From: a virus
Lineage: Duplodnaviria > Caudoviricetes
Virus record (IMG/VR): IMGVR_UViG_3300037183_000125
Span: 69,886-133,885 of that record
DNA length: 64,000 nucleotides
Strand: one strand, 5' to 3'
Shown here: positions 1-64,000 of the stretch, piece after piece
How positions within the stretch are numbered: position 1 is the first letter of the stretch
Layout of the letters: the number at the start of each line of letters is the position of its first letter
Made by a program: the position numbers and the translations under genes
The notes under the pieces: model-generated
Told to the model about the DNA's origin: nothing
What the model saw: only the letters and a program-made list of their open reading frames with translations
Database searches by the model: none

Positions 1-2399
1 ACGGACACCGAGTTCCCGGAGGGGATCCCGTTCACCTGGTTGATCTGGACGTAGTCCGTCGCGATCGTGGACTCGCCGTCGAGCAGCGGGTCCTGCAGCT
101 TGTAAAGGGTGTACCCGTCGCCCGGGTCGAGGGCGCCGGAGACCTCTCCGACGACGGAGGACACGCGCAAGAGGGGCTGAAGGCTGGCGACGAACTTGTT
201 GTTGCTGCGATACCGGTAGTCGCCCTCCACGAAGTCGTCGAGCAGCGTCGGCGGCTGCGGGATGGACGTGTTGAGCCGGACAGTCCGGTAGTCGACGATC
301 GTCACGCCCGTCAGGTCGTAGCTCGTGACCGGCGTGTTCGAATGGTTCCGGAGGCCGAGGCCGAGCGACGGGTTATAGAGCATCTCGTCTATCGGGTTCG
401 AGACCGACAGGCGCGAGTCGCGGGCGCGGAACACGAGATTGACGGCGTCGACCACGTCGAAGCGAACGTTTTTGGCGACCGAGAACTGGAACGCGAACGT
501 CTCGGTCATGGTGCGCTCGATCGTCCCCTTGACCCAGGCGTCGACCTTTCCGCCGATGTGCTTCATGCGGACCGGGTCGTAGTCGCGCATCATGTCCGGG
601 TCGCCGGACTTGACGATGAGGACCTCGAGGAGGCCGGGGACGCCGATAGCGTTCAGCTCGTAGCCGCCCTCGGTCCCGGTGTCGAGAGAGTAGAGCTTCC
701 GGGACGCTGTCTCCGAGAGCTCGAGGTTGCTCTGCCGGTCGCGCCCGAAGTCGGACGCCACCTCGTTCGCCGTCTGCAGGCCGTCCGCGCCGGACACGAC
801 GGTGTCGAGGACGGGGGACGGGACGTTGCCGGCGGAGCCCGGGGTCTCGGCCACCATCTGGACCTGGACCTCGTAGCGGCGCGTGCTCGGGTTATAGTAG
901 GCCTGCGCGTTCGCGGCCAGGATGGACACCGACGCGTTGGAGACGAAGCGCGGGGCGGTGCTGTTGGTGGACGAGGAGACGATGGCGCCCTGGGACACCA
1001 CGAGGTCGCGCGTCGGGACCGATGTCGTGTAGAAGGTTTGGAGGACCTGCGCCGGGCGGGCGCCCTGGCGCGGAACGCCGAAGTTGGCGGACAGCGAGTC
1101 GAAGGACCCGTCGATGAGAGACTGGACGGCGGCGTCCGAGCTAAGGGAAAGGGCCGACTTCAGGTTCTGCTTATAGCTCGAGTTCGCGACCGTGACGCTG
1201 GTCCCGGTCAGGTTCGGGTCGTCGACCTGGAGCATCGCGGCGAAGGACTTCCCGCGGTGGACCCAGTCCATCAGGAAGTAGGCCTTCTGGATCTCGTTGC
1301 CGAACGGCTCGATGTGGACCTCGCGGACCGTCGAGGCCGGGATGAGGGCGAGAGACGGCTGGGCCGCGTTCACCTCCTGGATGTAGTCCTGGACCACGAT
1401 GTTCTGCTCGCGGATCCTGATGCCGCGGACCGTCGTGTCGAGGGCGAGCGGGGCGCCGGGGATCTCGGACGAGTAGCGGCTCTCCTGGAGCTGTCCCGTC
1501 GCCTTGTTGAAGTAGACGGCGGTGACGACGTAGAACAGAGGGTCGTCCGGGGACACGACCGAGAAGACGTCGTTGTTCAGGATCCCGTTCGTGATGCCGT
1601 CGTTCCGGTCGTGGACGAAGCTGAAGACGTTCGTCTGCCGCACCGACTGGACGTTGATCGTCATCAGGAACTTCGGGTCGCCGGAGAGCGGGACGCGGGT
1701 GACGCTCACGGGGGCGGCGACGCTCCCGGTAGCCGCGTTGACGAGGTTGGCCTGGAGCAGAAGGTCGAGCGTGTCGAAGCTCGTCGACGGGGTCGGGGCG
1801 TTCGGGTCCGACGCGTCCGGGTTGTCGAACGGGGTCGAGGACGAGAACACGTCGAACAGGTCCTGGCGGACGGAGGTCGGGGAGTTGTACGGGATGGTCT
1901 GGGCGTTGACGCGCAGGTAGCCCGAGCCGGAGCCGCCCTCGCCGGTCGAGGCGTAGACGTTGTAGCCAGTCGGGATGTCGGGAGAGAGGTCGGACCACTG
2001 GACCTCGACGTTCTTGGCGTTCCTCTGCAGGAGGACACCGGTGGGCGGGGAGAGGACGGTCTGCAGGTCCGCCTGCGAGACGACGTCCACGACCACGGTG
2101 GACGGAGGGCTGACGGACCCGGACATGTCCACCGAGCGCAGCTGGATGACGTTCCGTCCGCGCTCGAGGGAGAGGCCGGCGGGGTAGGCCGAAGGGTTCG
2201 GGACGGCGAAGTCCGGGAGGTCGAGGAACACCAGGGACGGGTCGGAGGCGAAGCCCGCGCCGTTGATGTTGATCTGAACGTCGACCACGTTCGAGTCCAC
2301 CGACCCCGTCAGGGCGATGAAGCTGATGTTCGTTGTGACGGCCAGCGAGTCGGTGTCGCCGGAGCCGTCGAAATAGTTAATCCTTGGCGCCGTCGTCAT
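1..2399 (-). CDS. Baseplate J-like protein (runs off the left edge)
   Basis: Absent from the ORF track because it has no stop in the window. Manual translation from ATG 2399 (MTTAPRINYFDGSGD...) stays open to base 1 and contains baseplate-J-like segments (LSANFGVPR, PGSAGNVP, FGRDRQSNLEL). Lies in the baseplate cluster. Confidence 0.75.
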   Translation of the reverse strand, partial: MTTAPRINYFDGSGDTDSLAVTTNISFIALTGSVDSNVVDVQININGAGFASDPSLVFLDLPDFAVPNPSAYPAGLSLERGRNVIQLRSVDMSGSVSPPSTVVVDVVSQADLQTVLSPPTGVLLQRNAKNVEVQWSDLSPDIPTGYNVYASTGEGGSGSGYLRVNAQTIPYNSPTSVRQDLFDVFSSSTPFDNPDASDPNAPTPSTSFDTLDLLLQANLVNAATGSVAAPVSVTRVPLSGDPKFLMTINVQSVRQTNVFSFVHDRNDGITNGILNNDVFSVVSPDDPLFYVVTAVYFNKATGQLQESRYSSEIPGAPLALDTTVRGIRIREQNIVVQDYIQEVNAAQPSLALIPASTVREVHIEPFGNEIQKAYFLMDWVHRGKSFAAMLQVDDPNLTGTSVTVANSSYKQNLKSALSLSSDAAVQSLIDGSFDSLSANFGVPRQGARPAQVLQTFYTTSVPTRDLVVSQGAIVSSSTNSTAPRFVSNASVSILAANAQAYYNPSTRRYEVQVQMVAETPGSAGNVPSPVLDTVVSGADGLQTANEVASDFGRDRQSNLELSETASRKLYSLDTGTEGGYELNAIGVPGLLEVLIVKSGDPDMMRDYDPVRMKHIGGKVDAWVKGTIERTMTETFAFQFSVAKNVRFDVVDAVNLVFRARDSRLSVSNPIDEMLYNPSLGLGLRNHSNTPVTSYDLTGVTIVDYRTVRLNTSIPQPPTLLDDFVEGDYRYRSNNKFVASLQPLLRVSSVVGEVSGALDPGDGYTLYKLQDPLLDGESTIATDYVQINQVNGIPSGNSVS

Positions 2400-2406
2400 T
2401 CAGTGC

Positions 2407-2413
2407 ACGCTAC
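2407..2413 (-). promoter_or_regulatory. GTAnnGT promoter-like motif (GTAGCGT), 7 nt before ATG 2399
   Basis: Motif recurs before many starts (see findings). Confidence 0.55.
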
Positions 2414-2438
2414 CCGATAAAGGGTCTGGGCGGGGACG

Positions 2439-3602
2439 TCAGCCTCCGGGGAGCCGACGGAGGGTCTGGGCAGGGTCCCCGTTCAGGGCGGAGAACGGGT
2501 TCGGGTTCCCGACGACGCGGGCGAGGGGGACCTCAACCTGGCTCCGGCTGACTATGACGGCGTTCAGGACGGCCACGGTCGGGTCGTTCGGGAGAAGCTG
2601 GACGTCGACCGAGCCGAGCTGGAGGGGGAACTCCGCGTCCGTGACCTTCTGCTGCGGAAAGTTCGCCTCCTGGCCGGTCTTGAGACTCTGGTATGTGGCG
2701 AAAGCCTGGGTGACGTCGACCGAGATGAGGGCGTTGACGCTCGAGGAGGCCGTGTTGCCCTTCCCGCCGATCCTGTCGACGAGGCCGCTGCCGAGCCAGC
2801 TCCACTTCCAGTGGGACCCGATCTTGGTCAGGAGGAACTTCTCGAACTCCTGGACAAGCAAGTCGGTATTCTGGACGGTGTCGTACGTGCCATTGTTGAT
2901 GGTGTAGTCGTACTCTACGCGGGTTCCGAAGCACCGGCGGCAGTACTGGGCCGCCGTCACGTAAGACAGCTCCACCAGGGGGTCCGCGTTCGGGAGAGGC
3001 TCATCGAACAAGAGAATGCGGTCCTGAATGACGGGGGAGCTCGGGTCAAGCTGGACGGACCACCCGGGGAAGATCTTCGTCCCGGTGACAGCGCGGCCGG
3101 GAACGATGCCGACCTCCGAGTAGGCGCCGAGGACCCGGGCCGTGGTCGGGAGCGAGCCAACCCTGTCAGTCCACCTCGGATCGTGGAACTGGAAGGCCGT
3201 ACCCCTGGACGGGCCGCGCGTCGAGACGACCACGCGCTTCCCGTCGGCATAGACGAGGAAGTCCGGGAGCTGGCGCTGGAGGCCGATCGCCATGTCCGAG
3301 GCCGAGACGGCGGGGCCCGGGGTGAGCTGAAGAAGCCGCGGCATGCCGAACCCGACGGCCATCAGGAGAAGGTCGTTCACGCCCGCCTGGACCCGGTACG
3401 GGCCGGGCTTGAAGAAGGGGAGCGAGGCGGTGGACCAGAGCCCGGACTTCGGGACCGGGACGCGGTCGACGTAAACGGCCACGCCGGAGTTGTTGGGGGG
3501 CCTCGGGAAGGAGCAAGACCGCTTCGTCCCCTGGTCGACGGGGCAGGCCTCGAAGAAGACCTGGTGCGGACAGACGGCAGCTGTGGCAAAGTCGTACGAC
3601 AT
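2439..3602 (-). CDS. Baseplate wedge protein with C-terminal gp25/GpW-like domain
   Basis: LVQEFEKFLLTKIGSHWKWSWLGSGL resembles the gp25/GpW signature; directly upstream of the baseplate J-like gene. Confidence 0.55.
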   Translation of the reverse strand: MSYDFATAAVCPHQVFFEACPVDQGTKRSCSFPRPPNNSGVAVYVDRVPVPKSGLWSTASLPFFKPGPYRVQAGVNDLLLMAVGFGMPRLLQLTPGPAVSASDMAIGLQRQLPDFLVYADGKRVVVSTRGPSRGTAFQFHDPRWTDRVGSLPTTARVLGAYSEVGIVPGRAVTGTKIFPGWSVQLDPSSPVIQDRILLFDEPLPNADPLVELSYVTAAQYCRRCFGTRVEYDYTINNGTYDTVQNTDLLVQEFEKFLLTKIGSHWKWSWLGSGLVDRIGGKGNTASSSVNALISVDVTQAFATYQSLKTGQEANFPQQKVTDAEFPLQLGSVDVQLLPNDPTVAVLNAVIVSRSQVEVPLARVVGNPNPFSALNGDPAQTLRRLPGG

Positions 3603-3610
3603 ACTGTTCC

Positions 3611-4336
3611 TCAGACCGGGACGCGCTGGTCGTTCTGCTCGCCCTGCTGGATGGCGTCGGAGTAGGAGAGGTCGCCAGGCCTGCCTACGGCGAGGCCAAA
3701 GACGTCCTCCAGGTTGTCGACCACGTTCGCCGAGCCAGGGGTCACCATCTGGACCTCAATGCCGACCACCTGGCTGTCGAAGGACTTGGTCGAGGTGTCG
3801 TCGAGGACGGCGGTAAGAAGGACTATCTCGTTCTGGAGCTGGTCCGAGTAGTCGAGAGCACGCTTGATCTTGAACTCGAGCCTCTCGCGCTTGGCCTTAA
3901 TGGCCGCGAGCTGCCACCCCTTCAGGCTCTCGACGAGCAGGCCGAGGTCCCGGTCGAAGCGCTGGGTGCCGCGCTCGCGCCGGCCGTTCGAAAAGGTGTC
4001 CGAGAACCCGCTCGCGGTGTTTCCGACCTGACCGTTCATGGAAACACCCTTCGTCTTGAACACAGGCTTGTCCGAGGTCCGGAGAAGCATGTCGCGCTCC
4101 GGCACCCCGCCGAGAACCCGGTACGCGGCGATAAGCTTCGCCGCGTAGCTCCCGGCCGAGGCCGAGAACGAGACCGGCATCGGGCCGTCGTAGGTGGTCT
4201 CGAAGATGCCGTTCATGGAAAGCTGCTTCTGGAGCCAGTTGATCCTAAGCTGGACGTCGACTTTCTGGATGCGCGCGAAGGCCTTGAAGGCCTCCCATTG
4301 ACCCGAGGTCATTGTACCAAAAAAGTTGAACGCCAT
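3611..4336 (-). CDS. Hypothetical protein, probably virion-associated
   Basis: 241-aa ORF, backbone-like codon usage, within the baseplate cluster. Confidence 0.6.
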   Translation of the reverse strand: MAFNFFGTMTSGQWEAFKAFARIQKVDVQLRINWLQKQLSMNGIFETTYDGPMPVSFSASAGSYAAKLIAAYRVLGGVPERDMLLRTSDKPVFKTKGVSMNGQVGNTASGFSDTFSNGRRERGTQRFDRDLGLLVESLKGWQLAAIKAKRERLEFKIKRALDYSDQLQNEIVLLTAVLDDTSTKSFDSQVVGIEVQMVTPGSANVVDNLEDVFGLAVGRPGDLSYSDAIQQGEQNDQRVPV

Positions 4337-4344
4337 TTCAGTGG

Positions 4345-5106
4345 TTACTTCCTAGTATGTATACAGATACCGCCGCCAAGGTGTTTGCTGAAATTGCAAT
4401 TCCAACACAGGATTTGAAAGCGACTCCTGTCCATTGTTCCGTCTAAGAGACCACGATAAAAGCCAGCGGACCCGAAGCTTTCTTGTTTTCTAGAAGAATT
4501 GCCATCATCATGTAGATGATCGATCGTCAGGAAAGACGATGATAGTTCACCGCAACAAGCACACTTCCCTCCGAAAGAGGTTATTACGGAAGCTCGTAAA
4601 GCGCGAAGAGCGAGCCGGTTGGTCCCATTCCCACAGTTCCTGCACTCTGTCCGCTTTCTTCTCCCATACTTCGGGTGAGCGGACGAGCGGACGAGCTTCG
4701 GCGATCCGCATTTTTTACACGGTTCTCCAGAACATTCATACTTGGACTTCAAGGGAAGTGGACGGCGCAAATCAAGATTGCCGCCGGAGTTGCAGTTTCG
4801 GCACTGCACAGCGTAGTCCTCTGGCGGTCTCAGCCCGCGGGCTATCTCGAGATAGATCTGCCGTCGTCCTGTCTCAGACCTGTCCTTCGCTCCGTCACCG
4901 TTCAGGTGACCGAGGGTCAGAAACTCAAGCTCAGTCTCCCCGCAGTCTCTGCAGACAGGACCGCCCAGCTTCTCGAAGGCCCCGAGCTTCGCCCGGAGAT
5001 GGCGGTCCTTGTCGTATTGCTTGAAGGCCTCCGGGTTGGACTCCCGGTATGCGGGCATGTAGGACTTCCGGTAGTCCTTCATGTAGGCTTTCTGGTCGAA
5101 CGTCAT
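4345..5106 (-). mobile_element. Free-standing endonuclease with two tandem HNH-like domains
   Basis: Two copies of CxxCGE...FLT(I/L)(D/G)H...DG...Q(x)CxNCN; visibly lower GC than neighbours. Confidence 0.75.
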
Positions 5107-5153
5107 GTCCTGACGAACGATACCGAAAAAGGAAAGCCCCCGTTCAGTCGGAC
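5107..5153 (-). promoter_or_regulatory. Stem-loop covering the bases immediately 5' of the HNH start, with GTATCGT (5117-5123) at the loop edge
   Basis: Minus strand GTCC-GAC-t-GAACG ... CGTTC-GTC-a-GGAC-ATG pairs with two single-base bulges. Confidence 0.5.
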
Positions 5154-5359
5154 TCCGGCTTCGTCGACTCCGTGTGCTTCTCGGGTTCGACCTTCGTCAG
5201 GTCGTCCTCGCCGCCGTACGTGAACGAGGCGGACACGACGGAGTGGCCGGCTGCCTTGAGGGCGCGCACGAAGTCGGCCGTCATGACGTTGGCGTCGTCC
5301 TTCCTGCCGTTGTTGTGGTGAATACCGACGCCGCGGACCGTGATGTTCCAGTTTCCCAT
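5144..5359 (-). CDS. Small hypothetical protein
   Basis: 71-aa ORF with backbone-like GC, between two endonuclease genes. Confidence 0.6.
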   Translation of the reverse strand: MGNWNITVRGVGIHHNNGRKDDANVMTADFVRALKAAGHSVVSASFTYGGEDDLTKVEPEKHTESTKPESD

Positions 5360-5369
5360 GTTGAATACC

Positions 5370-6321
5370 TCAGGCTAGAACGGCAATCGAAAGCTCATAT
5401 CCCTCGAGATGGTCGGGATGGTTCGCCTTGTCGTCCCCGGACGATACTATGGCACCCGATTTTCGGTTCCGGGCCCGAGAACGGATGCACTCCCTACAGT
5501 CCCGTCTTCCACGAGAAGTGCGGGTATTCTCTGGAATAAGCACATGTCCTTTCTTACACTTAGTAGGAGAACATAGAAGACATACTCGATGCCCGCTCTT
5601 CGAAAGGAAATAACTTCCGTCGACGAACGGGTGCCCCTTCGAACAGGAGGTCTTAGCCTCTCTTCGGGCCCTCGTCGTGCACTCGTTACATACCGTCCTC
5701 GGAAATCGGCTCCCAGGACGAGAAATACGAAACTTCACATCTTTTTCAGACAAACCACACTTTTTACAAAAACACCTCTCCAGGAACGACGAGTGACTTA
5801 GTCCGTTTCAGAGAGTTTGATATCTTCCCCCTCGTCGCCGAATGATGATGGCGTGAAGAACTGGACGATGATATCTTCTGAAGTGTGACGGGGGAGTGCT
5901 TCCATCCAGTAAGAGAAGTCCTATAGGAAGGGTTAGACCAAAGTTCCTTCTTGACGTCCAACATCCGGGCACGATATTCTGGCCTAAGCCATGGATTAGA
6001 CCGAAGAGGACGGGATGGATGCGAATCTCCTCCTTTGGAAAGATTGAACCCTTTCTCCGGATCCCGTGTGTCGAGTTCTTCGATCCAGCGCTGCTCAGCG
6101 GTGTTCGCCTCCTCAAGAGTCTCATGCTTCCCAAGGACCTCGTGCGAGAAGGCATCTTTTCCATATTTGCGGATTGCGTTCTGGAAGTAAGAGCGACCAT
6201 CGCCGGAACGCTTTGCCTGGGCACAGTGCTGGTTCCAACGGTGCATCATCGTGTATTTCGTCAGGCCAACGTAGCGGCGGCCTGACTCGACGTGTGTGTG
6301 ACAGTAGACGGTCCAGGACAT
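5370..6321 (-). pseudogene. GIY-YIG homing endonuclease with CxxGH zinc fingers, split by a +1 frameshift
   Basis: 5764-6321 has WTVYCHTH...RRYVGLT...PEKGFN. 5370-5753 has CSKGH/CKKGH fingers like the intact paralog 31497-32516. Removing one T from the T5 run (5768-5772) joins them as EVF-CKKCG. Confidence 0.75.
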
Positions 6322-6347
6322 GATCCCGGAACCAATCCATGAAAGTC

Positions 6348-8657
6348 CTAGAGCCCTAAAATGAACTTCAGGGCGCCGAGGGCGGCTATGGACCCAGCGC
6401 CGGGGCCGCCGAAGGTCATGACCATCCCGGAGTGAAGGCCGAACGGGGAGGAGCCGGGCTTGTTCTCAGAGGACTGCAGGTCCTGGACCAGGGAGTCCGC
6501 GCTCCCGTTCGACGAGCTGAGGGCCAGGACGGAGAGGGTGACGCTAACGTTCAGGATCCGTATGATCTCGTCGAGCGTCCTCAGTACCTGGGCGAGGGCC
6601 TCTATCTTCTGGATGAGAGTCTCGACGATGTCCACGATCTCCTGGAGGGCCGAGGCGAAGGCCTTGAGGAGGGACTTCAAGAACTGCTCGAGGTCGAAGA
6701 CGAAGGGGACGAGGGCCGGGAAGAGGTCGCCGACGGTGAGCGAATACCAGGACAGATACGACGTCTGGGTACTGACGGTCGAAAGGGACGAGTGGAGGAA
6801 GGCCGCCAGCGCCTGCCTCTCCTCGACCGTGACGAAGGTGGCGCCGGCGATGGGGGTCAGCGGACACGGGCCGTCCAGGGGGGCGCCGTCCGAGTAGGAC
6901 TCCTCGGCCGCGAGATACGCCTCTATGCGCTGGGCCACGTGGGGCGTCACGCCGCCGACGACGCCGACGAAGGACCAGGGGAGCTGGTCGTCGGTCGACT
7001 GGTCCCCGGACGCGATCGCCAGGGTGGTGCTGGTCAAGGTCGGGACCAGACGGTCGACCACGTCCTTGACGTCCGAGGTCCACTGCTTGGAGAGCATGTC
7101 CACGAGCTGAGGGGTGTTGGCGAGGACGGTCGCCACCTTGTTCGCCAGGCGGCGGGACGAGGCCTTAAACACCACGCTGTTCCGGAGGAGGTTCGACTTC
7201 GGGTAGGCCGACTTGAGAGACCCGACCTGTCCGCCCACGGAGCCGAGCGTGCCCCAGCCCGTGCGCTGCTCGTTCCGGAAGACCGAGTTCGACAGGCCGC
7301 TCCCGGGAGGGAACACGGCGGGGAGGTCGAAGTTGAGAAGGAGGCCTGCCTGGACGGCGCGATAGACGTCCGTGTAGGCGTTGAAGGCGAGAGAGTTCCC
7401 GGAGGGGTCCCTCAGGACGCGCGGGACGAAGCCCTTGGCGACGGGGGACGGCTTCCCGAGCGTCATCTTCGGGCTAGTCCGGATGCGCTTTTGGTTCCCG
7501 TCCGTGAAGACGAGAGGGCTTCCGGAGGCCGTCAGGGAGCCGACCGTGGCCTGCACGTAGTCCTTCGAGTCTCCGAAGAAGGCGCGGACGCGGTAGTAGT
7601 AGGTCTTGCCGGGCTTGAGGACGGGGTCCTCGTCGAGGAAGCGGTAGACGCCGGTCGCGATGCCGCCGACGAGGTCGAGCGCCGAGTCGACCGAGGAGTT
7701 GGAGCCGCCCGTGTCGCCCGCGGTCGCCTTCCCGCCAGGGCCGAACTGGATGGGGATCCTGGTCGGGAAGTGCTTGTAGACGGAGCCGTCCTCCTCGCGC
7801 AGGGTGGAGAGGGCGCCGACCGCGGGGAAGTCGTACCTGGCGGTGACGCCGTCGACCACCTTCCCGACGGTCTGCGACGCCACGGGGACGCGGACAGGGT
7901 CGCCCTGCGGGCTCAGCTGTGGGTCGCCCTCGTCCTGCGGGAACGGGCCGGTCCTCTCGACGACGAAGTTCGGGAACCTGAACTGGTTGTAGAGGGAGAC
8001 CGCCTGGCCGGCGAAGCCCTGGGAGGCCTGCCCCGAGGCGGACTGCGGCATCCTCCACTCGAGCTGGAGCGCCTGCCTCAGGCCGGGCTCGAACATCTGC
8101 CGGAACTGCGTGATGGCGTTCCCGGACTGGTTGATCGGGGTGGCCTTGAGGCTGACCGGCGCCGGGAGGCCGGAAAGGTTGATCGGGTGCTTGATGAGGG
8201 CGAGGAGCGAGAAGAGAAGGCCCATCAGGTCGCCCGGGGAGTCCACGCCGATGTACAGGACGAGCATGGCGACCGAGGACCCCGGCGGGTACTGGGGGCG
8301 GAACTCGTCGGACGTGTCGTAGAACTTCCCGACGACCTTCGACTCGAAGCCCGGGTAGGCGCCGCTCACGGAATAGAGGACGCCCGAGAAGTCGGGCTGA
8401 CTGAAATCCGGGTGAACCAGGAGGACCGAGAAGCCGGTCGACCGTATCTGGTTGATCAGCGCCCGGACGGCGGCCAGGAGAAGGGCGACGAGCGCGCGGA
8501 GCGGGTTGCCAAGGTCGAGGAAGAACGGCTTCAAGAGGGCGAGGATGGCTTCGAGTATGGCCTCGACGGCCTCGAGCGCCTGCAGGGCCCCCTCGACGGG
8601 CGGGATCAGGGGCTCGAAGACATCGAACTTAACTCTCAAAGTCCGGAACTCGGCCAT
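6348..8657 (-). CDS. Hypothetical virion/baseplate-region protein
   Basis: 769 aa; amphipathic helical termini and an internal PGKTYYYRVRA FN3-like strand; located in the baseplate cluster. Confidence 0.6.
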   Translation of the reverse strand: MAEFRTLRVKFDVFEPLIPPVEGALQALEAVEAILEAILALLKPFFLDLGNPLRALVALLLAAVRALINQIRSTGFSVLLVHPDFSQPDFSGVLYSVSGAYPGFESKVVGKFYDTSDEFRPQYPPGSSVAMLVLYIGVDSPGDLMGLLFSLLALIKHPINLSGLPAPVSLKATPINQSGNAITQFRQMFEPGLRQALQLEWRMPQSASGQASQGFAGQAVSLYNQFRFPNFVVERTGPFPQDEGDPQLSPQGDPVRVPVASQTVGKVVDGVTARYDFPAVGALSTLREEDGSVYKHFPTRIPIQFGPGGKATAGDTGGSNSSVDSALDLVGGIATGVYRFLDEDPVLKPGKTYYYRVRAFFGDSKDYVQATVGSLTASGSPLVFTDGNQKRIRTSPKMTLGKPSPVAKGFVPRVLRDPSGNSLAFNAYTDVYRAVQAGLLLNFDLPAVFPPGSGLSNSVFRNEQRTGWGTLGSVGGQVGSLKSAYPKSNLLRNSVVFKASSRRLANKVATVLANTPQLVDMLSKQWTSDVKDVVDRLVPTLTSTTLAIASGDQSTDDQLPWSFVGVVGGVTPHVAQRIEAYLAAEESYSDGAPLDGPCPLTPIAGATFVTVEERQALAAFLHSSLSTVSTQTSYLSWYSLTVGDLFPALVPFVFDLEQFLKSLLKAFASALQEIVDIVETLIQKIEALAQVLRTLDEIIRILNVSVTLSVLALSSSNGSADSLVQDLQSSENKPGSSPFGLHSGMVMTFGGPGAGSIAALGALKFILGL

Positions 8658-9506
8658 CTACGGACTCCTAGTATGAGGACATGAGCCATAAAGACCCTTA
8701 CTGCAGTTGCAGTTCCAACACAGAATTTGATATATAGAGGTATCCGAAGAATCCCGAATCTCCCGAAGAGTTTGAAGACGGCTTTGTCGTTTCCTGCACT
8801 CATTGCCGTCATTGTTCATATGATCTATAGTCAATACATCTTTGTCTCCCATGCCACAACAGACGCATGACGATCCAAGCTTTTCAAAAACGACATTCTT
8901 GAGCTTAGACCTGTAGGCTCTTTCGCAACCGATAAGCTTAGGACGAGTTGAGTCATGCAATACTTTCGGTACTTTCTTGTAGTTGCAGTTCCAGCAGAGA
9001 AGCTGATACTCCCGACTCGGGACGCCGTCACGTATTTCGATATATACTGGGATCGATGTCCCTTTACCGAGAGTCCTGAGCTCTTTCCTGTGTTCGGCCC
9101 CGTCGTTGTTTACGTGATCAACGACGAGAAAGTCAGGCTCGGACTCACCACATGCTTTGCAAGACCCGCCAAGAAGAGCTATGGCGGTTAACTTCAATAG
9201 TTCTCTATAAAGACGACCTTTTTTCTTTATGAGAAGAACAAATTCAGGGTCTTTTCTTTTTCGTTCATACCATATGCGAAGGGTCTCTTTTATTTGATCT
9301 GAATTCTCTGCTCGGTAGATGACCCTGGACTGAAGGATCTGGTCCCTGTTTTTAACATACCAGCCATGTTTATATTCGGGCCTCTTCTTTATCTTCTCGG
9401 GATGCGCTTTAGCACGGGATTTAGCACGAGCCTTCGTCAAGAGATGGTTCTTCCCGTACCATCTTTTCGAGGCGGCCTTTTTGTCCTCTTTGTTCGCGTA
9501 CGGCAT
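8658..9506 (-). mobile_element. Free-standing endonuclease with two tandem HNH-like domains
   Basis: CKACGE...VVDH..NDG...YQLLCWNCN and CVCCG...LTIDH..NDG...YQILCWNCN; AT-rich. Start taken at ATG 9506 (MPYANK). Confidence 0.75.
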
Positions 9507-9578
9507 GCGAACGATGGTTGAATAAGACTCCAAGATTGACATATTCGATCCCGAAGGGAACCAGTCTTAATCCAGAAG

Positions 9579-9758
9579 TCAGCGCTTCCCGAAGCGGGCG
9601 GCGACGGCGCGCTTCCTGTCGAGCTCGGCCTTCAGGCCGTCGATGGTGGCCGCCACGGCATCGCGGGTGGTCTGGACGGCCTCCCGGACCGGGCCGAGGC
9701 CGACCTGGGCGCCGTGCGTCCACTCGTTCTTCTTCGGCGGGTCCTTCTTCTCTTCCAT
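9579..9758 (-). CDS. Small hypothetical protein (59 aa)
   Basis: ATG 9758 preceded by GAGGTGAG; high-GC3 codons. Confidence 0.55.
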   Translation of the reverse strand: MEEKKDPPKKNEWTHGAQVGLGPVREAVQTTRDAVAATIDGLKAELDRKRAVAARFGKR

Positions 9759-9784
9759 TCGCTCACCTCGGGAGAAAAGGAACC

Positions 9785-10192
9785 CTACGAGCCCATGACG
9801 AGCATGGAAAGGCACAGCTCGTCCGGGCAGGAGGCGAACTCCCCGGGATGGAAGGACAGGCTATGGCCCTCTTCGAAGAACTTGTCGGACCAACGGCGCG
9901 GGTTGACGACGTGGGAAAGGGCAACCTCGTCCGGGCCGAACAGGCTGACGACCCCCTGCACCCTCGAACGGTCCACGTAGACGGACATCCCGTACATGAC
10001 GCCCATGAGGCCGAGCCTGAGGTCGCCGGCCTTGGTGTTGATGTCGATGACGTCGCTCGCGAACTTCCGGAGGTCCACGAAGTCGAGGGCGGCCATGCGC
10101 ATGGACTTCGGCTTCCCGAGATCTCGGGCATAGACCACAGCGTCCTTTATCTTGACCGCATCCCAGTAGGAAAGGTCGTAGGCCTTCCTCAT
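9785..10192 (-). CDS. Hypothetical protein
   Basis: 135-aa ORF with backbone codon usage. Confidence 0.6.
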   Translation of the reverse strand: MRKAYDLSYWDAVKIKDAVVYARDLGKPKSMRMAALDFVDLRKFASDVIDINTKAGDLRLGLMGVMYGMSVYVDRSRVQGVVSLFGPDEVALSHVVNPRRWSDKFFEEGHSLSFHPGEFASCPDELCLSMLVMGS

Positions 10193-10619
10193 AGCGAGTT
10201 GGCCTTCAGTCTATGACACAAAGCACACCGTACATCACATTTCGCTATTTCCGAAAGGAGGCCTTCAATAGAGTTGTTTCGTCCGTCGGTACCAACGTTA
10301 AAAGACTTCAGTGACGGATCCCGATGATCGAAGTCCATCAATTCATGGATACGCAGGCAGAAACCATCTCGGCCACACAGTATGTCTTATCTCCAAGATG
10401 GTCAAAGTCCATCGCAAAAGATGGGTAACTCAGTCCGCAGTCGAAGCACGGAACGTTCTTACGAAGGATACACTCGTTCCGAAGGGACTGACGATGCAAG
10501 TCTCTACGGTTGGAAAAAACCTCTCGATTTTCGACGAAGTATTTTCTCATGTAGGTTTTCCTACAAACAGAACAACGTGAACCAGCCACCTCGTGACCCA
10601 TCTTGCAGATCCGAGTCAT
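10189..10619 (-). pseudogene. Tandem-HNH endonuclease remnant with out-of-frame internal deletion
   Basis: One frame gives PCFDCG..YP..AMDFDH then stops. A second frame continues HELMDFDHRDP...EIAKCDVRCALCHRLK to TGA at 10189. Same family as 38131-38880 and 54511-55203. Confidence 0.7.
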
Positions 10620-13600
10620 ATCTGGCTGAAAATCAAGAGTTTTTGCTGATCGGCCAACATCCTGGCGAGGTTGGAGACGCGGCGCGCGTCGGCCTGCGAC
10701 TCCTTGACCAGGTTGCCGTCCTGACGGTCAACACGTTGATTTACTAAAATGTATCTCGTGTCATAGAGCTTTCCGTCCACGAGAACCTTCTGAAAGGCGA
10801 CGAGGTAGGCCGCGAGCTGGGCCTGGCGAGCGGCCAAGGAGGTAAGGCGGGCGGGGACGCCGGACGGACTGAGGGAGGCGAACCAGGCAAGTGTCAGGGC
10901 GTAGAAGGCAGCGGTCTCCCGGAGGAACTGGGAGACCACGCCCCACTGGGAGGCCTTCAGGAAGGACTCAGGCTGGATCACCTGGTACGACGTCGACCCC
11001 GGGGACGGGAAGGCGACGAACGGGGAGACCGCGTCGAGGGTCAGGACGTGAGAGGCGACCGAGGAGACCCTGTAGAGCCCGAAGTTGGCGCCGCCGGGGA
11101 CGAAGACGAGGGAGCCCGCCACGACGCCTGCTAGGATGAAGCTGGCGAAAGGGTCCGTCAGCGTCAGCCCCGCGGCCGTGCCGGACCCGCTGGCCAGGAC
11201 GGGGCCCGAGTACTGAATGAGGACGACGGCGGTCGAGATCTCCGAGGTCAGACGCCCAACGACGGCGGGAGGGACGGCGGAGGCGGCCACGTTGGTGGCG
11301 AGGACGCCGATCTCGGCCGCGACTATGTCCGAGAGGAACAGGCCGACGACCGAGACCTCGAAATTGCTTCCCGGGTCCGGGAAGTTCAGCTGCGCGACCT
11401 TAAAGGTGGTCGCGGTGGAGGAGAGGACCGTGAAGGGGGTGCCGACGTTCGGGCCGCTGAGGAAGAGGACCGAGGCCCCTGGCGAGACGGGCAAAGTGGA
11501 CGAGACGAGAAGGGAGAGCGAGGATACCGGCCTGCTCAGGGCGTCCACGACCAAAGGGGTGCCGACCTGAAAGTGGGAGCCGTCGACGATCGCCGTGACC
11601 TGACGGACAGCCCCGGCGTTCGGGCCCGAGACGAACGTGAAGAAGTCGCCGACAGCGACGAACAGGGTGGAGGCGACCACGTCCAGACCGCCGGCCGCCA
11701 CCTGGGCCGCCCCGACAGCAGACTTGGCGTTTCCGACGCCCGATATGACCGCGGTCTCGTCGGCCAGGAGGGCGGACTCGTTAACGTACTCGAGCCGGGG
11801 GGCCGGAACCAGCCCGTCGTCATTCAGGGTAGAACCGTCGAGGGCCGGTATACGCCGGGCCGACATGTCCTTGTTGCCGAAATTGACGGCCCCCTGGATG
11901 ACCTCGTTTCCCCAGACCTGGAGCTGACCACCCCCGAGGGCGGGAATGAAGGGCGGACCCACCGTGATGTTCTTTAGCTGGCCGTTTGCCGGGTCGACCG
12001 AGATGTCGCGTCCCGGCTGATAGAAATGGTTCGAGGTGGCGGTCGGGGTCACGGGGACGGCCGAGACGTCCTGAAGGATGCTGCCTGAGCCAAGGGTGGT
12101 GGCAACGTCGAGGGTGACGACGAAGGGCCCGGTGCCGGTGACGGAGACAACGTTTCCGGCCACGTCCGGGCTCCCGTCGGGAGCGAAGACCCGGACCTGC
12201 TGGCCCGCCGCGAAGGGAGGAACCAGAAGGTCCTGTTGGCCGTTCTCGGCGACCGTGTACGCCATGCCCGAGACGGAGGTGAAGAATTGGCTGGCGGGGG
12301 CGCTGGACAGGGTGCCGACGGACTGGATGTTCTCTATCCCGAGGCTCCCGAGCGTGGATCCGCGCTGGGCGGAGGAGACCTGGTTGTTGATCGCCGCCGC
12401 GGCCTCAAGCTGGGTCGGGAAGATCCGGGACAGCGCGTTCGGGAAGGCCATAGTCCCGTAGACGGGAGTGCTGGAGAACGTGAAGAAGCCGGTAAGACTG
12501 ATCTTGTCGTAGAGCTTGATCCGGTCGTCGATGTCGTTCGTCACCTGGGCGTACGTCTGGCGCGGAGGGTTGTCGAAGTTGTCGTCGAAGCGGAACCGCC
12601 CTGAGGACCCACCGACCACGCGACCGTCGATGTCGGCCAGAAGGTCCTCGTAGTAGTTTATCAGGTCGTTGTAGAAGAGCAGAAGTCTCGCCGTCACGAA
12701 GTCGAGGTTCCCCTGATGCTGCTGCTCGAAGTAGAGGCTCGGCCGGCCGAAGTCCTTGTTCGCCATGCCCGTCGCACTCTGCGTGTTCGGGCCCGAGCTG
12801 CCGGACGAGGTGGCGCCAGCGCGCAGGAGGTCCTGCACCTCCGGGATGAAGGAGAGGACGGTCTCCACGCGGTAGAAGAAGGTGTCCGGCGCGTACAGGA
12901 CGTAGTCGGAGGCCAGCCTCTGGCCGGCGAGACCGTTGGCCGGGCCCGGGGCAATGGCGTACGAGTAGTTCAGCGAAAGGACGGTCCCGGCGGGCTGAGT
13001 GACGAACGCCACGTACAGAGCGTAGAGCTCATCGCCGAACCCGACCTGCTCCCTCAGGACGAACGAGCCGCCGGCCGTCACGTCGTAGTCGACACCCTGC
13101 ACGAGGACGGACGGAGAGGAGCCCATGCGAACGAGGTCGAACGGGAAGGACAGGTCCGCCTGGAACGTCGTCTGGAACGTCTTCCCGGGAAGGAAGACGG
13201 GACGAACGCTCCGGTCCACGGCCGGGACGATATAGTTCGCGCGAGCAGGGGAGGCGACGGTGACGCGCGTATTGACCGACGAGGGGACGAACTGGGACGA
13301 AATGACGACGTAGGCATCGTCGCCCAGGGAAACGACGGTCCCGCCCCTGTACTCGGAGGTGACGTCGCCGGCCACGACGAAAGAGTTGGAGCCGGCGATG
13401 AACTGGCCTACAGCGGCCATCTCGGGGACGAAGTACGAAGGCTGGAGCGGGGCGCAGGAGAGCACGGCCGCCCCGGAGGAATCCGAGGCGAGGCCAGAGC
13501 CGGAGAGCGTGATGGTCGTGACGTCCGAGGAGGAGTCGTAGACGGAGGAGGCGACGAAGGCCGCCTGGATCTGGCCGACCCACAGGACGGAGTCCGCCTG

Positions 13601-16057
13601 CACGGCCGAGGTCTGGTCCCCGTTCATCGTCACGACGGTCTGGCCGGCGGCGATCTCCAGGGAGTCGAGGTCCATCGGCTGGACCGCGAGGTTGAACGAG
13701 GTCTCGCCGCCGAGAGCCTCCTGCACGAAGTAGTCGAGGACGACCGTCTGGCCGTCAATCACCGGGTTCGCCAGGCGGAGGGTCCCGGGGGCCTGGAACT
13801 GGAAGAACTCGGGGTCCAGGGGGACGCCGCTCACATAGACCTTGAAGCCGGCCACCGGGGCGACGGTTCGGCCCTCGGGGTTGAAGATGACGAGGGAGGA
13901 TCCTGGCGTGGAGGCGGCGGTCTCCTGCCGGACCTTGAAGGTCCCGAGCTCGACGAGGTTCACGGGCGTGTAGGTGGCCCCGTCGTCCGTGGTAACGAGC
14001 CCGACGTAGGTCGCCATGTACGAGATGCCGGGCGGGGCGGGAGACGTCAGGTTGACCTGGCTCACGCTCGGGAGCACCGTGTAGCCGCTACGCGGGACGG
14101 CCGTGAAGGGGCCGGAGGGTCCGGGGCCGGAGGCGAGCGAGAACTTCTTGTACGGAGGGTCGACCGGGGTCCAGAACCGGTCGACAACGACGTCGGCCTC
14201 GGACCTGACGTCGAAGGTTATGGGGCCCGTCTGCGCGAAGGCCGGGGAGACAGCGCCCCTCCCCAGGTTGACGGACGAGATGCGTCGAATTCCGACATTC
14301 GGGCCCGTGTGGACGAGGACGTACTTTCCGACGTCCGCGGGGACGAACCCGACGGCGGGGTCGAGGAAGAACAGGGAGGCCGTGGGGACGACGCCGGAGA
14401 GGGCGGAGCCGTCGCCCGGGCCGTTCTGCCCCATGGGCTCTGTGAAGCTCAGGGTCCCGGTCGTGGCGTCGAAGTCGAAGTCGACGCCGGGCTCTACCGG
14501 GACGCCGTCCCTGGAAGCGACGAAGCCGAGCGGGGAGATGGCGGCGTCCGCGAGCTTCACGGCCGGGACGGCGTTCTGGAGGGTGAGGGAGACAGTCTTC
14601 CGGAAGACGAACTTGAACTGCTTCCTGTCGAGGTCTAGCAGGTAGGCGGCGCCCTGCTGGGCCGGGTTCGTCCCGTCCGCGAGGGCCCCCGTGAAGGTCC
14701 CGGAGCTCGAGGGCCCCTGCTCTATACGGTAGACCAGGGACGAGTCCGTGACAGGGACCGTCGGGAGCATGACAAAGGGGGCCTGCGAGATCCCGTCGAC
14801 GATGACCTGGTCGTCCACCGGGTAGGCGATGGTGAAGTCCGGGACCTGGGACTCGCCAGAGCCGTTCACGCCGCTGCGGAAGACCTGGAAGGAGACGCCC
14901 TCCTCGACGGGCATCAGGGAGTCGAGGTACGAGAACGACCATGACGAGAACTCGAAGGCGTCGGCGGCCGCAAAGTATGCCTGCCCCGTGTCGGTCCTGA
15001 CGACGACGGTCCCCGTCAGGGGGGCCTTCGCCGGGGCCGCGTCCGACGGGACGACGGTCCAGTAGGTCCTCGCCGAGCCGGCCTTCTCCGCGTACACGAC
15101 GTACCGCTGGTCGATCAGGCCGACGGAGTCTACCGGGACCGAGAAGGAGGCGGACGGCCAGGCGACCGGCGGGGAGACCGCGGTGCTGGCCGGGGCGACC
15201 GAGGCAAGGACGACGCCGTCGTAGTAGACGCCCTGACCGGCGAACCCGTCCACGTCCGAGGGGGAGAGGACGACGCGGCCGGTGTCGGCCGACCAGGCGA
15301 AAGTGCCGGCGGCGGGGACCGGAAGGTCGGCCTCCGTGGCGTACTCCGTGCCCGGGAGCTGGCGGCCGTAGTTGATGCGGACGAGCGGCGTCTGCCCCGT
15401 CCCGGGGCGCGGGCTCGTGAACAGGAAGTAGGGGACCTCGGAGGAGGCCGGGAGCGTCCCGATGCGGCCGGACGACGACTGGCGGTCGAAAAAGCTCTGT
15501 CGCTGGCACAGGACGTCCGCGCCGCCGTAAATAGAGACGTCCGAGGCGGAAAAGTTGAGCTTCCCGTCCTTGGAGGAGAGCTGGACCGTCCCGCCGGGGA
15601 GGGAGGACGGGGGCGTGAAGTCCGCGGCCTCGCCCACGATGACCACCGTGAAGGTCACGGCGCGCACCGGAGAGCCGACGTAGAGCGCGAAGGGGGCGCT
15701 CGCCACGGACAGGTCCGGGATCGGGGCGACGACGCGCTTGTCGTTCGACAGCAGGCCAAGCACGTCAGGGGTCGAGCCCGGGGACGTGATCCAGCGCTTG
15801 GAGAACGAGTCGTAGGAGAAGCGGACGACGGTCGACTGGTTACGGGTCCAGCGGAACCGGAGCTCCGGATCCGCTATCTCGAGCGCGGCCTTGACCGGGT
15901 CGGTCGAGTACGCGATGAGGACGTACTCGGACCTCGCCGTCACGGCGTTGAACGCGGACGCGTTCGAGACCAAGTCCCTCGGAGGGTAGGAGTAGGGGTT
16001 GTTCCCCTCGCTGATCCTGACGCCCTCGAGGAGGGCTCCGCTGGTGTCAAAGGGCAT
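10616..16057 (-). CDS. Large beta-rich virion protein (baseplate/tail appendage)
   Basis: 1813 aa rich in S/T/V/G/P with repeated GVDFDFD/GVDYDV-type motifs; between the spike and wedge genes. Confidence 0.6.
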   Translation of the reverse strand: MPFDTSGALLEGVRISEGNNPYSYPPRDLVSNASAFNAVTARSEYVLIAYSTDPVKAALEIADPELRFRWTRNQSTVVRFSYDSFSKRWITSPGSTPDVLGLLSNDKRVVAPIPDLSVASAPFALYVGSPVRAVTFTVVIVGEAADFTPPSSLPGGTVQLSSKDGKLNFSASDVSIYGGADVLCQRQSFFDRQSSSGRIGTLPASSEVPYFLFTSPRPGTGQTPLVRINYGRQLPGTEYATEADLPVPAAGTFAWSADTGRVVLSPSDVDGFAGQGVYYDGVVLASVAPASTAVSPPVAWPSASFSVPVDSVGLIDQRYVVYAEKAGSARTYWTVVPSDAAPAKAPLTGTVVVRTDTGQAYFAAADAFEFSSWSFSYLDSLMPVEEGVSFQVFRSGVNGSGESQVPDFTIAYPVDDQVIVDGISQAPFVMLPTVPVTDSSLVYRIEQGPSSSGTFTGALADGTNPAQQGAAYLLDLDRKQFKFVFRKTVSLTLQNAVPAVKLADAAISPLGFVASRDGVPVEPGVDFDFDATTGTLSFTEPMGQNGPGDGSALSGVVPTASLFFLDPAVGFVPADVGKYVLVHTGPNVGIRRISSVNLGRGAVSPAFAQTGPITFDVRSEADVVVDRFWTPVDPPYKKFSLASGPGPSGPFTAVPRSGYTVLPSVSQVNLTSPAPPGISYMATYVGLVTTDDGATYTPVNLVELGTFKVRQETAASTPGSSLVIFNPEGRTVAPVAGFKVYVSGVPLDPEFFQFQAPGTLRLANPVIDGQTVVLDYFVQEALGGETSFNLAVQPMDLDSLEIAAGQTVVTMNGDQTSAVQADSVLWVGQIQAAFVASSVYDSSSDVTTITLSGSGLASDSSGAAVLSCAPLQPSYFVPEMAAVGQFIAGSNSFVVAGDVTSEYRGGTVVSLGDDAYVVISSQFVPSSVNTRVTVASPARANYIVPAVDRSVRPVFLPGKTFQTTFQADLSFPFDLVRMGSSPSVLVQGVDYDVTAGGSFVLREQVGFGDELYALYVAFVTQPAGTVLSLNYSYAIAPGPANGLAGQRLASDYVLYAPDTFFYRVETVLSFIPEVQDLLRAGATSSGSSGPNTQSATGMANKDFGRPSLYFEQQHQGNLDFVTARLLLFYNDLINYYEDLLADIDGRVVGGSSGRFRFDDNFDNPPRQTYAQVTNDIDDRIKLYDKISLTGFFTFSSTPVYGTMAFPNALSRIFPTQLEAAAAINNQVSSAQRGSTLGSLGIENIQSVGTLSSAPASQFFTSVSGMAYTVAENGQQDLLVPPFAAGQQVRVFAPDGSPDVAGNVVSVTGTGPFVVTLDVATTLGSGSILQDVSAVPVTPTATSNHFYQPGRDISVDPANGQLKNITVGPPFIPALGGGQLQVWGNEVIQGAVNFGNKDMSARRIPALDGSTLNDDGLVPAPRLEYVNESALLADETAVISGVGNAKSAVGAAQVAAGGLDVVASTLFVAVGDFFTFVSGPNAGAVRQVTAIVDGSHFQVGTPLVVDALSRPVSSLSLLVSSTLPVSPGASVLFLSGPNVGTPFTVLSSTATTFKVAQLNFPDPGSNFEVSVVGLFLSDIVAAEIGVLATNVAASAVPPAVVGRLTSEISTAVVLIQYSGPVLASGSGTAAGLTLTDPFASFILAGVVAGSLVFVPGGANFGLYRVSSVASHVLTLDAVSPFVAFPSPGSTSYQVIQPESFLKASQWGVVSQFLRETAAFYALTLAWFASLSPSGVPARLTSLAARQAQLAAYLVAFQKVLVDGKLYDTRYILVNQRVDRQDGNLVKESQADARRVSNLARMLADQQKLLIFSQI

Positions 16058-16063
16058 GGCGTG

Positions 16064-16070
16064 ACCTTAC
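16064..16070 (-). promoter_or_regulatory. GTAnnGT motif (GTAAGGT), 6 nt before ATG 16057
   Basis: Recurrent motif. Confidence 0.55.
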
Positions 16071-16072
16071 TC

Positions 16073-16657
16073 CTAAAGTATCTTCCCGATGCCGAATCCA
16101 GATCCGGGGAACGGGGAGCCGGCGCCGACGATGACGACCTGGCCCTGGGCGGTCGGGAGGACCTGGTCGAACCCCTGGGCTATGGCGGAGGCCAAGGCGG
16201 CGGAAGAGATCCCGACGAGGCCCGACCCGGCGAATGCTGAAACCATCGTCGGTATCGAGACTCCGGGGTTCGGGAGGACGGAGACGACCTTGCCGGCCCC
16301 GACACCGGTACCGGCGGCCGCGGTCAGGATCTGCGCCGCGAGGAGCGACTGGCAGAAGCCGATGGTGAGCGCGTTGATCAGAAGGTCCCGGTGGTTTCCG
16401 TTGATCCCGTACGAGGTGAAGGTGGACCTGAAGGACTGCGAGAGGGAGCCAGGGGGCACGATGAGCCCCACCCCGTTCCCGACGCCGGCGCCAAGGCTGC
16501 CGACGTCCGCGGTCGTGACCACGGGCGCGGCAAGCATGTACGAGCACCAGCCGGCGGAGACCGCGGCCGCAAGCTGGGCCGCGGATATCCCGAGGATGGA
16601 GTTCCCGGCCATCTCCGCCAGGAGCGCCGTGGCGACTACGGGAGGGACGAGCGCCAT
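16073..16657 (-). CDS. Small Gly/Ala-rich protein, possibly spike-associated
   Basis: 194 aa directly downstream of the spike gene; function inferred from position only. Confidence 0.5.
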   Translation of the reverse strand: MALVPPVVATALLAEMAGNSILGISAAQLAAAVSAGWCSYMLAAPVVTTADVGSLGAGVGNGVGLIVPPGSLSQSFRSTFTSYGINGNHRDLLINALTIGFCQSLLAAQILTAAAGTGVGAGKVVSVLPNPGVSIPTMVSAFAGSGLVGISSAALASAIAQGFDQVLPTAQGQVVIVGAGSPFPGSGFGIGKIL

Positions 16658-16660
16658 GAG

Positions 16661-18916
16661 TCAGGGGCCGATGAGGACCGTTGGTATGCCCAATATGGGT
16701 ATGCCGATCAAATAGTCAACATGGGGTGCCGGAGGACCGGGCACCCCCGCCACGACGTTGCCGACAACCGAGAGACCTATCTTGGTTGTGGGGGCCGCGA
16801 TGTTGGCGATAACGCCGGAGGACATGGTGGCGGAGACCCCGCCGGTCATCGTCGCGGTCCCGGCGCCCGCGGACAGGGCGAGGTTGCCCGCGCCGACCGT
16901 GGCCGTCATGTTCCCGGCGCCGACCGTCATGCCCATGTTGCCGGTGGCGACGTTGGAGAGCATGTTGCCGACCCCGACGGTGTCGGTGATGCCAGACCCG
17001 GCCGCGACGGTCCTCGTCATGCCGCCGGCCAGGACCGTGGCAGCGTCGACGCCCGCGACCATCAGCTTCGTGTCAGAAAGGGCGAAGGTTGACTGGCGGA
17101 ACTGCCCGTACATCTCGGTCGTCTTGCCGAGCACGGTCTGGTTCACGTCCCCGGCCGACTTCATCTTGTAGCCGCCGAAGCCGACGTTGTGCGTGATGGA
17201 GCTCGCCTCGACGGCCTCCGATCCGCCGACGTTCCGGACCACGTTGCCGCCGATGACGTCGAGCGTGGAGCCGCTCGCGCTCCTGAAGTCCGAGCCGCCG
17301 ACCATGGTCTCCCGGCCCTGGGTGCCGGCGTACGTCGTCCTGATCTTGCCGTGGAGGACAAGGTCGATGGACACCTGCTCGGGGCCGGTGGCGTTCGAGA
17401 AGTCCTGGAACGAGCCTATCTCGGCCCGGATGCCGCCCAGAGTGCGCAGGTCGATGCTCCGGCCCGTGTTCTCGTCCGCGCCGATGACGGCCTTCAGGAG
17501 GCCTAGGATGTTCGCGTCGACGGACTTGCCGCGGTCCTGAGCGGTCCCGGTCCGGGTCTTCGGGACGTGAAGGTAGACGCGGCCCTCCTTGGAGACGCCG
17601 AAGACGTACTGGTTGCTCGTCGTCGGGCTCTGGATCCGGAAGAGCCGGGCGAGCGCCTGGGTGTCCGCCTCGGTCTGGCTCGTCGTCGTGTCGACGGGCT
17701 GCAGGGACGGGGAGCTCGCGTTCGACTGCTGGTCCGGGTCGTCGAACACATGCATCTTGAGCACGCGCTTATAGAGCGAGCGGCCGGCCTCCGTGTACGG
17801 GTCATTGCCGACCACGGTCCCCTTGACGTCCTCGATGAAGATCGGCGGGACCTGGTCTATCTGGACGCCGTCGCCGTCCTCGGTGACGGCCATAACGCCG
17901 TCGCTCGTGTGCCTCAGGTCCGCGCGGTCCTCGACGTAGCACTGGTCGGTGTCGGCGAAGGACTGGTCGTGCTCGCCGGAGACGACGTAACTGGAGCGCT
18001 GTCCGTCCGGGAGGACGACGAAGGGGTAGAACGGGTCCTCCGGGTCGGACCCGACTGCGTCCACCGGGGTCCCGTCCGGGTTGATTAGCCCGAACTCAAG
18101 CAGCTTCTCGTACGCCTCGGACCCCGGCTCGACCTTGGTGACGATGGTGGTTACCCCGTCCGCGGAGGTCGTAAGCTTCCCGGCCGTGAACTTGTCGAAG
18201 CTGTCGGTCGAGGGGTCGAACCCGGAGATGGCGAGGTCGGGTAGAAAGTTGTAGGAACTGCGTCGGATGAGGCCGCGCCGGTAGGTGCCGGCGGCGTTGT
18301 TCGAGAGCTCGTTGACGGCCTGCAGGACAGCGGTCTGGTCCGAGTCCCGGAGCTCGAACTCGTTTCCCGCCCGGTTCGCCATGTGGGCGTTACGGTCGAG
18401 AAGTATCTCGCCGCCCTCTCCGGCCTGGGACAGGTAGTCGCCAGAGTAGGCCTTTCGAAGCTTGAGACGCGTGATCCCGAGGCCGAGGTGGGGATCGTCG
18501 AAGAGCTCAGGGGCGACGCGACGGACCTCCTCGGCGTCCGCCGGGTCTACGACCGAGAACGGGGCGAAGTCGCGCGCCGTGTATGTCCCGACCGTCATCC
18601 ACTCGGTTATGTAGGGCGCGAAGGTGTTCGCCCCGTACCGGCGCCACTGGATAATGCACTTGGAGCCTTGCTCGGGGATGGTCCCAGACCACGAACGGGG
18701 GCCGCCGCCGCCGGGGGCCGTAAGGGGGACGTCAAAGCGGACGCCGGTCCCAGTCTCGAGCTGGACGGAGCATACCATGGTCTCCACGTCCACGTGGAGA
18801 ACGCGACCGACCCAGAGGAGGCTCCGGGAGGCATCAGTCTCCTGGGACTGCATCCTCGGACCGCCGGGGTGCGGCCCGTTCGGGATAGGGCCCATATGAC
18901 TCGGATCGTGCGCCAT
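16661..18916 (-). CDS. Baseplate central spike (gp5/gpV/VgrG-like)
   Basis: N-terminal OB-fold-like segment (GRVLHVDVETMVCSVQL...IPEQGSKC) and C-terminal Gly/Val/Thr beta-helix repeats (VGAGNMTATVGAGNL); follows the hub gene. Confidence 0.7.
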   Translation of the reverse strand: MAHDPSHMGPIPNGPHPGGPRMQSQETDASRSLLWVGRVLHVDVETMVCSVQLETGTGVRFDVPLTAPGGGGPRSWSGTIPEQGSKCIIQWRRYGANTFAPYITEWMTVGTYTARDFAPFSVVDPADAEEVRRVAPELFDDPHLGLGITRLKLRKAYSGDYLSQAGEGGEILLDRNAHMANRAGNEFELRDSDQTAVLQAVNELSNNAAGTYRRGLIRRSSYNFLPDLAISGFDPSTDSFDKFTAGKLTTSADGVTTIVTKVEPGSEAYEKLLEFGLINPDGTPVDAVGSDPEDPFYPFVVLPDGQRSSYVVSGEHDQSFADTDQCYVEDRADLRHTSDGVMAVTEDGDGVQIDQVPPIFIEDVKGTVVGNDPYTEAGRSLYKRVLKMHVFDDPDQQSNASSPSLQPVDTTTSQTEADTQALARLFRIQSPTTSNQYVFGVSKEGRVYLHVPKTRTGTAQDRGKSVDANILGLLKAVIGADENTGRSIDLRTLGGIRAEIGSFQDFSNATGPEQVSIDLVLHGKIRTTYAGTQGRETMVGGSDFRSASGSTLDVIGGNVVRNVGGSEAVEASSITHNVGFGGYKMKSAGDVNQTVLGKTTEMYGQFRQSTFALSDTKLMVAGVDAATVLAGGMTRTVAAGSGITDTVGVGNMLSNVATGNMGMTVGAGNMTATVGAGNLALSAGAGTATMTGGVSATMSSGVIANIAAPTTKIGLSVVGNVVAGVPGPPAPHVDYLIGIPILGIPTVLIGP

Positions 18917-18924
18917 CTGGAACT

Positions 18925-18931
18925 ACGGTAC
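18925..18931 (-). promoter_or_regulatory. GTAnnGT motif (GTACCGT), 8 nt before ATG 18916
   Basis: Recurrent motif. Confidence 0.5.
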
Positions 18932-18950
18932 CCATAGCAGGCTAACGCGG

Positions 18951-18957
18951 GTAGAGT
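18951..18957 (+). promoter_or_regulatory. GTAnnGT motif (GTAGAGT), 5 nt before ATG 18963
   Basis: Recurrent motif; no SD. Confidence 0.55.
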
Positions 18958-18962
18958 CGTCC

Positions 18963-19370
18963 ATGGCAACAGTCCAGGCCACGAACATAGGCGGAGTCAT
19001 CGTCCCGGGAGCCCACTGGAAAGTGAAGAGCCTAGGAAATATATCGGCCGGGGATGTGGTGAAGGTGAGCCTCGTGTTCGATGACGAGAAGCTGGAGAAA
19101 TACCTGTCCCGGATCAGCGTCCAGGAGGTAACCTACGAGCGCGAGGATGACGAGCGGAGTTCGGTGATCCTCGGGTTCATGGTGGAGAGGTTCACGCACT
19201 TCCTGGATCAGGCGGCGGAGGAGCCGGACATCGAGAGCATGGCCTGGCTCAAGCCGATGAACCGGACCGTGGAGGCCATCATCCTATTTCTCCTGGACCG
19301 CGAGAACTGCGATCCGAAGTTCCTTTCCCTCATCGGCGTCAAGAGGAAGGAGGAGTCAGCGAACGCGTAG
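18963..19370 (+). CDS. Hypothetical protein (opposite strand, between hub and spike)
   Basis: 135-aa ORF filling the gap, with its own promoter-like motif. Confidence 0.65.
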   Translation: MATVQATNIGGVIVPGAHWKVKSLGNISAGDVVKVSLVFDDEKLEKYLSRISVQEVTYEREDDERSSVILGFMVERFTHFLDQAAEEPDIESMAWLKPMNRTVEAIILFLLDRENCDPKFLSLIGVKRKEESANA

Positions 19371-22300
19371 GTCCGGGGGCTGCCCCGGGTTTATGGTCTG
19401 ACCTATCTTCGGGGAGACGCCCGGGGGCTGGAACTGAGGCTGGACGCCTGGCTGCGGGCCACGGGAGGGGCCGGAGCCCACGCTCGTCCCGGAAATGCCG
19501 ACAGTCCCGGCGTTGACGAGGCCTCCCTTGGAAGAGTCCCAGATGGAGCCCGGGAGGTCCGAGATCGCGGACCCAAGCTGCTGCTTTGCGTTCGTGAAGG
19601 AAGCGTTGAACTCGGCGTCCGCCTGCTTCGTCCTCCCGAAGTTGAAGTTGGCCTGGCCCTGGAGAGAACGTAGGGCGGCGGGGTCGCCCTGCGCCGCCCG
19701 GCCGAAGAGAGCGGACTGCGGGTCCGACACAAGGTTGTCCGATTCCGTTCCCTCGTTCGGCCGGACGACGGTCTTCCCGCCGTTCTTGTCGTACGACTCG
19801 CGCTGGGCGTTCGAGTCGTAGTCCCTGGTGAACTTGTCCGTCAGGAACTTGTTCAGGACGTTGAAAAAGCCGCCCGGGGAGTCGAGCGTGAAGCCGTTCC
19901 CGACTACGGCGTTCGTCAGAAGCTGGGAGTCGGCTTCCGACACGGCCTTGGCACCGACGACGCCGGAAATGCCGCTGCTCGCTATCTCGCCCTCGGACGG
20001 GGCGCCCTCGGACAGGGCGGTGGCCGCGTCCCCCGAGATGCCGGCCGGGGTCGAAAGGACGGGGCCGAGGAGCTGCCGGACGATGTTAAGCGGAAGGATG
20101 GAGAGCCAGGTGGTCTTCCCGAGGACGCAGGTGCAGTCGTTATATCCGACCGTGGAGAGGCCGCCCTTGACGGTCGGCGAGAGCTCGGCCAGGGTCTGCG
20201 CGCGCCGGACAGCGTCCGCCTCCGCGAACACAGCGACGCCAGCCTTCGTCCGGGCGTTGTTGATGGAGTCCGTGTACGTTGACTGGCCGACGAGGGAGAG
20301 CTGCTGGACGGTCGCGTCCGGGGCGTAGTTCGAGCCCTTGAAGGAGGCGCCCGTCACATAGTCGTCCGGCGACATGCGCTCGAACATCTCGCCATAGTTC
20401 GCCGACTGGGGGCCGAGGTTACCCTGGACCGGGTTGTCCGTCAGGAGGCCGCCGACGGGGGCGAACTGAATGTCGAGCTTGTTGACCGAAGTGCTCGGGT
20501 TGGCGTTCCGCTCGTCCGGGTTCGGAAGCTGGACCTGCCCGCGGTCGATGAACGTCCCCCGGCCGTACCGGTAGTGGCCGATGACCTCGAACCCGAACTC
20601 GTCGGAAACGGGGCGGATCATGATGCTGATCGGGGTCAGCTTCCGGATGGACTGGGACTCCGCGGTCTTGACCTTGATCTGGTTCTGGATGTTCGTCAGG
20701 TTCGCGGCCGCTGCCGCTGCCGCTTCCTTCAGGAGCGTCACCTGGTTCGTCAGCTGCGAAGCGGCGGCCGAGAGTTCGTTCCCCTGAGGGGGGTTCTTCT
20801 TCGAGAACGCGGCGAGGGCCTGGTCGGCGGTGAGAGAGGCAGCCTTGGCAGCCTTGGCAGCCGCTATGGCGGCGGTCCGTTGACCCTGTAAGTCCTTGAG
20901 ATCTGAAGCAAGAGACTCCTGCCGTTCTTTGTTCCCGACGGCAGCGTCGCCCTCCGGGGACGAGTCCTTCGAGTCCCACGTTATCTTGTCGGCCGGAACA
21001 ACGGCGAACTCCAAGAAGTTGCCGCTGGCATCATGGGCATAGTCGTAGACCCCGGCGTTCGTCATCCCGGCCTCGTACCGATTGAGGCGAAGCCGGTCGA
21101 CAATCTCAGCCCGGCGACTGCTTGCGAGGTCGGCGAGGATGTTACCAGAAATCTGGTTATAGGAAAAGTTCGGGCCAGAAGGCTTCTGTTTATCCTGTGT
21201 CTTCGGCTTCGCCCCCTTCGTGCTCCCGCTCTGCTGGAGGACGCGCTGTAGCGTGACCCCGTCCAAGGTCTGGCGGTAGACCATGACGGCGTTCGGGTAA
21301 CCGAGGAGCGCTCCCGTCTTGGGATTACGCAGGACCATCGGCCCGCCATAGTCGGCGGTCTGGCCCGTCTCGGTGAGGCTCGTAGTCTGGCCAACGTCCG
21401 AGGGAAAGCTAACAGAATAGGTTTTCTCGCTGGTCGACTTGATCGTGCCGATATTCTTCGGGGCGATGAACTTCTGGCGCTTCGCCTTGAGAGTCAGGGT
21501 CGACGTAGCCTGGCCGCCGACGGAGAACCCGTGCGATATGCTTGAGACGTAGAAGAAGGCGTCATACCTCGGGATCCAGACGGGGAAGCCAATCTTGAGC
21601 TCAGGGCGCATGGGGATCGTTATGGTCCCGGACTCGCGCTTCGAGTTGATCTTGTCGATCTGGTCAAGAAGGTGGAAGAAAAGCTTCTTCGCGTCGGCCG
21701 CCCAGTTAACCTGGACGTCGAGACGCCGCCAGCCGTAGCGCTTAAGGAGGTGAAAGTCTATAACGCCGGTGCGGGGCGTCGTGATGTCCGAGTTCAGGCC
21801 ATAGTCCATGCTCCCATTGCTGAACGCGTCGCCGTGCGAGGTGACGTGCGTGTACACGTCCTGCTCGTTGTCGGAGATCGAGTCGTCCATGATCTCGAAG
21901 TCCTGAATCCAGGAGACAGGCTTGTTCGGAAGCACGTTCATATTGTAGAACGGCGGCTTGAAGACGATGTCGCCGGTCGGGTCACAGTAGAGCTCGAACC
22001 CGCCAGCCTGGTCGCGCGCCGTGACGGCTATCTCGAGCTTTGTCTGACTCTCCGTCTGGAAAAAATTTATCTGGGCAGCCTTCGAAAGCTCCTGCTTCCA
22101 GACCGCGTTCTCAAACGGGTTGACCTTGAACAAGGATGTGGCTGGGTTGGCGCTAAGGTTCTTCGCCTCCTGCTCAAAGAGCTGCTGCGATATCTGAAGA
22201 GGGGACACATTCCCGGACAGGCCGCTGAAGGAGTACGCTTGGCCGCTCGTCCCGTACATGACAAGACTGTTCCAGATATTCCCGAACTTCAGCTGCCAGT

Positions 22301-22970
22301 AAGCCATTATGTCCTTGGCATACTGGGCCGTGACCGGCTGCTCGGCACCGTACTCCGGGCGATAGGACAGAAAGGACCCATCGGTTATGGAGAAATCACC
22401 CATAGCGTCGCGCGCGAGGGTGATGATGACGGTGTACGGGTTCATGTTCGCGAAGCTGTTCCCGAACAGCTGCCACCCGGACTGCGACTTCGACGCGTCG
22501 AGGAAGGCAGGGTTGGTGTTGAAGTTCGTCAGCTCCCACCACCGGAGTATGTCGCGACATGCCAGGCTTATGGTCGTAACGCCGTTACTCCAGCCCTTGG
22601 TTACTGAGGACACGATCCCCCAGAAGATACGATAGTATTGGGGGACCCCGCCTATGGAGTAATAGCCCTTGGCGAAGACCTCGACCTCCATCATCGACAT
22701 GATGACAAGCCGACCGTCCACGTAGAACTCGTTGACGTCGGTGTCCGGAACGGAGAGCGTTATGGTGGCCGAGCCCTGCGCCGGCGAGTCAACGTCGGCC
22801 TCCGTGTTCACGGCCGTCACGTAGCGGTTGAGGTCGACGGGACGACGACACTCTCCGCACGCAATCACGCTCGTCTCGCCCTGGATGGAGACGTACACGT
22901 CCGGCGTCAGAGAAACGAAGGGGCGGGCGTTGGGCGTCCACGTTCCCTTGAAGGCGGAGACACGGGTCAC
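19356..22970 (-). CDS. Baseplate hub protein (gp27/gpD-like) with long C-terminal extension
   Basis: RIFWGIVSSV, ELYCDPTGDIVFKPPFY, GTITIPMRPELKIG, FFYVSSISHGF match hub-type proteins; position between tube initiators and spike. Confidence 0.7.
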   Translation of the reverse strand: MTRVSAFKGTWTPNARPFVSLTPDVYVSIQGETSVIACGECRRPVDLNRYVTAVNTEADVDSPAQGSATITLSVPDTDVNEFYVDGRLVIMSMMEVEVFAKGYYSIGGVPQYYRIFWGIVSSVTKGWSNGVTTISLACRDILRWWELTNFNTNPAFLDASKSQSGWQLFGNSFANMNPYTVIITLARDAMGDFSITDGSFLSYRPEYGAEQPVTAQYAKDIMAYWQLKFGNIWNSLVMYGTSGQAYSFSGLSGNVSPLQISQQLFEQEAKNLSANPATSLFKVNPFENAVWKQELSKAAQINFFQTESQTKLEIAVTARDQAGGFELYCDPTGDIVFKPPFYNMNVLPNKPVSWIQDFEIMDDSISDNEQDVYTHVTSHGDAFSNGSMDYGLNSDITTPRTGVIDFHLLKRYGWRRLDVQVNWAADAKKLFFHLLDQIDKINSKRESGTITIPMRPELKIGFPVWIPRYDAFFYVSSISHGFSVGGQATSTLTLKAKRQKFIAPKNIGTIKSTSEKTYSVSFPSDVGQTTSLTETGQTADYGGPMVLRNPKTGALLGYPNAVMVYRQTLDGVTLQRVLQQSGSTKGAKPKTQDKQKPSGPNFSYNQISGNILADLASSRRAEIVDRLRLNRYEAGMTNAGVYDYAHDASGNFLEFAVVPADKITWDSKDSSPEGDAAVGNKERQESLASDLKDLQGQRTAAIAAAKAAKAASLTADQALAAFSKKNPPQGNELSAAASQLTNQVTLLKEAAAAAAANLTNIQNQIKVKTAESQSIRKLTPISIMIRPVSDEFGFEVIGHYRYGRGTFIDRGQVQLPNPDERNANPSTSVNKLDIQFAPVGGLLTDNPVQGNLGPQSANYGEMFERMSPDDYVTGASFKGSNYAPDATVQQLSLVGQSTYTDSINNARTKAGVAVFAEADAVRRAQTLAELSPTVKGGLSTVGYNDCTCVLGKTTWLSILPLNIVRQLLGPVLSTPAGISGDAATALSEGAPSEGEIASSGISGVVGAKAVSEADSQLLTNAVVGNGFTLDSPGGFFNVLNKFLTDKFTRDYDSNAQRESYDKNGGKTVVRPNEGTESDNLVSDPQSALFGRAAQGDPAALRSLQGQANFNFGRTKQADAEFNASFTNAKQQLGSAISDLPGSIWDSSKGGLVNAGTVGISGTSVGSGPSRGPQPGVQPQFQPPGVSPKIGQTINPGQPPDLRVR

Positions 22971-24607
22971 CTGGACACCTGCGGCTGGAAGCCTGTGTTG
23001 ACGCCTATCTCGAAGTCCGTGAACCGCCCGTCGTTTCCGGCATCGAAGTAGTACCTGACGTTAAAGCGACAGCTGTAGGCCATATTGTGCGGCTTCATGT
23101 CGGCGTCGGTTATCTCGAAGGAGTCGAAGGAACCGACGTAGATGAAATTGTCGAAGTAGATGAAGACGCTGTACCCGAGCATCGCGATCCCGAGGTCCGC
23201 CTCCGGGCCCGAGTATATTATGCCGTTGGTCTTGTAGATGGACAGAAGGGAGAGAAGGTTCAGGTAGCTCGCGCTGTACGTGCGGAGCTCCCCCGCCAGG
23301 CCGCCGTTCCCCTCGGAGTCGACGACGTACTGGCCGGCGGTCACGCCTGACATGGAGATGACGGTCGGCCTCTCGAGCCAGACGTGGACGATATTCCCGT
23401 ACCGGCCCTTGACAGTGTTGTCAACGGTGGGCTCGAATGCCCTGGTGAAGTCGCTCGGGTTCACCATCAGGAGGAGCCCCGGAACGTTCTGAAGAGTGTT
23501 AATCTGGGCGCGGAGGGCGTCCGTCTGCCTCCTGACAACGTCCGCCCGGTCCGGGTCGTATTGGACGAGCTTGCCGATCCTGTCGCCCTGCGGGTCCGAC
23601 TCAGCCTGGGTCGTCCCGTTTATCATGATATTGCGGGCGACCTGGTCACCGGTCTCGATGGTGTCGGTGGCGAAGGTCGGGGAGTCAACGGTCGGGGCGG
23701 CCCCAATGTGCCCGCCGAGCTGGCCCCGAGCAACGCCGGCCTCTATCTGGTTCACCCGGATCTGCATGGCTCTAGTGTAGTCAGCCTGATCCTGGACATG
23801 ATAGTTATAGTGGCCGCCGGCGCCGTTAGGGAGAAGGCCCGCATTATATCCGTCGAGGGTCGTCGCGTTGACAGCACCGTTCCAGTTGTTCATGAGATAG
23901 TAGACCTGAGCGGAAACCCCATCGTCCAGGCTCGTGTGAGCGCCATAATACACGGCATACGGGGTCCCATCTTTATCGGTATCTTGGCTCAAATAGTAGG
24001 AACCACCCTTCGGAGGAGTCGGTGTCTGGCCTACTGGAGCTCTGGAGCCGCTGGCGTGAGTATTCCCAAAGTTGAAGTTGGTGGTCGGAATGGACGAGGA
24101 GGTACCACCACGCTCCACCATAATTTGGGCCGTAACCCAGTTAACCATGTTCTCGGAGGGATAGACTCCCGACTGCTTGTAAAAGTTCTCGTAGACGGAC
24201 TGGCGAACGTCACCGACAGACGAAGTCTGACTTGTTTTCTGAAGAAGCCCAGCGTTACCGAAGACGGGCTTGTTCTTCACCGTTACGAGCGGTCCTGACC
24301 CCTGTGCAGTGTTGCCGGACGGGGACGTGTTGGCCCCCGTCGGGAAGGGCTGGGACTGAATGTCCGCGACGGACGTCTGGATCTTCTTGAACGGGATGAA
24401 GTCGATGGGGACGTCGGGCGGTATGATGCCGACGATGAACGGCTTGAAGTTCTTCCGCGCGGGCATGGCGGTGCCGTAGTTCTGGGCACCCTCCCCGCCG
24501 GGCGCACCGAGGCCGTAGTTCTGAGGCAGGACGAGCTGCTCCATGTACGACATTATGTTCAACAGCGGGCTCGAGATCTTGGCCGCTATGTTCCGGGGGA
24601 TCGCCAT
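22967..24607 (-). CDS. Tail protein: glucosaminidase/lysozyme-like domain plus tube-initiator-like domain
   Basis: Start taken at ATG 24607 (MAIPRNIAAK). TAQIMVERGG...NFNFGN...HTSLDDGV resembles FlgJ/GH73 motifs. C-terminal LMVNPSDF...VW..RPTVISMSG is paralogous to the next gene. Confidence 0.55.
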   Translation of the reverse strand: MAIPRNIAAKISSPLLNIMSYMEQLVLPQNYGLGAPGGEGAQNYGTAMPARKNFKPFIVGIIPPDVPIDFIPFKKIQTSVADIQSQPFPTGANTSPSGNTAQGSGPLVTVKNKPVFGNAGLLQKTSQTSSVGDVRQSVYENFYKQSGVYPSENMVNWVTAQIMVERGGTSSSIPTTNFNFGNTHASGSRAPVGQTPTPPKGGSYYLSQDTDKDGTPYAVYYGAHTSLDDGVSAQVYYLMNNWNGAVNATTLDGYNAGLLPNGAGGHYNYHVQDQADYTRAMQIRVNQIEAGVARGQLGGHIGAAPTVDSPTFATDTIETGDQVARNIMINGTTQAESDPQGDRIGKLVQYDPDRADVVRRQTDALRAQINTLQNVPGLLLMVNPSDFTRAFEPTVDNTVKGRYGNIVHVWLERPTVISMSGVTAGQYVVDSEGNGGLAGELRTYSASYLNLLSLLSIYKTNGIIYSGPEADLGIAMLGYSVFIYFDNFIYVGSFDSFEITDADMKPHNMAYSCRFNVRYYFDAGNDGRFTDFEIGVNTGFQPQVSR

Positions 24608-25407
24608 CAGGTGTTCTTCGGGCTCCCGACGCCCGGGAAGAGAGTAGAATTGATCTGATTGTCTGACGGGGAGGCGGAGGGGGCCACGGGGCTCTGGGCA
24701 GGCGGGGAGAAGTCCCCGGTCCCGTTCACGAGGTCGTCCTCCGCCTGCTGGGCGCTCCCGGAGGCCTTCGAGGAGAAGGGGTAGACGTTGCGGCTGGTGG
24801 AGCCCGGGAAGGTGTAGAGGCTCTCCTCGACGGCGAACTCCCACTGCAGGTCGAAGGTGAAGGCCTTCTCGTCGGTCTCCTTCACCTCGAAGTGCGTGAA
24901 ATGCCCGTAGTAGATGCCGCGGTCGTAGATGACCATGACGCGGCCGCGCAGGACCGGCTGGCCCTGGCCGTTGAATATGACGCCGTTGTTGTGGAAGAGC
25001 TCGAGGAGGTCCTCCTGGCGCTCCCAGGCCATGGTGGCGTGGCGCCCGCGGCCGCCGCGGGCGACCGATGGCCGGCCGAAGGCGCCGCCCGTGTCGTCCG
25101 ACCCGGCGGTGAGGCCAACGTCCGGACCCAGGAAGGCACCGGTGCTGGAGGTCACCGAGAGGGTCGTGAGCTCGTCCGGCCAGTTGAACTCGACGAAGCC
25201 ACCGACCGTCATCACGACGTTCTTGCTTTTAGTGTGTCCCTCCGTTAGGTCCGACGGGTTGACGTGGGCGGCGAGCAGGTATGGATAGAGCGGCTGCCGC
25301 ATGGGGTCCGTGATCTGGAACAGGAACGGGCGTCCGCCGCGCCTGGCGCGCGCGGCGAGGGCGTCCGCCTGGAGCGGGTTCTTGACGTTCGGGAGCTCTA
25401 CGGGCAT
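24607..25407 (-). CDS. Tail tube initiator/baseplate tube-like protein
   Basis: HVNPSDL...FNWPDELTTLSVTSSTG...YYGHFTHFEV; immediately after the tape measure gene. Confidence 0.55.
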   Translation of the reverse strand: MPVELPNVKNPLQADALAARARRGGRPFLFQITDPMRQPLYPYLLAAHVNPSDLTEGHTKSKNVVMTVGGFVEFNWPDELTTLSVTSSTGAFLGPDVGLTAGSDDTGGAFGRPSVARGGRGRHATMAWERQEDLLELFHNNGVIFNGQGQPVLRGRVMVIYDRGIYYGHFTHFEVKETDEKAFTFDLQWEFAVEESLYTFPGSTSRNVYPFSSKASGSAQQAEDDLVNGTGDFSPPAQSPVAPSASPSDNQINSTLFPGVGSPKNT

Positions 25408-25408
25408 G

Positions 25409-28400
25409 CTATCTCCTCCTGGATATTCTGTCCATCGCGCCGAACACCGCGCCCTCGAGCTGCTTCGGGGACAGGCCGCTCCCGTTTATGACGACGTTCG
25501 CGTTCACGGTCCCGCCCCCGCCGCCGTCCCCGGAGCCGCCGGCAGGCATGGCCGGGACGACGTACTCGCCACGGTGGAGGCGATAGTTCCCGGTGTCCGG
25601 TATCGGGCCCCCGGTCTGCTTGCTCGCCACCTGGTCCGTCTGCGTCTTCCGGAGGTCGGCCAACGGGTTCCCGCTGGAGACGTCGGCCCCCATTATCGCG
25701 TCCAGCCCGCCGGCCTTGATGACCTCGTCCCCCTGGTCGGCCACCATGCTACGAATTGCAGGAGAGTTCTGCATCTTCGCCTGCATGATGCCGAACTCCA
25801 TCAGGGCGTCCTTGAAAGACAACAGAGTGCTGTCGCGGATGGTCTTCGCGTACGGGCCGTTCAGGAAGCTCGGCTCGATACGGATCCCGCGCTTGAGTAT
25901 GGACGCCACGTCCTGGATGCCGTCGTAGACGTCGCCCGTCGCCTTCTTCTGGTCGGTGGCCGCGTCCTTCTGCACGTCGGTCACGGCCTTCGTCTGCTCC
26001 TGCGACACCTTGGCCGCCGGGCTCGAGGAGATGGTAGACGTAGTGGCCGGGGTCGCGGAGGCGGCCGGGGAGGCCGCGTCGGCGACGGCCCCGAAGGCCT
26101 TGTCCGCGTCGGCGCCCATGTCGCTGATCTTCTTCCCGAGGGCGACGGTGTCGCTCGCGTCAGCCATGGCGGCCGGATCTACAGCCGTCTGTCGTATCCC
26201 GAGAGTCGAGGTCCCGGTCCGGCGCATGCCTCCCGTGTCGGCGGCCTTCTTATCGGCCTCGGTTAGGGCCTTGGGGAGGACGTCCTGGCCGAACTTGAGG
26301 AGGGCGTCGGTGTCGCTCCTTCCGCCCTTGAAGGCGACCAGCGTCTGCATGGCCTTCCCGAAGTCGCCCTTGTCGAGGGCGTCGGTGACGGACTTCATGT
26401 TGTTCGTCTTCTGGGCCTTACCCATCCCGGACTCGTCCATCGCCTTGCTGATGGCGGTGGACATGGCGGTCTTGAGGGCCTCGGCGTTCGCGCCACCGCC
26501 GGGCTCGGCCTTCATCTTCTCGTACTGGGACTTATAGTAGTCGCCGGCGGTGCTGGCCAGGGCCATCCCGGACTTCCCGGCCTCAACCCCGCCCTTCAGC
26601 GTGTCTTTGTAGTCGCCGAACGACTTCTGGTGCGCGGCGCTGTAGCCGGACACGTTGTATTTGTCGATGGCCGCCTTGCCCTTGGCCTTGGCGCCGTCCC
26701 CGCTGATCCAGTCGAGGATGGAGTTGAAGATGTTGTTCAGAACCTTCAGGACTCCGTCGACCTTCTCGTAGATCTGCTCGAGGATGAAGCCAATGACGTT
26801 GTCGAGCTTCTCGCCAAGGGAGACCGTGGCGTCCGCGTTCTCGGTGGCGAGGTCGAGGGCCGTCTTCTGCGTCTTCTCGCTCTTGTTCGAGAGCTCGGCG
26901 GCGGCCGCGATGTCGTCCTGCGAGGCCTTGGCCATGTCGCGCGGGGTGATCTGGTCCGCAGTCTTCCCGGTCTTCTGCGCCAGGACCTTCTTCAAGGCGT
27001 CGTCCATCGACTTGCTGACCGTCGTCCCATACTCCTGGAGCGACTTCTGGTATAGGTTCATCGAGTCGTTGAACTGATTCAGGGCGTCAACCTGGTCCTG
27101 GGACCACCCGCGCGACTCGGCGATCTGCTCCTTCAGCTGGGAGACGCGGGCGCCGGGCTTGCCGCCGCCGAGGCGCTGGATCTCCGCCTCCATGATCTTG
27201 GCCATGTCGCGCATGCTAGCGCCCTTGAGGGCCGAGGCCTCGCCGAGAGCGTCGCCCGAGCGACGGTCACCCTCCACGCCCATGAGCTTCTGAGCCTCGC
27301 CGATGGAGGCCGCGGAGGCACCGCGCGACTTCGCCTGGATGAGTATATCCTTCATCGCCTCCTTGTCGCCCTTCTTGAAGGCGGCCGCGAACTTGTCGCC
27401 GAGCCCCTCGCCGACCTGGTCGTTCAGGGAGACCGCGAGCGTGTCGGCCTTCTTGGAGAAGCCCTCGGCCAGGATCTTGTCGGTCTTGCCGATGCCGGCC
27501 ACGAGAACGTGCTGGACGCGCTCGAGAAAGGACTGGCCTTTGAAACCCTTGAAGGCCTCCATATACTTCTTCACGTCCTCGGCGGACATGTTCTTAGATA
27601 GCATCTTGATGACGCCGGTGAGCTCCTCCATCCGGTTCGTGTAGAGCTCGAGGGCGGGCGTCGTCGCCCGGAAGATGTCCATGAACTTGGACACGGGCAT
27701 GTTCGAGGTGGCGGCCGCCTTGACAATGTTGCTCATGATGTTCTGGGTCTGGCGGGCGCCGAGGCCGACCTCGCTCTCCATCTTCCCCATCATGCCGGCG
27801 ACGTCGGTGACCTCCATCCCGAGGGCCTTGCCATAGGCCATGGCGTTCTTCGCGAGGACCTCGATGCCCTTCGCCGTGTCTCCCTCCCCGAGGGCGGTCA
27901 TGGCGTCGCGCGTTTTCATAATGGAGCCCGAGGCGTCCTTCATGTACGAGTTGACGATCTTGCCCGTCATCTCGACGTTCCCGCCCATCTTGAGCAGATG
28001 GAGCGAGGCGTCCTTCGTGCTCTTCCTCAGGTCGTCGATGGCGGTCGTGTAGGCGCCGGTCTTCGTGGTGAAGTCGTTGGCCGTGCCGGACCCATTGATC
28101 AGGGCCTTGTTCATGCCGGTGATGGCGGAGCTGGCCTTAGCAATAAAGCCGATGAGGGCAGCGAACCCGACAGCAAGGCCGGAGAGCACAGGAGCGAACT
28201 TCGCGAGCGCCGCTGCCCCGCCACCCTCTCCGGAGAGCTGGGCCCGAGCACTGACGCCGGAAGAGTACTTGGACCCCGACTTGACTCCGCCGTGGATGCC
28301 GGACAGGGCGCCCTTGACGCCGCCGGTCCGGGCCCGGCTGAACGAGGAGGCGAACTCCTTGCGGAAGTCCTTCCCCGTGTAGGCCGCCGCCTTCTTGAGC

Positions 28401-28882
28401 TGCTCGCGCTCGAGCTTGCGGGCCTTGATGCTCTGCTTGATCTCGTTTATGCTGGCCTTCTCGGCCTTCTGGCTCTCCTTAAGCTGACGGGTGAGGCCCA
28501 TCATCTGCTTCTCGGCGTCGCTCGCCGCGGACGAGGCGGAGGCCCTCTCGCGCGGGTCCGTCGCCGTGGAGGCCTTCCGCTTCAGCTCCTCGGCCCTCTT
28601 CTTGGCCTCCTGGAGCTGCTTCGCCAGGGCGGCCATCTCCTTGACCGACTTCTTGGTCGCGTCGGAGAGGCTGCCGGACATGGCGGCCGCGGCCTTGGAG
28701 ATCTTGGCTATCTCGGCCACGGCGGACCCGGAGCTCTTGGAGATGCCAGCCCAATCCGTCTTCATGGACGCCAGGCGCTTCGTGACGCCCCCGAAGTCCT
28801 TCTCCATCTTCTTGAGGGCTTGGCGGTCCCACTCGGGCTTTACGAGAACCTTTGTGGTGAGTGTCTCCTTGTTAGTGGGCAT
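25409..28882 (-). CDS. Tail tape measure protein
   Basis: 1157 aa, A/K/M-rich helical and coiled-coil, one hydrophobic segment, C-terminal GGPIPDTG...LHRGEYVVP motif typical of tape measures; follows tube and chaperones. Confidence 0.8.
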   Translation of the reverse strand: MPTNKETLTTKVLVKPEWDRQALKKMEKDFGGVTKRLASMKTDWAGISKSSGSAVAEIAKISKAAAAMSGSLSDATKKSVKEMAALAKQLQEAKKRAEELKRKASTATDPRERASASSAASDAEKQMMGLTRQLKESQKAEKASINEIKQSIKARKLEREQLKKAAAYTGKDFRKEFASSFSRARTGGVKGALSGIHGGVKSGSKYSSGVSARAQLSGEGGGAAALAKFAPVLSGLAVGFAALIGFIAKASSAITGMNKALINGSGTANDFTTKTGAYTTAIDDLRKSTKDASLHLLKMGGNVEMTGKIVNSYMKDASGSIMKTRDAMTALGEGDTAKGIEVLAKNAMAYGKALGMEVTDVAGMMGKMESEVGLGARQTQNIMSNIVKAAATSNMPVSKFMDIFRATTPALELYTNRMEELTGVIKMLSKNMSAEDVKKYMEAFKGFKGQSFLERVQHVLVAGIGKTDKILAEGFSKKADTLAVSLNDQVGEGLGDKFAAAFKKGDKEAMKDILIQAKSRGASAASIGEAQKLMGVEGDRRSGDALGEASALKGASMRDMAKIMEAEIQRLGGGKPGARVSQLKEQIAESRGWSQDQVDALNQFNDSMNLYQKSLQEYGTTVSKSMDDALKKVLAQKTGKTADQITPRDMAKASQDDIAAAAELSNKSEKTQKTALDLATENADATVSLGEKLDNVIGFILEQIYEKVDGVLKVLNNIFNSILDWISGDGAKAKGKAAIDKYNVSGYSAAHQKSFGDYKDTLKGGVEAGKSGMALASTAGDYYKSQYEKMKAEPGGGANAEALKTAMSTAISKAMDESGMGKAQKTNNMKSVTDALDKGDFGKAMQTLVAFKGGRSDTDALLKFGQDVLPKALTEADKKAADTGGMRRTGTSTLGIRQTAVDPAAMADASDTVALGKKISDMGADADKAFGAVADAASPAASATPATTSTISSSPAAKVSQEQTKAVTDVQKDAATDQKKATGDVYDGIQDVASILKRGIRIEPSFLNGPYAKTIRDSTLLSFKDALMEFGIMQAKMQNSPAIRSMVADQGDEVIKAGGLDAIMGADVSSGNPLADLRKTQTDQVASKQTGGPIPDTGNYRLHRGEYVVPAMPAGGSGDGGGGGTVNANVVINGSGLSPKQLEGAVFGAMDRISRRR

Positions 28883-28887
28883 TCAGG

Positions 28888-30042
28888 TCACTCCACCCCC
28901 GGGCCGTCATCGGAGTTCTCTGCGTCCGGCCCGTCGATCTGACGGTGGTGCCTGACCATCTGGTCCCGCTGGAGACCCCGAATGCGGGCCAGAAGGGCGT
29001 CGGCGTCCGCCTTCCCGCCAAGGACGCGGGAGGAGCCGGAGACCGGGACGCCCTTGTCCACGAACTGCGGGGCATAGTATATCCTCTGCCGGGAGTCGTC
29101 CATGGACTCCGCGCGCTCCCGGATCTGGCGCATCTTCGCCTCGACGACCAAGTCGTGATGGTCCTTCTCCTCGTTCAGGACGGCCGACATCTGGTCGGCG
29201 AGCTCCTGGGCGCTGTCGGCGCGGAAACGGCCGACGACGACGGCCTTCCTGCCGTCCGGGAGGAAGACTTCGGGCTCCTTGAACTCGCCGGGGGTGCGGT
29301 TCAGGTAGCCGTGCAGGACCTTGATCTTGAGCTCCTCGAGCTCGGCCTTCTCCCGCGCCGCACGGGCCTTGTCCTTCTCGTCGACGGACCGGACGCCCTT
29401 CCCGGCGAAGCAGGAGCCAACGAACTTCGCGTTGGTCCAGTCCCGCTCCATCTGCTCCTTGACGTCAAGAAGACGGTTGAGGGCGGTCCAGGACTGCTGA
29501 CAGTAGTTCATTCCGATCTCGTCCGTCCCGTGAACCCCTGTGTTCAGGGGAGCGTGGACCGGGGACCCGGAGCTGTGCATCCAGCGAAAGCGGGACCTGG
29601 ACTCGTGGACGAACACCTCGACCAGAGGACGGAGGCGGGCCGCCTTCTCGTTAAGGGCTGCGAGGGACTCGACAATGGAGTCCTGGGCGGCCGCTGGAAG
29701 CTTGGAGACGACCTTGAGGAGACGGGCGGTCTTACGGTGACGGTCCGGAAGCAGGTTCTCCCCGTCGATCATGAAGACGCTGTTGGAGATGAGGGCCGAG
29801 CGGTGGAGGGACTGCGTCTCCGACGGGGCAGTCTTCAGAGGCCTGAGGTAGGAGACATACCGCAGCTCGTGATGGTTGATGGTCTTGAAGACGAACGTTT
29901 TGCCTAGAATGTGGGCAGAGCTCGTCAGGAAGCCCTGGTATAGGTAGGCCTCGAGGTCGGACCAGATCTCGTCGTCGTCGACCGGACGATAGTTGTCCGG
30001 GACGCTGATCTGGACGCGCTGGGTCGAGGCCTCATCGGACAT
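28888..30042 (-). CDS. Putative tail assembly chaperone
   Basis: Position immediately upstream of the tape measure gene; FVFKTINHHE motif. Confidence 0.5.
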   Translation of the reverse strand: MSDEASTQRVQISVPDNYRPVDDDEIWSDLEAYLYQGFLTSSAHILGKTFVFKTINHHELRYVSYLRPLKTAPSETQSLHRSALISNSVFMIDGENLLPDRHRKTARLLKVVSKLPAAAQDSIVESLAALNEKAARLRPLVEVFVHESRSRFRWMHSSGSPVHAPLNTGVHGTDEIGMNYCQQSWTALNRLLDVKEQMERDWTNAKFVGSCFAGKGVRSVDEKDKARAAREKAELEELKIKVLHGYLNRTPGEFKEPEVFLPDGRKAVVVGRFRADSAQELADQMSAVLNEEKDHHDLVVEAKMRQIRERAESMDDSRQRIYYAPQFVDKGVPVSGSSRVLGGKADADALLARIRGLQRDQMVRHHRQIDGPDAENSDDGPGVE

Positions 30043-30048
30043 AGGCCG

Positions 30049-31074
30049 TCAGCGGAGGCCGGCGTTCCGGAACCTCGGGTTCTTGCTCTGGCCGGCCGGG
30101 TTCGGGTTCACCCTCGGAGGGTCGACCACGACGCGGGCGGCGCCCTTTTCCAGGACCTCGGAGGGGACAGAGGGCTGGGCCGCGTGGGCCCTGACCGCCG
30201 GGCGGACCATGGTCGGGGCGGCCCCGGAGATGGGAGCGGAAGTGCGGCGCTGGGCGAGGGCCGCCTCGATGGCGCTCGGGGCCGAGGACGTCGGGGCCGA
30301 AGGGACCGGGACGGGGACCGGCGGCGGTGCGGACGGGGTGACGAAGGCCGGAGCCTGCGGCTCCGGAGGGGCCTGCTGGGCGCGCATGGCCTTCACGTGC
30401 GCGAACGGGTCGAAGTCCTCCTCCGCGCCGTCGAACGAGACGGGCTCCCTGGACGACCCCTCGTCCCGGGCGGCCGGGGCGAGACCCTCGAGCTCCTCCT
30501 CCGTCGGGACGGAGGACCCGGCGTCGTCGGCCCGGGGCTCGTCCCCGAGGTCCAGGCGCTGTGCCTCGATCAGGGGCGGCTTGCCGAGGCGCTCACGGAG
30601 CGCGGCGGCCCTCTCCTCGAGCTCCTCGAGCTCCGCCTCCGGGCTCTTCGCGTTCTCGAAGACGATGTCCTTGACGAGGTCCTTCTTGTGGCTCTCCATG
30701 ATGTCGGAGTAGACCTCGAAGACCACGTCGATGAACTCGGCGTCCCAGTTCGCGATCTTGCGGTAGATGACCTCCGGAAGGTCCACGAGCTCGTTGCTCT
30801 TCCCGTCCCTGCCGCGGACCTTGATGGTCTTCCCCGCGGCGCGGAGGGGGCGCAGGTCGCTCCCGTTCACGCCGACGATGGCGGCCGACAGGGTTACGCG
30901 CTTGGCCTCCTCGAGGCCGAACTCGCCCTCGAGGACCTTCTTCACTCGGTTCGACTGGGTGTAGTCGATGGTGGTAAGCCAGAGCTCGAAGTCCCCGACC
31001 TTCCGGACCCAGTACTTGTCGAGGTTGACGTTCGTGAGCTGACGGTCCAGCTCGGCCAGGATGTCTTCGTCCAT
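30049..31074 (-). CDS. Putative tail assembly chaperone with acidic/Pro-rich tail
   Basis: Start taken at ATG 31074 (MDEDIL), supported by an upstream GTATCGT motif; between tube and tape measure. Confidence 0.5.
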   Translation of the reverse strand: MDEDILAELDRQLTNVNLDKYWVRKVGDFELWLTTIDYTQSNRVKKVLEGEFGLEEAKRVTLSAAIVGVNGSDLRPLRAAGKTIKVRGRDGKSNELVDLPEVIYRKIANWDAEFIDVVFEVYSDIMESHKKDLVKDIVFENAKSPEAELEELEERAAALRERLGKPPLIEAQRLDLGDEPRADDAGSSVPTEEELEGLAPAARDEGSSREPVSFDGAEEDFDPFAHVKAMRAQQAPPEPQAPAFVTPSAPPPVPVPVPSAPTSSAPSAIEAALAQRRTSAPISGAAPTMVRPAVRAHAAQPSVPSEVLEKGAARVVVDPPRVNPNPAGQSKNPRFRNAGLR

Positions 31075-31081
31075 GAAGAGG

Positions 31082-31088
31082 ACGATAC
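31082..31088 (-). promoter_or_regulatory. GTAnnGT motif (GTATCGT), 7 nt before ATG 31074
   Basis: Recurrent motif; no SD. Confidence 0.55.
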
Positions 31089-31090
31089 CG

Positions 31091-31507
31091 TCACATTCTC
31101 TCACCAGTGAGAGCGTTGACAACCTCCGCCTTGGAGAAAACGGCTATCGAGTCTGAGTCCCCTCCTTGAAGGTAGGCGTCATACCCCTCTTCCTCAAGCT
31201 TTTTGAAGAAACCCTCCTCGCTGATCCTGTCCATGTCCCCGTAGTACCAGTCGTTTTCTTCTTCGGTAGGCGTGTACGGGTTCTGAACGTTGATCCAGCA
31301 GGTCAGAACCTCCCCCTTCCCGTCTGCCGTATAAAGGTCGTCAACCCATCCCTGCCTCCCGGCGAACCAAACTCCGTTGTCGGGGCGCCGGAACTTCTTG
31401 ACGGACTTGGACCTGGAGCCGTGGTAGACAGGATAACCTACCTTGGATCCGGGAAAAGGATTCGGGACAAGACCCGGTTCTCCCACCGGGTCTTCTTCAG
31501 CCGCCAC
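31091..31507 (-). CDS. ADP-ribosyltransferase-fold protein (ART-PolyVal-like)
   Basis: VYHGS...F...GVWFA...CWINVQNPY...GYDA...IAVF pattern; start uncertain. Confidence 0.6.
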   Translation of the reverse strand: MAAEEDPVGEPGLVPNPFPGSKVGYPVYHGSRSKSVKKFRRPDNGVWFAGRQGWVDDLYTADGKGEVLTCWINVQNPYTPTEEENDWYYGDMDRISEEGFFKKLEEEGYDAYLQGGDSDSIAVFSKAEVVNALTGERM

Positions 31508-32516
31508 GAGCCGGTTGGCTATCTTCAGGAAGTGCTACCGGAAAGGAAGAACGTCTACGACTCTCCAGGGCACGACGGTTATCGCAGGGGCGACACCGCA
31601 TCCTCCCGGACACCAGCATGTCCTTCGGGACCCCGCAAACCCGGCACGGAAGCTTTACCTTCGACGCAGCGAGGCATATCGAGCAAATCCGGCGCCCGGC
31701 CTTACTCAAGAGAACGTTGTCGTCCGAGTAGGGGTGCCCCTTCGGACATGAGGTCTTCGCGGCCTTCTTCCGGGCATAGTTGCAGGCCTTGCACTCCCTT
31801 GAGCCGTCACGTCCTAAGGCCGTGTTCTCCGGAGTGAACTCATGGCCGCGCTTACAATGCGTTGCGGCGGCCGACGCGGCAGCGTGGGCGCGAGGTCCGG
31901 CGGAGCAGCGCTCACGGAAGGACGGATCGTTCCAGTTGTCGCGGAGCTTCTGACGGACGGCAGGACGGGCAGCGGACTCCTTCAGGGCGGAATGCTGCTT
32001 CTCGCGGTAGTTCGGGTCCTTCCAGAGGTCGGAGACGGAGTCGGAGAGCTTCTTCCGGACTTCGGGAGTCCGGATGGCATCCTGGATCGCGGTCAAGGTC
32101 TTGGCTTGATACTCAGGGTCCTTCCATCGCTCCTCGGCTGCAAGACGCTGAGATTCGACATATTCGGGATCGGAACGGTAATGATTAGATACGGGGTGAG
32201 GAACATGGAAGCCGCCTTTCTTGATGTTGAACCCTTTCTCCGGGTTCATCAAATCGAAGCGGGCTATCCATTCTTGCTCAGCCGCGTTCGCCTCCTCGAG
32301 TGTCTCGCAGACCTGAAGAATCTGATGATCGAAGGCATCTTTTCCATACTTCCGGATGGAATTATGGAAATGGTTAGTCCGATAACGAATACGCAGAGCG
32401 TCATAAACATGACGATTCCAGCGCTTCAACATGGTCTTCCGAGTCAGGCCGACATAACGTCGGCCTGAATCAGGGTGGGTGTGACAGTAAATAGTCCAAA
32501 CAGGTTCCTTCTTCAT
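31497..32516 (-). mobile_element. GIY-YIG homing endonuclease with C-terminal CxxGH zinc fingers
   Basis: WTIYCHTH...RRYVGLT...R...E..WI...PEKGFN; HCKRGH and CPKGH fingers. Confidence 0.85.
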
Positions 32517-32522
32517 GAAGGA

Positions 32523-32529
32523 ACCCTAC
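32523..32529 (-). promoter_or_regulatory. GTAnnGT motif (GTAGGGT), 6 nt before ATG 32516
   Basis: Recurrent motif; no SD. Confidence 0.55.
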
Positions 32530-32552
32530 CAGACTATAGCATGGGTCCTAGA

Positions 32553-33224
32553 TCACCCATATAGCCTGCTACCAGAGCCTGGCTTGAGGATTGGATTATT
32601 CCCCGAGTCCAGCTGCGGTCCATAGGAATCTGGCGAGTTCCCATAGAAACTGGACCCATCGGACACATCTGTCGCCATCGCGGACGCGTCCTCCATGATT
32701 ATAGCAGAGTCCGAGGGAAAGCTCGCCGAGATTTGATTTAGCCAGCATGCCTCGAAGAACGTGACAAGGGCATAATTCGGGTCGTCCGTCGCCGGGGTCT
32801 TGACGAGGATGGCGGCCTGGTCGCGGTTCGTCACGAGCTCGGAGAACACGAGCTCGGAGCGGAGGTCGAATGGCCAGCGGTGCTGACGGAGCGAGCGGAC
32901 GAGGCCGTCGACGCCGCCGCGGTACCCGACCTCCTGCATGATGCCGGCCGTATACAGGAGGGTCCGGTTCAGCGTGATGGCCATAGGCTCTGTCACGTTC
33001 GGGACAAGTTCTTGGATCTTATCTCCGAAACCTACCCCGCGTACGGGGTCTATGGCCCTCGACTCGGTATAGTCGAAGGTCGAGAGAACGCCGATCTGCT
33101 TGTCCGACGGCTGGTTGACCGTGTACGGACGAGAGAAAACGCGATTCTTCTGGGATATGGCAACCCGGGTGTTCGGGCTACTTCCGACGCGATAAATGTA
33201 GCTATCTGCAGCGTCTCTTGACAT
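32553..33224 (-). CDS. Tail tube protein
   Basis: IGVL..FDYTESRAIDPVRGVG...ELVP...ITLNRTLLY...TFFEACW...IIMEDA pattern of contractile-tail tube proteins; size and position fit. Confidence 0.7.
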   Translation of the reverse strand: MSRDAADSYIYRVGSSPNTRVAISQKNRVFSRPYTVNQPSDKQIGVLSTFDYTESRAIDPVRGVGFGDKIQELVPNVTEPMAITLNRTLLYTAGIMQEVGYRGGVDGLVRSLRQHRWPFDLRSELVFSELVTNRDQAAILVKTPATDDPNYALVTFFEACWLNQISASFPSDSAIIMEDASAMATDVSDGSSFYGNSPDSYGPQLDSGNNPILKPGSGSRLYG

Positions 33225-33251
33225 ACTCGCACATACGATAAACAGCCTTTA

Positions 33252-35231
33252 ATGTACGATAGTACTAGTATGATCCCGCAGGAAGAACATCCAAAAAACA
33301 GCAAGTCACACAAGAGAATCGAGTTCCTTTGCGGGTGTGGCCGAAAGTTCAGAACGAGATGGAATAGTTATCCGTCCGGGCAGTCGAAGACATGCGGAAA
33401 ATGCATGCTCGAAAGATGGAAGAGAGAAGGAGGGCGCAGCTATTCAGACTTGACGCTAACAACCGAGGTTGAGTCTATCGGCCGCATGACCGACCATGTG
33501 AAGTGGGAATGCAGATGTGGTCGTCAGAAGAGAATAAAGCTTTTGAACGTGGTGAACGGGTCTGTCAGAAGCTGCGGCTGCCTGATGAAAGAGGTGATAA
33601 GAAAGGCCAGAAAAAACCAGAGGGAGTTCGAGAAAAAGAGCGCCGACGAGTGGATGAAGGAAATACCGGAGATAGTAAATAGGGGTCTCCCGAGCTCATG
33701 GAGCCAAGGGACGTCGGCCATGATCACGTTCCTATGCAAATGCGGACGTGAGTATTCGAGAAAGTTTAGTCGTTTTTCAAGGGAGAAAGGGACGTGCGGT
33801 GAGTGCGACCTGCGAACGTTCCGGACCGGGGAGACGATAGGGGGAATCGTCTATGTCGGGGAAGAGAGAACTGTGCACGAAAGGACGACCCGTCTTGGGA
33901 CATTCCTCTGCAGATGTGGGAAAGAGTTTGAGACACAGTTCAGAAAGGCAGTCCTCCGCCTAAAGACGTCATGCGGGACGTGCAAGGTCATTAAGGAAGA
34001 GGAGATGGGAGGAAGGAAGTTCGGAAAGCTCCGAATGAAGGTCCCGAAGGACGTGTTCCCCGTCTCGGAGATCATGGAAGACTGGGTGTGCGACTGCGGG
34101 AACGAGAAGAGCGTGCAGATAAGCTCAGTGGTGAAGGGAAGAACTTCATCCTGCGGGAAATGCAGAGAGAAGGTGGTCCTCTGGTATGAGACAAACCGAG
34201 AGGCCATCCGTTCCCTCCGGTGTCCTGTGCCGGCCGGAAAGCTCCTGGGAGGAATAAACGTACTCGAGGAGATGAAGAACGTCGGACATAAAGTCCGAGT
34301 CGAGTGCATGCTATGCGGCAAGGAGCACTCGACAAACTTTCACGAAATAAGGTCCGGAGGGTCTCTGACCTGCGGGTGTGCCTCCGTCCACACGTCGGCG
34401 CCGGCCGTGGCCATAGCGGAGGAGCTGCGGAAAGAGGGGGTCGAGGCGCTCCTGGAGCACCAGGCCGGTCCATGGAGGTACGACGTATTCATACCATCCG
34501 CGAACCTACTGGTCGAGTTCAACGGACTAAAATGGCACTCAATGTCGGGAGCCAAGGAGAGGGATGTAAGGAAGTACGAGGAGGCCATCAGGGCCGGTTT
34601 TTCATATATCGCCGTCTTCGAGGACGAATGGAGAACAAAGAGGGAGTCAGTCATGACGCTGATAAGGAACAGAGTCGGGCTGACGCGGCCGAGGAGAAGC
34701 ATCAGACCGGCGAAATGCGAGGTGAGGGAGGTGAGGGCCGGGGAGGCGAACGCGTTCCACACGGCGAACCATTACATAGGCCCATGTAGGTCTAAGGTTA
34801 GCTATGGGGCGTTCCTGGACGGCCGCCTGGTCGCTTGCGCCTCTTTCTCACACCCGACTCGCCAGTCCTCCCATCCGTGGGAGCTCCTCCGGATGGCGTC
34901 CGTCCCCGACGTGCGGGTGCACGGGATCTGGTCTAAGGTTCTGACAGTCTTCATCCGCGAGCACTCGCCCACCTCCATCGTCTCGTTCTCCGACAACCGT
35001 CTCTTCTCCGGAGGGGTGTACGAGAAAATCGGGTTCGAGTATGACGGCGAAGTGGCGCCGGACTATTATTGGACGAGGTCAAAGAAGCGGTATCATAAGT
35101 CCGGCCTCAGGAAAAAAGGCGCCGAGAGGACGTCCGGGCTCACGGAGCGCGAGCTCCGTGAGGCCCAGGGATACAGGAAGATCTGGGACCTCGGGAAGAA
35201 ACGCTGGGTATGGAGACAGAACCATGTTTGA
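33252..35231 (+). mobile_element. Cys4 zinc-ribbon array + Vsr/EDxHD-like nuclease + Mom-like GNAT domain
   Basis: Six CxCG/CxxCG...CGxC modules; YDVFIP...VEFNGLKWH; NHYIG...WELLRM...IVSFSDNR...GGVYEKIGF. A-rich and opposite strand. Start may be ATG 33270. Confidence 0.75.
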
Positions 35232-35523
35232 CCCGAAACTCACGAATGCGAAAAATATGGCCCGCCGAAGGTTCGAGGCTAGGAGTATTCTCGACCGAGA
35301 GAAGGCGAAGAGGCCTTGCAAGGACTGTGGACATAAATACCACTCGTGCCAGGTCGACGTCCTCAGAAAGGGGGGAGGGCGAAGAGTGCCGATGGCGCAG
35401 ATGCTGCATCTGTCGATCGACAGAATCATGGAAGAGATAGGCAGATCCGACCTAGTGTGCGCCAACTGCTCGAGGCTGCGGGTCCACATGAGGGACCGAA
35501 TGCGCCGAAGCGGGCCAACGTAA
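35224..35523 (+). CDS. Degenerate single HNH-like protein
   Basis: Start ATG 35224; PCKDCG...EEIGRSDLVCANC retained, but the DFDH catalytic motif is replaced by QVDVL. Confidence 0.55.
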   Translation: MFDPKLTNAKNMARRRFEARSILDREKAKRPCKDCGHKYHSCQVDVLRKGGGRRVPMAQMLHLSIDRIMEEIGRSDLVCANCSRLRVHMRDRMRRSGPT

Positions 35524-35552
35524 GTGGGGGTCAGGTCCCCGTAAAGCACGAC

Positions 35553-35834
35553 ATGGCAAACGGCGGATACGACAGAGAACGAGACGGGAACATCATCGGG
35601 TGGTGGCTACGCTGGATGCTGGTCGGCGTCCTGGCCGCAGTCGGCGTATTCCTCGTCCTCATCCACGTCGCCAACGTCAGGGTCGAGAAGCAGAGGGAAT
35701 ACCGCGAGGAGTGCTACGAGCACGGGCCCCGCGACTCGGACGGCGACCCCGTCTGCGACCGGGACTTCATGCCGTCATACACGTCCTCGAGCCCCTATTT
35801 CAGGTCCTCGAAAGCCGTCCCGTCCGGATCTTGA
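35553..35834 (+). CDS. Small membrane protein
   Basis: Start ATG 35553 (near-match motif GTAAAGC 5 nt upstream); one TM segment WMLVGVLAAVGVFLVLIHVA. Confidence 0.6.
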   Translation: MANGGYDRERDGNIIGWWLRWMLVGVLAAVGVFLVLIHVANVRVEKQREYREECYEHGPRDSDGDPVCDRDFMPSYTSSSPYFRSSKAVPSGS

Positions 35835-36426
35835 GGGAAGGCTTAGACACCCTCCTTAGGGGGAAGGATCTCTCGAGAGAGAAGGATATCCTGACAAGAG
35901 CGGCCTTCTCTATCTGACGAACCCGCTCCCTGGTCAAGCCAAGTTCAGCGCCGACAACCTCAAGCGTCTTCTCCTTGATGAGACGGTCCATGATCACTCT
36001 CTTGTCACGAGGTTTGAGCTCGGACAAGGCCGTCCGGACGAGGACGGCCTCCTCGTCCGCCATCATCTTCACGTCGGCCGGTATGGAGTCGCTCGACAGG
36101 TGGAGGTCCCCGGCGTCGTCGTCCACGCTGACCGACTTGTAGCGATCCCGCCGCATGTTCGCTTGGGAGTAATGGTGGAGGGCGTTGAAAGCGTTCGTCA
36201 TCACACGGCGCGCGTAGGTCTGAAAGTTGGCCCCGTTGTTCGGGTCGTAGGTCTCGTGCGCGCGCCACAAGCCCTGGCGAGCATGGTTCATGAGCTCGTC
36301 GTAGTCAAACCAGAACCTGAGACGCCAAAGGTTCTTCCTGACTATGAAGTGTGCAAGCTTGTCCCATTTCTTGAAAAGATCGGCATGCCCGGGAACACGG
36401 CATCCAAAAACTCCTATAGTAGACAT
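35800..36426 (-). CDS. Phage-encoded sigma-70 family sigma factor
   Basis: Region 2 DELMNHARQGLWRA..TYDP..GANFQTYA; region 4 TLEVVGAELGLTRERVRQIE. Confidence 0.9.
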   Translation of the reverse strand: MSTIGVFGCRVPGHADLFKKWDKLAHFIVRKNLWRLRFWFDYDELMNHARQGLWRAHETYDPNNGANFQTYARRVMTNAFNALHHYSQANMRRDRYKSVSVDDDAGDLHLSSDSIPADVKMMADEEAVLVRTALSELKPRDKRVIMDRLIKEKTLEVVGAELGLTRERVRQIEKAALVRISFSLERSFPLRRVSKPSLKIRTGRLSRT

Positions 36427-36452
36427 CAGCTCCGAGATCCAGAAGAAAAGAG

Positions 36453-37856
36453 TTAGTCAATACCTTTTATGTTGGCGACCGGGTACATCCTACGGGAGAC
36501 CTTGGCTATGCCGGCGGACACGAGGGTGTCGAGGACGGCGTCCAGGTCCTTGTAAACATGACCGCACTCGTCGAGGACAACGTCGCGCGTGTTGGTCAGG
36601 ATACCCCTTACCTCAACACCGCCGAACGTCCGGCGAACATCCCGCATCTCGTCGTTGATCTCGTCCTGGAGAGGCTCGAGCTGGCGCTTCGCAGCGCCAC
36701 GGCCGAGAACGCGCCCGGAGCCGTGGTTCACCGAGCAGGCGGACACGTGGGCGCCGGGCTCCGCGAAGAGGACGGCAGCCCCATGGTACATGGAGCCCGG
36801 GATGAGGCACGGATGGCCGGTTTTCTCCCATACGGTCCCGACGAGGTCCGGGTGGCCGGAGGGGAAGGCCCGTGTCGCGCCCTTTCGGTGCACGAACCCG
36901 CGCTTGGTGGTCCCGTCCGGGAGGACGAGAGTCTCCTGCTGGACCAGGTTGTGGGAGATCTCGTAGAAGAGCTCAGCGCCGACGCCGAACACCTCCTGGA
37001 GTGAGTCCACGACTCCCTCCGCGATGATGTGACGGTTCGCGACGGCGAAGTTGGCCGCCGAGTTATGGTAGGCCCAATATTCCTTTCCGAGGGGCTCGTC
37101 ATATCGAAGCCACGAGTCCTCACGACGGTTCCGGGCGATACCGCGAAGCTTAGCCCCCTCGAAGAAAAAATGGTTTGCGGTCTGCCAGCCATAGCCGCGC
37201 GAGCCGCAGTGGACCATGACGAAGACCTCGCCCGACTCGGCGTCAACCTGCATCTCCACAAAGTGGTTTCCGCCGCCCACGGACCCGAGCTGGTCGGACA
37301 CCTTTGAGCGAGCTTTCTCGATCAGGTCGAGGTCGAGGTCGTCCGGGATGGGTATATGCTGGCGCTCGCAGAGGTCCGCGCGAACGCCGAGGGCCCTGGC
37401 CCCATAGCGGAGGACCTCCTCCCCCTTCTTCGCGGAGAACCTCGGCATGAGGTCCGGACGGCTCGAGCCAACGCCGGTGGCGATGCGCTTCTCCACCTCG
37501 TCCATCCAGAGACGGCGTTTCCCAGGGTCCACGACGTCCGCGGCCGTGAGGCCGGTCCTCATATAGAGGACCCCGCAGGAGATGTCATAGCCGGAGGCCG
37601 CCTGGATGATGACGTCGTCCGTGACGACGACGCACCCGACGGGGACGCCATAGCCGAGGTGGCAATCCGGCATCGCGTACGCGCCGGTCACGCCCTCGTA
37701 GGAGGCGGCGGCCGAGAGCTGCCTCCACATCTCTTCCTCAGAGGCGTCGTACAGGGCCTCGGAGAGGAACGCATGGGCGTCCACCCTCATCCCGGCGGTC
37801 TTGGGCAGGACGTAGTGGCCGGCTGAAGCCTGGGCGGCCCGGAACTTGAACGACAT
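36453..37856 (-). CDS. rtcB: RtcB-family RNA ligase
   Basis: MPDCHLGYG, GYDISCG, LGSVGGGNHFVE, HCGSRG, SHN, HRKGAT, PGSM, HGSGR and YKD motifs are all present. Confidence 0.95.
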   Translation of the reverse strand: MSFKFRAAQASAGHYVLPKTAGMRVDAHAFLSEALYDASEEEMWRQLSAAASYEGVTGAYAMPDCHLGYGVPVGCVVVTDDVIIQAASGYDISCGVLYMRTGLTAADVVDPGKRRLWMDEVEKRIATGVGSSRPDLMPRFSAKKGEEVLRYGARALGVRADLCERQHIPIPDDLDLDLIEKARSKVSDQLGSVGGGNHFVEMQVDAESGEVFVMVHCGSRGYGWQTANHFFFEGAKLRGIARNRREDSWLRYDEPLGKEYWAYHNSAANFAVANRHIIAEGVVDSLQEVFGVGAELFYEISHNLVQQETLVLPDGTTKRGFVHRKGATRAFPSGHPDLVGTVWEKTGHPCLIPGSMYHGAAVLFAEPGAHVSACSVNHGSGRVLGRGAAKRQLEPLQDEINDEMRDVRRTFGGVEVRGILTNTRDVVLDECGHVYKDLDAVLDTLVSAGIAKVSRRMYPVANIKGID

Positions 37857-37862
37857 GGCCAG

Positions 37863-37869
37863 ACACTAC
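37863..37869 (-). promoter_or_regulatory. GTAnnGT motif (GTAGTGT), 6 nt before the rtcB ATG
   Basis: Recurrent motif; no SD. Confidence 0.55.
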
Positions 37870-38162
37870 ATTCGGGAGACGAGACGGCAGGCCATGCGCT
37901 CGAAGGCGGTCTGGGACAGCGACGCGGAGGCCTCGTCGCCCTTCGGGGCTGGCGTGCCGGGGGCCTTCTGGCTCCATTGGTCTCCTGCGGAGGTCTCAAA
38001 CACCACAGCTGGATAACCGTCTATTTTGATTTCTCCAACATAAGAGGCATCGTTGAGAACAAATTCAGGAAGTTCCTGAACGTCCCACTGTCCGTCACCT
38101 TCCAAGTGAAAGGCAGGTCCGGGGACCAAGCTAGGCTGCTTCTTCATGGAGTTCCCGCTCAA
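37866..38162 (-). CDS. Small hypothetical protein
   Basis: Fills the gap between the HNH gene and rtcB; likely start ATG 38147. Confidence 0.55.
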   Translation of the reverse strand: MSGNSMKKQPSLVPGPAFHLEGDGQWDVQELPEFVLNDASYVGEIKIDGYPAVVFETSAGDQWSQKAPGTPAPKGDEASASLSQTAFERMACRLVSRM

Positions 38163-38880
38163 TGGTTATCAGTCGATGACACCAGGCACACAAGAGATCG
38201 CACTTCACGATCTCTTCCAGTAGTTTACGAACAGATATGCCCCTCCCGACGAGAGTCGAGACAGCGCATTCCTTTCGGGTCCCAGGTCTATGGTCGAAGT
38301 CCATCTGACAAGCAACAAACCGACCGTTGCAGCGAGAACAGGGATGATCCTTCGCGGACAAAACGCATTTCCGGGCCGCTGCCACACGTTCTTGTCGTCG
38401 ACGCTCTCGAAGGCTTTCCGGTTCTTTAGGTGGCGAGAACCTTGCCTCAGTACGCAATCTATGGCAACCAATGCACACAAGGTCGCATTTCGCGACCTCA
38501 GACAGTATCTTCTTTTCACACCACTTTTGCTTCTGGAGCATGCTCACGGAGAGGATCTTCTCCGTTAGATGATCAAACTCCATCAGAGGTGGCGGGTACT
38601 TTGTCCCGCAATCTTTGCACGGCTCCGATTTAAGCCCGTCAATAAATCGCTTTATAGACTCACGGTATCGGCGGCCCGTGAGAGTGTGTAACCGCTTCTT
38701 AGCCGGAGCCGACCGCCAGGCAGCGAAGACAGAGGATTTGCAATCCCTACAACGAGAATCAAACCCTCCTCGGCCCCTTTTGTGTCTTGAGAAGGCGGAA
38801 AGAGGCTTCAGGCCCAACCGCGGGCCACAGAGGGAACACAGGCGGGTCTCATTCTGAGGAGAGACCTCGTCCATGTTCAA
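38131..38880 (-). mobile_element. Free-standing endonuclease with two tandem HNH domains
   Basis: Twice PCxxC...M(E/D)FDH...E(V/I)xKCDLxCxxCHR; N-terminal CxxC finger; lower GC. Confidence 0.8.
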
Positions 38881-38893
38881 ACCTCGGGGCGAT

Positions 38894-39403
38894 TCACTCG
38901 CCCTTGTGGTGGCCCTTGCCGCGGCGATCGAAGTAATAAGTGTTGTTGGAGGATTGGTCGCCGTACAGCGAGTGGATGGCCTTCTCGATCGCGTCGAGAG
39001 GCTTGTCCAGGTCCTGGACCGTGTCGACCTCGGCGAAGACGCCGGCGATCTTCTTCATCATGGAGGCGACCTTCGGACGGACGGAAGCGTTCTGCGGGCG
39101 GGCGGCGACGGCCCAGACCTGCTCCATGGAGGAGAGGATGTCGAACATGCGGCGGTAGTTCGCGGCCGGGATGGCGGCGGCGGCCTTCAGGCGCTTGATC
39201 TGGTCGCCAATGGCGTCGATGTCGTCCTTCATGGACTTCGCGCCCCAGGGGCTCGACTTGTCCTTCGAGGCGAGCTCGCCGAGCAGCTTGGCGTGCTCGC
39301 CCATCTCGGCGACGGTGCGGGCGACAGCCTCGTCCTGCGGGTCCATCTCGGCGAGACGGCGGGATGAGGCCAGCAGGTTCTTGACGACGGTTTCCTTGTC
39401 CAT
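38894..39403 (-). CDS. Hypothetical helical protein
   Basis: 169 aa, GAGGA SD, strong GC3 bias. Confidence 0.65.
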   Translation of the reverse strand: MDKETVVKNLLASSRRLAEMDPQDEAVARTVAEMGEHAKLLGELASKDKSSPWGAKSMKDDIDAIGDQIKRLKAAAAIPAANYRRMFDILSSMEQVWAVAARPQNASVRPKVASMMKKIAGVFAEVDTVQDLDKPLDAIEKAIHSLYGDQSSNNTYYFDRRGKGHHKGE

Positions 39404-39437
39404 GATTCTCTAGTCCTCTCCGCAAATCAACGGGCTA

Positions 39438-40934
39438 TCAACCGACGGCCTGGGCGACGTTGTCGATCTCGACGTCCGCGCGAATGTGCTTCTTCGCCTT
39501 CTTGCCGATCTTGAAGTTGGCGAGAGCCTGGTCCATGGCGGCCATCAGGTCCTCCGTGGAGACCCCGACGCGCCCGTTCACGGCGCGGCCCGCGGCCACG
39601 GCGCGGATGACGGCGGCCTCGACGACCGACTTCACGTAGTCGCCGGTGAAGCCCTCGCACATGTCGATGACCGACTTGATCACGTCGGGGGTGACGGACT
39701 GGTCCGGCACAACGTTCAGGGCGGCCATGAACTTTCGGAGCATGAGGCGCCGGTCCGCGGCGTCCGGGAAGGGGATCATCACCTTGACGTGGAAGCGGCC
39801 GGGACGGTTGATGAGGGCCTCGTCCATCGACTCGATGTCATTGGTGCTGGCCATCACGACGATCCCGGAGTTCGCCTGCGCGCCGTCGAGCTGGGCGAGG
39901 AACTCGTTGAGGAGGGAGTTGTCGCGGCCCGACATGCTGCGGTCGCCGCCGAACAGGTCCATGTCCTCGATGAAGACAATGCAGGGGGCGAGCGCGCGCG
40001 CCGCCTCGAACATCGCCGTCACGTGGTCGGGGTAGAGGATGGACTTGCCAGTGCACCAGATCCTGGTGGCCTTGCCCTCGATCTCCTCCGAGGTGGCGCG
40101 GAACATCGTCGTCTTCGCCATGCCGGGAGGCGAGATGAGCAGGATGTTCCGGTTTGGGACCATGGCCACGGAGGCAAGGACGGCCATGTTCGAGAGGACG
40201 CCAACCGTGTTGTCGCGAATGTCGCTCTTCTTGTCGTCCTTGAGGATGACGTCCTCCCAGGACGTCGGCTTGATGCCGAAGAAGTCAAGGTGCCCCTTGT
40301 TGAATGTCAGGCACTTGTTCAGGTATATGTCGTTCGCCCGCATCGAGGCGTGCAGGTCGACGTAGAACTGCTCGGCCTCGGCCTGGGCGCCAGGGGCGGC
40401 GAGGACGGCTACGGAGCAGCCGTTGCGGTAGAAGCAGAAGTCGAAGCTGACGACGAACTTCGCGCCCGTCACCCGGTGGACGACGAAGAACGTCCCGTAG
40501 ACGGGAACGGTCGCGCTCTGGGTCAGGCTGATGTTCAGCTGCTCGGACTCGATCTTGTACTCGCCCTTGACTATCTCCTTGAACTCGTACTGCTCGATGA
40601 ACGGCACGATGTCATACTGGGCGCCGGGCCCGGAGAAGGACGTGAAGAGGCGGGAGAAGGCCCACGCGTTTAGGCTCTTGGAGTACGCGGGGTAGGACTG
40701 GGAGAGGCTGAGGCAGTGGTGGATCTCGCACCCGAGCCATAGCTCCTTGACGTAGGAGCTGAGGTCGTGCGGAACATGCCGGTCGTTCGCCCTCGACGCT
40801 TGGTTGCGGAGGTCAACCTTCTGGAAGTACGAGTCCAGGAGGTAGTTCACCACGCCGGCGGCGGCATCGGAGACCTTATACTCCGCTGCGGGGAGGGCAC
40901 CGAGGTAGGCAGCTATCCGCCTGGTCAAACTCAT
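39438..40934 (-). CDS. Classic AAA+ ATPase (single module)
   Basis: Start taken at ATG 40934 (MSLTRRIAA). Variant Walker A SPPGMAKT, Walker B IVFIEDMD, sensor-1 ASTN, SRH ALINRPGRF. Confidence 0.85.
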   Translation of the reverse strand: MSLTRRIAAYLGALPAAEYKVSDAAAGVVNYLLDSYFQKVDLRNQASRANDRHVPHDLSSYVKELWLGCEIHHCLSLSQSYPAYSKSLNAWAFSRLFTSFSGPGAQYDIVPFIEQYEFKEIVKGEYKIESEQLNISLTQSATVPVYGTFFVVHRVTGAKFVVSFDFCFYRNGCSVAVLAAPGAQAEAEQFYVDLHASMRANDIYLNKCLTFNKGHLDFFGIKPTSWEDVILKDDKKSDIRDNTVGVLSNMAVLASVAMVPNRNILLISPPGMAKTTMFRATSEEIEGKATRIWCTGKSILYPDHVTAMFEAARALAPCIVFIEDMDLFGGDRSMSGRDNSLLNEFLAQLDGAQANSGIVVMASTNDIESMDEALINRPGRFHVKVMIPFPDAADRRLMLRKFMAALNVVPDQSVTPDVIKSVIDMCEGFTGDYVKSVVEAAVIRAVAAGRAVNGRVGVSTEDLMAAMDQALANFKIGKKAKKHIRADVEIDNVAQAVG

Positions 40935-41011
40935 GCGCGTAGGGGGCAAAACAAGCCTAAAGGAGGTGGTCCGGCCCCGAAAATTGGGGCCGGCGTACTC
41001 TACCCGCCGAG

Positions 41012-41323
41012 ATGGAAAACAGAGTGGCGGCAAAACTAATGAGGCTCGAGATGTCAGCCCAGCTGGGGAAACTCCTCCGCGGGATGCCGGTCGTCCTCCA
41101 GGAGACGACGAAGACGGACTGCGTTTACCTGGGGATGGGGACCGTGGAGGGACTACAGCACCTGGAAGTTGTAGTCCGAGTCTTCCTGGACGAGGGGAAG
41201 CAGCTGATGGCCTCCGTGGAGGTCGAGAGCAGCGAAGTGCTGACAGCCCCGTTCAAGACCGAGGAAGAGCAAACGTCGTTCCCGCCCCGGGCCACGAAGG
41301 CAATCCTCTCGAGGATGAACTGA
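41012..41323 (+). CDS. Hypothetical protein
   Basis: 103-aa ORF divergent from the AAA gene. Confidence 0.55.
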   Translation: MENRVAAKLMRLEMSAQLGKLLRGMPVVLQETTKTDCVYLGMGTVEGLQHLEVVVRVFLDEGKQLMASVEVESSEVLTAPFKTEEEQTSFPPRATKAILSRMN

Positions 41324-41742
41324 CGGACGAGTACATCGCCCAGCTGATAGTCGACGAGCTCCGGGAGAGCTGTCCCGGGCCCGTCGGCTGCCACGGGTGC
41401 CAAAGCTGGTGCCCGAAGTGCGGAACGGTAAGCCACGTCTGCGACGACCCAGAGTGCGATGCCCACCGGAGGGACACGGACGTGAAGAAGGAGCTCGAGG
41501 AGGCCGTGAGGACGGTCAAGTCGAAGGCCGTGGAATGTCACGACCTGGAGAGAATCCTCCTGCTCGAAGAGGCGGGAGTGAACCACGATTACCGTATGGC
41601 GCTCAGAAGGAGAGTCTCGGACTTCCTGTACGCGGAGAAGGAGCTGACCGAGCTCGAGGAGGAGCTACGGGAGGTAGAGGCCCCGGGCTCGCGGCTGGTC
41701 CCGAGAAAACCGGGATCGAAGTGGGCGCCAAAAGACCGATGA
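41320..41742 (+). CDS. Cys-rich/coiled-coil hypothetical protein (probable CTG start)
   Basis: CHGC..WCPKCG...CDDPECDAH followed by coiled coil; CTG overlaps the upstream TGA as CTGA. Confidence 0.5.
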   Translation: MTDEYIAQLIVDELRESCPGPVGCHGCQSWCPKCGTVSHVCDDPECDAHRRDTDVKKELEEAVRTVKSKAVECHDLERILLLEEAGVNHDYRMALRRRVSDFLYAEKELTELEEELREVEAPGSRLVPRKPGSKWAPKDR

Positions 41743-41762
41743 TGTTCGCCTTTTTGGAGGCG

Positions 41763-41769
41763 GTAGCGT
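41763..41769 (+). promoter_or_regulatory. GTAnnGT motif (GTAGCGT), 6 nt before ATG 41776
   Basis: Recurrent motif. Confidence 0.55.
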
Positions 41770-41775
41770 CACCCG

Positions 41776-42858
41776 ATGACGTTCACCGTAGGCACAGAAA
41801 AACTTCCGTCGGACGCCAGCAATGTCGTGGCCGCGTACGTCCTACTGAACACCGACTTCATCCTCGCGAACCCCCTCACGGAGGTGAACAAGCCGGAGGT
41901 CTTCGCCCAGGTCTACGCGACGCTCGGGCTCGACCCGAAGCTCTGGTTCCTCAGCCAGATCACGCTGTCCGAGGTCACGCAGCCGTTCACGGCGCTCTAC
42001 GCTTACTCTTTCGGCATCCGGCTCGTCCAGGTTGGGACCCGCGACCCGCTCCTCCTACAGTTCATGGGGCCGGTCGGCCCCGTGGGCCCGGTCGGAAAGC
42101 AAGGCGGGGCAGGAAACCAGGGGCAGCAGGGCCCGACCGGGCCCGCCGGGGCCACAGGGCCGTTCGGCGGCCCTCCGGGCCCGACAGGACAGGCGGGGCA
42201 GCAGGGATCGACGGGACCACAGGGCCCGACTGGCGTCCGCGGCTTCCAGGGGTCCCCGGGAACCACCGGTCCCGGAGGGATTCAGGGCCCAACGGGCCCT
42301 CTCGGGATCCAGGGGCCACAGGGGCCACAGGGGCCGACCGGCCCAACGGGGCCGAGGGGGCCGACCGGAGCAGGCATACCGGGACCGACCGGCCCTCTGG
42401 GCCCAACGGGCCCCAGAGGAAACGTCGGGCCGACCGGCGGGGCCGGGACGGCCGGACCGCGCGGACTAGGGTTCGCCCCAGGCCAGCTCTACAAGGAGAC
42501 CCTTCCCATCTTCGCGGGAGGGTTCACCATGCCGGGCGGAGGCAACCCAGCGTCCATCGGCGGTCAAGCCTTCAACCCGGCCGGATACCAGCTGAGCGGG
42601 GCCTCCATGTCCGTCAAGCTGGTTGCGGTAGCCATGCGGGACACGAACGGGACAGGGTTCGTCGTCGTCCGAAACATATCGGACGGCGGGATCGGCGTCG
42701 CCACCCTGTCCGTGAGCCAGCCCGGGCTGACCAAGGTGAGCTCCGCCGCCATCCCGTTCCTCTCCACGGAGAAGGTCTACGACATCGTCGTCGACAAGGG
42801 CACGACCCTCGGGATGGCGGTCGCCTACGCCGGGTTCGAGATCGACCGGACGTTCTGA
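41776..42858 (+). CDS. Collagen triple-helix repeat protein (fibre-like)
   Basis: Gly-X-Y repeats over ~42067-42465 (GPT/GPQ-rich, two interruptions) between globular N- and C-domains. Confidence 0.85.
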
Positions 42859-42892
42859 CGTAGGTCAGGCCGGACGGCCCGTAAGGGATCGC

Positions 42893-43420
42893 GTGAAGAA
42901 GACGATCCTGGCGTTGACACTGACGGCCCTGACGGGGTGCGCAGCGCGGCAGACCGAGGCCGTCACGGCCCTGCCGGCGCCGGAGTACGTCCTCGCGCGG
43001 GAGGACGCCGAGGCAAAGCCGGACGCGGTCCCGGAGCGCGAGGCCGAGCAGGTCGTCCATGCCTCCTTTCCCGGAGAGAGGGCGGAGTGCGCGCCAGGGG
43101 CCACGAAAGCCTGGGTTAAGTCATCCGTCCGAGGGTCCTTCACCGCGCCCAGGGCGGAACAGATCATGTACTTCGTCCGGTCCTACGAGTGCGACGGTCT
43201 TCCGTCGCAGCACAGGGACGAGCTAGTGGTCTATCAGGGAGGGCGAGAGGTCTGGCGCACGGCAGGGAACGAGCCAGTCCGCGCCATAGACGAGGACGGC
43301 GACGGACAGGACGAGTGGGTCGAGGTCCTCGGGAAGTGCGACCCCGAGTGCGGGGCCGAGGCCTGGGCGAGAGGATACGAGAACGGCACGGCCGTGGAGC
43401 TCGCCCACCTGAGGCCGTGA
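42893..43420 (+). CDS. Predicted lipoprotein
   Basis: MKKTILALTLTALTG-C lipobox signal; DEDGDGQDE Ca-binding-like loop. Confidence 0.7.
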   Translation: MKKTILALTLTALTGCAARQTEAVTALPAPEYVLAREDAEAKPDAVPEREAEQVVHASFPGERAECAPGATKAWVKSSVRGSFTAPRAEQIMYFVRSYECDGLPSQHRDELVVYQGGREVWRTAGNEPVRAIDEDGDGQDEWVEVLGKCDPECGAEAWARGYENGTAVELAHLRP

Positions 43421-43442
43421 GGCGGCCCCCCGGAGGGCCGCC
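43421..43442. terminator. GC hairpin between convergent genes
   Basis: GGCGGCCC-cccgga-GGGCCGCC directly after the lipoprotein stop; no U-tract. Confidence 0.45.
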
Positions 43443-43449
43443 CGCATCG

Positions 43450-44481
43450 TCACTTGACGAGCTCAGCGTTCTTGATCAAGATTTCGGAAAAGACGAGAAA
43501 ACCGTTCGGCCTGAGAAACGAGACGAGACCCTGATCCTGCATGGAACGGCAAGGAAGGCAGCAAACACGGCCGCGAACACAGCTTCGTTTGCCCTCCACG
43601 GAGGAGTCACAAAAACAGCACACAGAGCTCCGAGAAAGATAAAGCTTTCTTTGACGCTCCACGGACTCCGGCGTGTGGCGGCGCCCAGTCGAGGCAGCGG
43701 AGATCTTGGCCTTCGTCTCGTCCGAAAGACGGCGGCCGGTCATGCCGGTCATCTTGGTCGGGTCGGACCATGCGCGCCTGGAGGAGGCCGAGAGCTTCGC
43801 CCGCACCTCGGGGGAGGCCATGGCCTCACGGAGGGCAGACACACGCCTCTCCTTGACGCCAGGACGGGCGGACGAGGCGCGAGAGGCCTCGGACATGCGG
43901 GCCCGGGCGTCGGGCGAGGAAAGTGACTCCTTGAGGGTGGAGGAGATGGAAGCCTTGAAAGCCGGGTCGGCATAGACGACAGCGCGCTTTTCGACGGTCT
44001 CGGGGCGGGCGAGGGCGGCCTTCGTTAAGGCAGAGCGCTTGGCCCTCGACTCCGGGGAGCGGAGAGAGGCCTTCTGCTTCTCGCGGGCCTCAGGAGTTAA
44101 AAGGGGCGATATGTCACGAAGCATCATCTTCTCCCGAAACTCGGGACGATCCCATGGATTCCTGACGGGGTGCGGGGTGTGGAATCCACCTTTTTTCAGG
44201 TTGAAACCCTTCTCCGGGTTCGTCGTGTCAAAGTGGGAAATCCATTCCTGCTCGGCTGCGTTCGCGGCCTCGAGAGTGTCGCAAGTGGCGAGCACCTCGT
44301 GATCGAACGCGTCTTTCCCGTATTCGCGCAACGCGTTCGCGAAATGAGACCAACCCTTCTTGCTCAATGCTTTACATTGAGTTAAATGCTGACCCCAACG
44401 TCTTTGCCAGGTACGGGCCGTGAGCCCTACGTAGCGTCGTCCGGATTCGACATGAATATGACAGTAGATGGTCCATACCAT
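43450..44481 (-). mobile_element. GIY-YIG homing endonuclease with NUMOD3-like helical repeats
   Basis: WTIYCHIH..SGRRYVGLT...PEKGFN; LSDETKAKIS and HTPES repeats; terminal Cys finger. Confidence 0.85.
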
Positions 44482-44503
44482 GATGGACTTTACAGTCCAT
44501 CAT
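44480..44503 (-). promoter_or_regulatory. Perfect 10-bp hairpin with GUAA tetraloop sequestering the GIY-YIG start codon; contains GTAAAGT (44487-44493)
   Basis: Minus strand ATGATGGACT-GTAA-AGTCCATCAT-G; the 3' arm includes the AT of ATG 44481. Confidence 0.7.
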
Positions 44504-44525
44504 TTGGTCTCGTTCCAATCTCAGA

Positions 44526-47500
44526 TCAAAGCCTTATCCGGACTTGTATCGTGCTGGTTATATATTCCAGGGGGAATACCGGCACGTAAATCGCCTCGGT
44601 GCGCATGATGGTCGGGTCGTTGTCGTCCACGGAGACCGCGATGCCGGCGACCTTCTGCACGATCTGCTGATCGATCAGGGTCGAGAAGAGGCCGACGAGG
44701 GCGCTCTCTACAGTCTTGATCAGACCTCCCGTGAACTTCTGGCCGATGTACGGGTCGAGGACGCGACGGATGGACTGCTGGACGAACTGGATGGTCAGCG
44801 TCACCGAGGGCGTGCGCGTGATCACGTTCGAGACGTTCGTCGTCAGGCCGTGGCGGACCCGCATCCCGGCGTCGACCTGCTCGATGATCGACACGCCGTT
44901 GACGGCCACCTGGTTCGCCTCGGTCGGGTCGAGGACCCTCCCGAGCTTCTTGAACCCGAAGACCTGGCGGCGCGTCCAGGGGGTCGCGACGTCGACGGAC
45001 GGGTTGCAGGAGGCGCCGGCGAGGGCCGCGGCCATGTAGGTCGCGTCCACCAGCTGGTCGAACGTGTTTCCGCTGTTGTCCTGGACCGAGAGCACGTAGG
45101 CGTCGGGGTAGCTGACGACCATGAGCTCGGAGGCCAGGCTCTGGGCGATCGAGGTGACGCCCAGCGGGTTCGTGCCGGCGGCCGGGCCGACGACGCCGAT
45201 GCGCTCGCCCTCCTGGCGCGGGGACGACATGAACACGCAGTGCTGGTTCAGGTACCCGAAGATCTCCGGGTCGGTTCCGAGGGGCGTGATCACGTCGGGC
45301 TTCACGGAGCCCTGGATGGGCTTGCGCTGCTCGTCGATCGCCGCCTTGTACGCGCCGACCGAGGCCTGGGACGTGCCCGGGACCTTGAGGACCTGCTTGA
45401 GGCCGACGAGGACGGCGCCGTTGTTCTGGGCGACGGCCGCGGCGAGCGACAGCGGGAAGTCCGGGGTCTGGCTACCGAAATTCTGGATGATCGTCTTCGA
45501 GCTGCTGAACAGCTGCGTCGACAGGTCGGTTTTCGCGTACTGGTAGCTGGCGTAGTAGATGTCTCCGACGGCGGGCTCGGAGCCGCCCTTCTCGAAGGTG
45601 GTCACCAGGGCGGTGGTCCCCACGGCCATGCCGAGGGTGTTGAACACCGTCATCTCGAGGCCGTCGACGGCGCGGACCGGGATGGAGGCGTCCGCCGCGA
45701 AGGTGGAGGAGCAGACCAGGGTGAATGATCCGCCGTCCGCGTAGTCGCCGGCCGAGGCCGGCAGGACGGTGAAGCGCAGGCCGGTGACGGCGTCCGTGTA
45801 CGTCTGGCCCGGGATGCCGATGCCGGACGAGCCGCCCGGGGTGGAGCTCGAGACCTGGAAGCCAGACTGGGCCGCCTCGCCGGAGTCCCCGCTTACGCCC
45901 GGGACGATCCCGATGCCCGTGTCCGTCACGAACGCCGAGTTGGAGACGTTGGTGAAGGAGATGGTGGAGGTCGAGCCCGCGGTCCGCGAGCTTATCGAGA
46001 GGAAGTTCCCGAGGCCCGGAGCGAGGATGTTGTAAGCCACGCCGAGGGCGTTGAACGCCGAAGCGTAGTTCAGGGCCGAGGCAATGTCCGAGGCGCTCGG
46101 CTGAAGGCGGGTCACGGAGCCCGGCTGGAAGCCGAGGACCGAGTTGGCCGAGCCAAGAGAGGAGATCGCCACGACGGACGAGACGTCGTTGACCAGGGAG
46201 TCCAGGACCACGAAGCCGGCCTGGATGCCGAGACCGACGCGCGCTACGAGGACCGCGTTCGCCGTCGTCAGGACGTGGGTGACGTCCGCAGCGTTGTGGA
46301 CGACCGCGTTCGCAATGTGGCCCGCGTAGTGGACGGACACGTTGTAGAGGAACCGCATCGCCGACGGGAGGTCCGTGGGGACCGTCTCGGTGATGGTGTT
46401 CGTCGCGTCGGGCGAGTTGTGGACGGCGGCCGCGACGTCGATGATGTGCGCGTTGAACTTCGCCTTGATGTCCGCACACAGGGTTAGGAGGGAGGCCAGG
46501 GTCGTCGCGTTCGTCGCTGTTACAATGTTCGTCGAGTCGGCAGAGCCGTGAGATGTCAGAAAGGGGATGTGGAGATTGTACTTCGCCTTGATGTCGTTCG
46601 CGAAGGTGATGGCGGCCGCCAGGGCGGCAGCTTGCCCGGCCGCCGGGGCGGTCGCGGCGTACCCGGCGTTGACGTAGTTAACCACCGCGGCGACCGGGAC
46701 GGCCGTGCCGTTCGGGAGGACGGCCGTGTAGTCCTGGCCGTCGATGCCGAACAGGAACAGGTCGTTCACGTTCTGGACGATGTTGTACGCGCCGAGCTTG
46801 GTGCCGACGAGCTCCGCCGGCTGGTTGATCGCGCTGTAGCTGCCGTCGACCTCGAGGTTCGGGGTCAGGCCGAGGGCGACCGCGGCGTTCGTCTGGCCGG
46901 ACCCGGTCGGGGTCTGGATCTTGACGTTCGACACGAGGCCGTTGGTGGCGGACTGGGTGCTGCGGCCGACGATCTTGAGGATCGACTGCGCGCCGTACGA
47001 GACGGCCGACGCAAGAGCGTTGGGGGCGCTCGAGAGGAAGGTGGCGCTTCCGTCAGGGTGAACCTGGGTGTCCGCATCGATGGCAGCGTTGATCGCCGTG
47101 ACGACGGTAGAGAGGGAGGTCAGAGTTGAGACATCGACGAGAACTATGATCCCGTCGACCTGGACGGAAAGGCGGGCCGTCGACGGTAGTGCCGTGAACG
47201 GAGTCGCGATCGGCTGGCCCAGCATGACCGGCTTGTAGGCAGCGCTGAGGTCGACCGAGACCGGCGCGTTGCCGTCGATCACGACCCCGCCGAACAGGCG
47301 GGTGTAGCTGTAGATGCTGTACGGGTCAGCGTTCGCGTTCGAGAACGACGCGTGGGTGGCCGGCAGGAGGGAGGTATGGAACCCGACCGTGACGGTCTCG
47401 GCAACCGGGCTCCCGCCGAAGTAGAGGGCGTCCGGCAGGCTCTGAGAGCCCGACGGCCATTGGACGATCTGCGGCAGGGAGTTCTTGGTTCCGAACTTCA

Positions 47501-49196
47501 CGCCGAAGAGCGGGGCGCCGTTCGCGAGCTGTGAGGACAGCGTGTACGTGCCGACGCCGCTCGGGCCTGGCGTCACCACGGTGAGGGTATAGGTGTCGTC
47601 CTGGACAGTGTTGTACCAGAACGTCGCGAAGGCCTGCAGGTCCGCGGGGACCGGCGTCTTGAGCGTCACCAGGTTCGTCGACGAGTCGACGTCGAGGACC
47701 GTGACGGCCGGGCGCGAGTACGCATCGCGGAACGACTTGCCCACGTACACCGTAACGAGGTCGGGGCGGTTTGTCGGGAGGTCGATCCTGCCGTTGGTGA
47801 TCGTCTGGTACAGGCTGGTCCCGAGGGGCGTGTCGCGGCCGTTGCCGGTCGTAGCCTTGAGGGGGAGCACGAATGTGGTCGTAGAGACGGCGTTCGTGGT
47901 CGGGTCTGTGTAGCGCGCGACAGGAACGCCGAAGATCCGGTTGTCCACGAGCATGCCGACAACCTGGGTCGAGTCGAACGGGGTCGAGCCGGTGGTCTCG
48001 CCCGGGAGGACCTGCCACGAGGTCCCCCAGACGATCTTCGACTGGTCGCCGTCGTTGACGATGGTGAAGTCCGGGCCGTTCAGGTAGTCCCTGCGGCCGG
48101 GGGCAATGCCGACGTTCCCGACCGACACGACGTTCGAGTTCGGGAGATAGTCGAACGTGTCCTGCCAGGTGTTGAACCAGTACTGGACGGTAACGGTCGA
48201 GCCGTCGAACGGGGCGGCCTGAAGAGTCACGTTGCTGTTGGCGCCGTCGACCGAGGCCGGAATGACCTGGAGGCCGTTGACGAGCACGACAACCTTGGAG
48301 GTGTCCGTGGTAGTGATTCCGCCGTCCGAGCCGTCGACGATCGGGCCGTTGAACACGCGGAAGGACTTGTTGCGGCCGGTGCTGTCGCCGGGGTTGAAGC
48401 CGAGGACGCCGTCCGCCGTGCCGGAGCCGACACGGACGTTGCCGGAGGCGATGAGCTGGACGTGGCTGAGGCCGGCGGCGTCGATGTGCACCGACGCCGA
48501 GAGGCCGGGGACGGCCGCCGCGATGACGTCGGTCGCGATGTCCGAGGCGGCGCGGGTCCCGGCCGTCAGGGTGATGTTGACGGAGGTCGCCGAGTCGTTG
48601 ACGAACACCTCGAGGACGTCGTTAGTGCCGGCCTGAATGACGTAGAGCTCGGTCTTCGGGGCCACCAGGATGGCGGCGCCCGTGGTCACCTGGGACGACA
48701 CACCGTCGACGATCCTCGTGTCCTTACGGTGAAAGAAGTAGTTGACCGAGACGTTGTCGCCCGGGGCGGGCGGGACGAGCAGGGTGATGATGCCGTTCAG
48801 GCCGTCGACCTGAGAGACCACGGTCTGCTGGCCGTTCACGCTGACGGAGACCTTCGAGACGTCGTAGTCCACCTTGCCGGTGCCGCCGCCGTCGACGATC
48901 GGATAGTTCCTGACACGGAAGGCAGCGCGGCCGCCGTCCTGCGACCCGAGGACCGGGTTGTTCGGGGCACCGCCGACCACCCAGCGTCCGGTCGGATCCT
49001 CGCCGAAGATCGGCGTGTCCGCGAAGGAGCTCGAGCCGCGGATCATCTCCACGTCGGTCTGGGTCAGGGTCTCTTGCCCGACGCCGATGAGCACCGGAAC
49101 GCGGAGCCCTCCGAGCAGCTGGCCCACCACGGGGTCCAGAATGGTCTGGGTGTATACCCCCGGTGGTGCGTAGGTCGTAAAGGGTCCGATGGTCAT
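44526..49196 (-). CDS. Tail sheath protein, very large (~1556 aa)
   Basis: N-terminal YAPPGVYTQT; C-terminal sheath domain (ERIGVVG, MAAALAG, GVSIIEQ..MRVRHGLTT, YVPVFPLEYI). Start ATG 49196 with GAGGA SD. Confidence 0.9.
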   Translation of the reverse strand: MTIGPFTTYAPPGVYTQTILDPVVGQLLGGLRVPVLIGVGQETLTQTDVEMIRGSSSFADTPIFGEDPTGRWVVGGAPNNPVLGSQDGGRAAFRVRNYPIVDGGGTGKVDYDVSKVSVSVNGQQTVVSQVDGLNGIITLLVPPAPGDNVSVNYFFHRKDTRIVDGVSSQVTTGAAILVAPKTELYVIQAGTNDVLEVFVNDSATSVNITLTAGTRAASDIATDVIAAAVPGLSASVHIDAAGLSHVQLIASGNVRVGSGTADGVLGFNPGDSTGRNKSFRVFNGPIVDGSDGGITTTDTSKVVVLVNGLQVIPASVDGANSNVTLQAAPFDGSTVTVQYWFNTWQDTFDYLPNSNVVSVGNVGIAPGRRDYLNGPDFTIVNDGDQSKIVWGTSWQVLPGETTGSTPFDSTQVVGMLVDNRIFGVPVARYTDPTTNAVSTTTFVLPLKATTGNGRDTPLGTSLYQTITNGRIDLPTNRPDLVTVYVGKSFRDAYSRPAVTVLDVDSSTNLVTLKTPVPADLQAFATFWYNTVQDDTYTLTVVTPGPSGVGTYTLSSQLANGAPLFGVKFGTKNSLPQIVQWPSGSQSLPDALYFGGSPVAETVTVGFHTSLLPATHASFSNANADPYSIYSYTRLFGGVVIDGNAPVSVDLSAAYKPVMLGQPIATPFTALPSTARLSVQVDGIIVLVDVSTLTSLSTVVTAINAAIDADTQVHPDGSATFLSSAPNALASAVSYGAQSILKIVGRSTQSATNGLVSNVKIQTPTGSGQTNAAVALGLTPNLEVDGSYSAINQPAELVGTKLGAYNIVQNVNDLFLFGIDGQDYTAVLPNGTAVPVAAVVNYVNAGYAATAPAAGQAAALAAAITFANDIKAKYNLHIPFLTSHGSADSTNIVTATNATTLASLLTLCADIKAKFNAHIIDVAAAVHNSPDATNTITETVPTDLPSAMRFLYNVSVHYAGHIANAVVHNAADVTHVLTTANAVLVARVGLGIQAGFVVLDSLVNDVSSVVAISSLGSANSVLGFQPGSVTRLQPSASDIASALNYASAFNALGVAYNILAPGLGNFLSISSRTAGSTSTISFTNVSNSAFVTDTGIGIVPGVSGDSGEAAQSGFQVSSSTPGGSSGIGIPGQTYTDAVTGLRFTVLPASAGDYADGGSFTLVCSSTFAADASIPVRAVDGLEMTVFNTLGMAVGTTALVTTFEKGGSEPAVGDIYYASYQYAKTDLSTQLFSSSKTIIQNFGSQTPDFPLSLAAAVAQNNGAVLVGLKQVLKVPGTSQASVGAYKAAIDEQRKPIQGSVKPDVITPLGTDPEIFGYLNQHCVFMSSPRQEGERIGVVGPAAGTNPLGVTSIAQSLASELMVVSYPDAYVLSVQDNSGNTFDQLVDATYMAAALAGASCNPSVDVATPWTRRQVFGFKKLGRVLDPTEANQVAVNGVSIIEQVDAGMRVRHGLTTNVSNVITRTPSVTLTIQFVQQSIRRVLDPYIGQKFTGGLIKTVESALVGLFSTLIDQQIVQKVAGIAVSVDDNDPTIMRTEAIYVPVFPLEYITSTIQVRIRL

Positions 49197-49318
49197 TTCA
49201 GTTCCTCGTTCGAGCAAAGACCTAAAAATCGAGGTTTCAGTATCAAGTATGTGAAGAGAAAAGTCTGAGTATTAATCTCATCGCTCGAGTCAAGCTGACT
49301 AGATATGAAGAGCCTAGT

Positions 49319-49325
49319 GTAAGGT
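49319..49325 (+). promoter_or_regulatory. GTAnnGT motif (GTAAGGT), 6 nt before GTG 49332
   Basis: Recurrent motif; no SD. Confidence 0.55.
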
Positions 49326-49331
49326 CCCATT

Positions 49332-51284
49332 GTGCTGACCCCAGTAAAAGGACAGAGTCTACCAACAGACGGGTCAAGAAAGCATGTCCTATTCAACTGC
49401 TCCTGCGGGAGAACCTCCATCCTGAGGGAATGGAAGTCGTTCAAGAACGGTCATGCGAAGACGTGCGGGGAGTGCGGGCTATTACCGAAGTCCTACTGGA
49501 ACAGCACGTCGTTCGGGAAGCTGCGGATGAAGGATCCGAAGGACATGCACAGGATGTCCGGGAAAACGGAAGAATGGCTCTGCGAGTGCGGTAAGACGGC
49601 CTCCCTGAAGGTGAGACAGGTAACTACAGGGAGAACCGGCTCATGCGGCAGGTGCAACATTCTTCCGGCGTCGCACTTCATCTCTACGAAATATGGGAAG
49701 CTCCGTATGATGGAGCCAGTCGACACCCACCCGACGTCACACAAGAAGATGAAATGGATGTGCGACTGCGGAGGCGAGAGCGTGGCGACAGTCGCCAACG
49801 TAACGCGCGGATCAATCAAGACGTGCGGTAGATGCAACGTCCTGTCGGCATCACATTTTTCGGAGACGAAATATGGAAAGCTCCGGATGAAAAACCCGTC
49901 AGCCTTCCACGAAGGGACGGAAAAAATAGTCGCATGGACTTGCGACTGCGGCAGGACAATAGAGACAAGTATCGGGTGGGTGACAAAAGGAGATACAAAA
50001 TCGTGCGGAGACTGCAATCTCATATCAGCCGAGAAACTGGCAACCGAAAAGTTCGGGAGACTCCGGATGCAAAAACCGGAAAACTTCCACGCCGGCTCGA
50101 ACAGGAAGGTGTTGTGGATATGCGACTGCGGGAACAAGACGTTGGCGGTCTTCAGAAACGTTGTAAAGGGATACACAAAGTCATGTGGCGACTGTCGGAG
50201 AGGGGTGATCGAATGGTACCTAAGGAACAAAGACAAGATCAGAAATATGAGGACACCGATTAGGCAAGAAGACCTTCCTAAAGCGAGCCCGTTCACAATC
50301 TTGACGGTCATAGAACACACGGAAAGACCGTTCCGGTCTAAATGTGCGGTCTGCGGGGACGAGTTCTGGCCGATATGGGGGAACGTCAGAAACGGAAAAG
50401 CCCTGACGTGTGGATGCGGCATGAACAAGTCATCAATGGCGCAGAGGGAGATATTGAAGGCGATTATCGGTCTTGGCGTCGAGGCGGTCATGGAGGAGGA
50501 CGTGAACGGATTAAAATATGACGTGGCCGTCCCGTCGAAAAGATTATTGATCGAGTTCAATGGCCTGAGGTGGCATAGTTCACCTGACTCGAGGGAGAGG
50601 GACAATAGGAAATACTTGAACGCAATCAAGTCCGGACACCAGTTCCTCATGATATTCGAGGACGAGTGGAGGAACAATCCAGAAAAGGTAGTGCAGCTTA
50701 TTCAGAATAGGATCGGAAGAGGAAAACCGAGATCCGTCAGGCCGAGCGCATGCGAGCTAAAGGAGGTCGATCCGAAAGCGGTAGAACGCCTATACGAAGA
50801 GAACCATTATATCGGAATGTGCAGGGCCAGAGTCCATCTGGCGGTAGTCCTGGAAGGCAAAGTGATAGCAGCCGCCTCCTTCGCTAGGCCGACCAGGCAA
50901 TCCTCCCACCCGTGGGAGCTCGTCCGCATGGCCTCCGATCCAGGCTTCCGGGTTCACGGGATATGGTCCAAGTTAATGCACGAGTTCGTCCGGAGACATG
51001 AGCCACCGTCCATTGTCTCGTTCTCCGACAACAGACTCTTCGGAGGGGGCGTGTACGAGAAGGTTGGCTTCAGGCACGATGGTGACATAAGGCCCGACTA
51101 TTACTGGACGAAGGGCGGCAGGAGGTATCACAAGTCTGGCCTCCGGAAGAAAGGCGAGGAGAGGACGTCCGGTCTGACGGAGACACAACTCCGGGAGGCG
51201 AAAGGATACAGGAAGATCTGGGATCTCGGAAAGAAGCGATGGATATGGAGGGCTAACCCCCGGCATCCTTCTTCGCGGCCTTGA
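49332..51284 (+). mobile_element. Cys4 zinc-ribbon array + Vsr/EDxHD-like nuclease + Mom-like GNAT domain (paralog of 33252-35231)
   Basis: Six Cys4 modules; YDVAVP...IEFNGLRWH; NHYIG...WELVRM...IVSFSDNR...GGVYEKVGF. Confidence 0.75.
49512..50231 (+). repeat. Four imperfect 180-bp (60-aa) tandem coding repeats
   Basis: (F/Y)G(K/R)LRM codons recur at 49512, 49692, 49872 and 50052. Confidence 0.85.
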
Positions 51285-51690
51285 ACATCCTCAGGCCGGC
51301 CTCCCGCCCCTTCAGCGTCACATCATCGGCCGGCCTCGGGCCGTCCTTTGTGTCCATGATGGCCACGGACCCGGTCTCCCGGCGCACCCTGTCGCGCGCC
51401 TCTTTCTTGGGGAGGTAGTCCTTCCATCGACGGTTCGCGGACCTGCCAATGGCCTTGTCGAGGCTCGGGTAGTCGAGGTCGTGGGAGCCGGACGAGGAGC
51501 GGCCGCTGGTAGGGTCGGATCCGGCAACGCCCTTGAAGGCGAAGTTGGTGGCCGACGGGATCCGCTTGCAGGGCTGATGGCACGCCGGGCACGGGTGCTC
51601 CCTCTCGTACCTCTTGGTGTCAGCCACCGAGATGTGGAGCTCCTCAAACGTGGCCTCGCAAGCCTCACATGCGTACTCGTACGAAGGAAT
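51253..51690 (-). CDS. FmdB-family zinc-ribbon protein (probable ATT start)
   Basis: xPSYEYACEAC...CPAC...F.FKG signature. GGAGG lies 5 nt before ATT 51690; GTAGGGT motif at 51706-51712. Confidence 0.7.
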   Translation of the reverse strand: MPSYEYACEACEATFEELHISVADTKRYEREHPCPACHQPCKRIPSATNFAFKGVAGSDPTSGRSSSGSHDLDYPSLDKAIGRSANRRWKDYLPKKEARDRVRRETGSVAIMDTKDGPRPADDVTLKGREAGLRMFKAAKKDAGG

Positions 51691-51716
51691 CTGGGCCTCC
51701 AAGAGACCCTACCAAG

Positions 51717-52916
51717 TTACTTCATGCGCTCGTAAGTCGGAGATCGCTTCCCGATAGCGGCGATACCCGTGACCTCCCAGGGTTGCCCCTTGGCCTGCAC
51801 GAGGTCGGACTCGCCGCTGTCGCCGAGGACGTCGGACTCTCGCTCGCGGCTCCGGGACACGGTCTCAATGCGGAAGACCTCGACCGGGAGGGGCGTGTAG
51901 ACCTCCCAGTCCACGCGGATCCCTACGCTCACGGCGCCGTCGTAATAGTAATCGTCGATCTCGGCCACGTAGACCTCCTCGGTCTCGCCGCCGGGGGAGA
52001 CGTCCAGGAGCTCGAGCCCGTCGAACCCGAGCTGGTTCTGGCGCTCGAGGATGGAGGCAACCACGTAGTCGACCATTCTCTCCCGGTCCTCCGGGTCCTT
52101 CGTGAACAAGACGAGCTCGAAGCTTATCTCGAACTTTCCCCCGTACACGTCGGCCGTCTCGGCCCTGGTCTGGCCAACCACTACGGCGAGCTTGTCGCCG
52201 ACGATGTGTCGGTCGCCAAAGGCTATCACGGCCCCGGGGACGGCCTCATAGTTTGCCGCGTCCGTCTTGAAGTAGTATGGGGACCGGACGGGGAGACTGT
52301 AGCGATAGTCGGCGTAGATGTTGATTCCCGGGGGGACGGGCTTCAGGAAAGTGATGAGGCCATCCGCGTAGTCCACGCTATAGTCAACGCCGGAGATGAG
52401 GGCCCGCCTTCCGTCAATCCAGAGACGGAGAGCGCCGTCATAGAGGCCCTGTCGGGAGAGCTGCGCCTCCTGACCGAATATGAGGAGGAGCTCGTCCGAT
52501 ACGGTTAGGACGGGCTCGACCGAGAAGGTCCCCGGGACGCCGCGCGCGTCGTCTGGACATGTAAGAACCTCGAGCAGGTAGACGCCCGGCGGGCTAGGGA
52601 AGATCTCGCGCGTCGGCGAGTACTGCTCGAGGAGGGACTTGTTCTCCATCACCCACTCGACGGAGGTCCCGGGCTGGTTCCCGACCATCGCCTGCATCAC
52701 GAACGAGGAGAGACGACCGATATAGTTGTCGGCGGACAGGCGGACCCGGTCGGCCGACGCGTTATTGACTATGATTCCGCGCTGGGGACGCTGCTTGAAG
52801 GCGAACTTGTTCTGAACATTCTGCGAGTCCGACCTGTAGCGCGGGTGCGCGTACAGGATCTGGCGAAGCTCCTCAATGAGGCGCTTCTTGGTCGGTGATG
52901 TCAAAAAGTTCTTCAC
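51717..52916 (-). CDS. Putative neck/tail-terminator protein
   Basis: 399 aa upstream of the sheath; GVDYSVDYADGLITF structural motif; function inferred from position. Confidence 0.45.
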   Translation of the reverse strand: MKNFLTSPTKKRLIEELRQILYAHPRYRSDSQNVQNKFAFKQRPQRGIIVNNASADRVRLSADNYIGRLSSFVMQAMVGNQPGTSVEWVMENKSLLEQYSPTREIFPSPPGVYLLEVLTCPDDARGVPGTFSVEPVLTVSDELLLIFGQEAQLSRQGLYDGALRLWIDGRRALISGVDYSVDYADGLITFLKPVPPGINIYADYRYSLPVRSPYYFKTDAANYEAVPGAVIAFGDRHIVGDKLAVVVGQTRAETADVYGGKFEISFELVLFTKDPEDRERMVDYVVASILERQNQLGFDGLELLDVSPGGETEEVYVAEIDDYYYDGAVSVGIRVDWEVYTPLPVEVFRIETVSRSRERESDVLGDSGESDLVQAKGQPWEVTGIAAIGKRSPTYERMK

Positions 52917-52949
52917 GTCTTGCGGCCAAGATTGGAGGCCGAAGTGACG

Positions 52950-53339
52950 CTACTGCTGCGAACGATAGTGGGCGACGAGGCGGGCGGCGATCTCGGCCTT
53001 GACGCCGGTCGAGTCCACGTCGGCCGCCTCCGCCATGGCGATGAGGGCGTCCTTGGTGTTCTCGGACTCGAGCTTCTTGGCCAGCTCCTCGTCCGTGAGC
53101 TGAACCTCCTCGGCCTGGATCCCCTCGGCCTGGGTCCCCTCGGCCTGAGTCTCCTCGGCCTGAGTCTCCTCGGCCGGCGGGGGAGGGGGGACCTCCGGGG
53201 TCCGGGCCGGGGCGGGAGCCTCGGGAGGAACCGTGTCCGAGACGGCGTCGGCGGCCACCGTAGCCCCGCTGTGACGAAGGGCGTCCTCCTCCGTCAGGAT
53301 GTGGTCGAAGCTCGCGATACCTTTGAGGAGTTCCTTCAT
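52950..53339 (-). CDS. Acidic protein with C-terminal SAP/HeH (Rho-N-like) motif
   Basis: TKDALIAMAEAADVDSTGVKAEIAARL; low-complexity linker. Confidence 0.55.
   Translation of the reverse strand: MKELLKGIASFDHILTEEDALRHSGATVAADAVSDTVPPEAPAPARTPEVPPPPPAEETQAEETQAEGTQAEGIQAEEVQLTDEELAKKLESENTKDALIAMAEAADVDSTGVKAEIAARLVAHYRSQQ
53100..53174. repeat. Five 15-bp tandem repeats (AE[EG][TIV]Q)
   Basis: ctgRRYcYcctcggc x5. Confidence 0.85.
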
Positions 53340-53365
53340 GGTGCGACTCCCGGGCGATTACAAGG

Positions 53366-53530
53366 CTAGCCGCGGCGACGGTCGTGATACCGGCGCGTCT
53401 TCCTCGTCCGGCGGAGGGCAGGGGCGCGCTTCAGGGTCTCGGGCTTCTCGGCCGACACCCGGCGCTCGGCGATGCGCCGGGACTCCGCCCGGCGCTCGTC
53501 GGCCTTCTTCCTCCGCTCCTCCTCAGTCAT
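53366..53530 (-). CDS. Small Arg-rich protein (54 aa, below the ORF-track cutoff)
   Basis: MTEEERRKKADERRAESRRIAERRVSAEK...RRRG; ATG overlaps the end of the actin-like gene and the ORF fills the gap. Confidence 0.5.
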   Translation of the reverse strand: MTEEERRKKADERRAESRRIAERRVSAEKPETLKRAPALRRTRKTRRYHDRRRG

Positions 53531-54542
53531 CCATGGAGGCAACAACCAGAAGCCCGCTGGCCACCGCGGTCATCGGGTCGCGAGCATGGCGAACCTCGGA
53601 GACCTGGACCGGGAAGCGGGAGCGATGCTTCTCGAACACGGACCTGAAGACGTCCATGAAGCCGATGGCCAGGGAGGTCCCGCCGGATACGACGATCGGA
53701 ATAGGCTCCGGGACGAGGATGTCCTTCTTGACCTTATCAAAGTGATCGATGATCCCCTTGATGGCATAGTCGATCAGGGTCTGAACGTAAAAGCCGATGG
53801 CCTCCTGCTCCCTGCCGGCCGGCTTGGCAATGTCGACGCCGCTCTCCTTGAGGGAGCACATCTTCCCGCGAGTCGTGTTCATCGCCTTCGCCGCGCCGTC
53901 GTCCACCCAGTCGCCGCCCTTGCCGACCGAGAACTCGAGCGCGGACATGGCCTTGAAGGAGAGGCAGACGTTCGTCATGCCGGAGCCGAAGGAGATGCCG
54001 ATCCCGGAGAAGTTCTCGGCCGCGCACTCGGAGAACACGATGGCCTGCGCCTCATTGACGGCCTCCCCGGAGTAGCCGAGCTCCGAGAGGATCTTGTTCA
54101 GGACGGCCGAGTGGTACGTCACGTCCGAGCCGACGACGTCGAGGGCGGCGGCCGGGATGGAGTAGCAGCACTTCTCGCCCGGCTTCAACGGCGTCCCGAG
54201 GACCTGTCTCATCATCAGGGCCATGACCTGCTGGGCGTCGGTCTCGCCGGGGTTCAGGATGCCGCCGGCCATAGGACGGCGCGCGTCCCGGTTGAAGAGG
54301 TTGGCGCAACTCAGGGCCTCGTCCCCGATGACGAGAAGACGGCCGTCGAGCTCCACGAAGGAGGTGCCGCTTAGCCTCAACATCTTCTTGTGCGAAGGCT
54401 CAAGATCCAGGAAGGCGTTCCTCACGCGCAAGGTGGAGACAGACCCATTAACGGACCTGGCGGACACCATATTCATCGTTCCTTGATCGATCCCGACCCC
54501 CGCTGGTCTCTCAGGTCGCGTCTGTTCTTTCGGCTTCGTCAT
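53523..54542 (-). CDS. Actin-like ATPase (MreB/MamK/ParM superfamily)
   Basis: Phosphate-1 GVGIDQGT, connect VNEAQA, phosphate-2 GISFGSGMTNV, adenosine IVVSGGTS, terminal DPMTAVASG; 339 aa. Confidence 0.85.
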   Translation of the reverse strand: MTKPKEQTRPERPAGVGIDQGTMNMVSARSVNGSVSTLRVRNAFLDLEPSHKKMLRLSGTSFVELDGRLLVIGDEALSCANLFNRDARRPMAGGILNPGETDAQQVMALMMRQVLGTPLKPGEKCCYSIPAAALDVVGSDVTYHSAVLNKILSELGYSGEAVNEAQAIVFSECAAENFSGIGISFGSGMTNVCLSFKAMSALEFSVGKGGDWVDDGAAKAMNTTRGKMCSLKESGVDIAKPAGREQEAIGFYVQTLIDYAIKGIIDHFDKVKKDILVPEPIPIVVSGGTSLAIGFMDVFRSVFEKHRSRFPVQVSEVRHARDPMTAVASGLLVVASMDD

Positions 54543-55203
54543 CTGGAGGTCTCCGGGAAATGGTTCTCAGCACGTGGCACCAACAACATACAACTTCGCA
54601 CTTCTCGAGCTCGGCGAGAATGCGGGACAGGCTCGCCTGGCTCCCGACGAGATTCGAGACGTTGTCCGACTTGTCGGAAAGATGGTCAAGGTCCATCTTC
54701 CACGGGTCGAACGACTGTTTGCAGTCAGCGCACGGGCGACTCTTATGATCCCTTACGAGGGCAAGCCTTGAGGTCCGGAGCTTGGCGAGAGAGTAATAAT
54801 GTGTGCAGGGAGTGCAACCCTTCACCCTCCCGATAGGACGATGTTTCGGGCAAGAGATAACGTACTCAGGAAGACGAGAGTGAGAGCGGTCCCGATGACA
54901 CCCGACACACACCAAGTCACACTTGGAAAGTTCTTCCTTGAGGGTGGCGAGTTTCGCGTTCGGATGATTGACCAGCCAGTATATGTCAAACTTTTTGACC
55001 GTGCCAGGTCGATGATCGTATGTCATCGCCTCGTGGCAAAAGGATAGATCACAATCCGTGCACGGTTCTTTCTTAAGAACCCGAATGAAAGTCCGTTTCT
55101 CAGAACGGCAAGCCTTCCGCTTTTCAGCAAGAATTGCAGCATTATCGATCACGTAGGAACGATTATACTCTCGTTTATGGGCTGGGTCAGCGTACGGCAC
55201 CAC
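54511..55203 (-). mobile_element. Free-standing endonuclease with two tandem HNH domains
   Basis: Twice PCxDC...M..DH...ELxKC(D/E)xVCxxCH; lower GC; overlaps both neighbours. Confidence 0.8.
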
Positions 55204-55747
55204 GGACGATACCGGAAGCGAAAATACGCCGGCGGAGGCTCCTCGGAGCGCGTACCACGGAGAACGGGTGGCCGGCGACGGAGAGGCCGGGACAGCCGGG
55301 GCCCGGGTCGGTCACGGTCATGGCCAAGACGGACGGGAGGCCGTCCGGGGACCGCCCCTGGACGAACCCGGCCAAGTTCGGGTCCACGACGGACTCCGTG
55401 AGAGACTCGACCACCTGGAGGGCCGGGGCGACGGCCGGCCTGGACCGGAGATCGTCGAAGGTCGCGAGGAAGGCCTCGAGCACCGACAGCTCCTCCCGGA
55501 GCCGGACGTTCACGAACTGGTCGACGGCGGCGAGGGCGGGGCCGGCCTCGGCCGGGGAGGACGGGAGCTCGCCGCCGGCCCCCGAGTACAGGTCGTCCGA
55601 GGAGAGGTACTGCTCCGCCCTCTGGCTCACGGCGACGAGGAGGGCGGTGACGCGCTCGGCGAACTGGTCGCCGCGGTCAACGAGGTCCTGGCGCCCGCAG
55701 GCGAGAAGCCAAAGGCGGACCGGCTCTGACCAAAAACTAGCTCTCAT
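55187..55747 (-). CDS. Hypothetical protein
   Basis: 186 aa; ATGA coupling with the upstream gene. Confidence 0.55.
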   Translation of the reverse strand: MRASFWSEPVRLWLLACGRQDLVDRGDQFAERVTALLVAVSQRAEQYLSSDDLYSGAGGELPSSPAEAGPALAAVDQFVNVRLREELSVLEAFLATFDDLRSRPAVAPALQVVESLTESVVDPNLAGFVQGRSPDGLPSVLAMTVTDPGPGCPGLSVAGHPFSVVRAPRSLRRRIFASGIVRGAVR

Positions 55748-56346
55748 TTTCTCTTCTTGAGCTCCTTCAGGGCCGCCACGCTGGCGTCGACGCCGACGGA
55801 GACGTCGGACTTCGTGACCTTGATGTCACCGCCGGCGGACGGGTCCGTCGGAAGAATGGTGGAAGGAATGAACTGAGGATGCGGGGCGCCCGGCAGGCCC
55901 TCCGGGACGGGGCCGGCGGCGATGGCCCGGACGTGGGCCGCGACGACCTCGGCCGGTGGAGGGGAGGGACGGAGGAGGAGCATCTCCAGGTTCCGGTTGA
56001 TACTGTTCAGCACGCGAAGCATCTCCGGCGACTCGGCGGCCGCCGCGGGAGACGGGGCGGGGAGAGCCTCCTGAGGGCGGGGAGGGATCTGAGATGAGGG
56101 CCCGGAGACGAAGGCCCGAGGAGGAAGGGGAGGCAGGACGACGGGGCCCGCAACGGGCCACACCTCGGGGCCGACCCTAATGAGGGTGACCTGGCGCTGG
56201 TTCAGGCGGTCGCGCAGGTCGTAGGAGGCCTCCGCGGCCGAGGTCAGGACGGTGACCTCGCAGCCCTTCCCGGCGAGACGGACACTCAGATCCTCGATCA
56301 TGACCGAGGCCGGGACGAGACAGCGTATACGGAGGAAGTTACCCAT
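55744..56346 (-). CDS. Pro-rich hypothetical protein
   Basis: Start taken at ATG 56346 (MGNFLRIRC), overlapping the upstream stop; ends in an amphipathic helix VAALKELKKRK. Confidence 0.55.
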   Translation of the reverse strand: MGNFLRIRCLVPASVMIEDLSVRLAGKGCEVTVLTSAAEASYDLRDRLNQRQVTLIRVGPEVWPVAGPVVLPPLPPRAFVSGPSSQIPPRPQEALPAPSPAAAAESPEMLRVLNSINRNLEMLLLRPSPPPAEVVAAHVRAIAAGPVPEGLPGAPHPQFIPSTILPTDPSAGGDIKVTKSDVSVGVDASVAALKELKKRK

Positions 56347-56995
56347 ACCGACCAATGATACCGGCGAGGCCGGGCGCGAACTGACCTGAAATGATCGATG
56401 TGAGCTCACTGAGGAAGGTCCCTACTATGCCCTGAAACTCTCCCCGGGGCATAACAGTCTCCTCAGAGACCGCGCGGGTGGAGCGCTTGAGGGCCACGGA
56501 GAGGCGCCCCTCGCGGTCGACGTTCATGGAACGAGGGGTGACGTTCGCTATCTCCTTCTTCACCAGGCGGTCGAGGGCGGTCTCCCGCACGTCGCGGGCG
56601 GGGCGACGGAGGTCCCTGGCCGGGCGGCGCGCGTCCCGGAGGGCGTTCGTCTTTCCGACTATCCTCTGCGGGCCGCTCGCGCCGAGCCCGTAGCTCGCGG
56701 AGGCCGCAGCGTCGGTTTGGTCCGCATCGTCCTGGGACGCGTCTATGGCCGCCTGGGTCAGAGCGTCCGCCGCGACGACGGACTCGATGTCGAGCAGGAT
56801 CTCGAACGCGACGACGTCGCCGATGACGTGGGCGTACACCTCGTAGTCCTTGAGGTACGGGGACTTGGCGAAGCCGGCCTCGTCGAGGACGCGCTTCAGG
56901 AGGACTAGGCCGTCCTTCGCTATCCCGTGGACCATGTCCTCGACGACTCGGTCGAGGTAAGTGGACAAGGTGGTGGAGATATCGAGCTTGGACAT
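56339..56995 (-). CDS. Hypothetical protein (possible neck component)
   Basis: Start ATG 56995 (MSKLDIS) overlapping the upstream TGA. Confidence 0.55.
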   Translation of the reverse strand: MSKLDISTTLSTYLDRVVEDMVHGIAKDGLVLLKRVLDEAGFAKSPYLKDYEVYAHVIGDVVAFEILLDIESVVAADALTQAAIDASQDDADQTDAAASASYGLGASGPQRIVGKTNALRDARRPARDLRRPARDVRETALDRLVKKEIANVTPRSMNVDREGRLSVALKRSTRAVSEETVMPRGEFQGIVGTFLSELTSIISGQFAPGLAGIIGRYG

Positions 56996-57279
56996 CAGGT
57001 CAGCATGACCTCGGCCGCAAGACAACAAGAGCATACATTATCAACGGGGGTAGCGAATATGCGATATGTTATCATCCCTTCCCCGAGAGCAACGAGCTCC
57101 GACCTGATAACACAACCGACCCTCGACCCAGAGCAAACGAGAGAGCCGGGATCAACCATGTCGGCTGATTCCATGAAAAAATAGTCAAGGTTTACGTCAA
57201 GGCCGATGGGGCATATCTTCTGAAGGTCTAAGAAGGAAGATCCGTCACGGGTCCAAGTCGGCCTCGGATGGAGGATCAT
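56995..57279 (-). CDS. Small hypothetical protein ending AEVMLT
   Basis: Coupled to both neighbours; lower GC. Confidence 0.45.
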   Translation of the reverse strand: MILHPRPTWTRDGSSFLDLQKICPIGLDVNLDYFFMESADMVDPGSLVCSGSRVGCVIRSELVALGEGMITYRIFATPVDNVCSCCLAAEVMLT

Positions 57280-57554
57280 GTAAGCATGACCTCAGCCATA
57301 AGCTGATCCTCGGGAGAGGCCATGAGAAGGTAGACATCCCAGCGAGGCCCGACAAGACTCGGAGTGGGAAGACACCGGACGACCCTGTGGAAGCCGTCGG
57401 CCTCCTCGAAAATCGACCCGACCTCATAGAACCTCTTGACGTTCCAATGGACCCTCGAGTACTGATCGAGGACGGACTCGAGCCTAACCGACACGAGGTA
57501 CTCGCACACGCCCCCCATAATCTTCTGGTGTACATCCTGGATCTCGCTGTCCAC
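57276..57554 (-). CDS. Small hypothetical protein ending AEVMLT
   Basis: GTG start with GTACGGT motif (57560-57566) 5 nt upstream. Confidence 0.55.
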   Translation of the reverse strand: MDSEIQDVHQKIMGGVCEYLVSVRLESVLDQYSRVHWNVKRFYEVGSIFEEADGFHRVVRCLPTPSLVGPRWDVYLLMASPEDQLMAEVMLT

Positions 57555-57637
57555 GACCTACCGTACACCGATCACTGGGGCGAATGCCTGCGAAGCACCC
57601 CACGAACAGTAGTCCATACTACCAATGACGCGTTGCG

Positions 57638-58966
57638 TCAATAGGAGTTGTTCTCCCAAGTGACTGTATTTCCGCGCAGCTGGCGGCCGTCCGGGATCGT
57701 GAACTTCTCGGTTATCATGGGGAGGGAGTCGCCGGTCCCGGGGTGGATCCAGCGCGTCTCCGGGGCCCGCATGAAGCGCGGGTCGGGGACCGGGACCTTG
57801 TACCGGATGTCGTTCTCCTCGATCCGGGCTATGGGGAAGAACTGCTGGAGCTGCATCCCGCGGTTGCTCGGCATCCGGACGGGCCCGAGCCCGTAGCGGT
57901 CGCCGTTCATCTTGAGGACGAAGTCGCGCTGCGAGACCAGGGGGACGGGGCCGGTCCAGCTGTCGTAGGTGTGCAGGCCGGCGAGGCCGCGGTTCTGGCG
58001 CGTGATGGCGCGGTCGCCGTCATCCGGTGCAATGATGATGTCGAAGGGCCCGTCGTAGCCGCCGATGACGCCCGTGCCATAGCAGACGAGGCAGGTCCCG
58101 GAGGGATGGCGGTGCGTGTCGGAAACGCACCCGCACTCGAGGCCGACGCCCTTCTTGATGAAGAGCTTCACGCGCTCGCCGCCCTGGTTGAGGATCCACT
58201 TGTTGCGGCGGACAGCCTCGGTCCAGATCCAGTCGAGCTTCTCGACCTCGTCGCGGTTCGAGGCCGTGGCGCGCTCCAGGGGGGTCTCCACAAGGCACCG
58301 GCGCTCCTGGTCGAAGGCGACGGTCGTCACGCGATAGAACACGCGCTGGAAGAGGTCCGTCCGTACCTCCTTGGCGACATACCTGTAGGTGGCGAGCACG
58401 ACGTCCGAGCCGCTGGTCGGGAGGACAACCGGGTTCACGGTCTGGTTCGTCACGTCGAAGGTCGGGTGGTGACGGAGCTCGACGATGCCCTCGTCGGCGT
58501 AGATGTTCTCGACGTAGGCCGGGACGCCGTTGACGGTCACCTGGACGTTCAGGTTCGTCAGGTTGGCCGCGCCGGGCGACGGGTATATGACGATGTCCTT
58601 GTGGCGCGTTCGGAACATCCAGCGGTCCGCGACGTCCGTCGGGGCCCCGCGGGCCGTGAAGGCGCGGGAGACGTCCTCCCGGACCGCGAGGACCACCTCG
58701 GTCTGGTCACGCCAGAAGTTCGACCCGAGCGGCACCGGGTTCATGCGGAAGAACGGCCCGTACTCGGAGTCGAAGCTCCGGTACACGTTCACCCCGACCA
58801 CGTTGAAGCACGAGTTTTGCGAGAGCTCGGAGGGGCTGCTCCAGCGGACGTCCAGCGACTGCGGGACGAGCGAGGACGTCACCTGCACGTTCAGCGGGGG
58901 GAGGGGGGACGCCGGGAGGACCTGCTCGAGGATGTTCGGAGACCTCCGGTCGGGCGGGGAAGGCAT
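57638..58966 (-). CDS. Putative head-closure/neck protein with FN3-like N-terminus
   Basis: GGERVKLFIKK...CGC...CLVCYGTGVIGGY zinc motif as in large-phage neck proteins; PPLNVQV..LDVRW..VNVYRS FN3-like start. Confidence 0.55.
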   Translation of the reverse strand: MPSPPDRRSPNILEQVLPASPLPPLNVQVTSSLVPQSLDVRWSSPSELSQNSCFNVVGVNVYRSFDSEYGPFFRMNPVPLGSNFWRDQTEVVLAVREDVSRAFTARGAPTDVADRWMFRTRHKDIVIYPSPGAANLTNLNVQVTVNGVPAYVENIYADEGIVELRHHPTFDVTNQTVNPVVLPTSGSDVVLATYRYVAKEVRTDLFQRVFYRVTTVAFDQERRCLVETPLERATASNRDEVEKLDWIWTEAVRRNKWILNQGGERVKLFIKKGVGLECGCVSDTHRHPSGTCLVCYGTGVIGGYDGPFDIIIAPDDGDRAITRQNRGLAGLHTYDSWTGPVPLVSQRDFVLKMNGDRYGLGPVRMPSNRGMQLQQFFPIARIEENDIRYKVPVPDPRFMRAPETRWIHPGTGDSLPMITEKFTIPDGRQLRGNTVTWENNSY

Positions 58967-58981
58967 ACGGGAACAGCCCGA

Positions 58982-59269
58982 TTAAGAGTCGCTCTCAGGC
59001 CGGGTGAGGGGAGGGTCTTGGACCTGGACCACGACGGCGCCGTTCTCGACGCGCGCGCCGAGGCACTGCTGAAGGTCCAGGCCGGCGCCCTCCATGGCCG
59101 CGTTCATCTGCTTCATCCGGGCGGCGTAGAGCGTCCCGAGGGTGCTCTTGAGGGCCTCCTCCTGAAGGAGGAGCTTCCCGAGCTCGACGGAGTGGTGAAG
59201 GATGGAGTTGTCGACGTCCGTGAAGTAGCGTCTCTGGTCGTCGTTCAGCTCGAAAGTGCGCATTCCCAT
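58982..59269 (-). CDS. Small coiled-coil hypothetical protein
   Basis: 95 aa; GTAACGT motif (59276-59282) 6 nt upstream. Confidence 0.65.
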   Translation of the reverse strand: MGMRTFELNDDQRRYFTDVDNSILHHSVELGKLLLQEEALKSTLGTLYAARMKQMNAAMEGAGLDLQQCLGARVENGAVVVQVQDPPLTRPESDS

Positions 59270-59285
59270 GGAGGGACGTTACCCG
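59254..59285. repeat. Direct repeat copy 1 (32 bp)
   Basis: aagtgcgcattcccatggagggacgttacccg; matches 59727-59759 except for a 1-nt indel. Confidence 0.9.
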
Positions 59286-59295
59286 AGCGGGTCGA

Positions 59296-59691
59296 TCAGA
59301 AGATCGCGTTCATCAGCTCGCCGGGGTCGCGCGAGGCGACCGTCTCGGCGTCGTTCGGGTCCTCGAGGGGGAGGTCGCCGTAGTTGAATCCGGACATGTC
59401 GGAAGTGTTCCAGACGGCCACGTTCCCGTCGGACTTCTTGATCACGACGGCGGCGTCCGGGGACGAGTCCAGGTGAGACCAGAGAGCGTCGCCGTCCATC
59501 CCGGTCAGGCCGGAAGCGTTGTTCATGTCGTCGAAGGTGGTGAGCTTGGCGGTATACTGGGCCGTTTCCATGGCGACGAGTACGCGCCGCAGCTCGCGAG
59601 CTACGAGGACCTTGCTCGGCCTCTTGGAGGCATCGATGACGGAGGCCATTCGGCGAAGGTGGGCGGACAGGCGGTTGGGGGACAGGCTCAT
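59296..59691 (-). CDS. Protein with conserved ~40-aa basic leader and unique acidic C-domain
   Basis: Leader ...IDASKRPSKVLVARELRRVL shared with 59771-60259. Confidence 0.75.
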   Translation of the reverse strand: MSLSPNRLSAHLRRMASVIDASKRPSKVLVARELRRVLVAMETAQYTAKLTTFDDMNNASGLTGMDGDALWSHLDSSPDAAVVIKKSDGNVAVWNTSDMSGFNYGDLPLEDPNDAETVASRDPGELMNAIF

Positions 59692-59726
59692 GATATGTAT
59701 CCTTTTACAAAAAGACTAAATGTCGT

Positions 59727-59759
59727 AAGTGCGCATTCCCATGGAGGGAACGTTACCCG
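59727..59759. repeat. Direct repeat copy 2 (33 bp)
   Basis: aagtgcgcattcccatggagggaacgttacccg. Confidence 0.9.
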
Positions 59760-59770
59760 GGAGAAGCGCT

Positions 59771-60259
59771 TCAGGGTATGGGAGAAGGATCGAAACCTTG
59801 CTGAGCGGCGGCTTCGGCCCACGCGGGAGTCCGACTTATGAGATAAGGAATCGCCTCGGTGAGTTCGTCCTGCACGGAAGGGGCGAAGCCGTAGAAGGTC
59901 TCGCCGGCCATCCCGATGCCGCCGAGATCCAGGTCTCGCCCATCGGGCCAATCCATGGTGATAGTACCGGCGAACTCAAAGCCTTTAGAAGCCCCCTCTT
60001 GGACGATGTCGTCCTTCGGGTTGTTCGTGATCCCGGACAGACCGATGATCTTGAAAGTGAGAGATCCGAAGTCTGACTCTTCGGCCGGAATGTACTGACA
60101 GCTAGTGAGCTCGGTGCGACCGTCCTTTGATGTGTTCTTCATGGCAGCCAGTACGCGGCGCAGCTCACGAGCTACGAGGACCTTCGACGGTCTCTTGGAA
60201 GCATCGATGCGGGAGGCCACGGAACGGAGCACAGAGGAGAGGCGGTTGGGGGTTATCAT
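59771..60259 (-). CDS. Protein with conserved ~40-aa basic leader and unique acidic C-domain
   Basis: Leader shared with 59296-59691. Confidence 0.75.
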   Translation of the reverse strand: MITPNRLSSVLRSVASRIDASKRPSKVLVARELRRVLAAMKNTSKDGRTELTSCQYIPAEESDFGSLTFKIIGLSGITNNPKDDIVQEGASKGFEFAGTITMDWPDGRDLDLGGIGMAGETFYGFAPSVQDELTEAIPYLISRTPAWAEAAAQQGFDPSPIP

Positions 60260-60271
60260 GTTATTTCCCTT

Positions 60272-60643
60272 TCAGACGTCGTTGACGTCGCATTCAAGGC
60301 GTAACGGGCGGACCGTGACGCCGTTCGACTTCAGGTTCATCGAGCGGGCGACGTCCGTCATCGACTCCTTGACGGCCGAGAGGAGCGACGACTTGAGCTT
60401 CCGGACGAGGTTCGCCTTCCCGGCGACGCCCTCGAAGGAGGCCGAGATGTCGAGCTCGATGCGGCAGGCGATCTCCGGGCCGGAGGACAGGACGTCCTCG
60501 GAGACGGTCTCCAGAGAGTCCGCCACGTCGCGGCGCGGGGCCGAGCGCTTGCGCTTCTTCGGGCGGGGCTTGCCCCTCTTCGCCGCCGTCACGGAGACGG
60601 AGGCCACGCGGGAGGCCATGCTGCGGAGGTCGGAAGTCTGCAC
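60272..60643 (-). CDS. Hypothetical protein
   Basis: Start reassigned to GTG 60643 (MQTSDLRSMASRVAS) because GTACTGT (60650-60656) lies 6 nt upstream and this removes the overlap with 60665-61264. Confidence 0.6.
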   Translation of the reverse strand: MQTSDLRSMASRVASVSVTAAKRGKPRPKKRKRSAPRRDVADSLETVSEDVLSSGPEIACRIELDISASFEGVAGKANLVRKLKSSLLSAVKESMTDVARSMNLKSNGVTVRPLRLECDVNDV

Positions 60644-60664
60644 GCCGGGACAGTACATAGAGAG

Positions 60665-61264
60665 GTGAAGACGACACCCGAGGAGGCCACGAGAAGGGCC
60701 GCAGTTACCAGGCTGGAGAGCGTGAAGGCGGTCTTCCGACAAAGAACAGAGAAAAGCTCCGGACGAAAGGATATGACCCTCGCAGTCTCCTTCACGGTCG
60801 AGTGCGAAGGGCGAAGGGCGAAGGGGAGGATAGTCGACACATGCCAGGAATTCGTCTTCGACAGACATGGGAACAAGGTCCTGATCCCGGGGACCAAAAA
60901 GAACTGGTTCAATTGGGCTCCCCCGAAAAAGCCGGTCGAGGACGCCGTGCTGTCGGCAGTCTACGGGACGACGAACGTCAGGAACGACCCGAAGAGCAAC
61001 ACAGCACGGTCCATCTCATGGGAGAGCGGGAGAATAATAGCGTCTCTAGCCCATAGGGTGGCGATGCACATAAGGTCGAAGAAGATGACCGAAACCCTTC
61101 TCAGGGCGGAGAGGTCAGAGCGACGGAAGAACATGCTGGACGACATGACATCGGCGATAGAAGAAGTCTTGAGAAAATATCCGGAGATGCAGAAGAAAAA
61201 CCTGGACCTGGCGTTCGAGGAGGCCAAGAAGGCCCAAGTAGTCCGGGAGGTGATGGAGACGTAG
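60665..61264 (+). CDS. Basic hypothetical protein ending REVMET
   Basis: 199-aa ORF divergent from 60272-60643. Confidence 0.55.
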   Translation: MKTTPEEATRRAAVTRLESVKAVFRQRTEKSSGRKDMTLAVSFTVECEGRRAKGRIVDTCQEFVFDRHGNKVLIPGTKKNWFNWAPPKKPVEDAVLSAVYGTTNVRNDPKSNTARSISWESGRIIASLAHRVAMHIRSKKMTETLLRAERSERRKNMLDDMTSAIEEVLRKYPEMQKKNLDLAFEEAKKAQVVREVMET

Positions 61265-61287
61265 ACTCCTTGTCCCGCACAGCGGGC

Positions 61288-61509
61288 ATGGACTTCCATG
61301 CCATGGCCGTACGCGTCGCCGGATACGACTTCAAGACGAAGATGAAGATCAACGCCCTCGTCATCTCGGAGCTCGCCCGCGAGACGGGGCTCGGGGAGAA
61401 CGACGTGGCGATGGCGATCCTCGAGTCCGGCGTGCACAAGCAGATCCAGGAGCTCGCGGACGCGATGGGGGACGAGGCGGAGAAGTTGAAGGGGAAGAAG
61501 GCGGCCTGA
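61288..61509 (+). CDS. Small hypothetical protein
   Basis: Start taken at ATG 61288 (MDFHAMAVRVAG); strong GC3 bias. Confidence 0.6.
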   Translation: MDFHAMAVRVAGYDFKTKMKINALVISELARETGLGENDVAMAILESGVHKQIQELADAMGDEAEKLKGKKAA

Positions 61510-63081
61510 TTAGCGCTTTGAGAGAGGGTAGACGAACTTCAGCTTCCTCGGGGTCAGAACTTTTCGAAGGCCAAGACGCATGACATGGTCTGACTCCTTG
61601 AGGCCAGAAGCCCTGGCGCGGGAGTAGACGGCTTTCTTGTTTAGCTCGACACCGTCCTCGTCGACGTAAAAATAGGACTTCCCGGTCCTCCCGACGAAGG
61701 TCCAGTTCGAGGCTCTGTAGAGGCCACCCGAATGACCGAACCTCGGGTCTGCGAAAGATATGAGGGCCTCAAGACCAGGAAAATCCCGTCGGACAAGTCG
61801 TATGCAGGCGGACATCATGAAGGAAGAAAAGTTCTTCTTATGATATCCCGGCCTCACGCAAAAACGGTCGAGCTCAAGGGACGCGGAATCCCTGAAGCCA
61901 GACGAGGAGGCTACCCTCTGACGGACCAGGCTAGCGAACTTACACTCGCCGATGACCTCGTCGTCAAGGACGGCGACATAGGAAACAGTAGCGGCGCGAC
62001 CGTAGCCAGCATAATGATGGGAGTCAAGAAAAGACTTTGACCCGCCAGAGGGGACGAAAGAGACGACAGAAAAGTCAAAATCGACAACTGGCTTCCCGAT
62101 AGACCTCGTCATCTTTTTCAGATAGTTGCAGTTCTGACAGAGTAGTTGAAAGGCCTCCCTGTCGAGCTCGCCGGACAGGATTTTCGGATGAAGATTAAAT
62201 CCGAGCCTTTCAAAGAAAGCGTTTCTGCGAAACTGTCCGTCGTCTTGGACATGGTCAAGACATAGGGAGAACTCATCCGTAGAGCCGCACTCGACGCAAG
62301 CACTCCCGTAGAGGCTGAAGCACTCTCTCCTAAGTTTCCGTCGTGAGTCACGCCGGCACCCGCCGCACTCATTAAGAATATGAAGGTCGTCGGAACTTCT
62401 TACGGAGAAGTTGCACTCATCAAGATCAAGATCACAAGTCCGACAGTGGAGAAGGCGCCCAGTCTCAACGCGAGCCTTCAGAAGCGACCCAGGGCTCGAA
62501 ATGAACTTCCTGGAGTTGCAATTACGACACAAGATCTGGTACTTGGACAGGTCAGCCTCTCCAGAGGCTATGGAAACCTTTATATGGAAACTTCCCTTGC
62601 GACGCCGCTCAACATTCCCGTCATCGAGGACGTGATCCACCGTCAGGAGATCACGACAGGACTCCCCGCACGATGCGCAGGACGAGCCGAGCTTCGCAAG
62701 GACGACAGAGAAAACGTCATGACAGCGCTGACGACGCTTGGCGGCCAAGGACTCAGAGTTTCTGGAACGATAACCAGCGAGATAGGAGAGCCTTTCCTTC
62801 CGGTTGTTCAGATAGTAAATCTTCTTCCCATCGAGAGCCCGCTGCCGATTCCGTGAGTACCAAGTTGTCTCCCGGAACCCGGGGAGAGATGAGCTCATGG
62901 CATACTTTGATCGGATGCGCGCATTGTGGGAATCTCTATTCTCATAAACCCACTCATTTCGTCTTGACGAGCGACATGACTTGCAGGCGGCGTCTTTACC
63001 GTCCTTGCCACATTTATTGTTGTAGAAACCGCTCTTCAGGTCCTTCTCAGAACCGCACTTGGAACAAACCCTCGTCGCCAT
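61510..63081 (-). mobile_element. Tandem HNH-like endonuclease fused to a Mom-like GNAT domain
   Basis: Two CxxCG...DHV.DDG...Q.LC.NCN domains (family of 4345-5106 and 8658-9506), then HHYAG...LELDRF...LISFADPRFGHSGGLYRASNW. Confidence 0.75.
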
Positions 63082-63099
63082 CAAACGACTTTACGTTTG
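63082..63099 (-). promoter_or_regulatory. 6-bp hairpin abutting ATG 63081 with the GTAAAGT motif in its loop
   Basis: Minus strand CAAACG-TAAAGT-CGTTTG-ATG. Confidence 0.55.
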
Positions 63100-63112
63100 G
63101 ACTACTGAAGAG

Positions 63113-64000
63113 TTACACTCCAAGAAAACGTCGCGGGGTTAGGGCACCCCGGCCTACCGACGGACCGAACGAGCTCCGGATGCCGACGCCGAACTTGGAC
63201 TGCTTGAGGCCCATGAAGATCTTGACCGTCTCCTTCGCGTCCGTCACGTCGGTCGTGAAGCGGGCCTCAAGGTCGGAGGCCATGGATTGGTACTTCGAGC
63301 TCTTCTCGATGGAGAGGGAGACGCCGCCGATGCTGTAGTCGAACTCGTCGACCACCCAGTTCAGGGCGATGGCGAAGATGGCGTGGATCATGGCCCCCTC
63401 GAGGAGGACCGTCCTCCAGGGGCGGTTCCGGGAGATAAGCTCGTCCAGCGTCCGGTAGAACGTCATGGGCGGCTTCGAGTTGATCGAGTCGAGCGACACG
63501 CGCAGAAACTCGAGCAGCTCATAGTCCTCCCAGAGGAAACCGAAGACGCGGGTGAACTGGTTGATGGACTCCTCACCAGTCGGCGGTGAAAAGTGATAGT
63601 TTCGATCCGGATTATTGTCCCGGAGCATGATGCGAAGGGCGCGGATGAGGTCCGTCTCCACCGGGGTTACGCCGGCGAGCGTTACTATCTGCGTCGCGTC
63701 GGCGACGACGTCGAAGTCCGACTCGACCTCGACCTGTGTGGATCCGACCTTCTGGCGAAAAAACCAGCGGAGACGGTACTTGCCGAGGTTCGCGTCGCGC
63801 GGGACGAAGAAGCTAGCGTAGTACTCGCCGACCGCAGCGTTAACGGGCGTCCGGTCCGTCGGGGGGAGGAGGACCTCGACGCCGGTCGTGAAGTCGTAGA
63901 TGTTGTAGAAGATCTCGGCGACGTTCTTCATGGACCCGCCCTGGGTCTTCATGTAGATGGAGAGGCCGTCGCCGCGCCCGACCTCCTGTCCGCGCTTTAG
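63113..64000 (-). CDS. Putative head-tail adaptor protein (5' end beyond window)
   Basis: Frame is open to base 64000. LIRALRIMLRD...ELLEFL...DYSIGGVSLS resembles head-tail adaptor proteins. Confidence 0.5.
   Translation of the reverse strand, partial: LKRGQEVGRGDGLSIYMKTQGGSMKNVAEIFYNIYDFTTGVEVLLPPTDRTPVNAAVGEYYASFFVPRDANLGKYRLRWFFRQKVGSTQVEVESDFDVVADATQIVTLAGVTPVETDLIRALRIMLRDNNPDRNYHFSPPTGEESINQFTRVFGFLWEDYELLEFLRVSLDSINSKPPMTFYRTLDELISRNRPWRTVLLEGAMIHAIFAIALNWVVDEFDYSIGGVSLSIEKSSKYQSMASDLEARFTTDVTDAKETVKIFMGLKQSKFGVGIRSSFGPSVGRGALTPRRFLGV

Follow-up and report, generated by a model that had tools for sequence, protein, structure and literature searches.

Three mobile nuclease genes of an uncultured jumbo phage with predicted Mom-family domains at their C-termini

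Why should phage nucleases of two unrelated families end in the same domain, and in one that resembles a DNA-modifying enzyme? The question is raised by the window analysed here, a 64,000-nucleotide stretch of DNA. Its source is an uncultured high-GC jumbo phage, represented by a 134-kb record estimated to be ~31% complete. Three intact open reading frames, A (33252-35231, plus strand), B (49332-51284, plus strand) and C (61510-63084, minus strand), share at their C-termini the motif order (N/H)HY.G - ELxR - SF(S/A)D.R - GG(V/L)Y, as a preliminary description of this DNA had recognized. The existence of the third gene is borne out, and its strand and extent are corrected: it lies on the minus strand and reaches 63084, the ATG at 63081 being its second codon. 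Genes A and B combine a zinc-ribbon array, a Vsr-like (EDxHD) nuclease and a C-terminal Mom-like domain, and gene C joins a twin HNH nuclease to a C-terminal Mom domain; no further Mom-domain ORF was found in the whole 134-kb record. On the evidence set out below, all three are very probably mobile nuclease genes bearing a true Mom-family domain.

The features of A and B are as follows.

33252..35231, plus strand: gene A, 659 aa, a free-standing homing endonuclease gene of the Hef-like type that ends in a Mom-like domain; ORF intact
33252..34373, plus strand: Cys4 zinc-ribbon modules (treble-clef, DUF4379-like) forming the N-terminal array of A, with CxC/CxxC pairs repeated along the translation
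34374..34688, plus strand: Vsr-like (EDxHD) nuclease domain of A, residues ~375-479; AF2 model with pLDDT 94
34695..35228, plus strand: Mom-like GNAT domain of A, residues ~482-659, from Foldseek, VIA, phrog_1384 and the seven Mom residues
49332..51284, plus strand: gene B, 650 aa, a second Hef-like gene with the three-part build of A; ORF intact
50412..50726, plus strand: Vsr-like (EDxHD) nuclease domain of B, residues ~361-465, from an HMM match and conserved residues
50730..51281, plus strand: Mom-like GNAT domain of B, residues ~467-650, 66% identical to that of A

Gene A matches phrog_559 (8e-84) and phrog_3339 (9e-61) over nearly its full length, and gene B matches phrog_559 (1.2e-68), DUF4379 (1.2e-9) and MTES_1575 (3.1e-9). 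Both are members of the Hef-like family of phage U5 Hef and are thus of an already known type; the earlier statement that Vsr and GNAT fusions are labelled Hef-like homing endonucleases was correct. For gene A, gene callers choose a later start that yields 608 aa. Its zinc-ribbon array is presumed to be the DNA-recognition part, and the reading of this region as zinc ribbons draws on Pfam DUF4379, which is matched by B and its relatives; the array of B has an exact 180-bp period. The nuclease domain of A resembles I-Bth0305I (3r3p; VIA Z 11.6, rmsd 2.5 over 93 residues), 3hrl (Z 11.7) and Vsr (1cw0; Z 11.1), and the A/B family profile matches 3r3p at E 1.8e-5 with the E.NG..WH and D motifs aligned. 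Pfam MTES_1575 on the same domain (2e-6) falls below the Pfam cut-off. In B, the nuclease is matched at 2e-40 by an HMM derived from the nuclease portion of alignment A3, and its D, N, H and D residues are conserved across the family alignment.

The claim of two unrelated nuclease families stands, as gene C carries endonuclease-VII-type HNH modules. This gene and its paralogs D and E comprise the following features.

61510..63084, minus strand: gene C, 524 aa, a twin HNH nuclease with a Mom domain, free-standing and mobile; ORF intact
62491..62709, minus strand: first HNH module of C (endonuclease VII-type, Zn-bound), residues ~126-198, from phrog_2255, phrog_1035 and conserved residues
62101..62334, minus strand: second HNH module of C, residues ~251-328, from conserved residues
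61513..62064, minus strand: Mom domain of C, residues ~341-524, from PF25680, phmmer, Foldseek and VIA
4345..5106, minus strand: gene D, 253 aa, a paralog of the twin-HNH part of C, lacking a Mom domain (BLASTP against C 1e-23, 32%)
8658..9542, minus strand: gene E, 294 aa, a paralog of the twin-HNH part of C, lacking a Mom domain (BLASTP against C 3e-22, 30%)

Gene C has 27 full-length homologs (34-74% identity), and its nuclease part consists of two modules (phrog_2255 3.2e-16; phrog_1035 1.2e-12). Across 25 homologs, C136, C139, D150, H151, C186 and C189 of the first module are invariant and N188 and N190 nearly so, while in the second C266, D277, H278, C316, N318, C319 and N320 are invariant and C263 nearly so. 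The nuclease sites are therefore intact throughout, in the EDxHD residues of A and B as in both HNH modules of C. Genes D and E are paralogous to the N-terminal 330 residues of C and stop right after the second HNH module, abutting the next gene, so that no Mom remnant is left there; they are indeed tandem-HNH relatives without the domain. The coordinates first given for D hold, and those for E are corrected to 8658-9542, position 9506 being an inner ATG. The GC content of gene E is 45.6%.

None of the three Mom-domain genes occurs at its position in the nearest relative contig, and their GC3 is 62-71% (71% in A, 62% in C) versus 84-93% in core genes. Gene A lies in a 2.0-kb stretch (33227-35253) that is missing from the closest relative, L046, and constitutes a precise insertion into a spacer of ~75 nt. 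The slot of gene B, between a 149-aa gene and a 1563-aa gene, is without a nuclease gene in ~25 of 32 related loci and is occupied by B-like genes, in either orientation, in L017, L034, L036, L037, L042 and L045. The nearest relatives, L067 and L068, do not have gene C after a 279-aa gene; L073, L074 and L125 do. All three are thus optional insertions between conserved phage genes, and their low GC3, their absence from the closest relative and the precise insertion of A indicate that they behave as free-standing homing endonuclease genes, in agreement with the mobility originally attributed to them.

This behaviour bears on a literal form of the prediction published by Iyer et al. (2021), by which such genes would be classical restriction-modification-like weapons that act at short sites against host or superinfecting phage DNA and do not home. 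A single chain that holds both a nuclease and a modifier would suit it. Such a role appears highly improbable in view of the full-length membership in the Hef homing family, the long, multi-module DNA-binding arrays, the multiple diverged copies per genome, and an insertion pattern typical of homing genes: they lie beside conserved structural genes, are present in some relatives and absent from others, and swap slots.

Several comparisons concern the identity of the shared C-terminal domain. The 66% identity between A and B, the hhalign match of the A/B-type and C-type profiles (probability 98.8%, E 8.8e-17, 159 columns) and the score of C on Pfam PF25680 'Mom' (3.9e-22, 79.3 bits; cut-off 27.1) show that the common motif order is not due to chance. 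The domain of A is also matched by phrog_1384 'Mom-like' (4.9e-9), that of C by phmmer against 8bv8 (3.8e-6), and that of B weakly by Pfam Acetyltransf_1 (0.0053). An AlphaFold and Foldseek comparison, as the preliminary description had suggested, places Mom (8bv8) as the best PDB match for the models of A (3.6e-7) and C (2.9e-9). VIA gives Z 12.5 against 8bv8 for A, in the longest of its alignments (146 residues), and Z 16.3 over 160 residues for C, the next GNAT reaching 13.6. Sequence profiles and, for A and C, fold therefore agree, and the C-terminal domains of all three genes are predicted to be Mom-family GNATs, as first proposed.

Mutants of Mu Mom at H58, Y59, R111, S124, D149, R151 and Y159 are crippled or dead (PMC7261163; PMC13219725), and all seven residues are kept in A, B and C. 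A census of 133 A/B relatives shows five of the Mom residues in every sequence, D149 in 98% of them and S124 in 85%. Among 59 C-type fusions, five residues are again kept in 100%, the S124 position holds either S or T throughout, and R151 is retained in 44%. The loss of R151 in more than half of the C-type fusions and of S124 in 15% of the A/B relatives implies that activity is not family-wide. W48, which is required for dimerisation and activity of Mu Mom, is not conserved in the fused domains (G or K), and W181 is without a clear equivalent. The Mom domain is near-identical between genes at different sites, and mean pairwise identity among nine Hef-like genes of the phage group falls from 58% in Mom to 43% in the nuclease and 37% in the N-terminal array, a gradient that would be expected if the catalytic head is conserved and the targeting part that bears it varies. 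Judged from sequence and models, the odds that the domains of A, B and C are catalytically active on DNA appear slightly better than even. The absence of an acyl-CoA pocket, formerly held to refute such activity, is an outdated yardstick, as glycine is donated to Mom by Gly-tRNA(Gly) and not by acyl-CoA (Silva et al. 2026, PMC13219725).

The domain might instead act on something other than DNA, acylating or consuming aminoacyl-tRNA or modifying protein as in TacT or FemX, given that GNATs are versatile and Mom substrates are not predictable from structure alone (Silva et al. 2026, PMC13219725). The chance of this seems very small: the domain is constantly fused to DNA nucleases, it keeps the Mom-specific R111 and R151 and the Mom-type insertion, and the closest structure for C is Mom by a clear margin.

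A further reading is prompted by nine classical Hefs sampled from cultured phages, which carry L, I or V at Y59; three of them (U5, CP220 and Apostate) also carry D149N, and R151 is variable, yet the family has persisted. As U5 Hef is among them and is a working homing endonuclease (PMC2988022), the architecture can function in homing without a canonical Mom site. The domain could accordingly be a non-enzymatic DNA-binding, base-flipping or dimerising module, with self-cutting avoided through sequence differences at the carrier's own site. The retention of H58, R111 and Y159 even in classical Hefs would fit a preserved binding pocket, and Mu Mom uses its GNAT cleft together with an insertion resembling a helix-turn-helix to bind duplex DNA (PMC13219725), this insertion being covered by the structural alignments of A and C. 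However, the clades of A, B and C keep the catalytic set, of which S124, D149 and R151 are unneeded for mere fold, and a target-reading module should vary, whereas this domain is more conserved than the nuclease and near-identical across sites. The non-enzymatic reading is thus considered rather unlikely.

The 28 Mom-domain ORFs found in 1.63 Mb of related phage DNA are without exception nuclease fusions or fragments, none being a complete stand-alone Mom gene. Among the 150 nearest cluster representatives of the C Mom domain, 142 are at least 260 aa long with the domain C-terminal, and a survey of their partners, as envisaged earlier, identifies a Vsr-like nuclease on at least 77 and an HNH on at least 44. 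A/B-type and C-type Mom domains form two deep lineages separated by a fully supported branch. Repeated recruitment of the domain onto nucleases, as originally claimed, is plausible: the C-type lineage has different nuclease types interspersed, but the starred branches of the tree are compatible with a single origin.

An active domain might also serve as general anti-restriction cargo, modifying adenines genome-wide as in Mu and unlinked to the nuclease site. Evasion of host restriction is the established role of Mu Mom (PMC7261163; PMC13219725), and five momylating enzymes are attributed to phage PA5oct by Iyer et al. (2021). As the sampled DNA of the group yielded no Mom gene that is both complete and stand-alone, momylation would come from the fusions, and coverage could be broader with several copies whose domains differ slightly. 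Nevertheless, within the sampled genome parts the closest relative is without all three genes at these sites, making the function dispensable; D and E fare equally well without a Mom domain, and tethering behind a long zinc-ribbon array poorly suits genome-wide marking. Such cargo is consequently a doubtful explanation, with a low probability.

The preferred reading combines homing with self-marking. In mixed infection, the nuclease would cut the gene-less allele of related phages and repair would copy the gene in, homing having been demonstrated for the family prototype, U5 Hef. The Mom domain, as an active enzyme, would flip an adenine out of duplex DNA as Mu Mom does and acylate its N6 from aminoacyl-tRNA. 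Because it is tethered to the DNA-recognition array of the nuclease, it would mark adenines at or near the site of its own nuclease, so that the marked carrier genome would be spared and unmarked competitor DNA cut. The scheme would resemble a single-chain (type IIG-like) restriction-modification enzyme in which momylation replaces methylation, and a restriction-modification-like role was predicted for Mom-endonuclease fusions in jumbo phages by Iyer et al. (2021). We infer DNA modification, target sharing with the nuclease and protection of the own genome, and assign the whole cut-and-protect scheme a probability of roughly 35-40%. A soluble modifier would not leave the competitor's site unmarked in mixed infection, and protection would thus need a kinetic or positional bias. 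General protection does not need three or more copies per genome, and the lack of a conserved W48 and the losses of R151 and S124 in relatives would likewise count against the scheme. U5 Hef reportedly cut its own DNA as well as that of the target phage in vitro.

Mu Mom (PDB 8bv8; PF25680), a Gly-tRNA(Gly)-dependent adenine N6-carbamoylmethyl transferase, shares with the domains described here the GNAT fold with a Mom-type C-terminal insertion and the seven conserved residues. It is a stand-alone dimer of 231-241 aa, whereas in A, B and C the domain forms the C-terminus of a nuclease; sequence identity is 19-23%, and neither the dimer residue W48 nor W181 is conserved. The homolog set of Silva et al. 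2026 (PMC13219725) consists of sequences containing the Mom domain only.

Like the Hef-like genes, A and B match phrog_559 and phrog_3339 over nearly their full length, run from an N-terminal DNA-binding part through a Vsr-like nuclease to a C-terminal Mom-like domain, and are free-standing beside conserved structural genes, a setting shared with PA5oct and CP220 (tail sheath) and with Apostate (capsid genes). Carriers include Campylobacter phages CP8, CP81 and NCTC12673 (9-11 copies), T-even phage U5, PA5oct, LIMEstone (F-LimIII/VII/VIII/X) and Acinetobacter and Klebsiella phages; U5 Hef is the sole bench-tested member of the nine sampled. Unlike classical Hefs, the A/B clade, which is their sister group (SH-aLRT 96 and 97), keeps Y59, D149 and R151 of Mom, and the N-terminus of its genes is a six-module Cys4 zinc-ribbon array.

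The Mom-endonuclease fusion and the cut-and-protect idea have already been published by Iyer, Anantharaman, Krishnan, Burroughs and Aravind 2021 (Viruses 13:63), whose account, in its available portion, is alike in the A/B architecture, the kind of phage and the logic of modifying self and cutting others. That portion differs in treating REase-fold partners with no link to Hef homing genes, in containing no twin-HNH partner as in C, and in assuming an acyl-CoA donor, now superseded. The present analysis adds the absence of Y59 from nine classical Hefs versus the full set in the A/B clade, and the finding that the Mom domain is the best-conserved part of Hef-like genes in this phage group.

I-Bth0305I (PDB 3r3p), the prototype of the EDxHD homing endonucleases, a family in which Hef was placed by Taylor et al. 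2011, has the nuclease fold and catalytic residues seen in A (Z 11.6; E 1.8e-5). It differs in being intron-encoded, with NUMOD/HTH DNA-binding motifs, the nuclease at its end and no Mom domain. Type IIG/IIC enzymes such as MmeI unite nuclease and DNA-modifying domains in one polypeptide with a common recognition part; they are cellular defence genes with SAM-dependent methyltransferase domains and short sites. No homology of A, B or C to these enzymes was found, and they serve as a working analogy for the mechanism proposed for the three genes.

The window forms the final 64 kb of a 133,885-base IMG/VR record whose completeness is estimated at ~31%, so the record represents a fragment of a jumbo phage. 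Its GC content is 62% overall and ~66% in core genes. At least eight free-standing genes of the homing-endonuclease type lie in the window, including three GIY-YIG genes (Pfam matches of 1.4e-8 to 4.1e-8, one with NUMOD3), two twin-HNH genes, two Hef-like genes, and one twin-HNH gene fused to a Mom-like domain:

4345-5106, minus strand: D, twin-HNH paralog of C (N-terminal ~330 residues of the latter; 32% identity; E 1e-23)
5764-6321: GIY-YIG gene
8658-9542, minus strand: E, twin-HNH paralog of C (N-terminal ~330 residues of the latter; 30% identity; E 3e-22)
31497-32516: GIY-YIG gene
33252-35231, plus strand: A, Hef-like gene (zinc-ribbon array, Vsr-like EDxHD nuclease, and Mom-like GNAT domain), 659 aa, ORF intact
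43450-44481: GIY-YIG gene
49332-51284, plus strand: B, Hef-like gene of the same architecture, 650 aa, ORF intact
61510-63084, minus strand: C, two HNH modules and a Mom-like domain, 524 aa, ORF intact

The three fusion ORFs reported in the preliminary description exist and are intact; C, whose strand was left unstated there, is encoded on the minus strand. Nuclease and Mom domain co-occur in one chain in A, B, and C, which are the only Mom-domain ORFs in the whole record. D and E indeed lack the domain, as had been noted, and both stop just past their second HNH module, abutting the next gene. A recent loss of the Mom domain from D and E was considered and rejected because neither a remnant nor a spacer lies behind either gene. 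GC3 is 62-71% in A, B, and C and 84-93% in core genes; across all eight homing-type genes it is 50-71%, below the core range. A search of the 134-kb record for tRNA genes, including a tRNA-Gly able to feed the Mom domain, found none.

The shared C-terminal domain is most readily recognized in C, which matches the Pfam family PF25680 'Mom' at 79.3 bits (cut-off 27.1) and phrog_1384 'Mom-like' at 1.8e-26, and from which phmmer reaches the crystal structure of Mu Mom (8bv8) at 3.8e-6. The domain of A is 66% identical to that of B and matches phrog_1384 at 4.9e-9. PF25680 was not reported for A or B in the Pfam scan of the three proteins, 8bv8 was reached neither by phmmer of A nor by a profile of the A/B-type family (31 members), and an NCBIfam scan of A, B, and C returned nothing useful. 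The PF25680.2 label is nevertheless carried by many relatives of A and B at 56-79% identity in a precomputed Pfam table, and hhalign joins the A/B-type and C-type profiles with a probability of 98.8% (E 8.8e-17, 159 columns). AlphaFold2 models of the nuclease and Mom domains of A (residues 375-659; pLDDT 94, pTM 0.87) and of C (pLDDT 86) both have 8bv8 as their top Foldseek match in the PDB, at 3.6e-7 for A and 2.9e-9 for C, followed by ordinary GNATs. The GNAT fold that had been proposed is thus recovered, with Mu Mom as the nearest structure for A and C. In VIA alignments, C superposes on 8bv8 with a Z of 16.3 over 160 residues (next GNAT, 13.6); A reaches a Z of 12.5, level with other GNATs (12-14), but gives its longest alignment with 8bv8. 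The structural alignments extend through chain residue 224 of 8bv8, and the models have helices in the stretch where Mu Mom carries its Mom-specific helix-turn-helix-like insertion (~175-209). The Mom identity of the A/B domain therefore rests on profile-profile comparison, PHROGs, the Pfam labels of relatives, and structure.

Two unrelated nuclease types are associated with this domain, as originally described: a Vsr-like fold in A and B and endonuclease-VII-type HNH modules in C. Residues ~380-479 of A align by VIA with the catalytic domain of I-Bth0305I (3r3p; Z 11.6, rmsd 2.5, 93 residues), with 3hrl (Z 11.7), and with Vsr (1cw0; Z 11.1). The 31-member family profile matches 3r3p at E 1.8e-5, with the E.NG..WH and D motifs aligned, and from the E, D, N/H, H, D active-site set, D37, H55, and D64 (model numbering) are near-invariant, being present in at least 90% of the 31 homologs. 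The matches of A and B to the Hef-type PHROGs phrog_559 (8e-84 and 1.2e-68, respectively) and phrog_3339 (9e-61 and 4.8e-57) span almost the entire proteins. In C, the two HNH modules match phrog_2255 (3.2e-16) and phrog_1035 'endonuclease VII' (1.2e-12); Pfam HNH gives only 0.0098, under threshold. The D-H, N, N, and four zinc-binding Cys positions of both modules are invariant or nearly so among 25 homologs, down to 35% identity. The structure matches listed for the 524-residue model of C, by Foldseek and VIA alike, are GNATs on residues 337-524. In the first HNH module of D, L-G-H stands in place of the (V/I)-D-H shared by C, E, and the family, and since the Asp ahead of the catalytic His is replaced, this module may be inactive, judging from its sequence.

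The motif order initially noticed in A, B, and C is borne out and coincides with the active site of Mom. In the alignment (241-residue numbering of Mu Mom), (N/H)HY.G corresponds to H58 and Y59, ELxR to R111, SF(S/A)D.R to D149 and R151, and GG(V/L)Y to Y159. S124 is likewise aligned, and all seven residues are identical in A, B, and C. Mutants of Mu Mom at these positions have their activity abolished or crippled (Karambelkar et al. 2020, PMC7261163; Silva et al. 2026, PMC13219725). Beside this complete set of residues, action of the Mom domain on a substrate other than DNA appears highly improbable. W48, a dimer contact of Mu Mom, is not kept (G in A and C, K in B), and the sequence alignment offers no clear equivalent of W181 in any of the three. 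By analogy with I-Bth0305I, dimerization could come from the nuclease part instead.

A wider census reveals that conservation differs among groups. Among 133 relatives of A and B, H58, Y59, R111, R151, and Y159 are present in 100%, D149 in 98%, and S124 in 85%; in the remaining ~15%, the S124 position is occupied by G, N, R, or A. Five residues are present in 100% of 59 C-type fusions, in which the S124 position is always S or T and R151 is retained in 44%, being missing from over half. Replacement of S124 by Ala inactivates Mu Mom. These losses of S124 and R151 suggest that Mom activity, if any, has probably been lost repeatedly within the family. In nine classical Hefs, the Hef-like homing endonucleases of cultured phages, including the prototype U5 Hef, Y59 is L, I, or V throughout, D149N occurs in three, and R151 is variable. 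The Mom-domain tree places the classical Hefs as sister to the A/B clade (97 and 96 SH-aLRT). Both are set apart by a fully supported branch from a second lineage, which comprises Mu Mom and other stand-alone Moms together with C-type Vsr fusions and HNH fusions.

Among nine Hef-like genes of the phage group, mean pairwise identity is 58% in the Mom domain, 43% in the nuclease, and 37% in the zinc-ribbon array. As the best-conserved part, the Mom domain is strongly constrained and is not the target-dependent part. The idea that it is a decaying remnant was rejected on account of the same conservation. A non-catalytic, DNA-binding role for the domain is likely for the classical Hefs, with their substituted Y59; as the explanation for the fusions considered here, with all seven residues kept in A, B, and C, it is somewhat unlikely.

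A tblastn search with the Mom domain of A matches 355 cultured-phage records, mostly labelled Hef or homing endonuclease and including U5 hef (E 8e-4). Campylobacter Fletchervirus genomes carry 9-11 copies each, and PA5oct carries five. In a set of 5.8 billion proteins, the same domain has 224 matches (E ≤ 1e-5) in proteins of 362-1154 aa, and the Pfam labels among the matches listed are DUF4379 (zinc-ribbon), MTES_1575 (Vsr-like), and Mom. C has 27 full-length homologs, and its Mom domain gives 2006 matches at E ≤ 1e-3 among 1.84 billion cluster representatives. Of the best 150 of these 2006, 142 are at least 260 aa long with a C-terminal Mom domain and 8 are short; a Vsr-like nuclease accompanies the domain in at least 77, an HNH nuclease in at least 44, and some other endonuclease in a few. 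In 1.63 Mb of DNA from the phage group, all 28 Mom-domain ORFs are nuclease fusions or fragments. A role of the domain as general anti-restriction cargo seems improbable.

The genomic context of A, B, and C was examined in 133 loci of related uncultured jumbo phages (L014-L146), fetched with the flanking genes as queries and compared with the window at 31.5-33.2 kb, 43.4-51.3 kb, and 61.5-63.1 kb; a three-sequence Mom alignment used as the locus query had returned one locus only, its patterns being too narrow. In the nearest relative, contig IMGVR_UViG_3300003323_001324, neighbouring proteins are 81-93% identical and A, B, and C are all missing at the corresponding places. At site A, window positions 33227-35253 stand in place of a ~75-nt spacer between a 223-aa gene and a small conserved ORF. 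The latter (35224-35523, plus strand) encodes 99 aa with a CxxC...H...CxxC pattern, is HNH- or zinc-ribbon-like without a Pfam match, and also occurs in L046, a relative that lacks A. Its ATG overlaps the stop codon of A (ATGTTTGA), so A is inserted exactly in front of it, and the two may be translationally coupled. Past the insertion lie a sigma-factor-like gene (35800-36426, minus strand; phrog_351, 3e-21) and an RtcB-type RNA ligase gene (36453-37856, minus strand; phrog_1075, 2e-67).

The slot of B, between a 149-aa gene and a 1563-aa gene, has no nuclease gene in ~25 of 32 loci, and B-like genes of only ~48% identity occupy it in either orientation in six others. In the nearest relative, the position of B is taken by a zinc-ribbon ORF of 139 aa whose C-terminus reads ...YEVMED (L040:1860-2279, minus strand). 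The slot of C, after a 279-aa gene, is without a C-like gene in nearly all of 80 fetched loci (as in L067 and L068) and contains twin-HNH genes with a Mom domain, at 33-38% identity, in three (L073, L074, and L125). GIY-YIG or twin-HNH genes fill the same slots in other relatives. After the 1563-aa gene, a GIY-YIG gene occurs here and in L034 and L042, and a C-type Vsr-Mom fusion in L017, L036, L037, L039, and L045. Next to the 223-aa gene, L054 and L055 have a twin-HNH gene with a Mom domain in the slot of A, and L047, L052, and L054 have a B-like Hef gene in the slot that is filled by a GIY-YIG gene in the window. Rival selfish genes appear to compete for the same sites, and in presence and absence, slot swapping, and codon usage, A, B, and C behave as free-standing homing endonuclease genes.

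The last 90 residues of the 1563-aa protein beside B (44526-49217, minus strand) resemble the phage tail sheath C-terminal domain PF17482 (E 0.012), a weak, sub-threshold match that covers the whole profile; megablast of the gene found no cultured phage relative. Hef-like genes adjoin tail sheath genes in PA5oct and CP220 as well, so that Hef may repeatedly target the sheath gene.

The preferred reading, with a probability of a little under 40% for the scheme as a whole, is that A, B, and C are homing-type selfish nuclease genes that both cut and protect. The variable array would set the target, and in co-infecting relatives the nuclease would cut those alleles that lack the gene. Adenine N6 near the same site would be acylated from aminoacyl-tRNA by the Mom domain, which is probably active in A, B, and C, and this modification would spare the carrier genome. 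Such a design would follow the logic of single-chain, type IIG-like restriction-modification, in which the mark made by a chain blocks its own cutting at a shared site. Of this scheme, the anatomy, residue conservation, and mobility are observed, and catalytic activity, shared targeting, and protection are inferred. Counting against it, U5 Hef reportedly cuts its own DNA. An active domain would show that DNA hypermodification can serve selfish nucleases to protect their own genome, and would provide a targetable DNA-acylating enzyme. A more specific form, which is doubtful, describes site-directed, aminoacyl-tRNA-dependent 'momylases' joined to a homing nuclease, with the zinc-ribbon array bringing cutter and adenine hypermodifier to one long target and self-immunity arising by hypermodification rather than sequence change. 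If true, homing immunity would have a new mechanism, and a programmable DNA-acylating enzyme would exist in nature.

The architecture itself has been published. Hef was assigned to the EDxHD family by Taylor et al. (2011), and Iyer et al. (2021) include the prediction that momylation shields phage DNA while the nuclease attacks host or superinfecting phage DNA. A, B, and C are further, well-preserved examples of this architecture, and the interpretation in the preliminary description is partly supported and has already appeared as a prediction. Taken literally, the 2021 proposal would make A, B, and C a restriction-modification weapon acting on short sites; the union of nuclease and Mom domain in one chain fits it, and next to the homing-type behaviour of the three genes it is distinctly improbable. 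The Gly-tRNA(Gly) chemistry of Mom and its structure come from Silva et al. (2026, PMC13219725), whose homolog set was made from Mom-only sequences. In the literature on Mom together with homing endonuclease, Hef, Vsr, or HNH, no experiment on a nuclease-fused Mom domain was found. The Gly-tRNA(Gly) discovery of 2026 and the crystal structure make a direct assay of the C-terminal half of Hef feasible, and the interest of these genes lies in this now testable role of the Mom half and in the pointer to the A/B clade. The classical Hefs have lost Mom residues, whereas the high-GC jumbo-phage clade of A and B and the twin-HNH fusions represented by C keep the full set and show stronger conservation of the domain than of the nuclease; it is therefore the A/B clade, and not the classical Hefs, that should be tested.

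Follow-up and report, generated by a model that had tools for sequence, protein, structure and literature searches.

We think it likely that two genes in the window, the whole 64,000-nt stretch that was analysed (positions 69,886 to 133,885 of IMGVR_UViG_3300037183_000125), are paralogous free-standing Hef-like homing endonuclease genes of the EDxHD/Vsr family in an uncultured jumbo phage, and that an array of zinc modules would help to aim their products. The two genes, here called A and B, encode proteins that are 42% identical and have an identical three-part design: six zinc modules, a nuclease domain and a Mom-like domain (Table 1). Genes of this kind are already annotated and published (PMC12350094, PMC7824862), so A and B are not the discovery of a new system. 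The original prediction for this DNA, which read two domains in the C-terminal half, had missed both the Mom-like third domain and the membership in a described homing endonuclease family.

Table 1. Features of genes A and B and of the inserted segments (coordinates in the window).
Feature	Coordinates	Strand	Remarks
Putative HEG B, paralog of A, six modules and identical three-part design	33252..35231	+	659 aa
Putative HEG A, Hef-like, free-standing	49332..51284	+	650 aa, GTG start; ORF and PHROG matches
GTAAGGT motif, candidate promoter for leaderless mRNA	49319..49325	+	6 nt upstream of the GTG start; read from sequence
A module 1 (aa 1-57), variant Cys4 without the FGKLRM strand	49332..49502	+	Cys at aa 23, 25, 45, 48
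A modules 2-5, four canonical 60-aa DUF4379 Cys4 modules	49503..50222	+	exact 60-aa spacing; PF14311
A module 2	49503-49682	+	
A module 3	49683-49862	+	
A module 4	49863-50042	+	
A module 5	50043-50222	+	
A linker helix (aa 288-304) and degenerate sixth Cys4 unit (CxxC at 338, CxC at 360)	50223..50444	+	Cys pattern
A Vsr/EDxHD-like PD-(D/E)xK nuclease domain (aa 366-465)	50427..50726	+	Pfam MTES_1575, PDB 3r3p
A Mom-family GNAT-like C-terminal domain (aa 466-640)	50727..51251	+	Foldseek to Mom 8bv8, GNAT matches
Indel A, 2049-bp segment in place of 534 unrelated bp in related phage G001 (L003)	49231..51279	.	blastn of flanks
Indel B, 2027-bp segment in place of 74 bp in related phage G001	33227..35253	.	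flank alignment

Gene boundaries, domains and mobility

The PHROG 559 profile matches A with an E-value of 1e-68 and B with 8e-84, and PHROG 3339, a "homing endonuclease" profile, matches them with 5e-57 and 9e-61. These matches are full-length and include the domain after the nuclease; a search of NCBIfam gave nothing useful. The GTG at 49332 was taken as the true start of A because the homologs begin with MLTPxxGQ, and the public gene call (P0001, 585 aa) is too short compared with the 650-aa ORF. For B, the start is probably the ATG at 33270 (MIPQEE), which would give a protein of 653 aa and fits the N-terminus of the family.

The nuclease domain of A scores just under the cut-off of Pfam MTES_1575 (E-value 3e-9, 37.2 bits, cut-off 38.2). 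It matches PDB 3r3p (I-Bth0305I) by phmmer (E-value 2e-3) and by Foldseek, with a TM-score of 0.80 and an rmsd of 2.7 over 97 residues. In 28 homologs residues D397, E408 and H415 never vary, and D424 is conserved in at least 90%. From our own reading of the phmmer alignment to 3r3p and of PMC3239194, D397, H415 and D424 would be the counterparts of the catalytic Vsr residues D51, H69 and D97.

For the C-terminal domain of A, the top Foldseek match is Mom of phage Mu (8bv8, E-value 6.5e-6), and the corresponding domain of B exceeds the cut-off of Pfam Mom PF25680 (29.4 bits against 27.1). PF25680 is absent among the Pfam matches of this domain in A, where GNAT models do match. When the domain was searched against PDB sequences by phmmer, Mom was missed; Foldseek and the Pfam profile alone found it.

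Identity between A and B rises along the protein: the array has 28 to 34%, the nuclease 44% and the Mom-like domain 66%. The strings PTRQSSHPWEL, IVSFSDNRLF and YHKSGLRKKG, previously pointed out as common to both paralogs, were seen in both, all of them in the last domain. The claim that the two C-terminal domains stay close is therefore true mainly for the Mom-like one.

Compared with the related phage G001 (about 80% nucleotide identity, 77-83%), A and B are clean 2.0-kb indels and thus mobile. The flanks align to G001 with 79.7% (left) and 76.6% (right) identity by blastn for Indel A, and with 83% and 71% for Indel B, and no copy of either gene was found in the 157.6 kb of that phage. A complete 362-kb relative has at least 8 copies (8 close and about 5 distant). 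The GC content of A and B is 0.52 to 0.55, against about 0.66 in their surroundings, and homologs in other phages (IMG/VR loci) fill the same intergenic slots in either orientation. An intron- or intein-borne endonuclease was considered and rejected, both genes being free-standing in intergenic slots. Among cultured phages, "Hef-like homing endonuclease" genes of Campylobacter phages gave tblastn matches. The array alone (modules 2-5) gave no tblastn match to cultured phages at 1e-6, and megablast with a 12-kb part of the window gave none in GenBank phages either.

The pairing of a nuclease with a Mom-like domain could also point to a single-chain weapon of restriction-modification type, acting instead of homing or besides it. 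[quoted passage not shown] Exactly this is proposed for the Mom-REase fusions of jumbo phages by Iyer et al. 2021 (PMC7824862), and it would agree with the Mom-like domain being the most conserved part of the protein (54 to 66% identity), with an invariant SFSDNR motif and with invariant polar residues in 28 homologs that include S565, D566 and R568. However, the genes act as mobile insertions in intergenic slots beside conserved virion genes, with many diverged copies per genome, and they are missing from close relatives, a typical homing-endonuclease pattern and not that of a core defence function. We regard the weapon as quite improbable, and note that it is compatible with homing, which is the reading kept here.

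The zinc-module array

In A, pairs of the form CxC...CxxC begin at aa 23, 84, 144, 204 and 264, and a reversed CxxC...CxC follows at 338/360. The first cysteines are spaced by 61, 60, 60 and 60 aa, and the three intervals of 60 aa give modules 2-5 an exact period of 180 bp. A module profile, built from 355 homologous modules, found 5 strong domains in A, with independent E-values of 3e-9 for module 1 (2.8e-9, model positions 17-60 covered) and of 3e-24 to 3e-26 for modules 2-5. It also found 5 strong domains in B (1e-5 to 1e-23), matched the sixth unit only weakly (3 in A and 0.35 in B) and had no further match elsewhere in the 133.9-kb record. Cysteine spacing and profile agree with the layout predicted before, of four exact-period repeats, a partial first one and a degenerate sixth. 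In the paralog at 33252 six modules were found as well, more diverged as anticipated; their spacing is irregular (60, 75, 58 and 60 aa).

Modules 2-5 of A are 33 to 50% identical as protein and about 50% as DNA, and because of this low DNA identity Tandem Repeats Finder reported nothing on 49000-51500. Against Pfam DUF4379 (PF14311, a probable treble-clef zinc finger), A scores 38.7 bits in 3 stretches with a cut-off of 24.5, and two single modules also exceed it, module 3 with 29.7 bits and module 5 with 26.1 bits. The modules of B are under this cut-off, but the family-specific profile does match them. The degenerate sixth unit of A has no Pfam match.

The six modules of A contain 24 cysteines, and the ligand cysteines are invariant in 28 homologs, including C338, C341, C360 and C362 of the sixth unit, except for C108 (at least 90%). 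With four predicted zinc ligands in each CxC...CxxC module, they would be small zinc-binding units. The net charge of the array is +30 in A and +28 in B.

AlphaFold2 models of the modules (pLDDT 87 and 93) present a strand, a knuckle, a second strand and a short helix. With a pTM of 0.47 for the full protein and 0.65 for two modules, the models do not establish a regular superhelical array. In searches by Foldseek and VIA-align, the two-module model retrieved no DNA-bound zinc-finger structure and no clear solved treble-clef match, an absence that is no proof of a new fold. Weak matches were obtained to kinetoplastid mitoribosomal (RNA-binding) proteins, with Z of 4.0 to 5.4, and to small SH3/KOW-like beta domains. 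The tandem zinc modules of the mitoribosomal proteins (6yxx_E2, Z 5.4; 6sga_Fd, Z 4.8) are the sole structural neighbours that would favour binding of RNA or protein instead of DNA. Such a role seems extremely unlikely to us: these matches are weak, the genes behave as mobile elements at the DNA level, and in thousands of proteins the fusion partner of the array is a DNA nuclease (Vsr-like, GIY-YIG) or an HTH domain. The wider module superfamily comprises 15,974 representative clusters, in which the longest arrays reach 11-12 modules and the partners include GIY-YIG and HTH domains; in nature, small zinc modules have thus been fused in long strings to nucleases thousands of times.

Module variation and target aiming

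In A, B and 100 homologs, 102 family members in all, the number of canonical modules per protein goes from 2 to 7, and 220 of the 327 module intervals are exactly 60 aa. The module number thus varies between proteins that have the nuclease and the Mom-like domain in common. The scaffold of the module is rich in conserved Lys and Arg. A comparison of recently duplicated modules showed the highest variability at positions 20, 36, 38, 39 and 44 (more than 0.8 mismatch), followed by 16 and 34 (about 0.75). The strings formerly listed as variable between the Cys pairs (LKVRQVT, ATVANVT, TSIGWVT and AVFRNVV) do lie there, at module positions 35-41.

The variable residues are linked to the module as well as to the slot that the gene occupies. 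At the variable positions, modules of the same index in the same slot are 27% identical, compared with 11% for another index in the same slot and 9.5% for the same index in another slot. The scaffold has 42%, 36% and 34% in the same three comparisons. This grouped test left out positions 52-60, and its p-values are nominal, as the cells counted are not phylogenetically independent. A scan of the "orthology excess" position by position was noisy and dominated by positions 58-59, which are structurally different in the last module. The slot-specific retention of 27% is modest and partly expected from plain orthology, and about 73% of the variable residues differ even within one slot.

We suggest that the arrays of A and B very probably aim the enzyme at a DNA target. 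The varying module number, the hypervariable positions, the basic charge and the slot-linked residues all fit the earlier proposal of a DNA reader. Its further claim, that the array determines specificity, is not supported: in I-Bth0305I, the only relative that has been characterised, most of the specificity comes from the nuclease domain, and binding by the N-terminal modules is largely non-specific; that enzyme is a homodimer with a footprint of about 60 bp and a specificity centred on 14 bp at the cut (PMC3239194).

With this precedent, the array of A and B could be a non-specific DNA clamp or spacer that provides affinity and reach, leaving the sequence around the cut to be read by the Vsr-like nuclease, probably as a dimer. 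The Lys/Arg-rich scaffold would suit such a function. The original prediction expected the catalytic part to stay constant as the array varies, but when the two were compared across the family the nuclease domain was found to diverge about as much (39-44%, against 44-45% in the array), which also favours the clamp. In addition, one homolog in slot A (L037) has two modules less, so not all modules are needed for that slot. On the other hand, a purely non-specific array would not need module-specific residues. Retention of the variable positions is about 2.5-fold higher in pairs of the same slot and index than in any other module pairs, and between paralogs at different slots these positions are essentially randomised (about 10%) on a scaffold that remains similar (34-42%). 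We therefore consider the clamp unlikely.

At the other extreme, each module could follow a true code, as previously proposed, in which it reads a fixed number of base pairs through a few residues and could be reprogrammed like TALEs or C2H2 fingers. The exact 60-aa period, the varying module number and the location of the hypervariable positions on one strand and the helix would be expected from it, and in some homologs (P0002) the modules are 65 to 78% identical and differ mainly at the hypervariable positions. Nevertheless, at least 7 positions and many loop positions vary, most modules are only 33 to 50% alike, and the high turnover of variable residues within a slot is against it. In structure the first and the last module stand apart from the others, the spacing in B is irregular, and the pTM values do not establish a regular superhelix. 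Such a code appears very unlikely, and the data favour modular target aiming, as far as it can be read from sequence, over a simple correspondence of residue to base.

The analysis shows the identity of the domains, the modular layout, the mobility (as presence or absence) and how the residues vary. In the reading that we prefer, with DNA binding, contact residues and cleavage being what we infer, the basic array would lie along the DNA beside the cleavage site and hold the nuclease on a long target in an allele that does not have the gene. Each module would contribute its own contacts through a variable patch, formed by the strand and short helix between the Cys pairs (positions 34-39 and 44) together with positions 16 and 20. 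Specificity would probably be divided between the array and the nuclease domain, and repair of the cut would copy the gene into the empty slot.

With the window, each paralog has a cleanly matched occupied and empty site, so the likely target DNA can be synthesised (for slot B the 74-bp intergenic segment with its flanks, L009 about 1650-1880; for slot A, L003 1700-2500), and since the variable residues are specific to module and genomic slot, modular aiming is testable. A bolder version would have DNA recognition by the DUF4379 modules obey a rule per module that is largely additive and can be deciphered (residues at positions 34-39 and 44), with the Mom-like domain marking the phage's own copy of the target and conferring self-immunity; we hold this to be a highly improbable speculation. 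If the additive rule were true, the thousands of natural arrays would join C2H2 fingers and TALEs as a third scaffold for programmable DNA binding.

Comparison with known systems

Homing endonucleases with CapR/DUF4379/DUF723 arrays and an EDxHD/Vsr-like nuclease form a large group in phages, with thousands of members, and their design has been read as a NUMOD-like DNA-binding array plus a nuclease (Merk & Eddy, NAR 2025, PMC12350094). Like A and B, the examples given there have a series of DUF4379-related domains, each about 60 aa long (three to five, against six in A and B), with a Vsr-like nuclease (about 100 aa) after them. Their location, however, is inside group I and II introns and they are described as ending with the nuclease, whereas A and B are free-standing in intergenic regions and have the additional Mom-like domain.

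The prototype of the EDxHD family, I-Bth0305I (3r3p), is also a phage homing endonuclease with N-terminal DNA-binding modules followed by a Vsr-like catalytic domain (25% identity to A). Its modules are two helix-turn-helix NUMODs instead of zinc modules, a Mom-like domain is absent, and its specificity resides mainly in the nuclease.

Hef and the "Hef-like" enzymes of Campylobacter, Klebsiella and Xanthomonas phages share PHROGs 559 and 3339 with A and B and have in common with them the C-terminal half of nuclease and Mom-like domain, at 25 to 31% identity. Hef of the T-even phage U5 is reported to cleave near nrdB (PMC2988022, which cites Sandegren 2005). Cultured Campylobacter phages such as CP30A have about 10 Hef-like copies each. 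The protein of Campylobacter phage CP30A, whose gene adjoins the tail sheath gene, has about six zinc modules, as A and B do. These belong to a C-x3-H...CxxC variant, unlike the Cys4 modules of A and B, and have diverged so far that tblastn with only the array misses them. The Mom-REase fusions of jumbo phages (Iyer et al. 2021) likewise combine a Mom-family GNAT with a nuclease of the restriction-endonuclease fold; PMC7824862 reads them as restriction plus self-protection, the passages of it that were consulted mention no zinc-module array, and "treble clef" does not occur in the paper.

Natural phage homing endonucleases with Cys4 zinc fingers are also known in I-TevI and I-TevIII, which have a single finger and no tandem array. 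The I-TevI finger is a linker or distance determinant and not a base reader.

The description of A as a natural zinc-finger nuclease holds only as an analogy, because its module is a 60-aa Cys4 DUF4379 unit and not a C2H2 finger. Zinc-finger nucleases (C2H2 plus FokI) and TALE nucleases would resemble A and B in logic: small units that bind DNA stand in tandem, a constant scaffold carries the hypervariable residues, and the array is fused to a nuclease. The folds differ, with 60 aa in the DUF4379 modules, 28 aa in C2H2 fingers and 34 aa in TALE repeats. A C2H2 finger has a beta-beta-alpha fold of about 28 aa and reads about 3 bp; the modules of A are 60-aa Cys4 units without a real C2H2 match (the one C2H2 model listed has 13 bits, cut-off 27). 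TALE repeats are near-identical and have one or two specificity residues, whereas the modules of A share 33 to 50% identity and have at least 7 hypervariable positions. Finally, zinc-finger and TALE nucleases are engineered and cut with FokI, whereas A and B carry a Vsr-like nuclease and are natural and selfish.

Architecture of the two proteins

HEG A and its paralog HEG B encode zinc modules followed by a Vsr-like nuclease and a Mom-like domain. In A, Cys pairs of the form CxC...CxxC start at aa 23, 84, 144, 204, and 264, while a sixth pair is reversed (CxxC...CxC, at 338/360). According to these positions, modules 2-5 follow an exact period of 60 aa, which confirms the 180-bp Cys4 repeat array of the original prediction. 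These modules share 33-50% identity as protein against about 50% as DNA, and because of the latter value Tandem Repeats Finder gave no result on them. With a profile made from 355 homologous modules, five domains score strongly in A (iE 3e-9 for the first, 3e-24 to 3e-26 for the others) and another five in B; both proteins have a weak sixth (iE 3 and 0.35), in line with the six modules given for B in the original prediction. No match to this profile was found outside A and B in the whole 133.9-kb record.

The modules of A correspond to Pfam DUF4379, a "probable treble clef zinc finger" (38.7 bits, cut-off 24.5), and have the consensus xxKFGKLRMKxPxDIxPGSxKKVxWICDCGxETxxxIxxVTSGxTKSCGKCN. In a set of 102 family members, comprising 100 homologs plus A and B, each protein has 2 to 7 canonical modules, and the spacing is exactly 60 aa in 220 of 327 cases. 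The wider superfamily comprises 15,974 representative clusters (E ≤ 1e-3), in which arrays reach 11-12 modules and GIY-YIG and HTH domains are among the partners, all of which fits a putative portable nucleic-acid-binding unit. Structure comparison of the module returned no closely similar solved structure, the nearest being kinetoplastid mitoribosomal tandem zinc modules (Z 4.0-5.4).

The 100 aa after the array of A match REase_MTES_1575/DUF559. AlphaFold2 modelled A with confidence (pLDDT 87.4), and the nuclease of the model superposes on the catalytic domain of I-Bth0305I (3r3p; TM 0.80, rmsd 2.7). D397, E408, and H415 do not vary across 28 homologs, and conservation of D424 is at least 90%; we read these residues as the putative Vsr/EDxHD catalytic set of PMC3239194. 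The tail of A matches the GNAT superfamily. The last domains of both proteins belong to the Mom family, an assignment based on Pfam PF25680, whose cut-off is exceeded by the B tail, and on phage Mu Mom (8bv8), the best PDB match of the A model. Conservation along the protein peaks in this domain (54-66% identity), where the motif SFSDNR is invariant.

Over their whole length A and B share 42% identity, which rises from 28-34% in the array through 44% in the nuclease to 66% in the last domain. The claim that the two C-terminal domains stay close therefore holds mainly for the last one; the three identical motifs quoted for it all lie in the last domain.

At the ends of HEG A, the sequence GTAAGGT (49319-49325) precedes the GTG start by 6 nt, without a Shine-Dalgarno sequence in between, and the public gene call (P0001, 585 aa) starts 65 codons too late. 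The last codons overlap a convergent 149-aa zinc-ribbon gene at its 3' end, in antisense (51253-51284). Disorder is predicted for residues 644-650 (pLDDT below 50), which resemble a read-through tail past the conserved ...GKKRWI end of the family.

Genes and domains of the two islands (window coordinates)
Feature	Position	Strand	Remarks
GIY-YIG homing endonuclease gene	31497-32516	-	PHROG 314, E 5e-27
Conserved 223-aa gene	32553-33224	-	
HEG B (paralog of A)	33252-35231		
Last domain of B	34680-35228		Mom family
100-aa ORF (MFDPKL...)	35221-35523	+	C-terminal part only of HNH-endonuclease PHROGs, E 1.5e-10
Sigma-factor gene	35800-36426	-	PHROG 351, E 3e-21
RtcB-type RNA ligase gene	36453-37856	-	PHROG 1075, E 2e-67
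HEG A	49332-51284	+	ORF, 650 aa
Last domain of A	50727-51251		Mom family

Occupied and empty slots

The record holding the window is 31% complete by CheckV estimate, which makes it a fragment of a jumbo phage. In a related 157.6-kb fragment (G001), the flanks of both genes are 77-83% identical at the DNA level and no family copy is present: slot A, 2049 bp in the window (49231-51279), is replaced by 534 unrelated bp, and slot B, 2027 bp (33227-35253), by 74 bp. The GC content of A and B is 0.52-0.55, against about 0.66 in the surroundings. Slot A is occupied by homologs in three further phages, in two cases reversed and in one lacking two of the modules, and slot B in four. Of the complete relatives, G003 (362.5 kb) contains 8 close and about 5 distant copies, and G002 only a remnant. 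Both genes have near full-length matches to PHROGs 559 and 3339 ("homing endonuclease", E 1e-57 to 1e-84), and tblastn retrieved "Hef-like homing endonucleases" of Campylobacter, Klebsiella, and Xanthomonas phages. In their distribution and GC content, A and B behave as free-standing homing endonuclease genes.

Slot A has more states than occupied or empty and is a site of variable cargo. In G001 it carries an unrelated 139-aa ORF oriented as HEG A, with a C-terminal CPACG zinc motif (L003, 1860-2279). The slot-A homolog L037 (6004-7557, 517 aa) has three canonical modules, against five in A, L024, and L056, and is a natural module-deletion variant.

Around slot B, the 223-aa gene is bordered by the GIY-YIG gene directly downstream and HEG B directly upstream. 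A Hef-like gene takes this downstream side in three phages, instead of the GIY-YIG gene in L025 and L042, and L048 has both kinds; the 223-aa gene is thus a hotspot, with selfish nucleases from different families on its two sides. In L038 (6001-7953), the endonuclease is just 44% identical to B next to a 223-aa gene 88% identical to that of the window, so the selfish gene either evolves far faster than the backbone or was replaced. The MFDPKL ORF has its ATG 8 nt ahead of the end of the HEG B stop codon (ATGTTTGA), an overlap that suggests translational coupling. The sigma-factor and RtcB-type ligase genes lie directly downstream of the island. The 5' end of HEG B (33268-33290, ATGATCCCGCAGGAAGAAC) resembles the MFDP gene start of the empty G001 allele (TCGATCCCCGCAGAGAGAAC, L009 ~1727-1802), and is closer to it than the MFDP start in the window itself; this could reflect a junction or target-site remnant, or arise by chance. 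The same empty site holds an 18-bp palindrome, ATACGACAGGTTTCGTAT.

Proposed DNA recognition by the array

In 121 recently duplicated within-protein module pairs, mismatch exceeds 0.8 at positions 20, 36, 38, 39, and 44 and is about 0.75 at 16 and 34. Positions 34-39 are modelled as a strand and short helix between the Cys pairs, and the arrays have net charges of +30 (A) and +28 (B). When 18 genes were sorted by genomic slot, identity at these seven positions was 27% for same slot and index, 11% for same slot and other index, and 9.5% for other slot and same index, counts that are phylogenetically non-independent; the remaining scaffold positions were almost flat (42%, 36%, 34%). The variable residues thus hold module- and slot-specific information, although part of this signal is expected from orthology alone.

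We consider it probable that A and B are Hef-like homing endonuclease genes whose six-module array would aim the enzyme through module-specific DNA contacts, with specificity probably shared with the nuclease domain. A non-specific clamp, as in I-Bth0305I, the only characterised relative, where most of the specificity comes from the homodimeric nuclease domain and binding by the N-terminal modules is largely non-specific (PMC3239194), seems unlikely here beside the slot-specific residues. A true per-module code is very improbable: even inside one slot, some 73% of the variable residues differ, TALE repeats are far more uniform than these modules, the first and last modules differ in kind, and the spacing in B is irregular. 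The original prediction of modular aiming is partly supported. A limit on it is that, against same-slot homologs, the nuclease of A or B diverges as much as the array (32-44% vs 34-45% identity). Its "zinc-finger nuclease" label is a functional analogy only, since the membership features of C2H2 and TALE proteins are absent.

Comparison with known systems

Merk & Eddy (NAR 2025, PMC12350094) describe phage homing endonucleases with three to five CapR/DUF4379/DUF723-related domains of ~60 aa and an EDxHD/Vsr-like nuclease, propose that these domains bind DNA as NUMODs do, and mention that relatives lacking annotation number in the thousands. Iyer et al. (Viruses 2021, PMC7824862) report fusions of Mom domains to REase-fold nucleases in jumbo phages and propose restriction plus self-protection, the Mom-like domain protecting through adenine modification. 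A restriction-modification-like use of A and B would be compatible with homing, and we regard it as unlikely. Hef-type endonucleases have been tied to the Vsr-like family (PMC3239194), and the CP30A Hef-like protein, whose gene adjoins the tail sheath gene, likewise has some six zinc modules at its start, which are of a C-x3-H...CxxC variant. Given these accounts, the design of A and B is not new in kind; the value of the locus lies in two paralogs with defined empty-site alleles, open to a direct test of aiming by the array.
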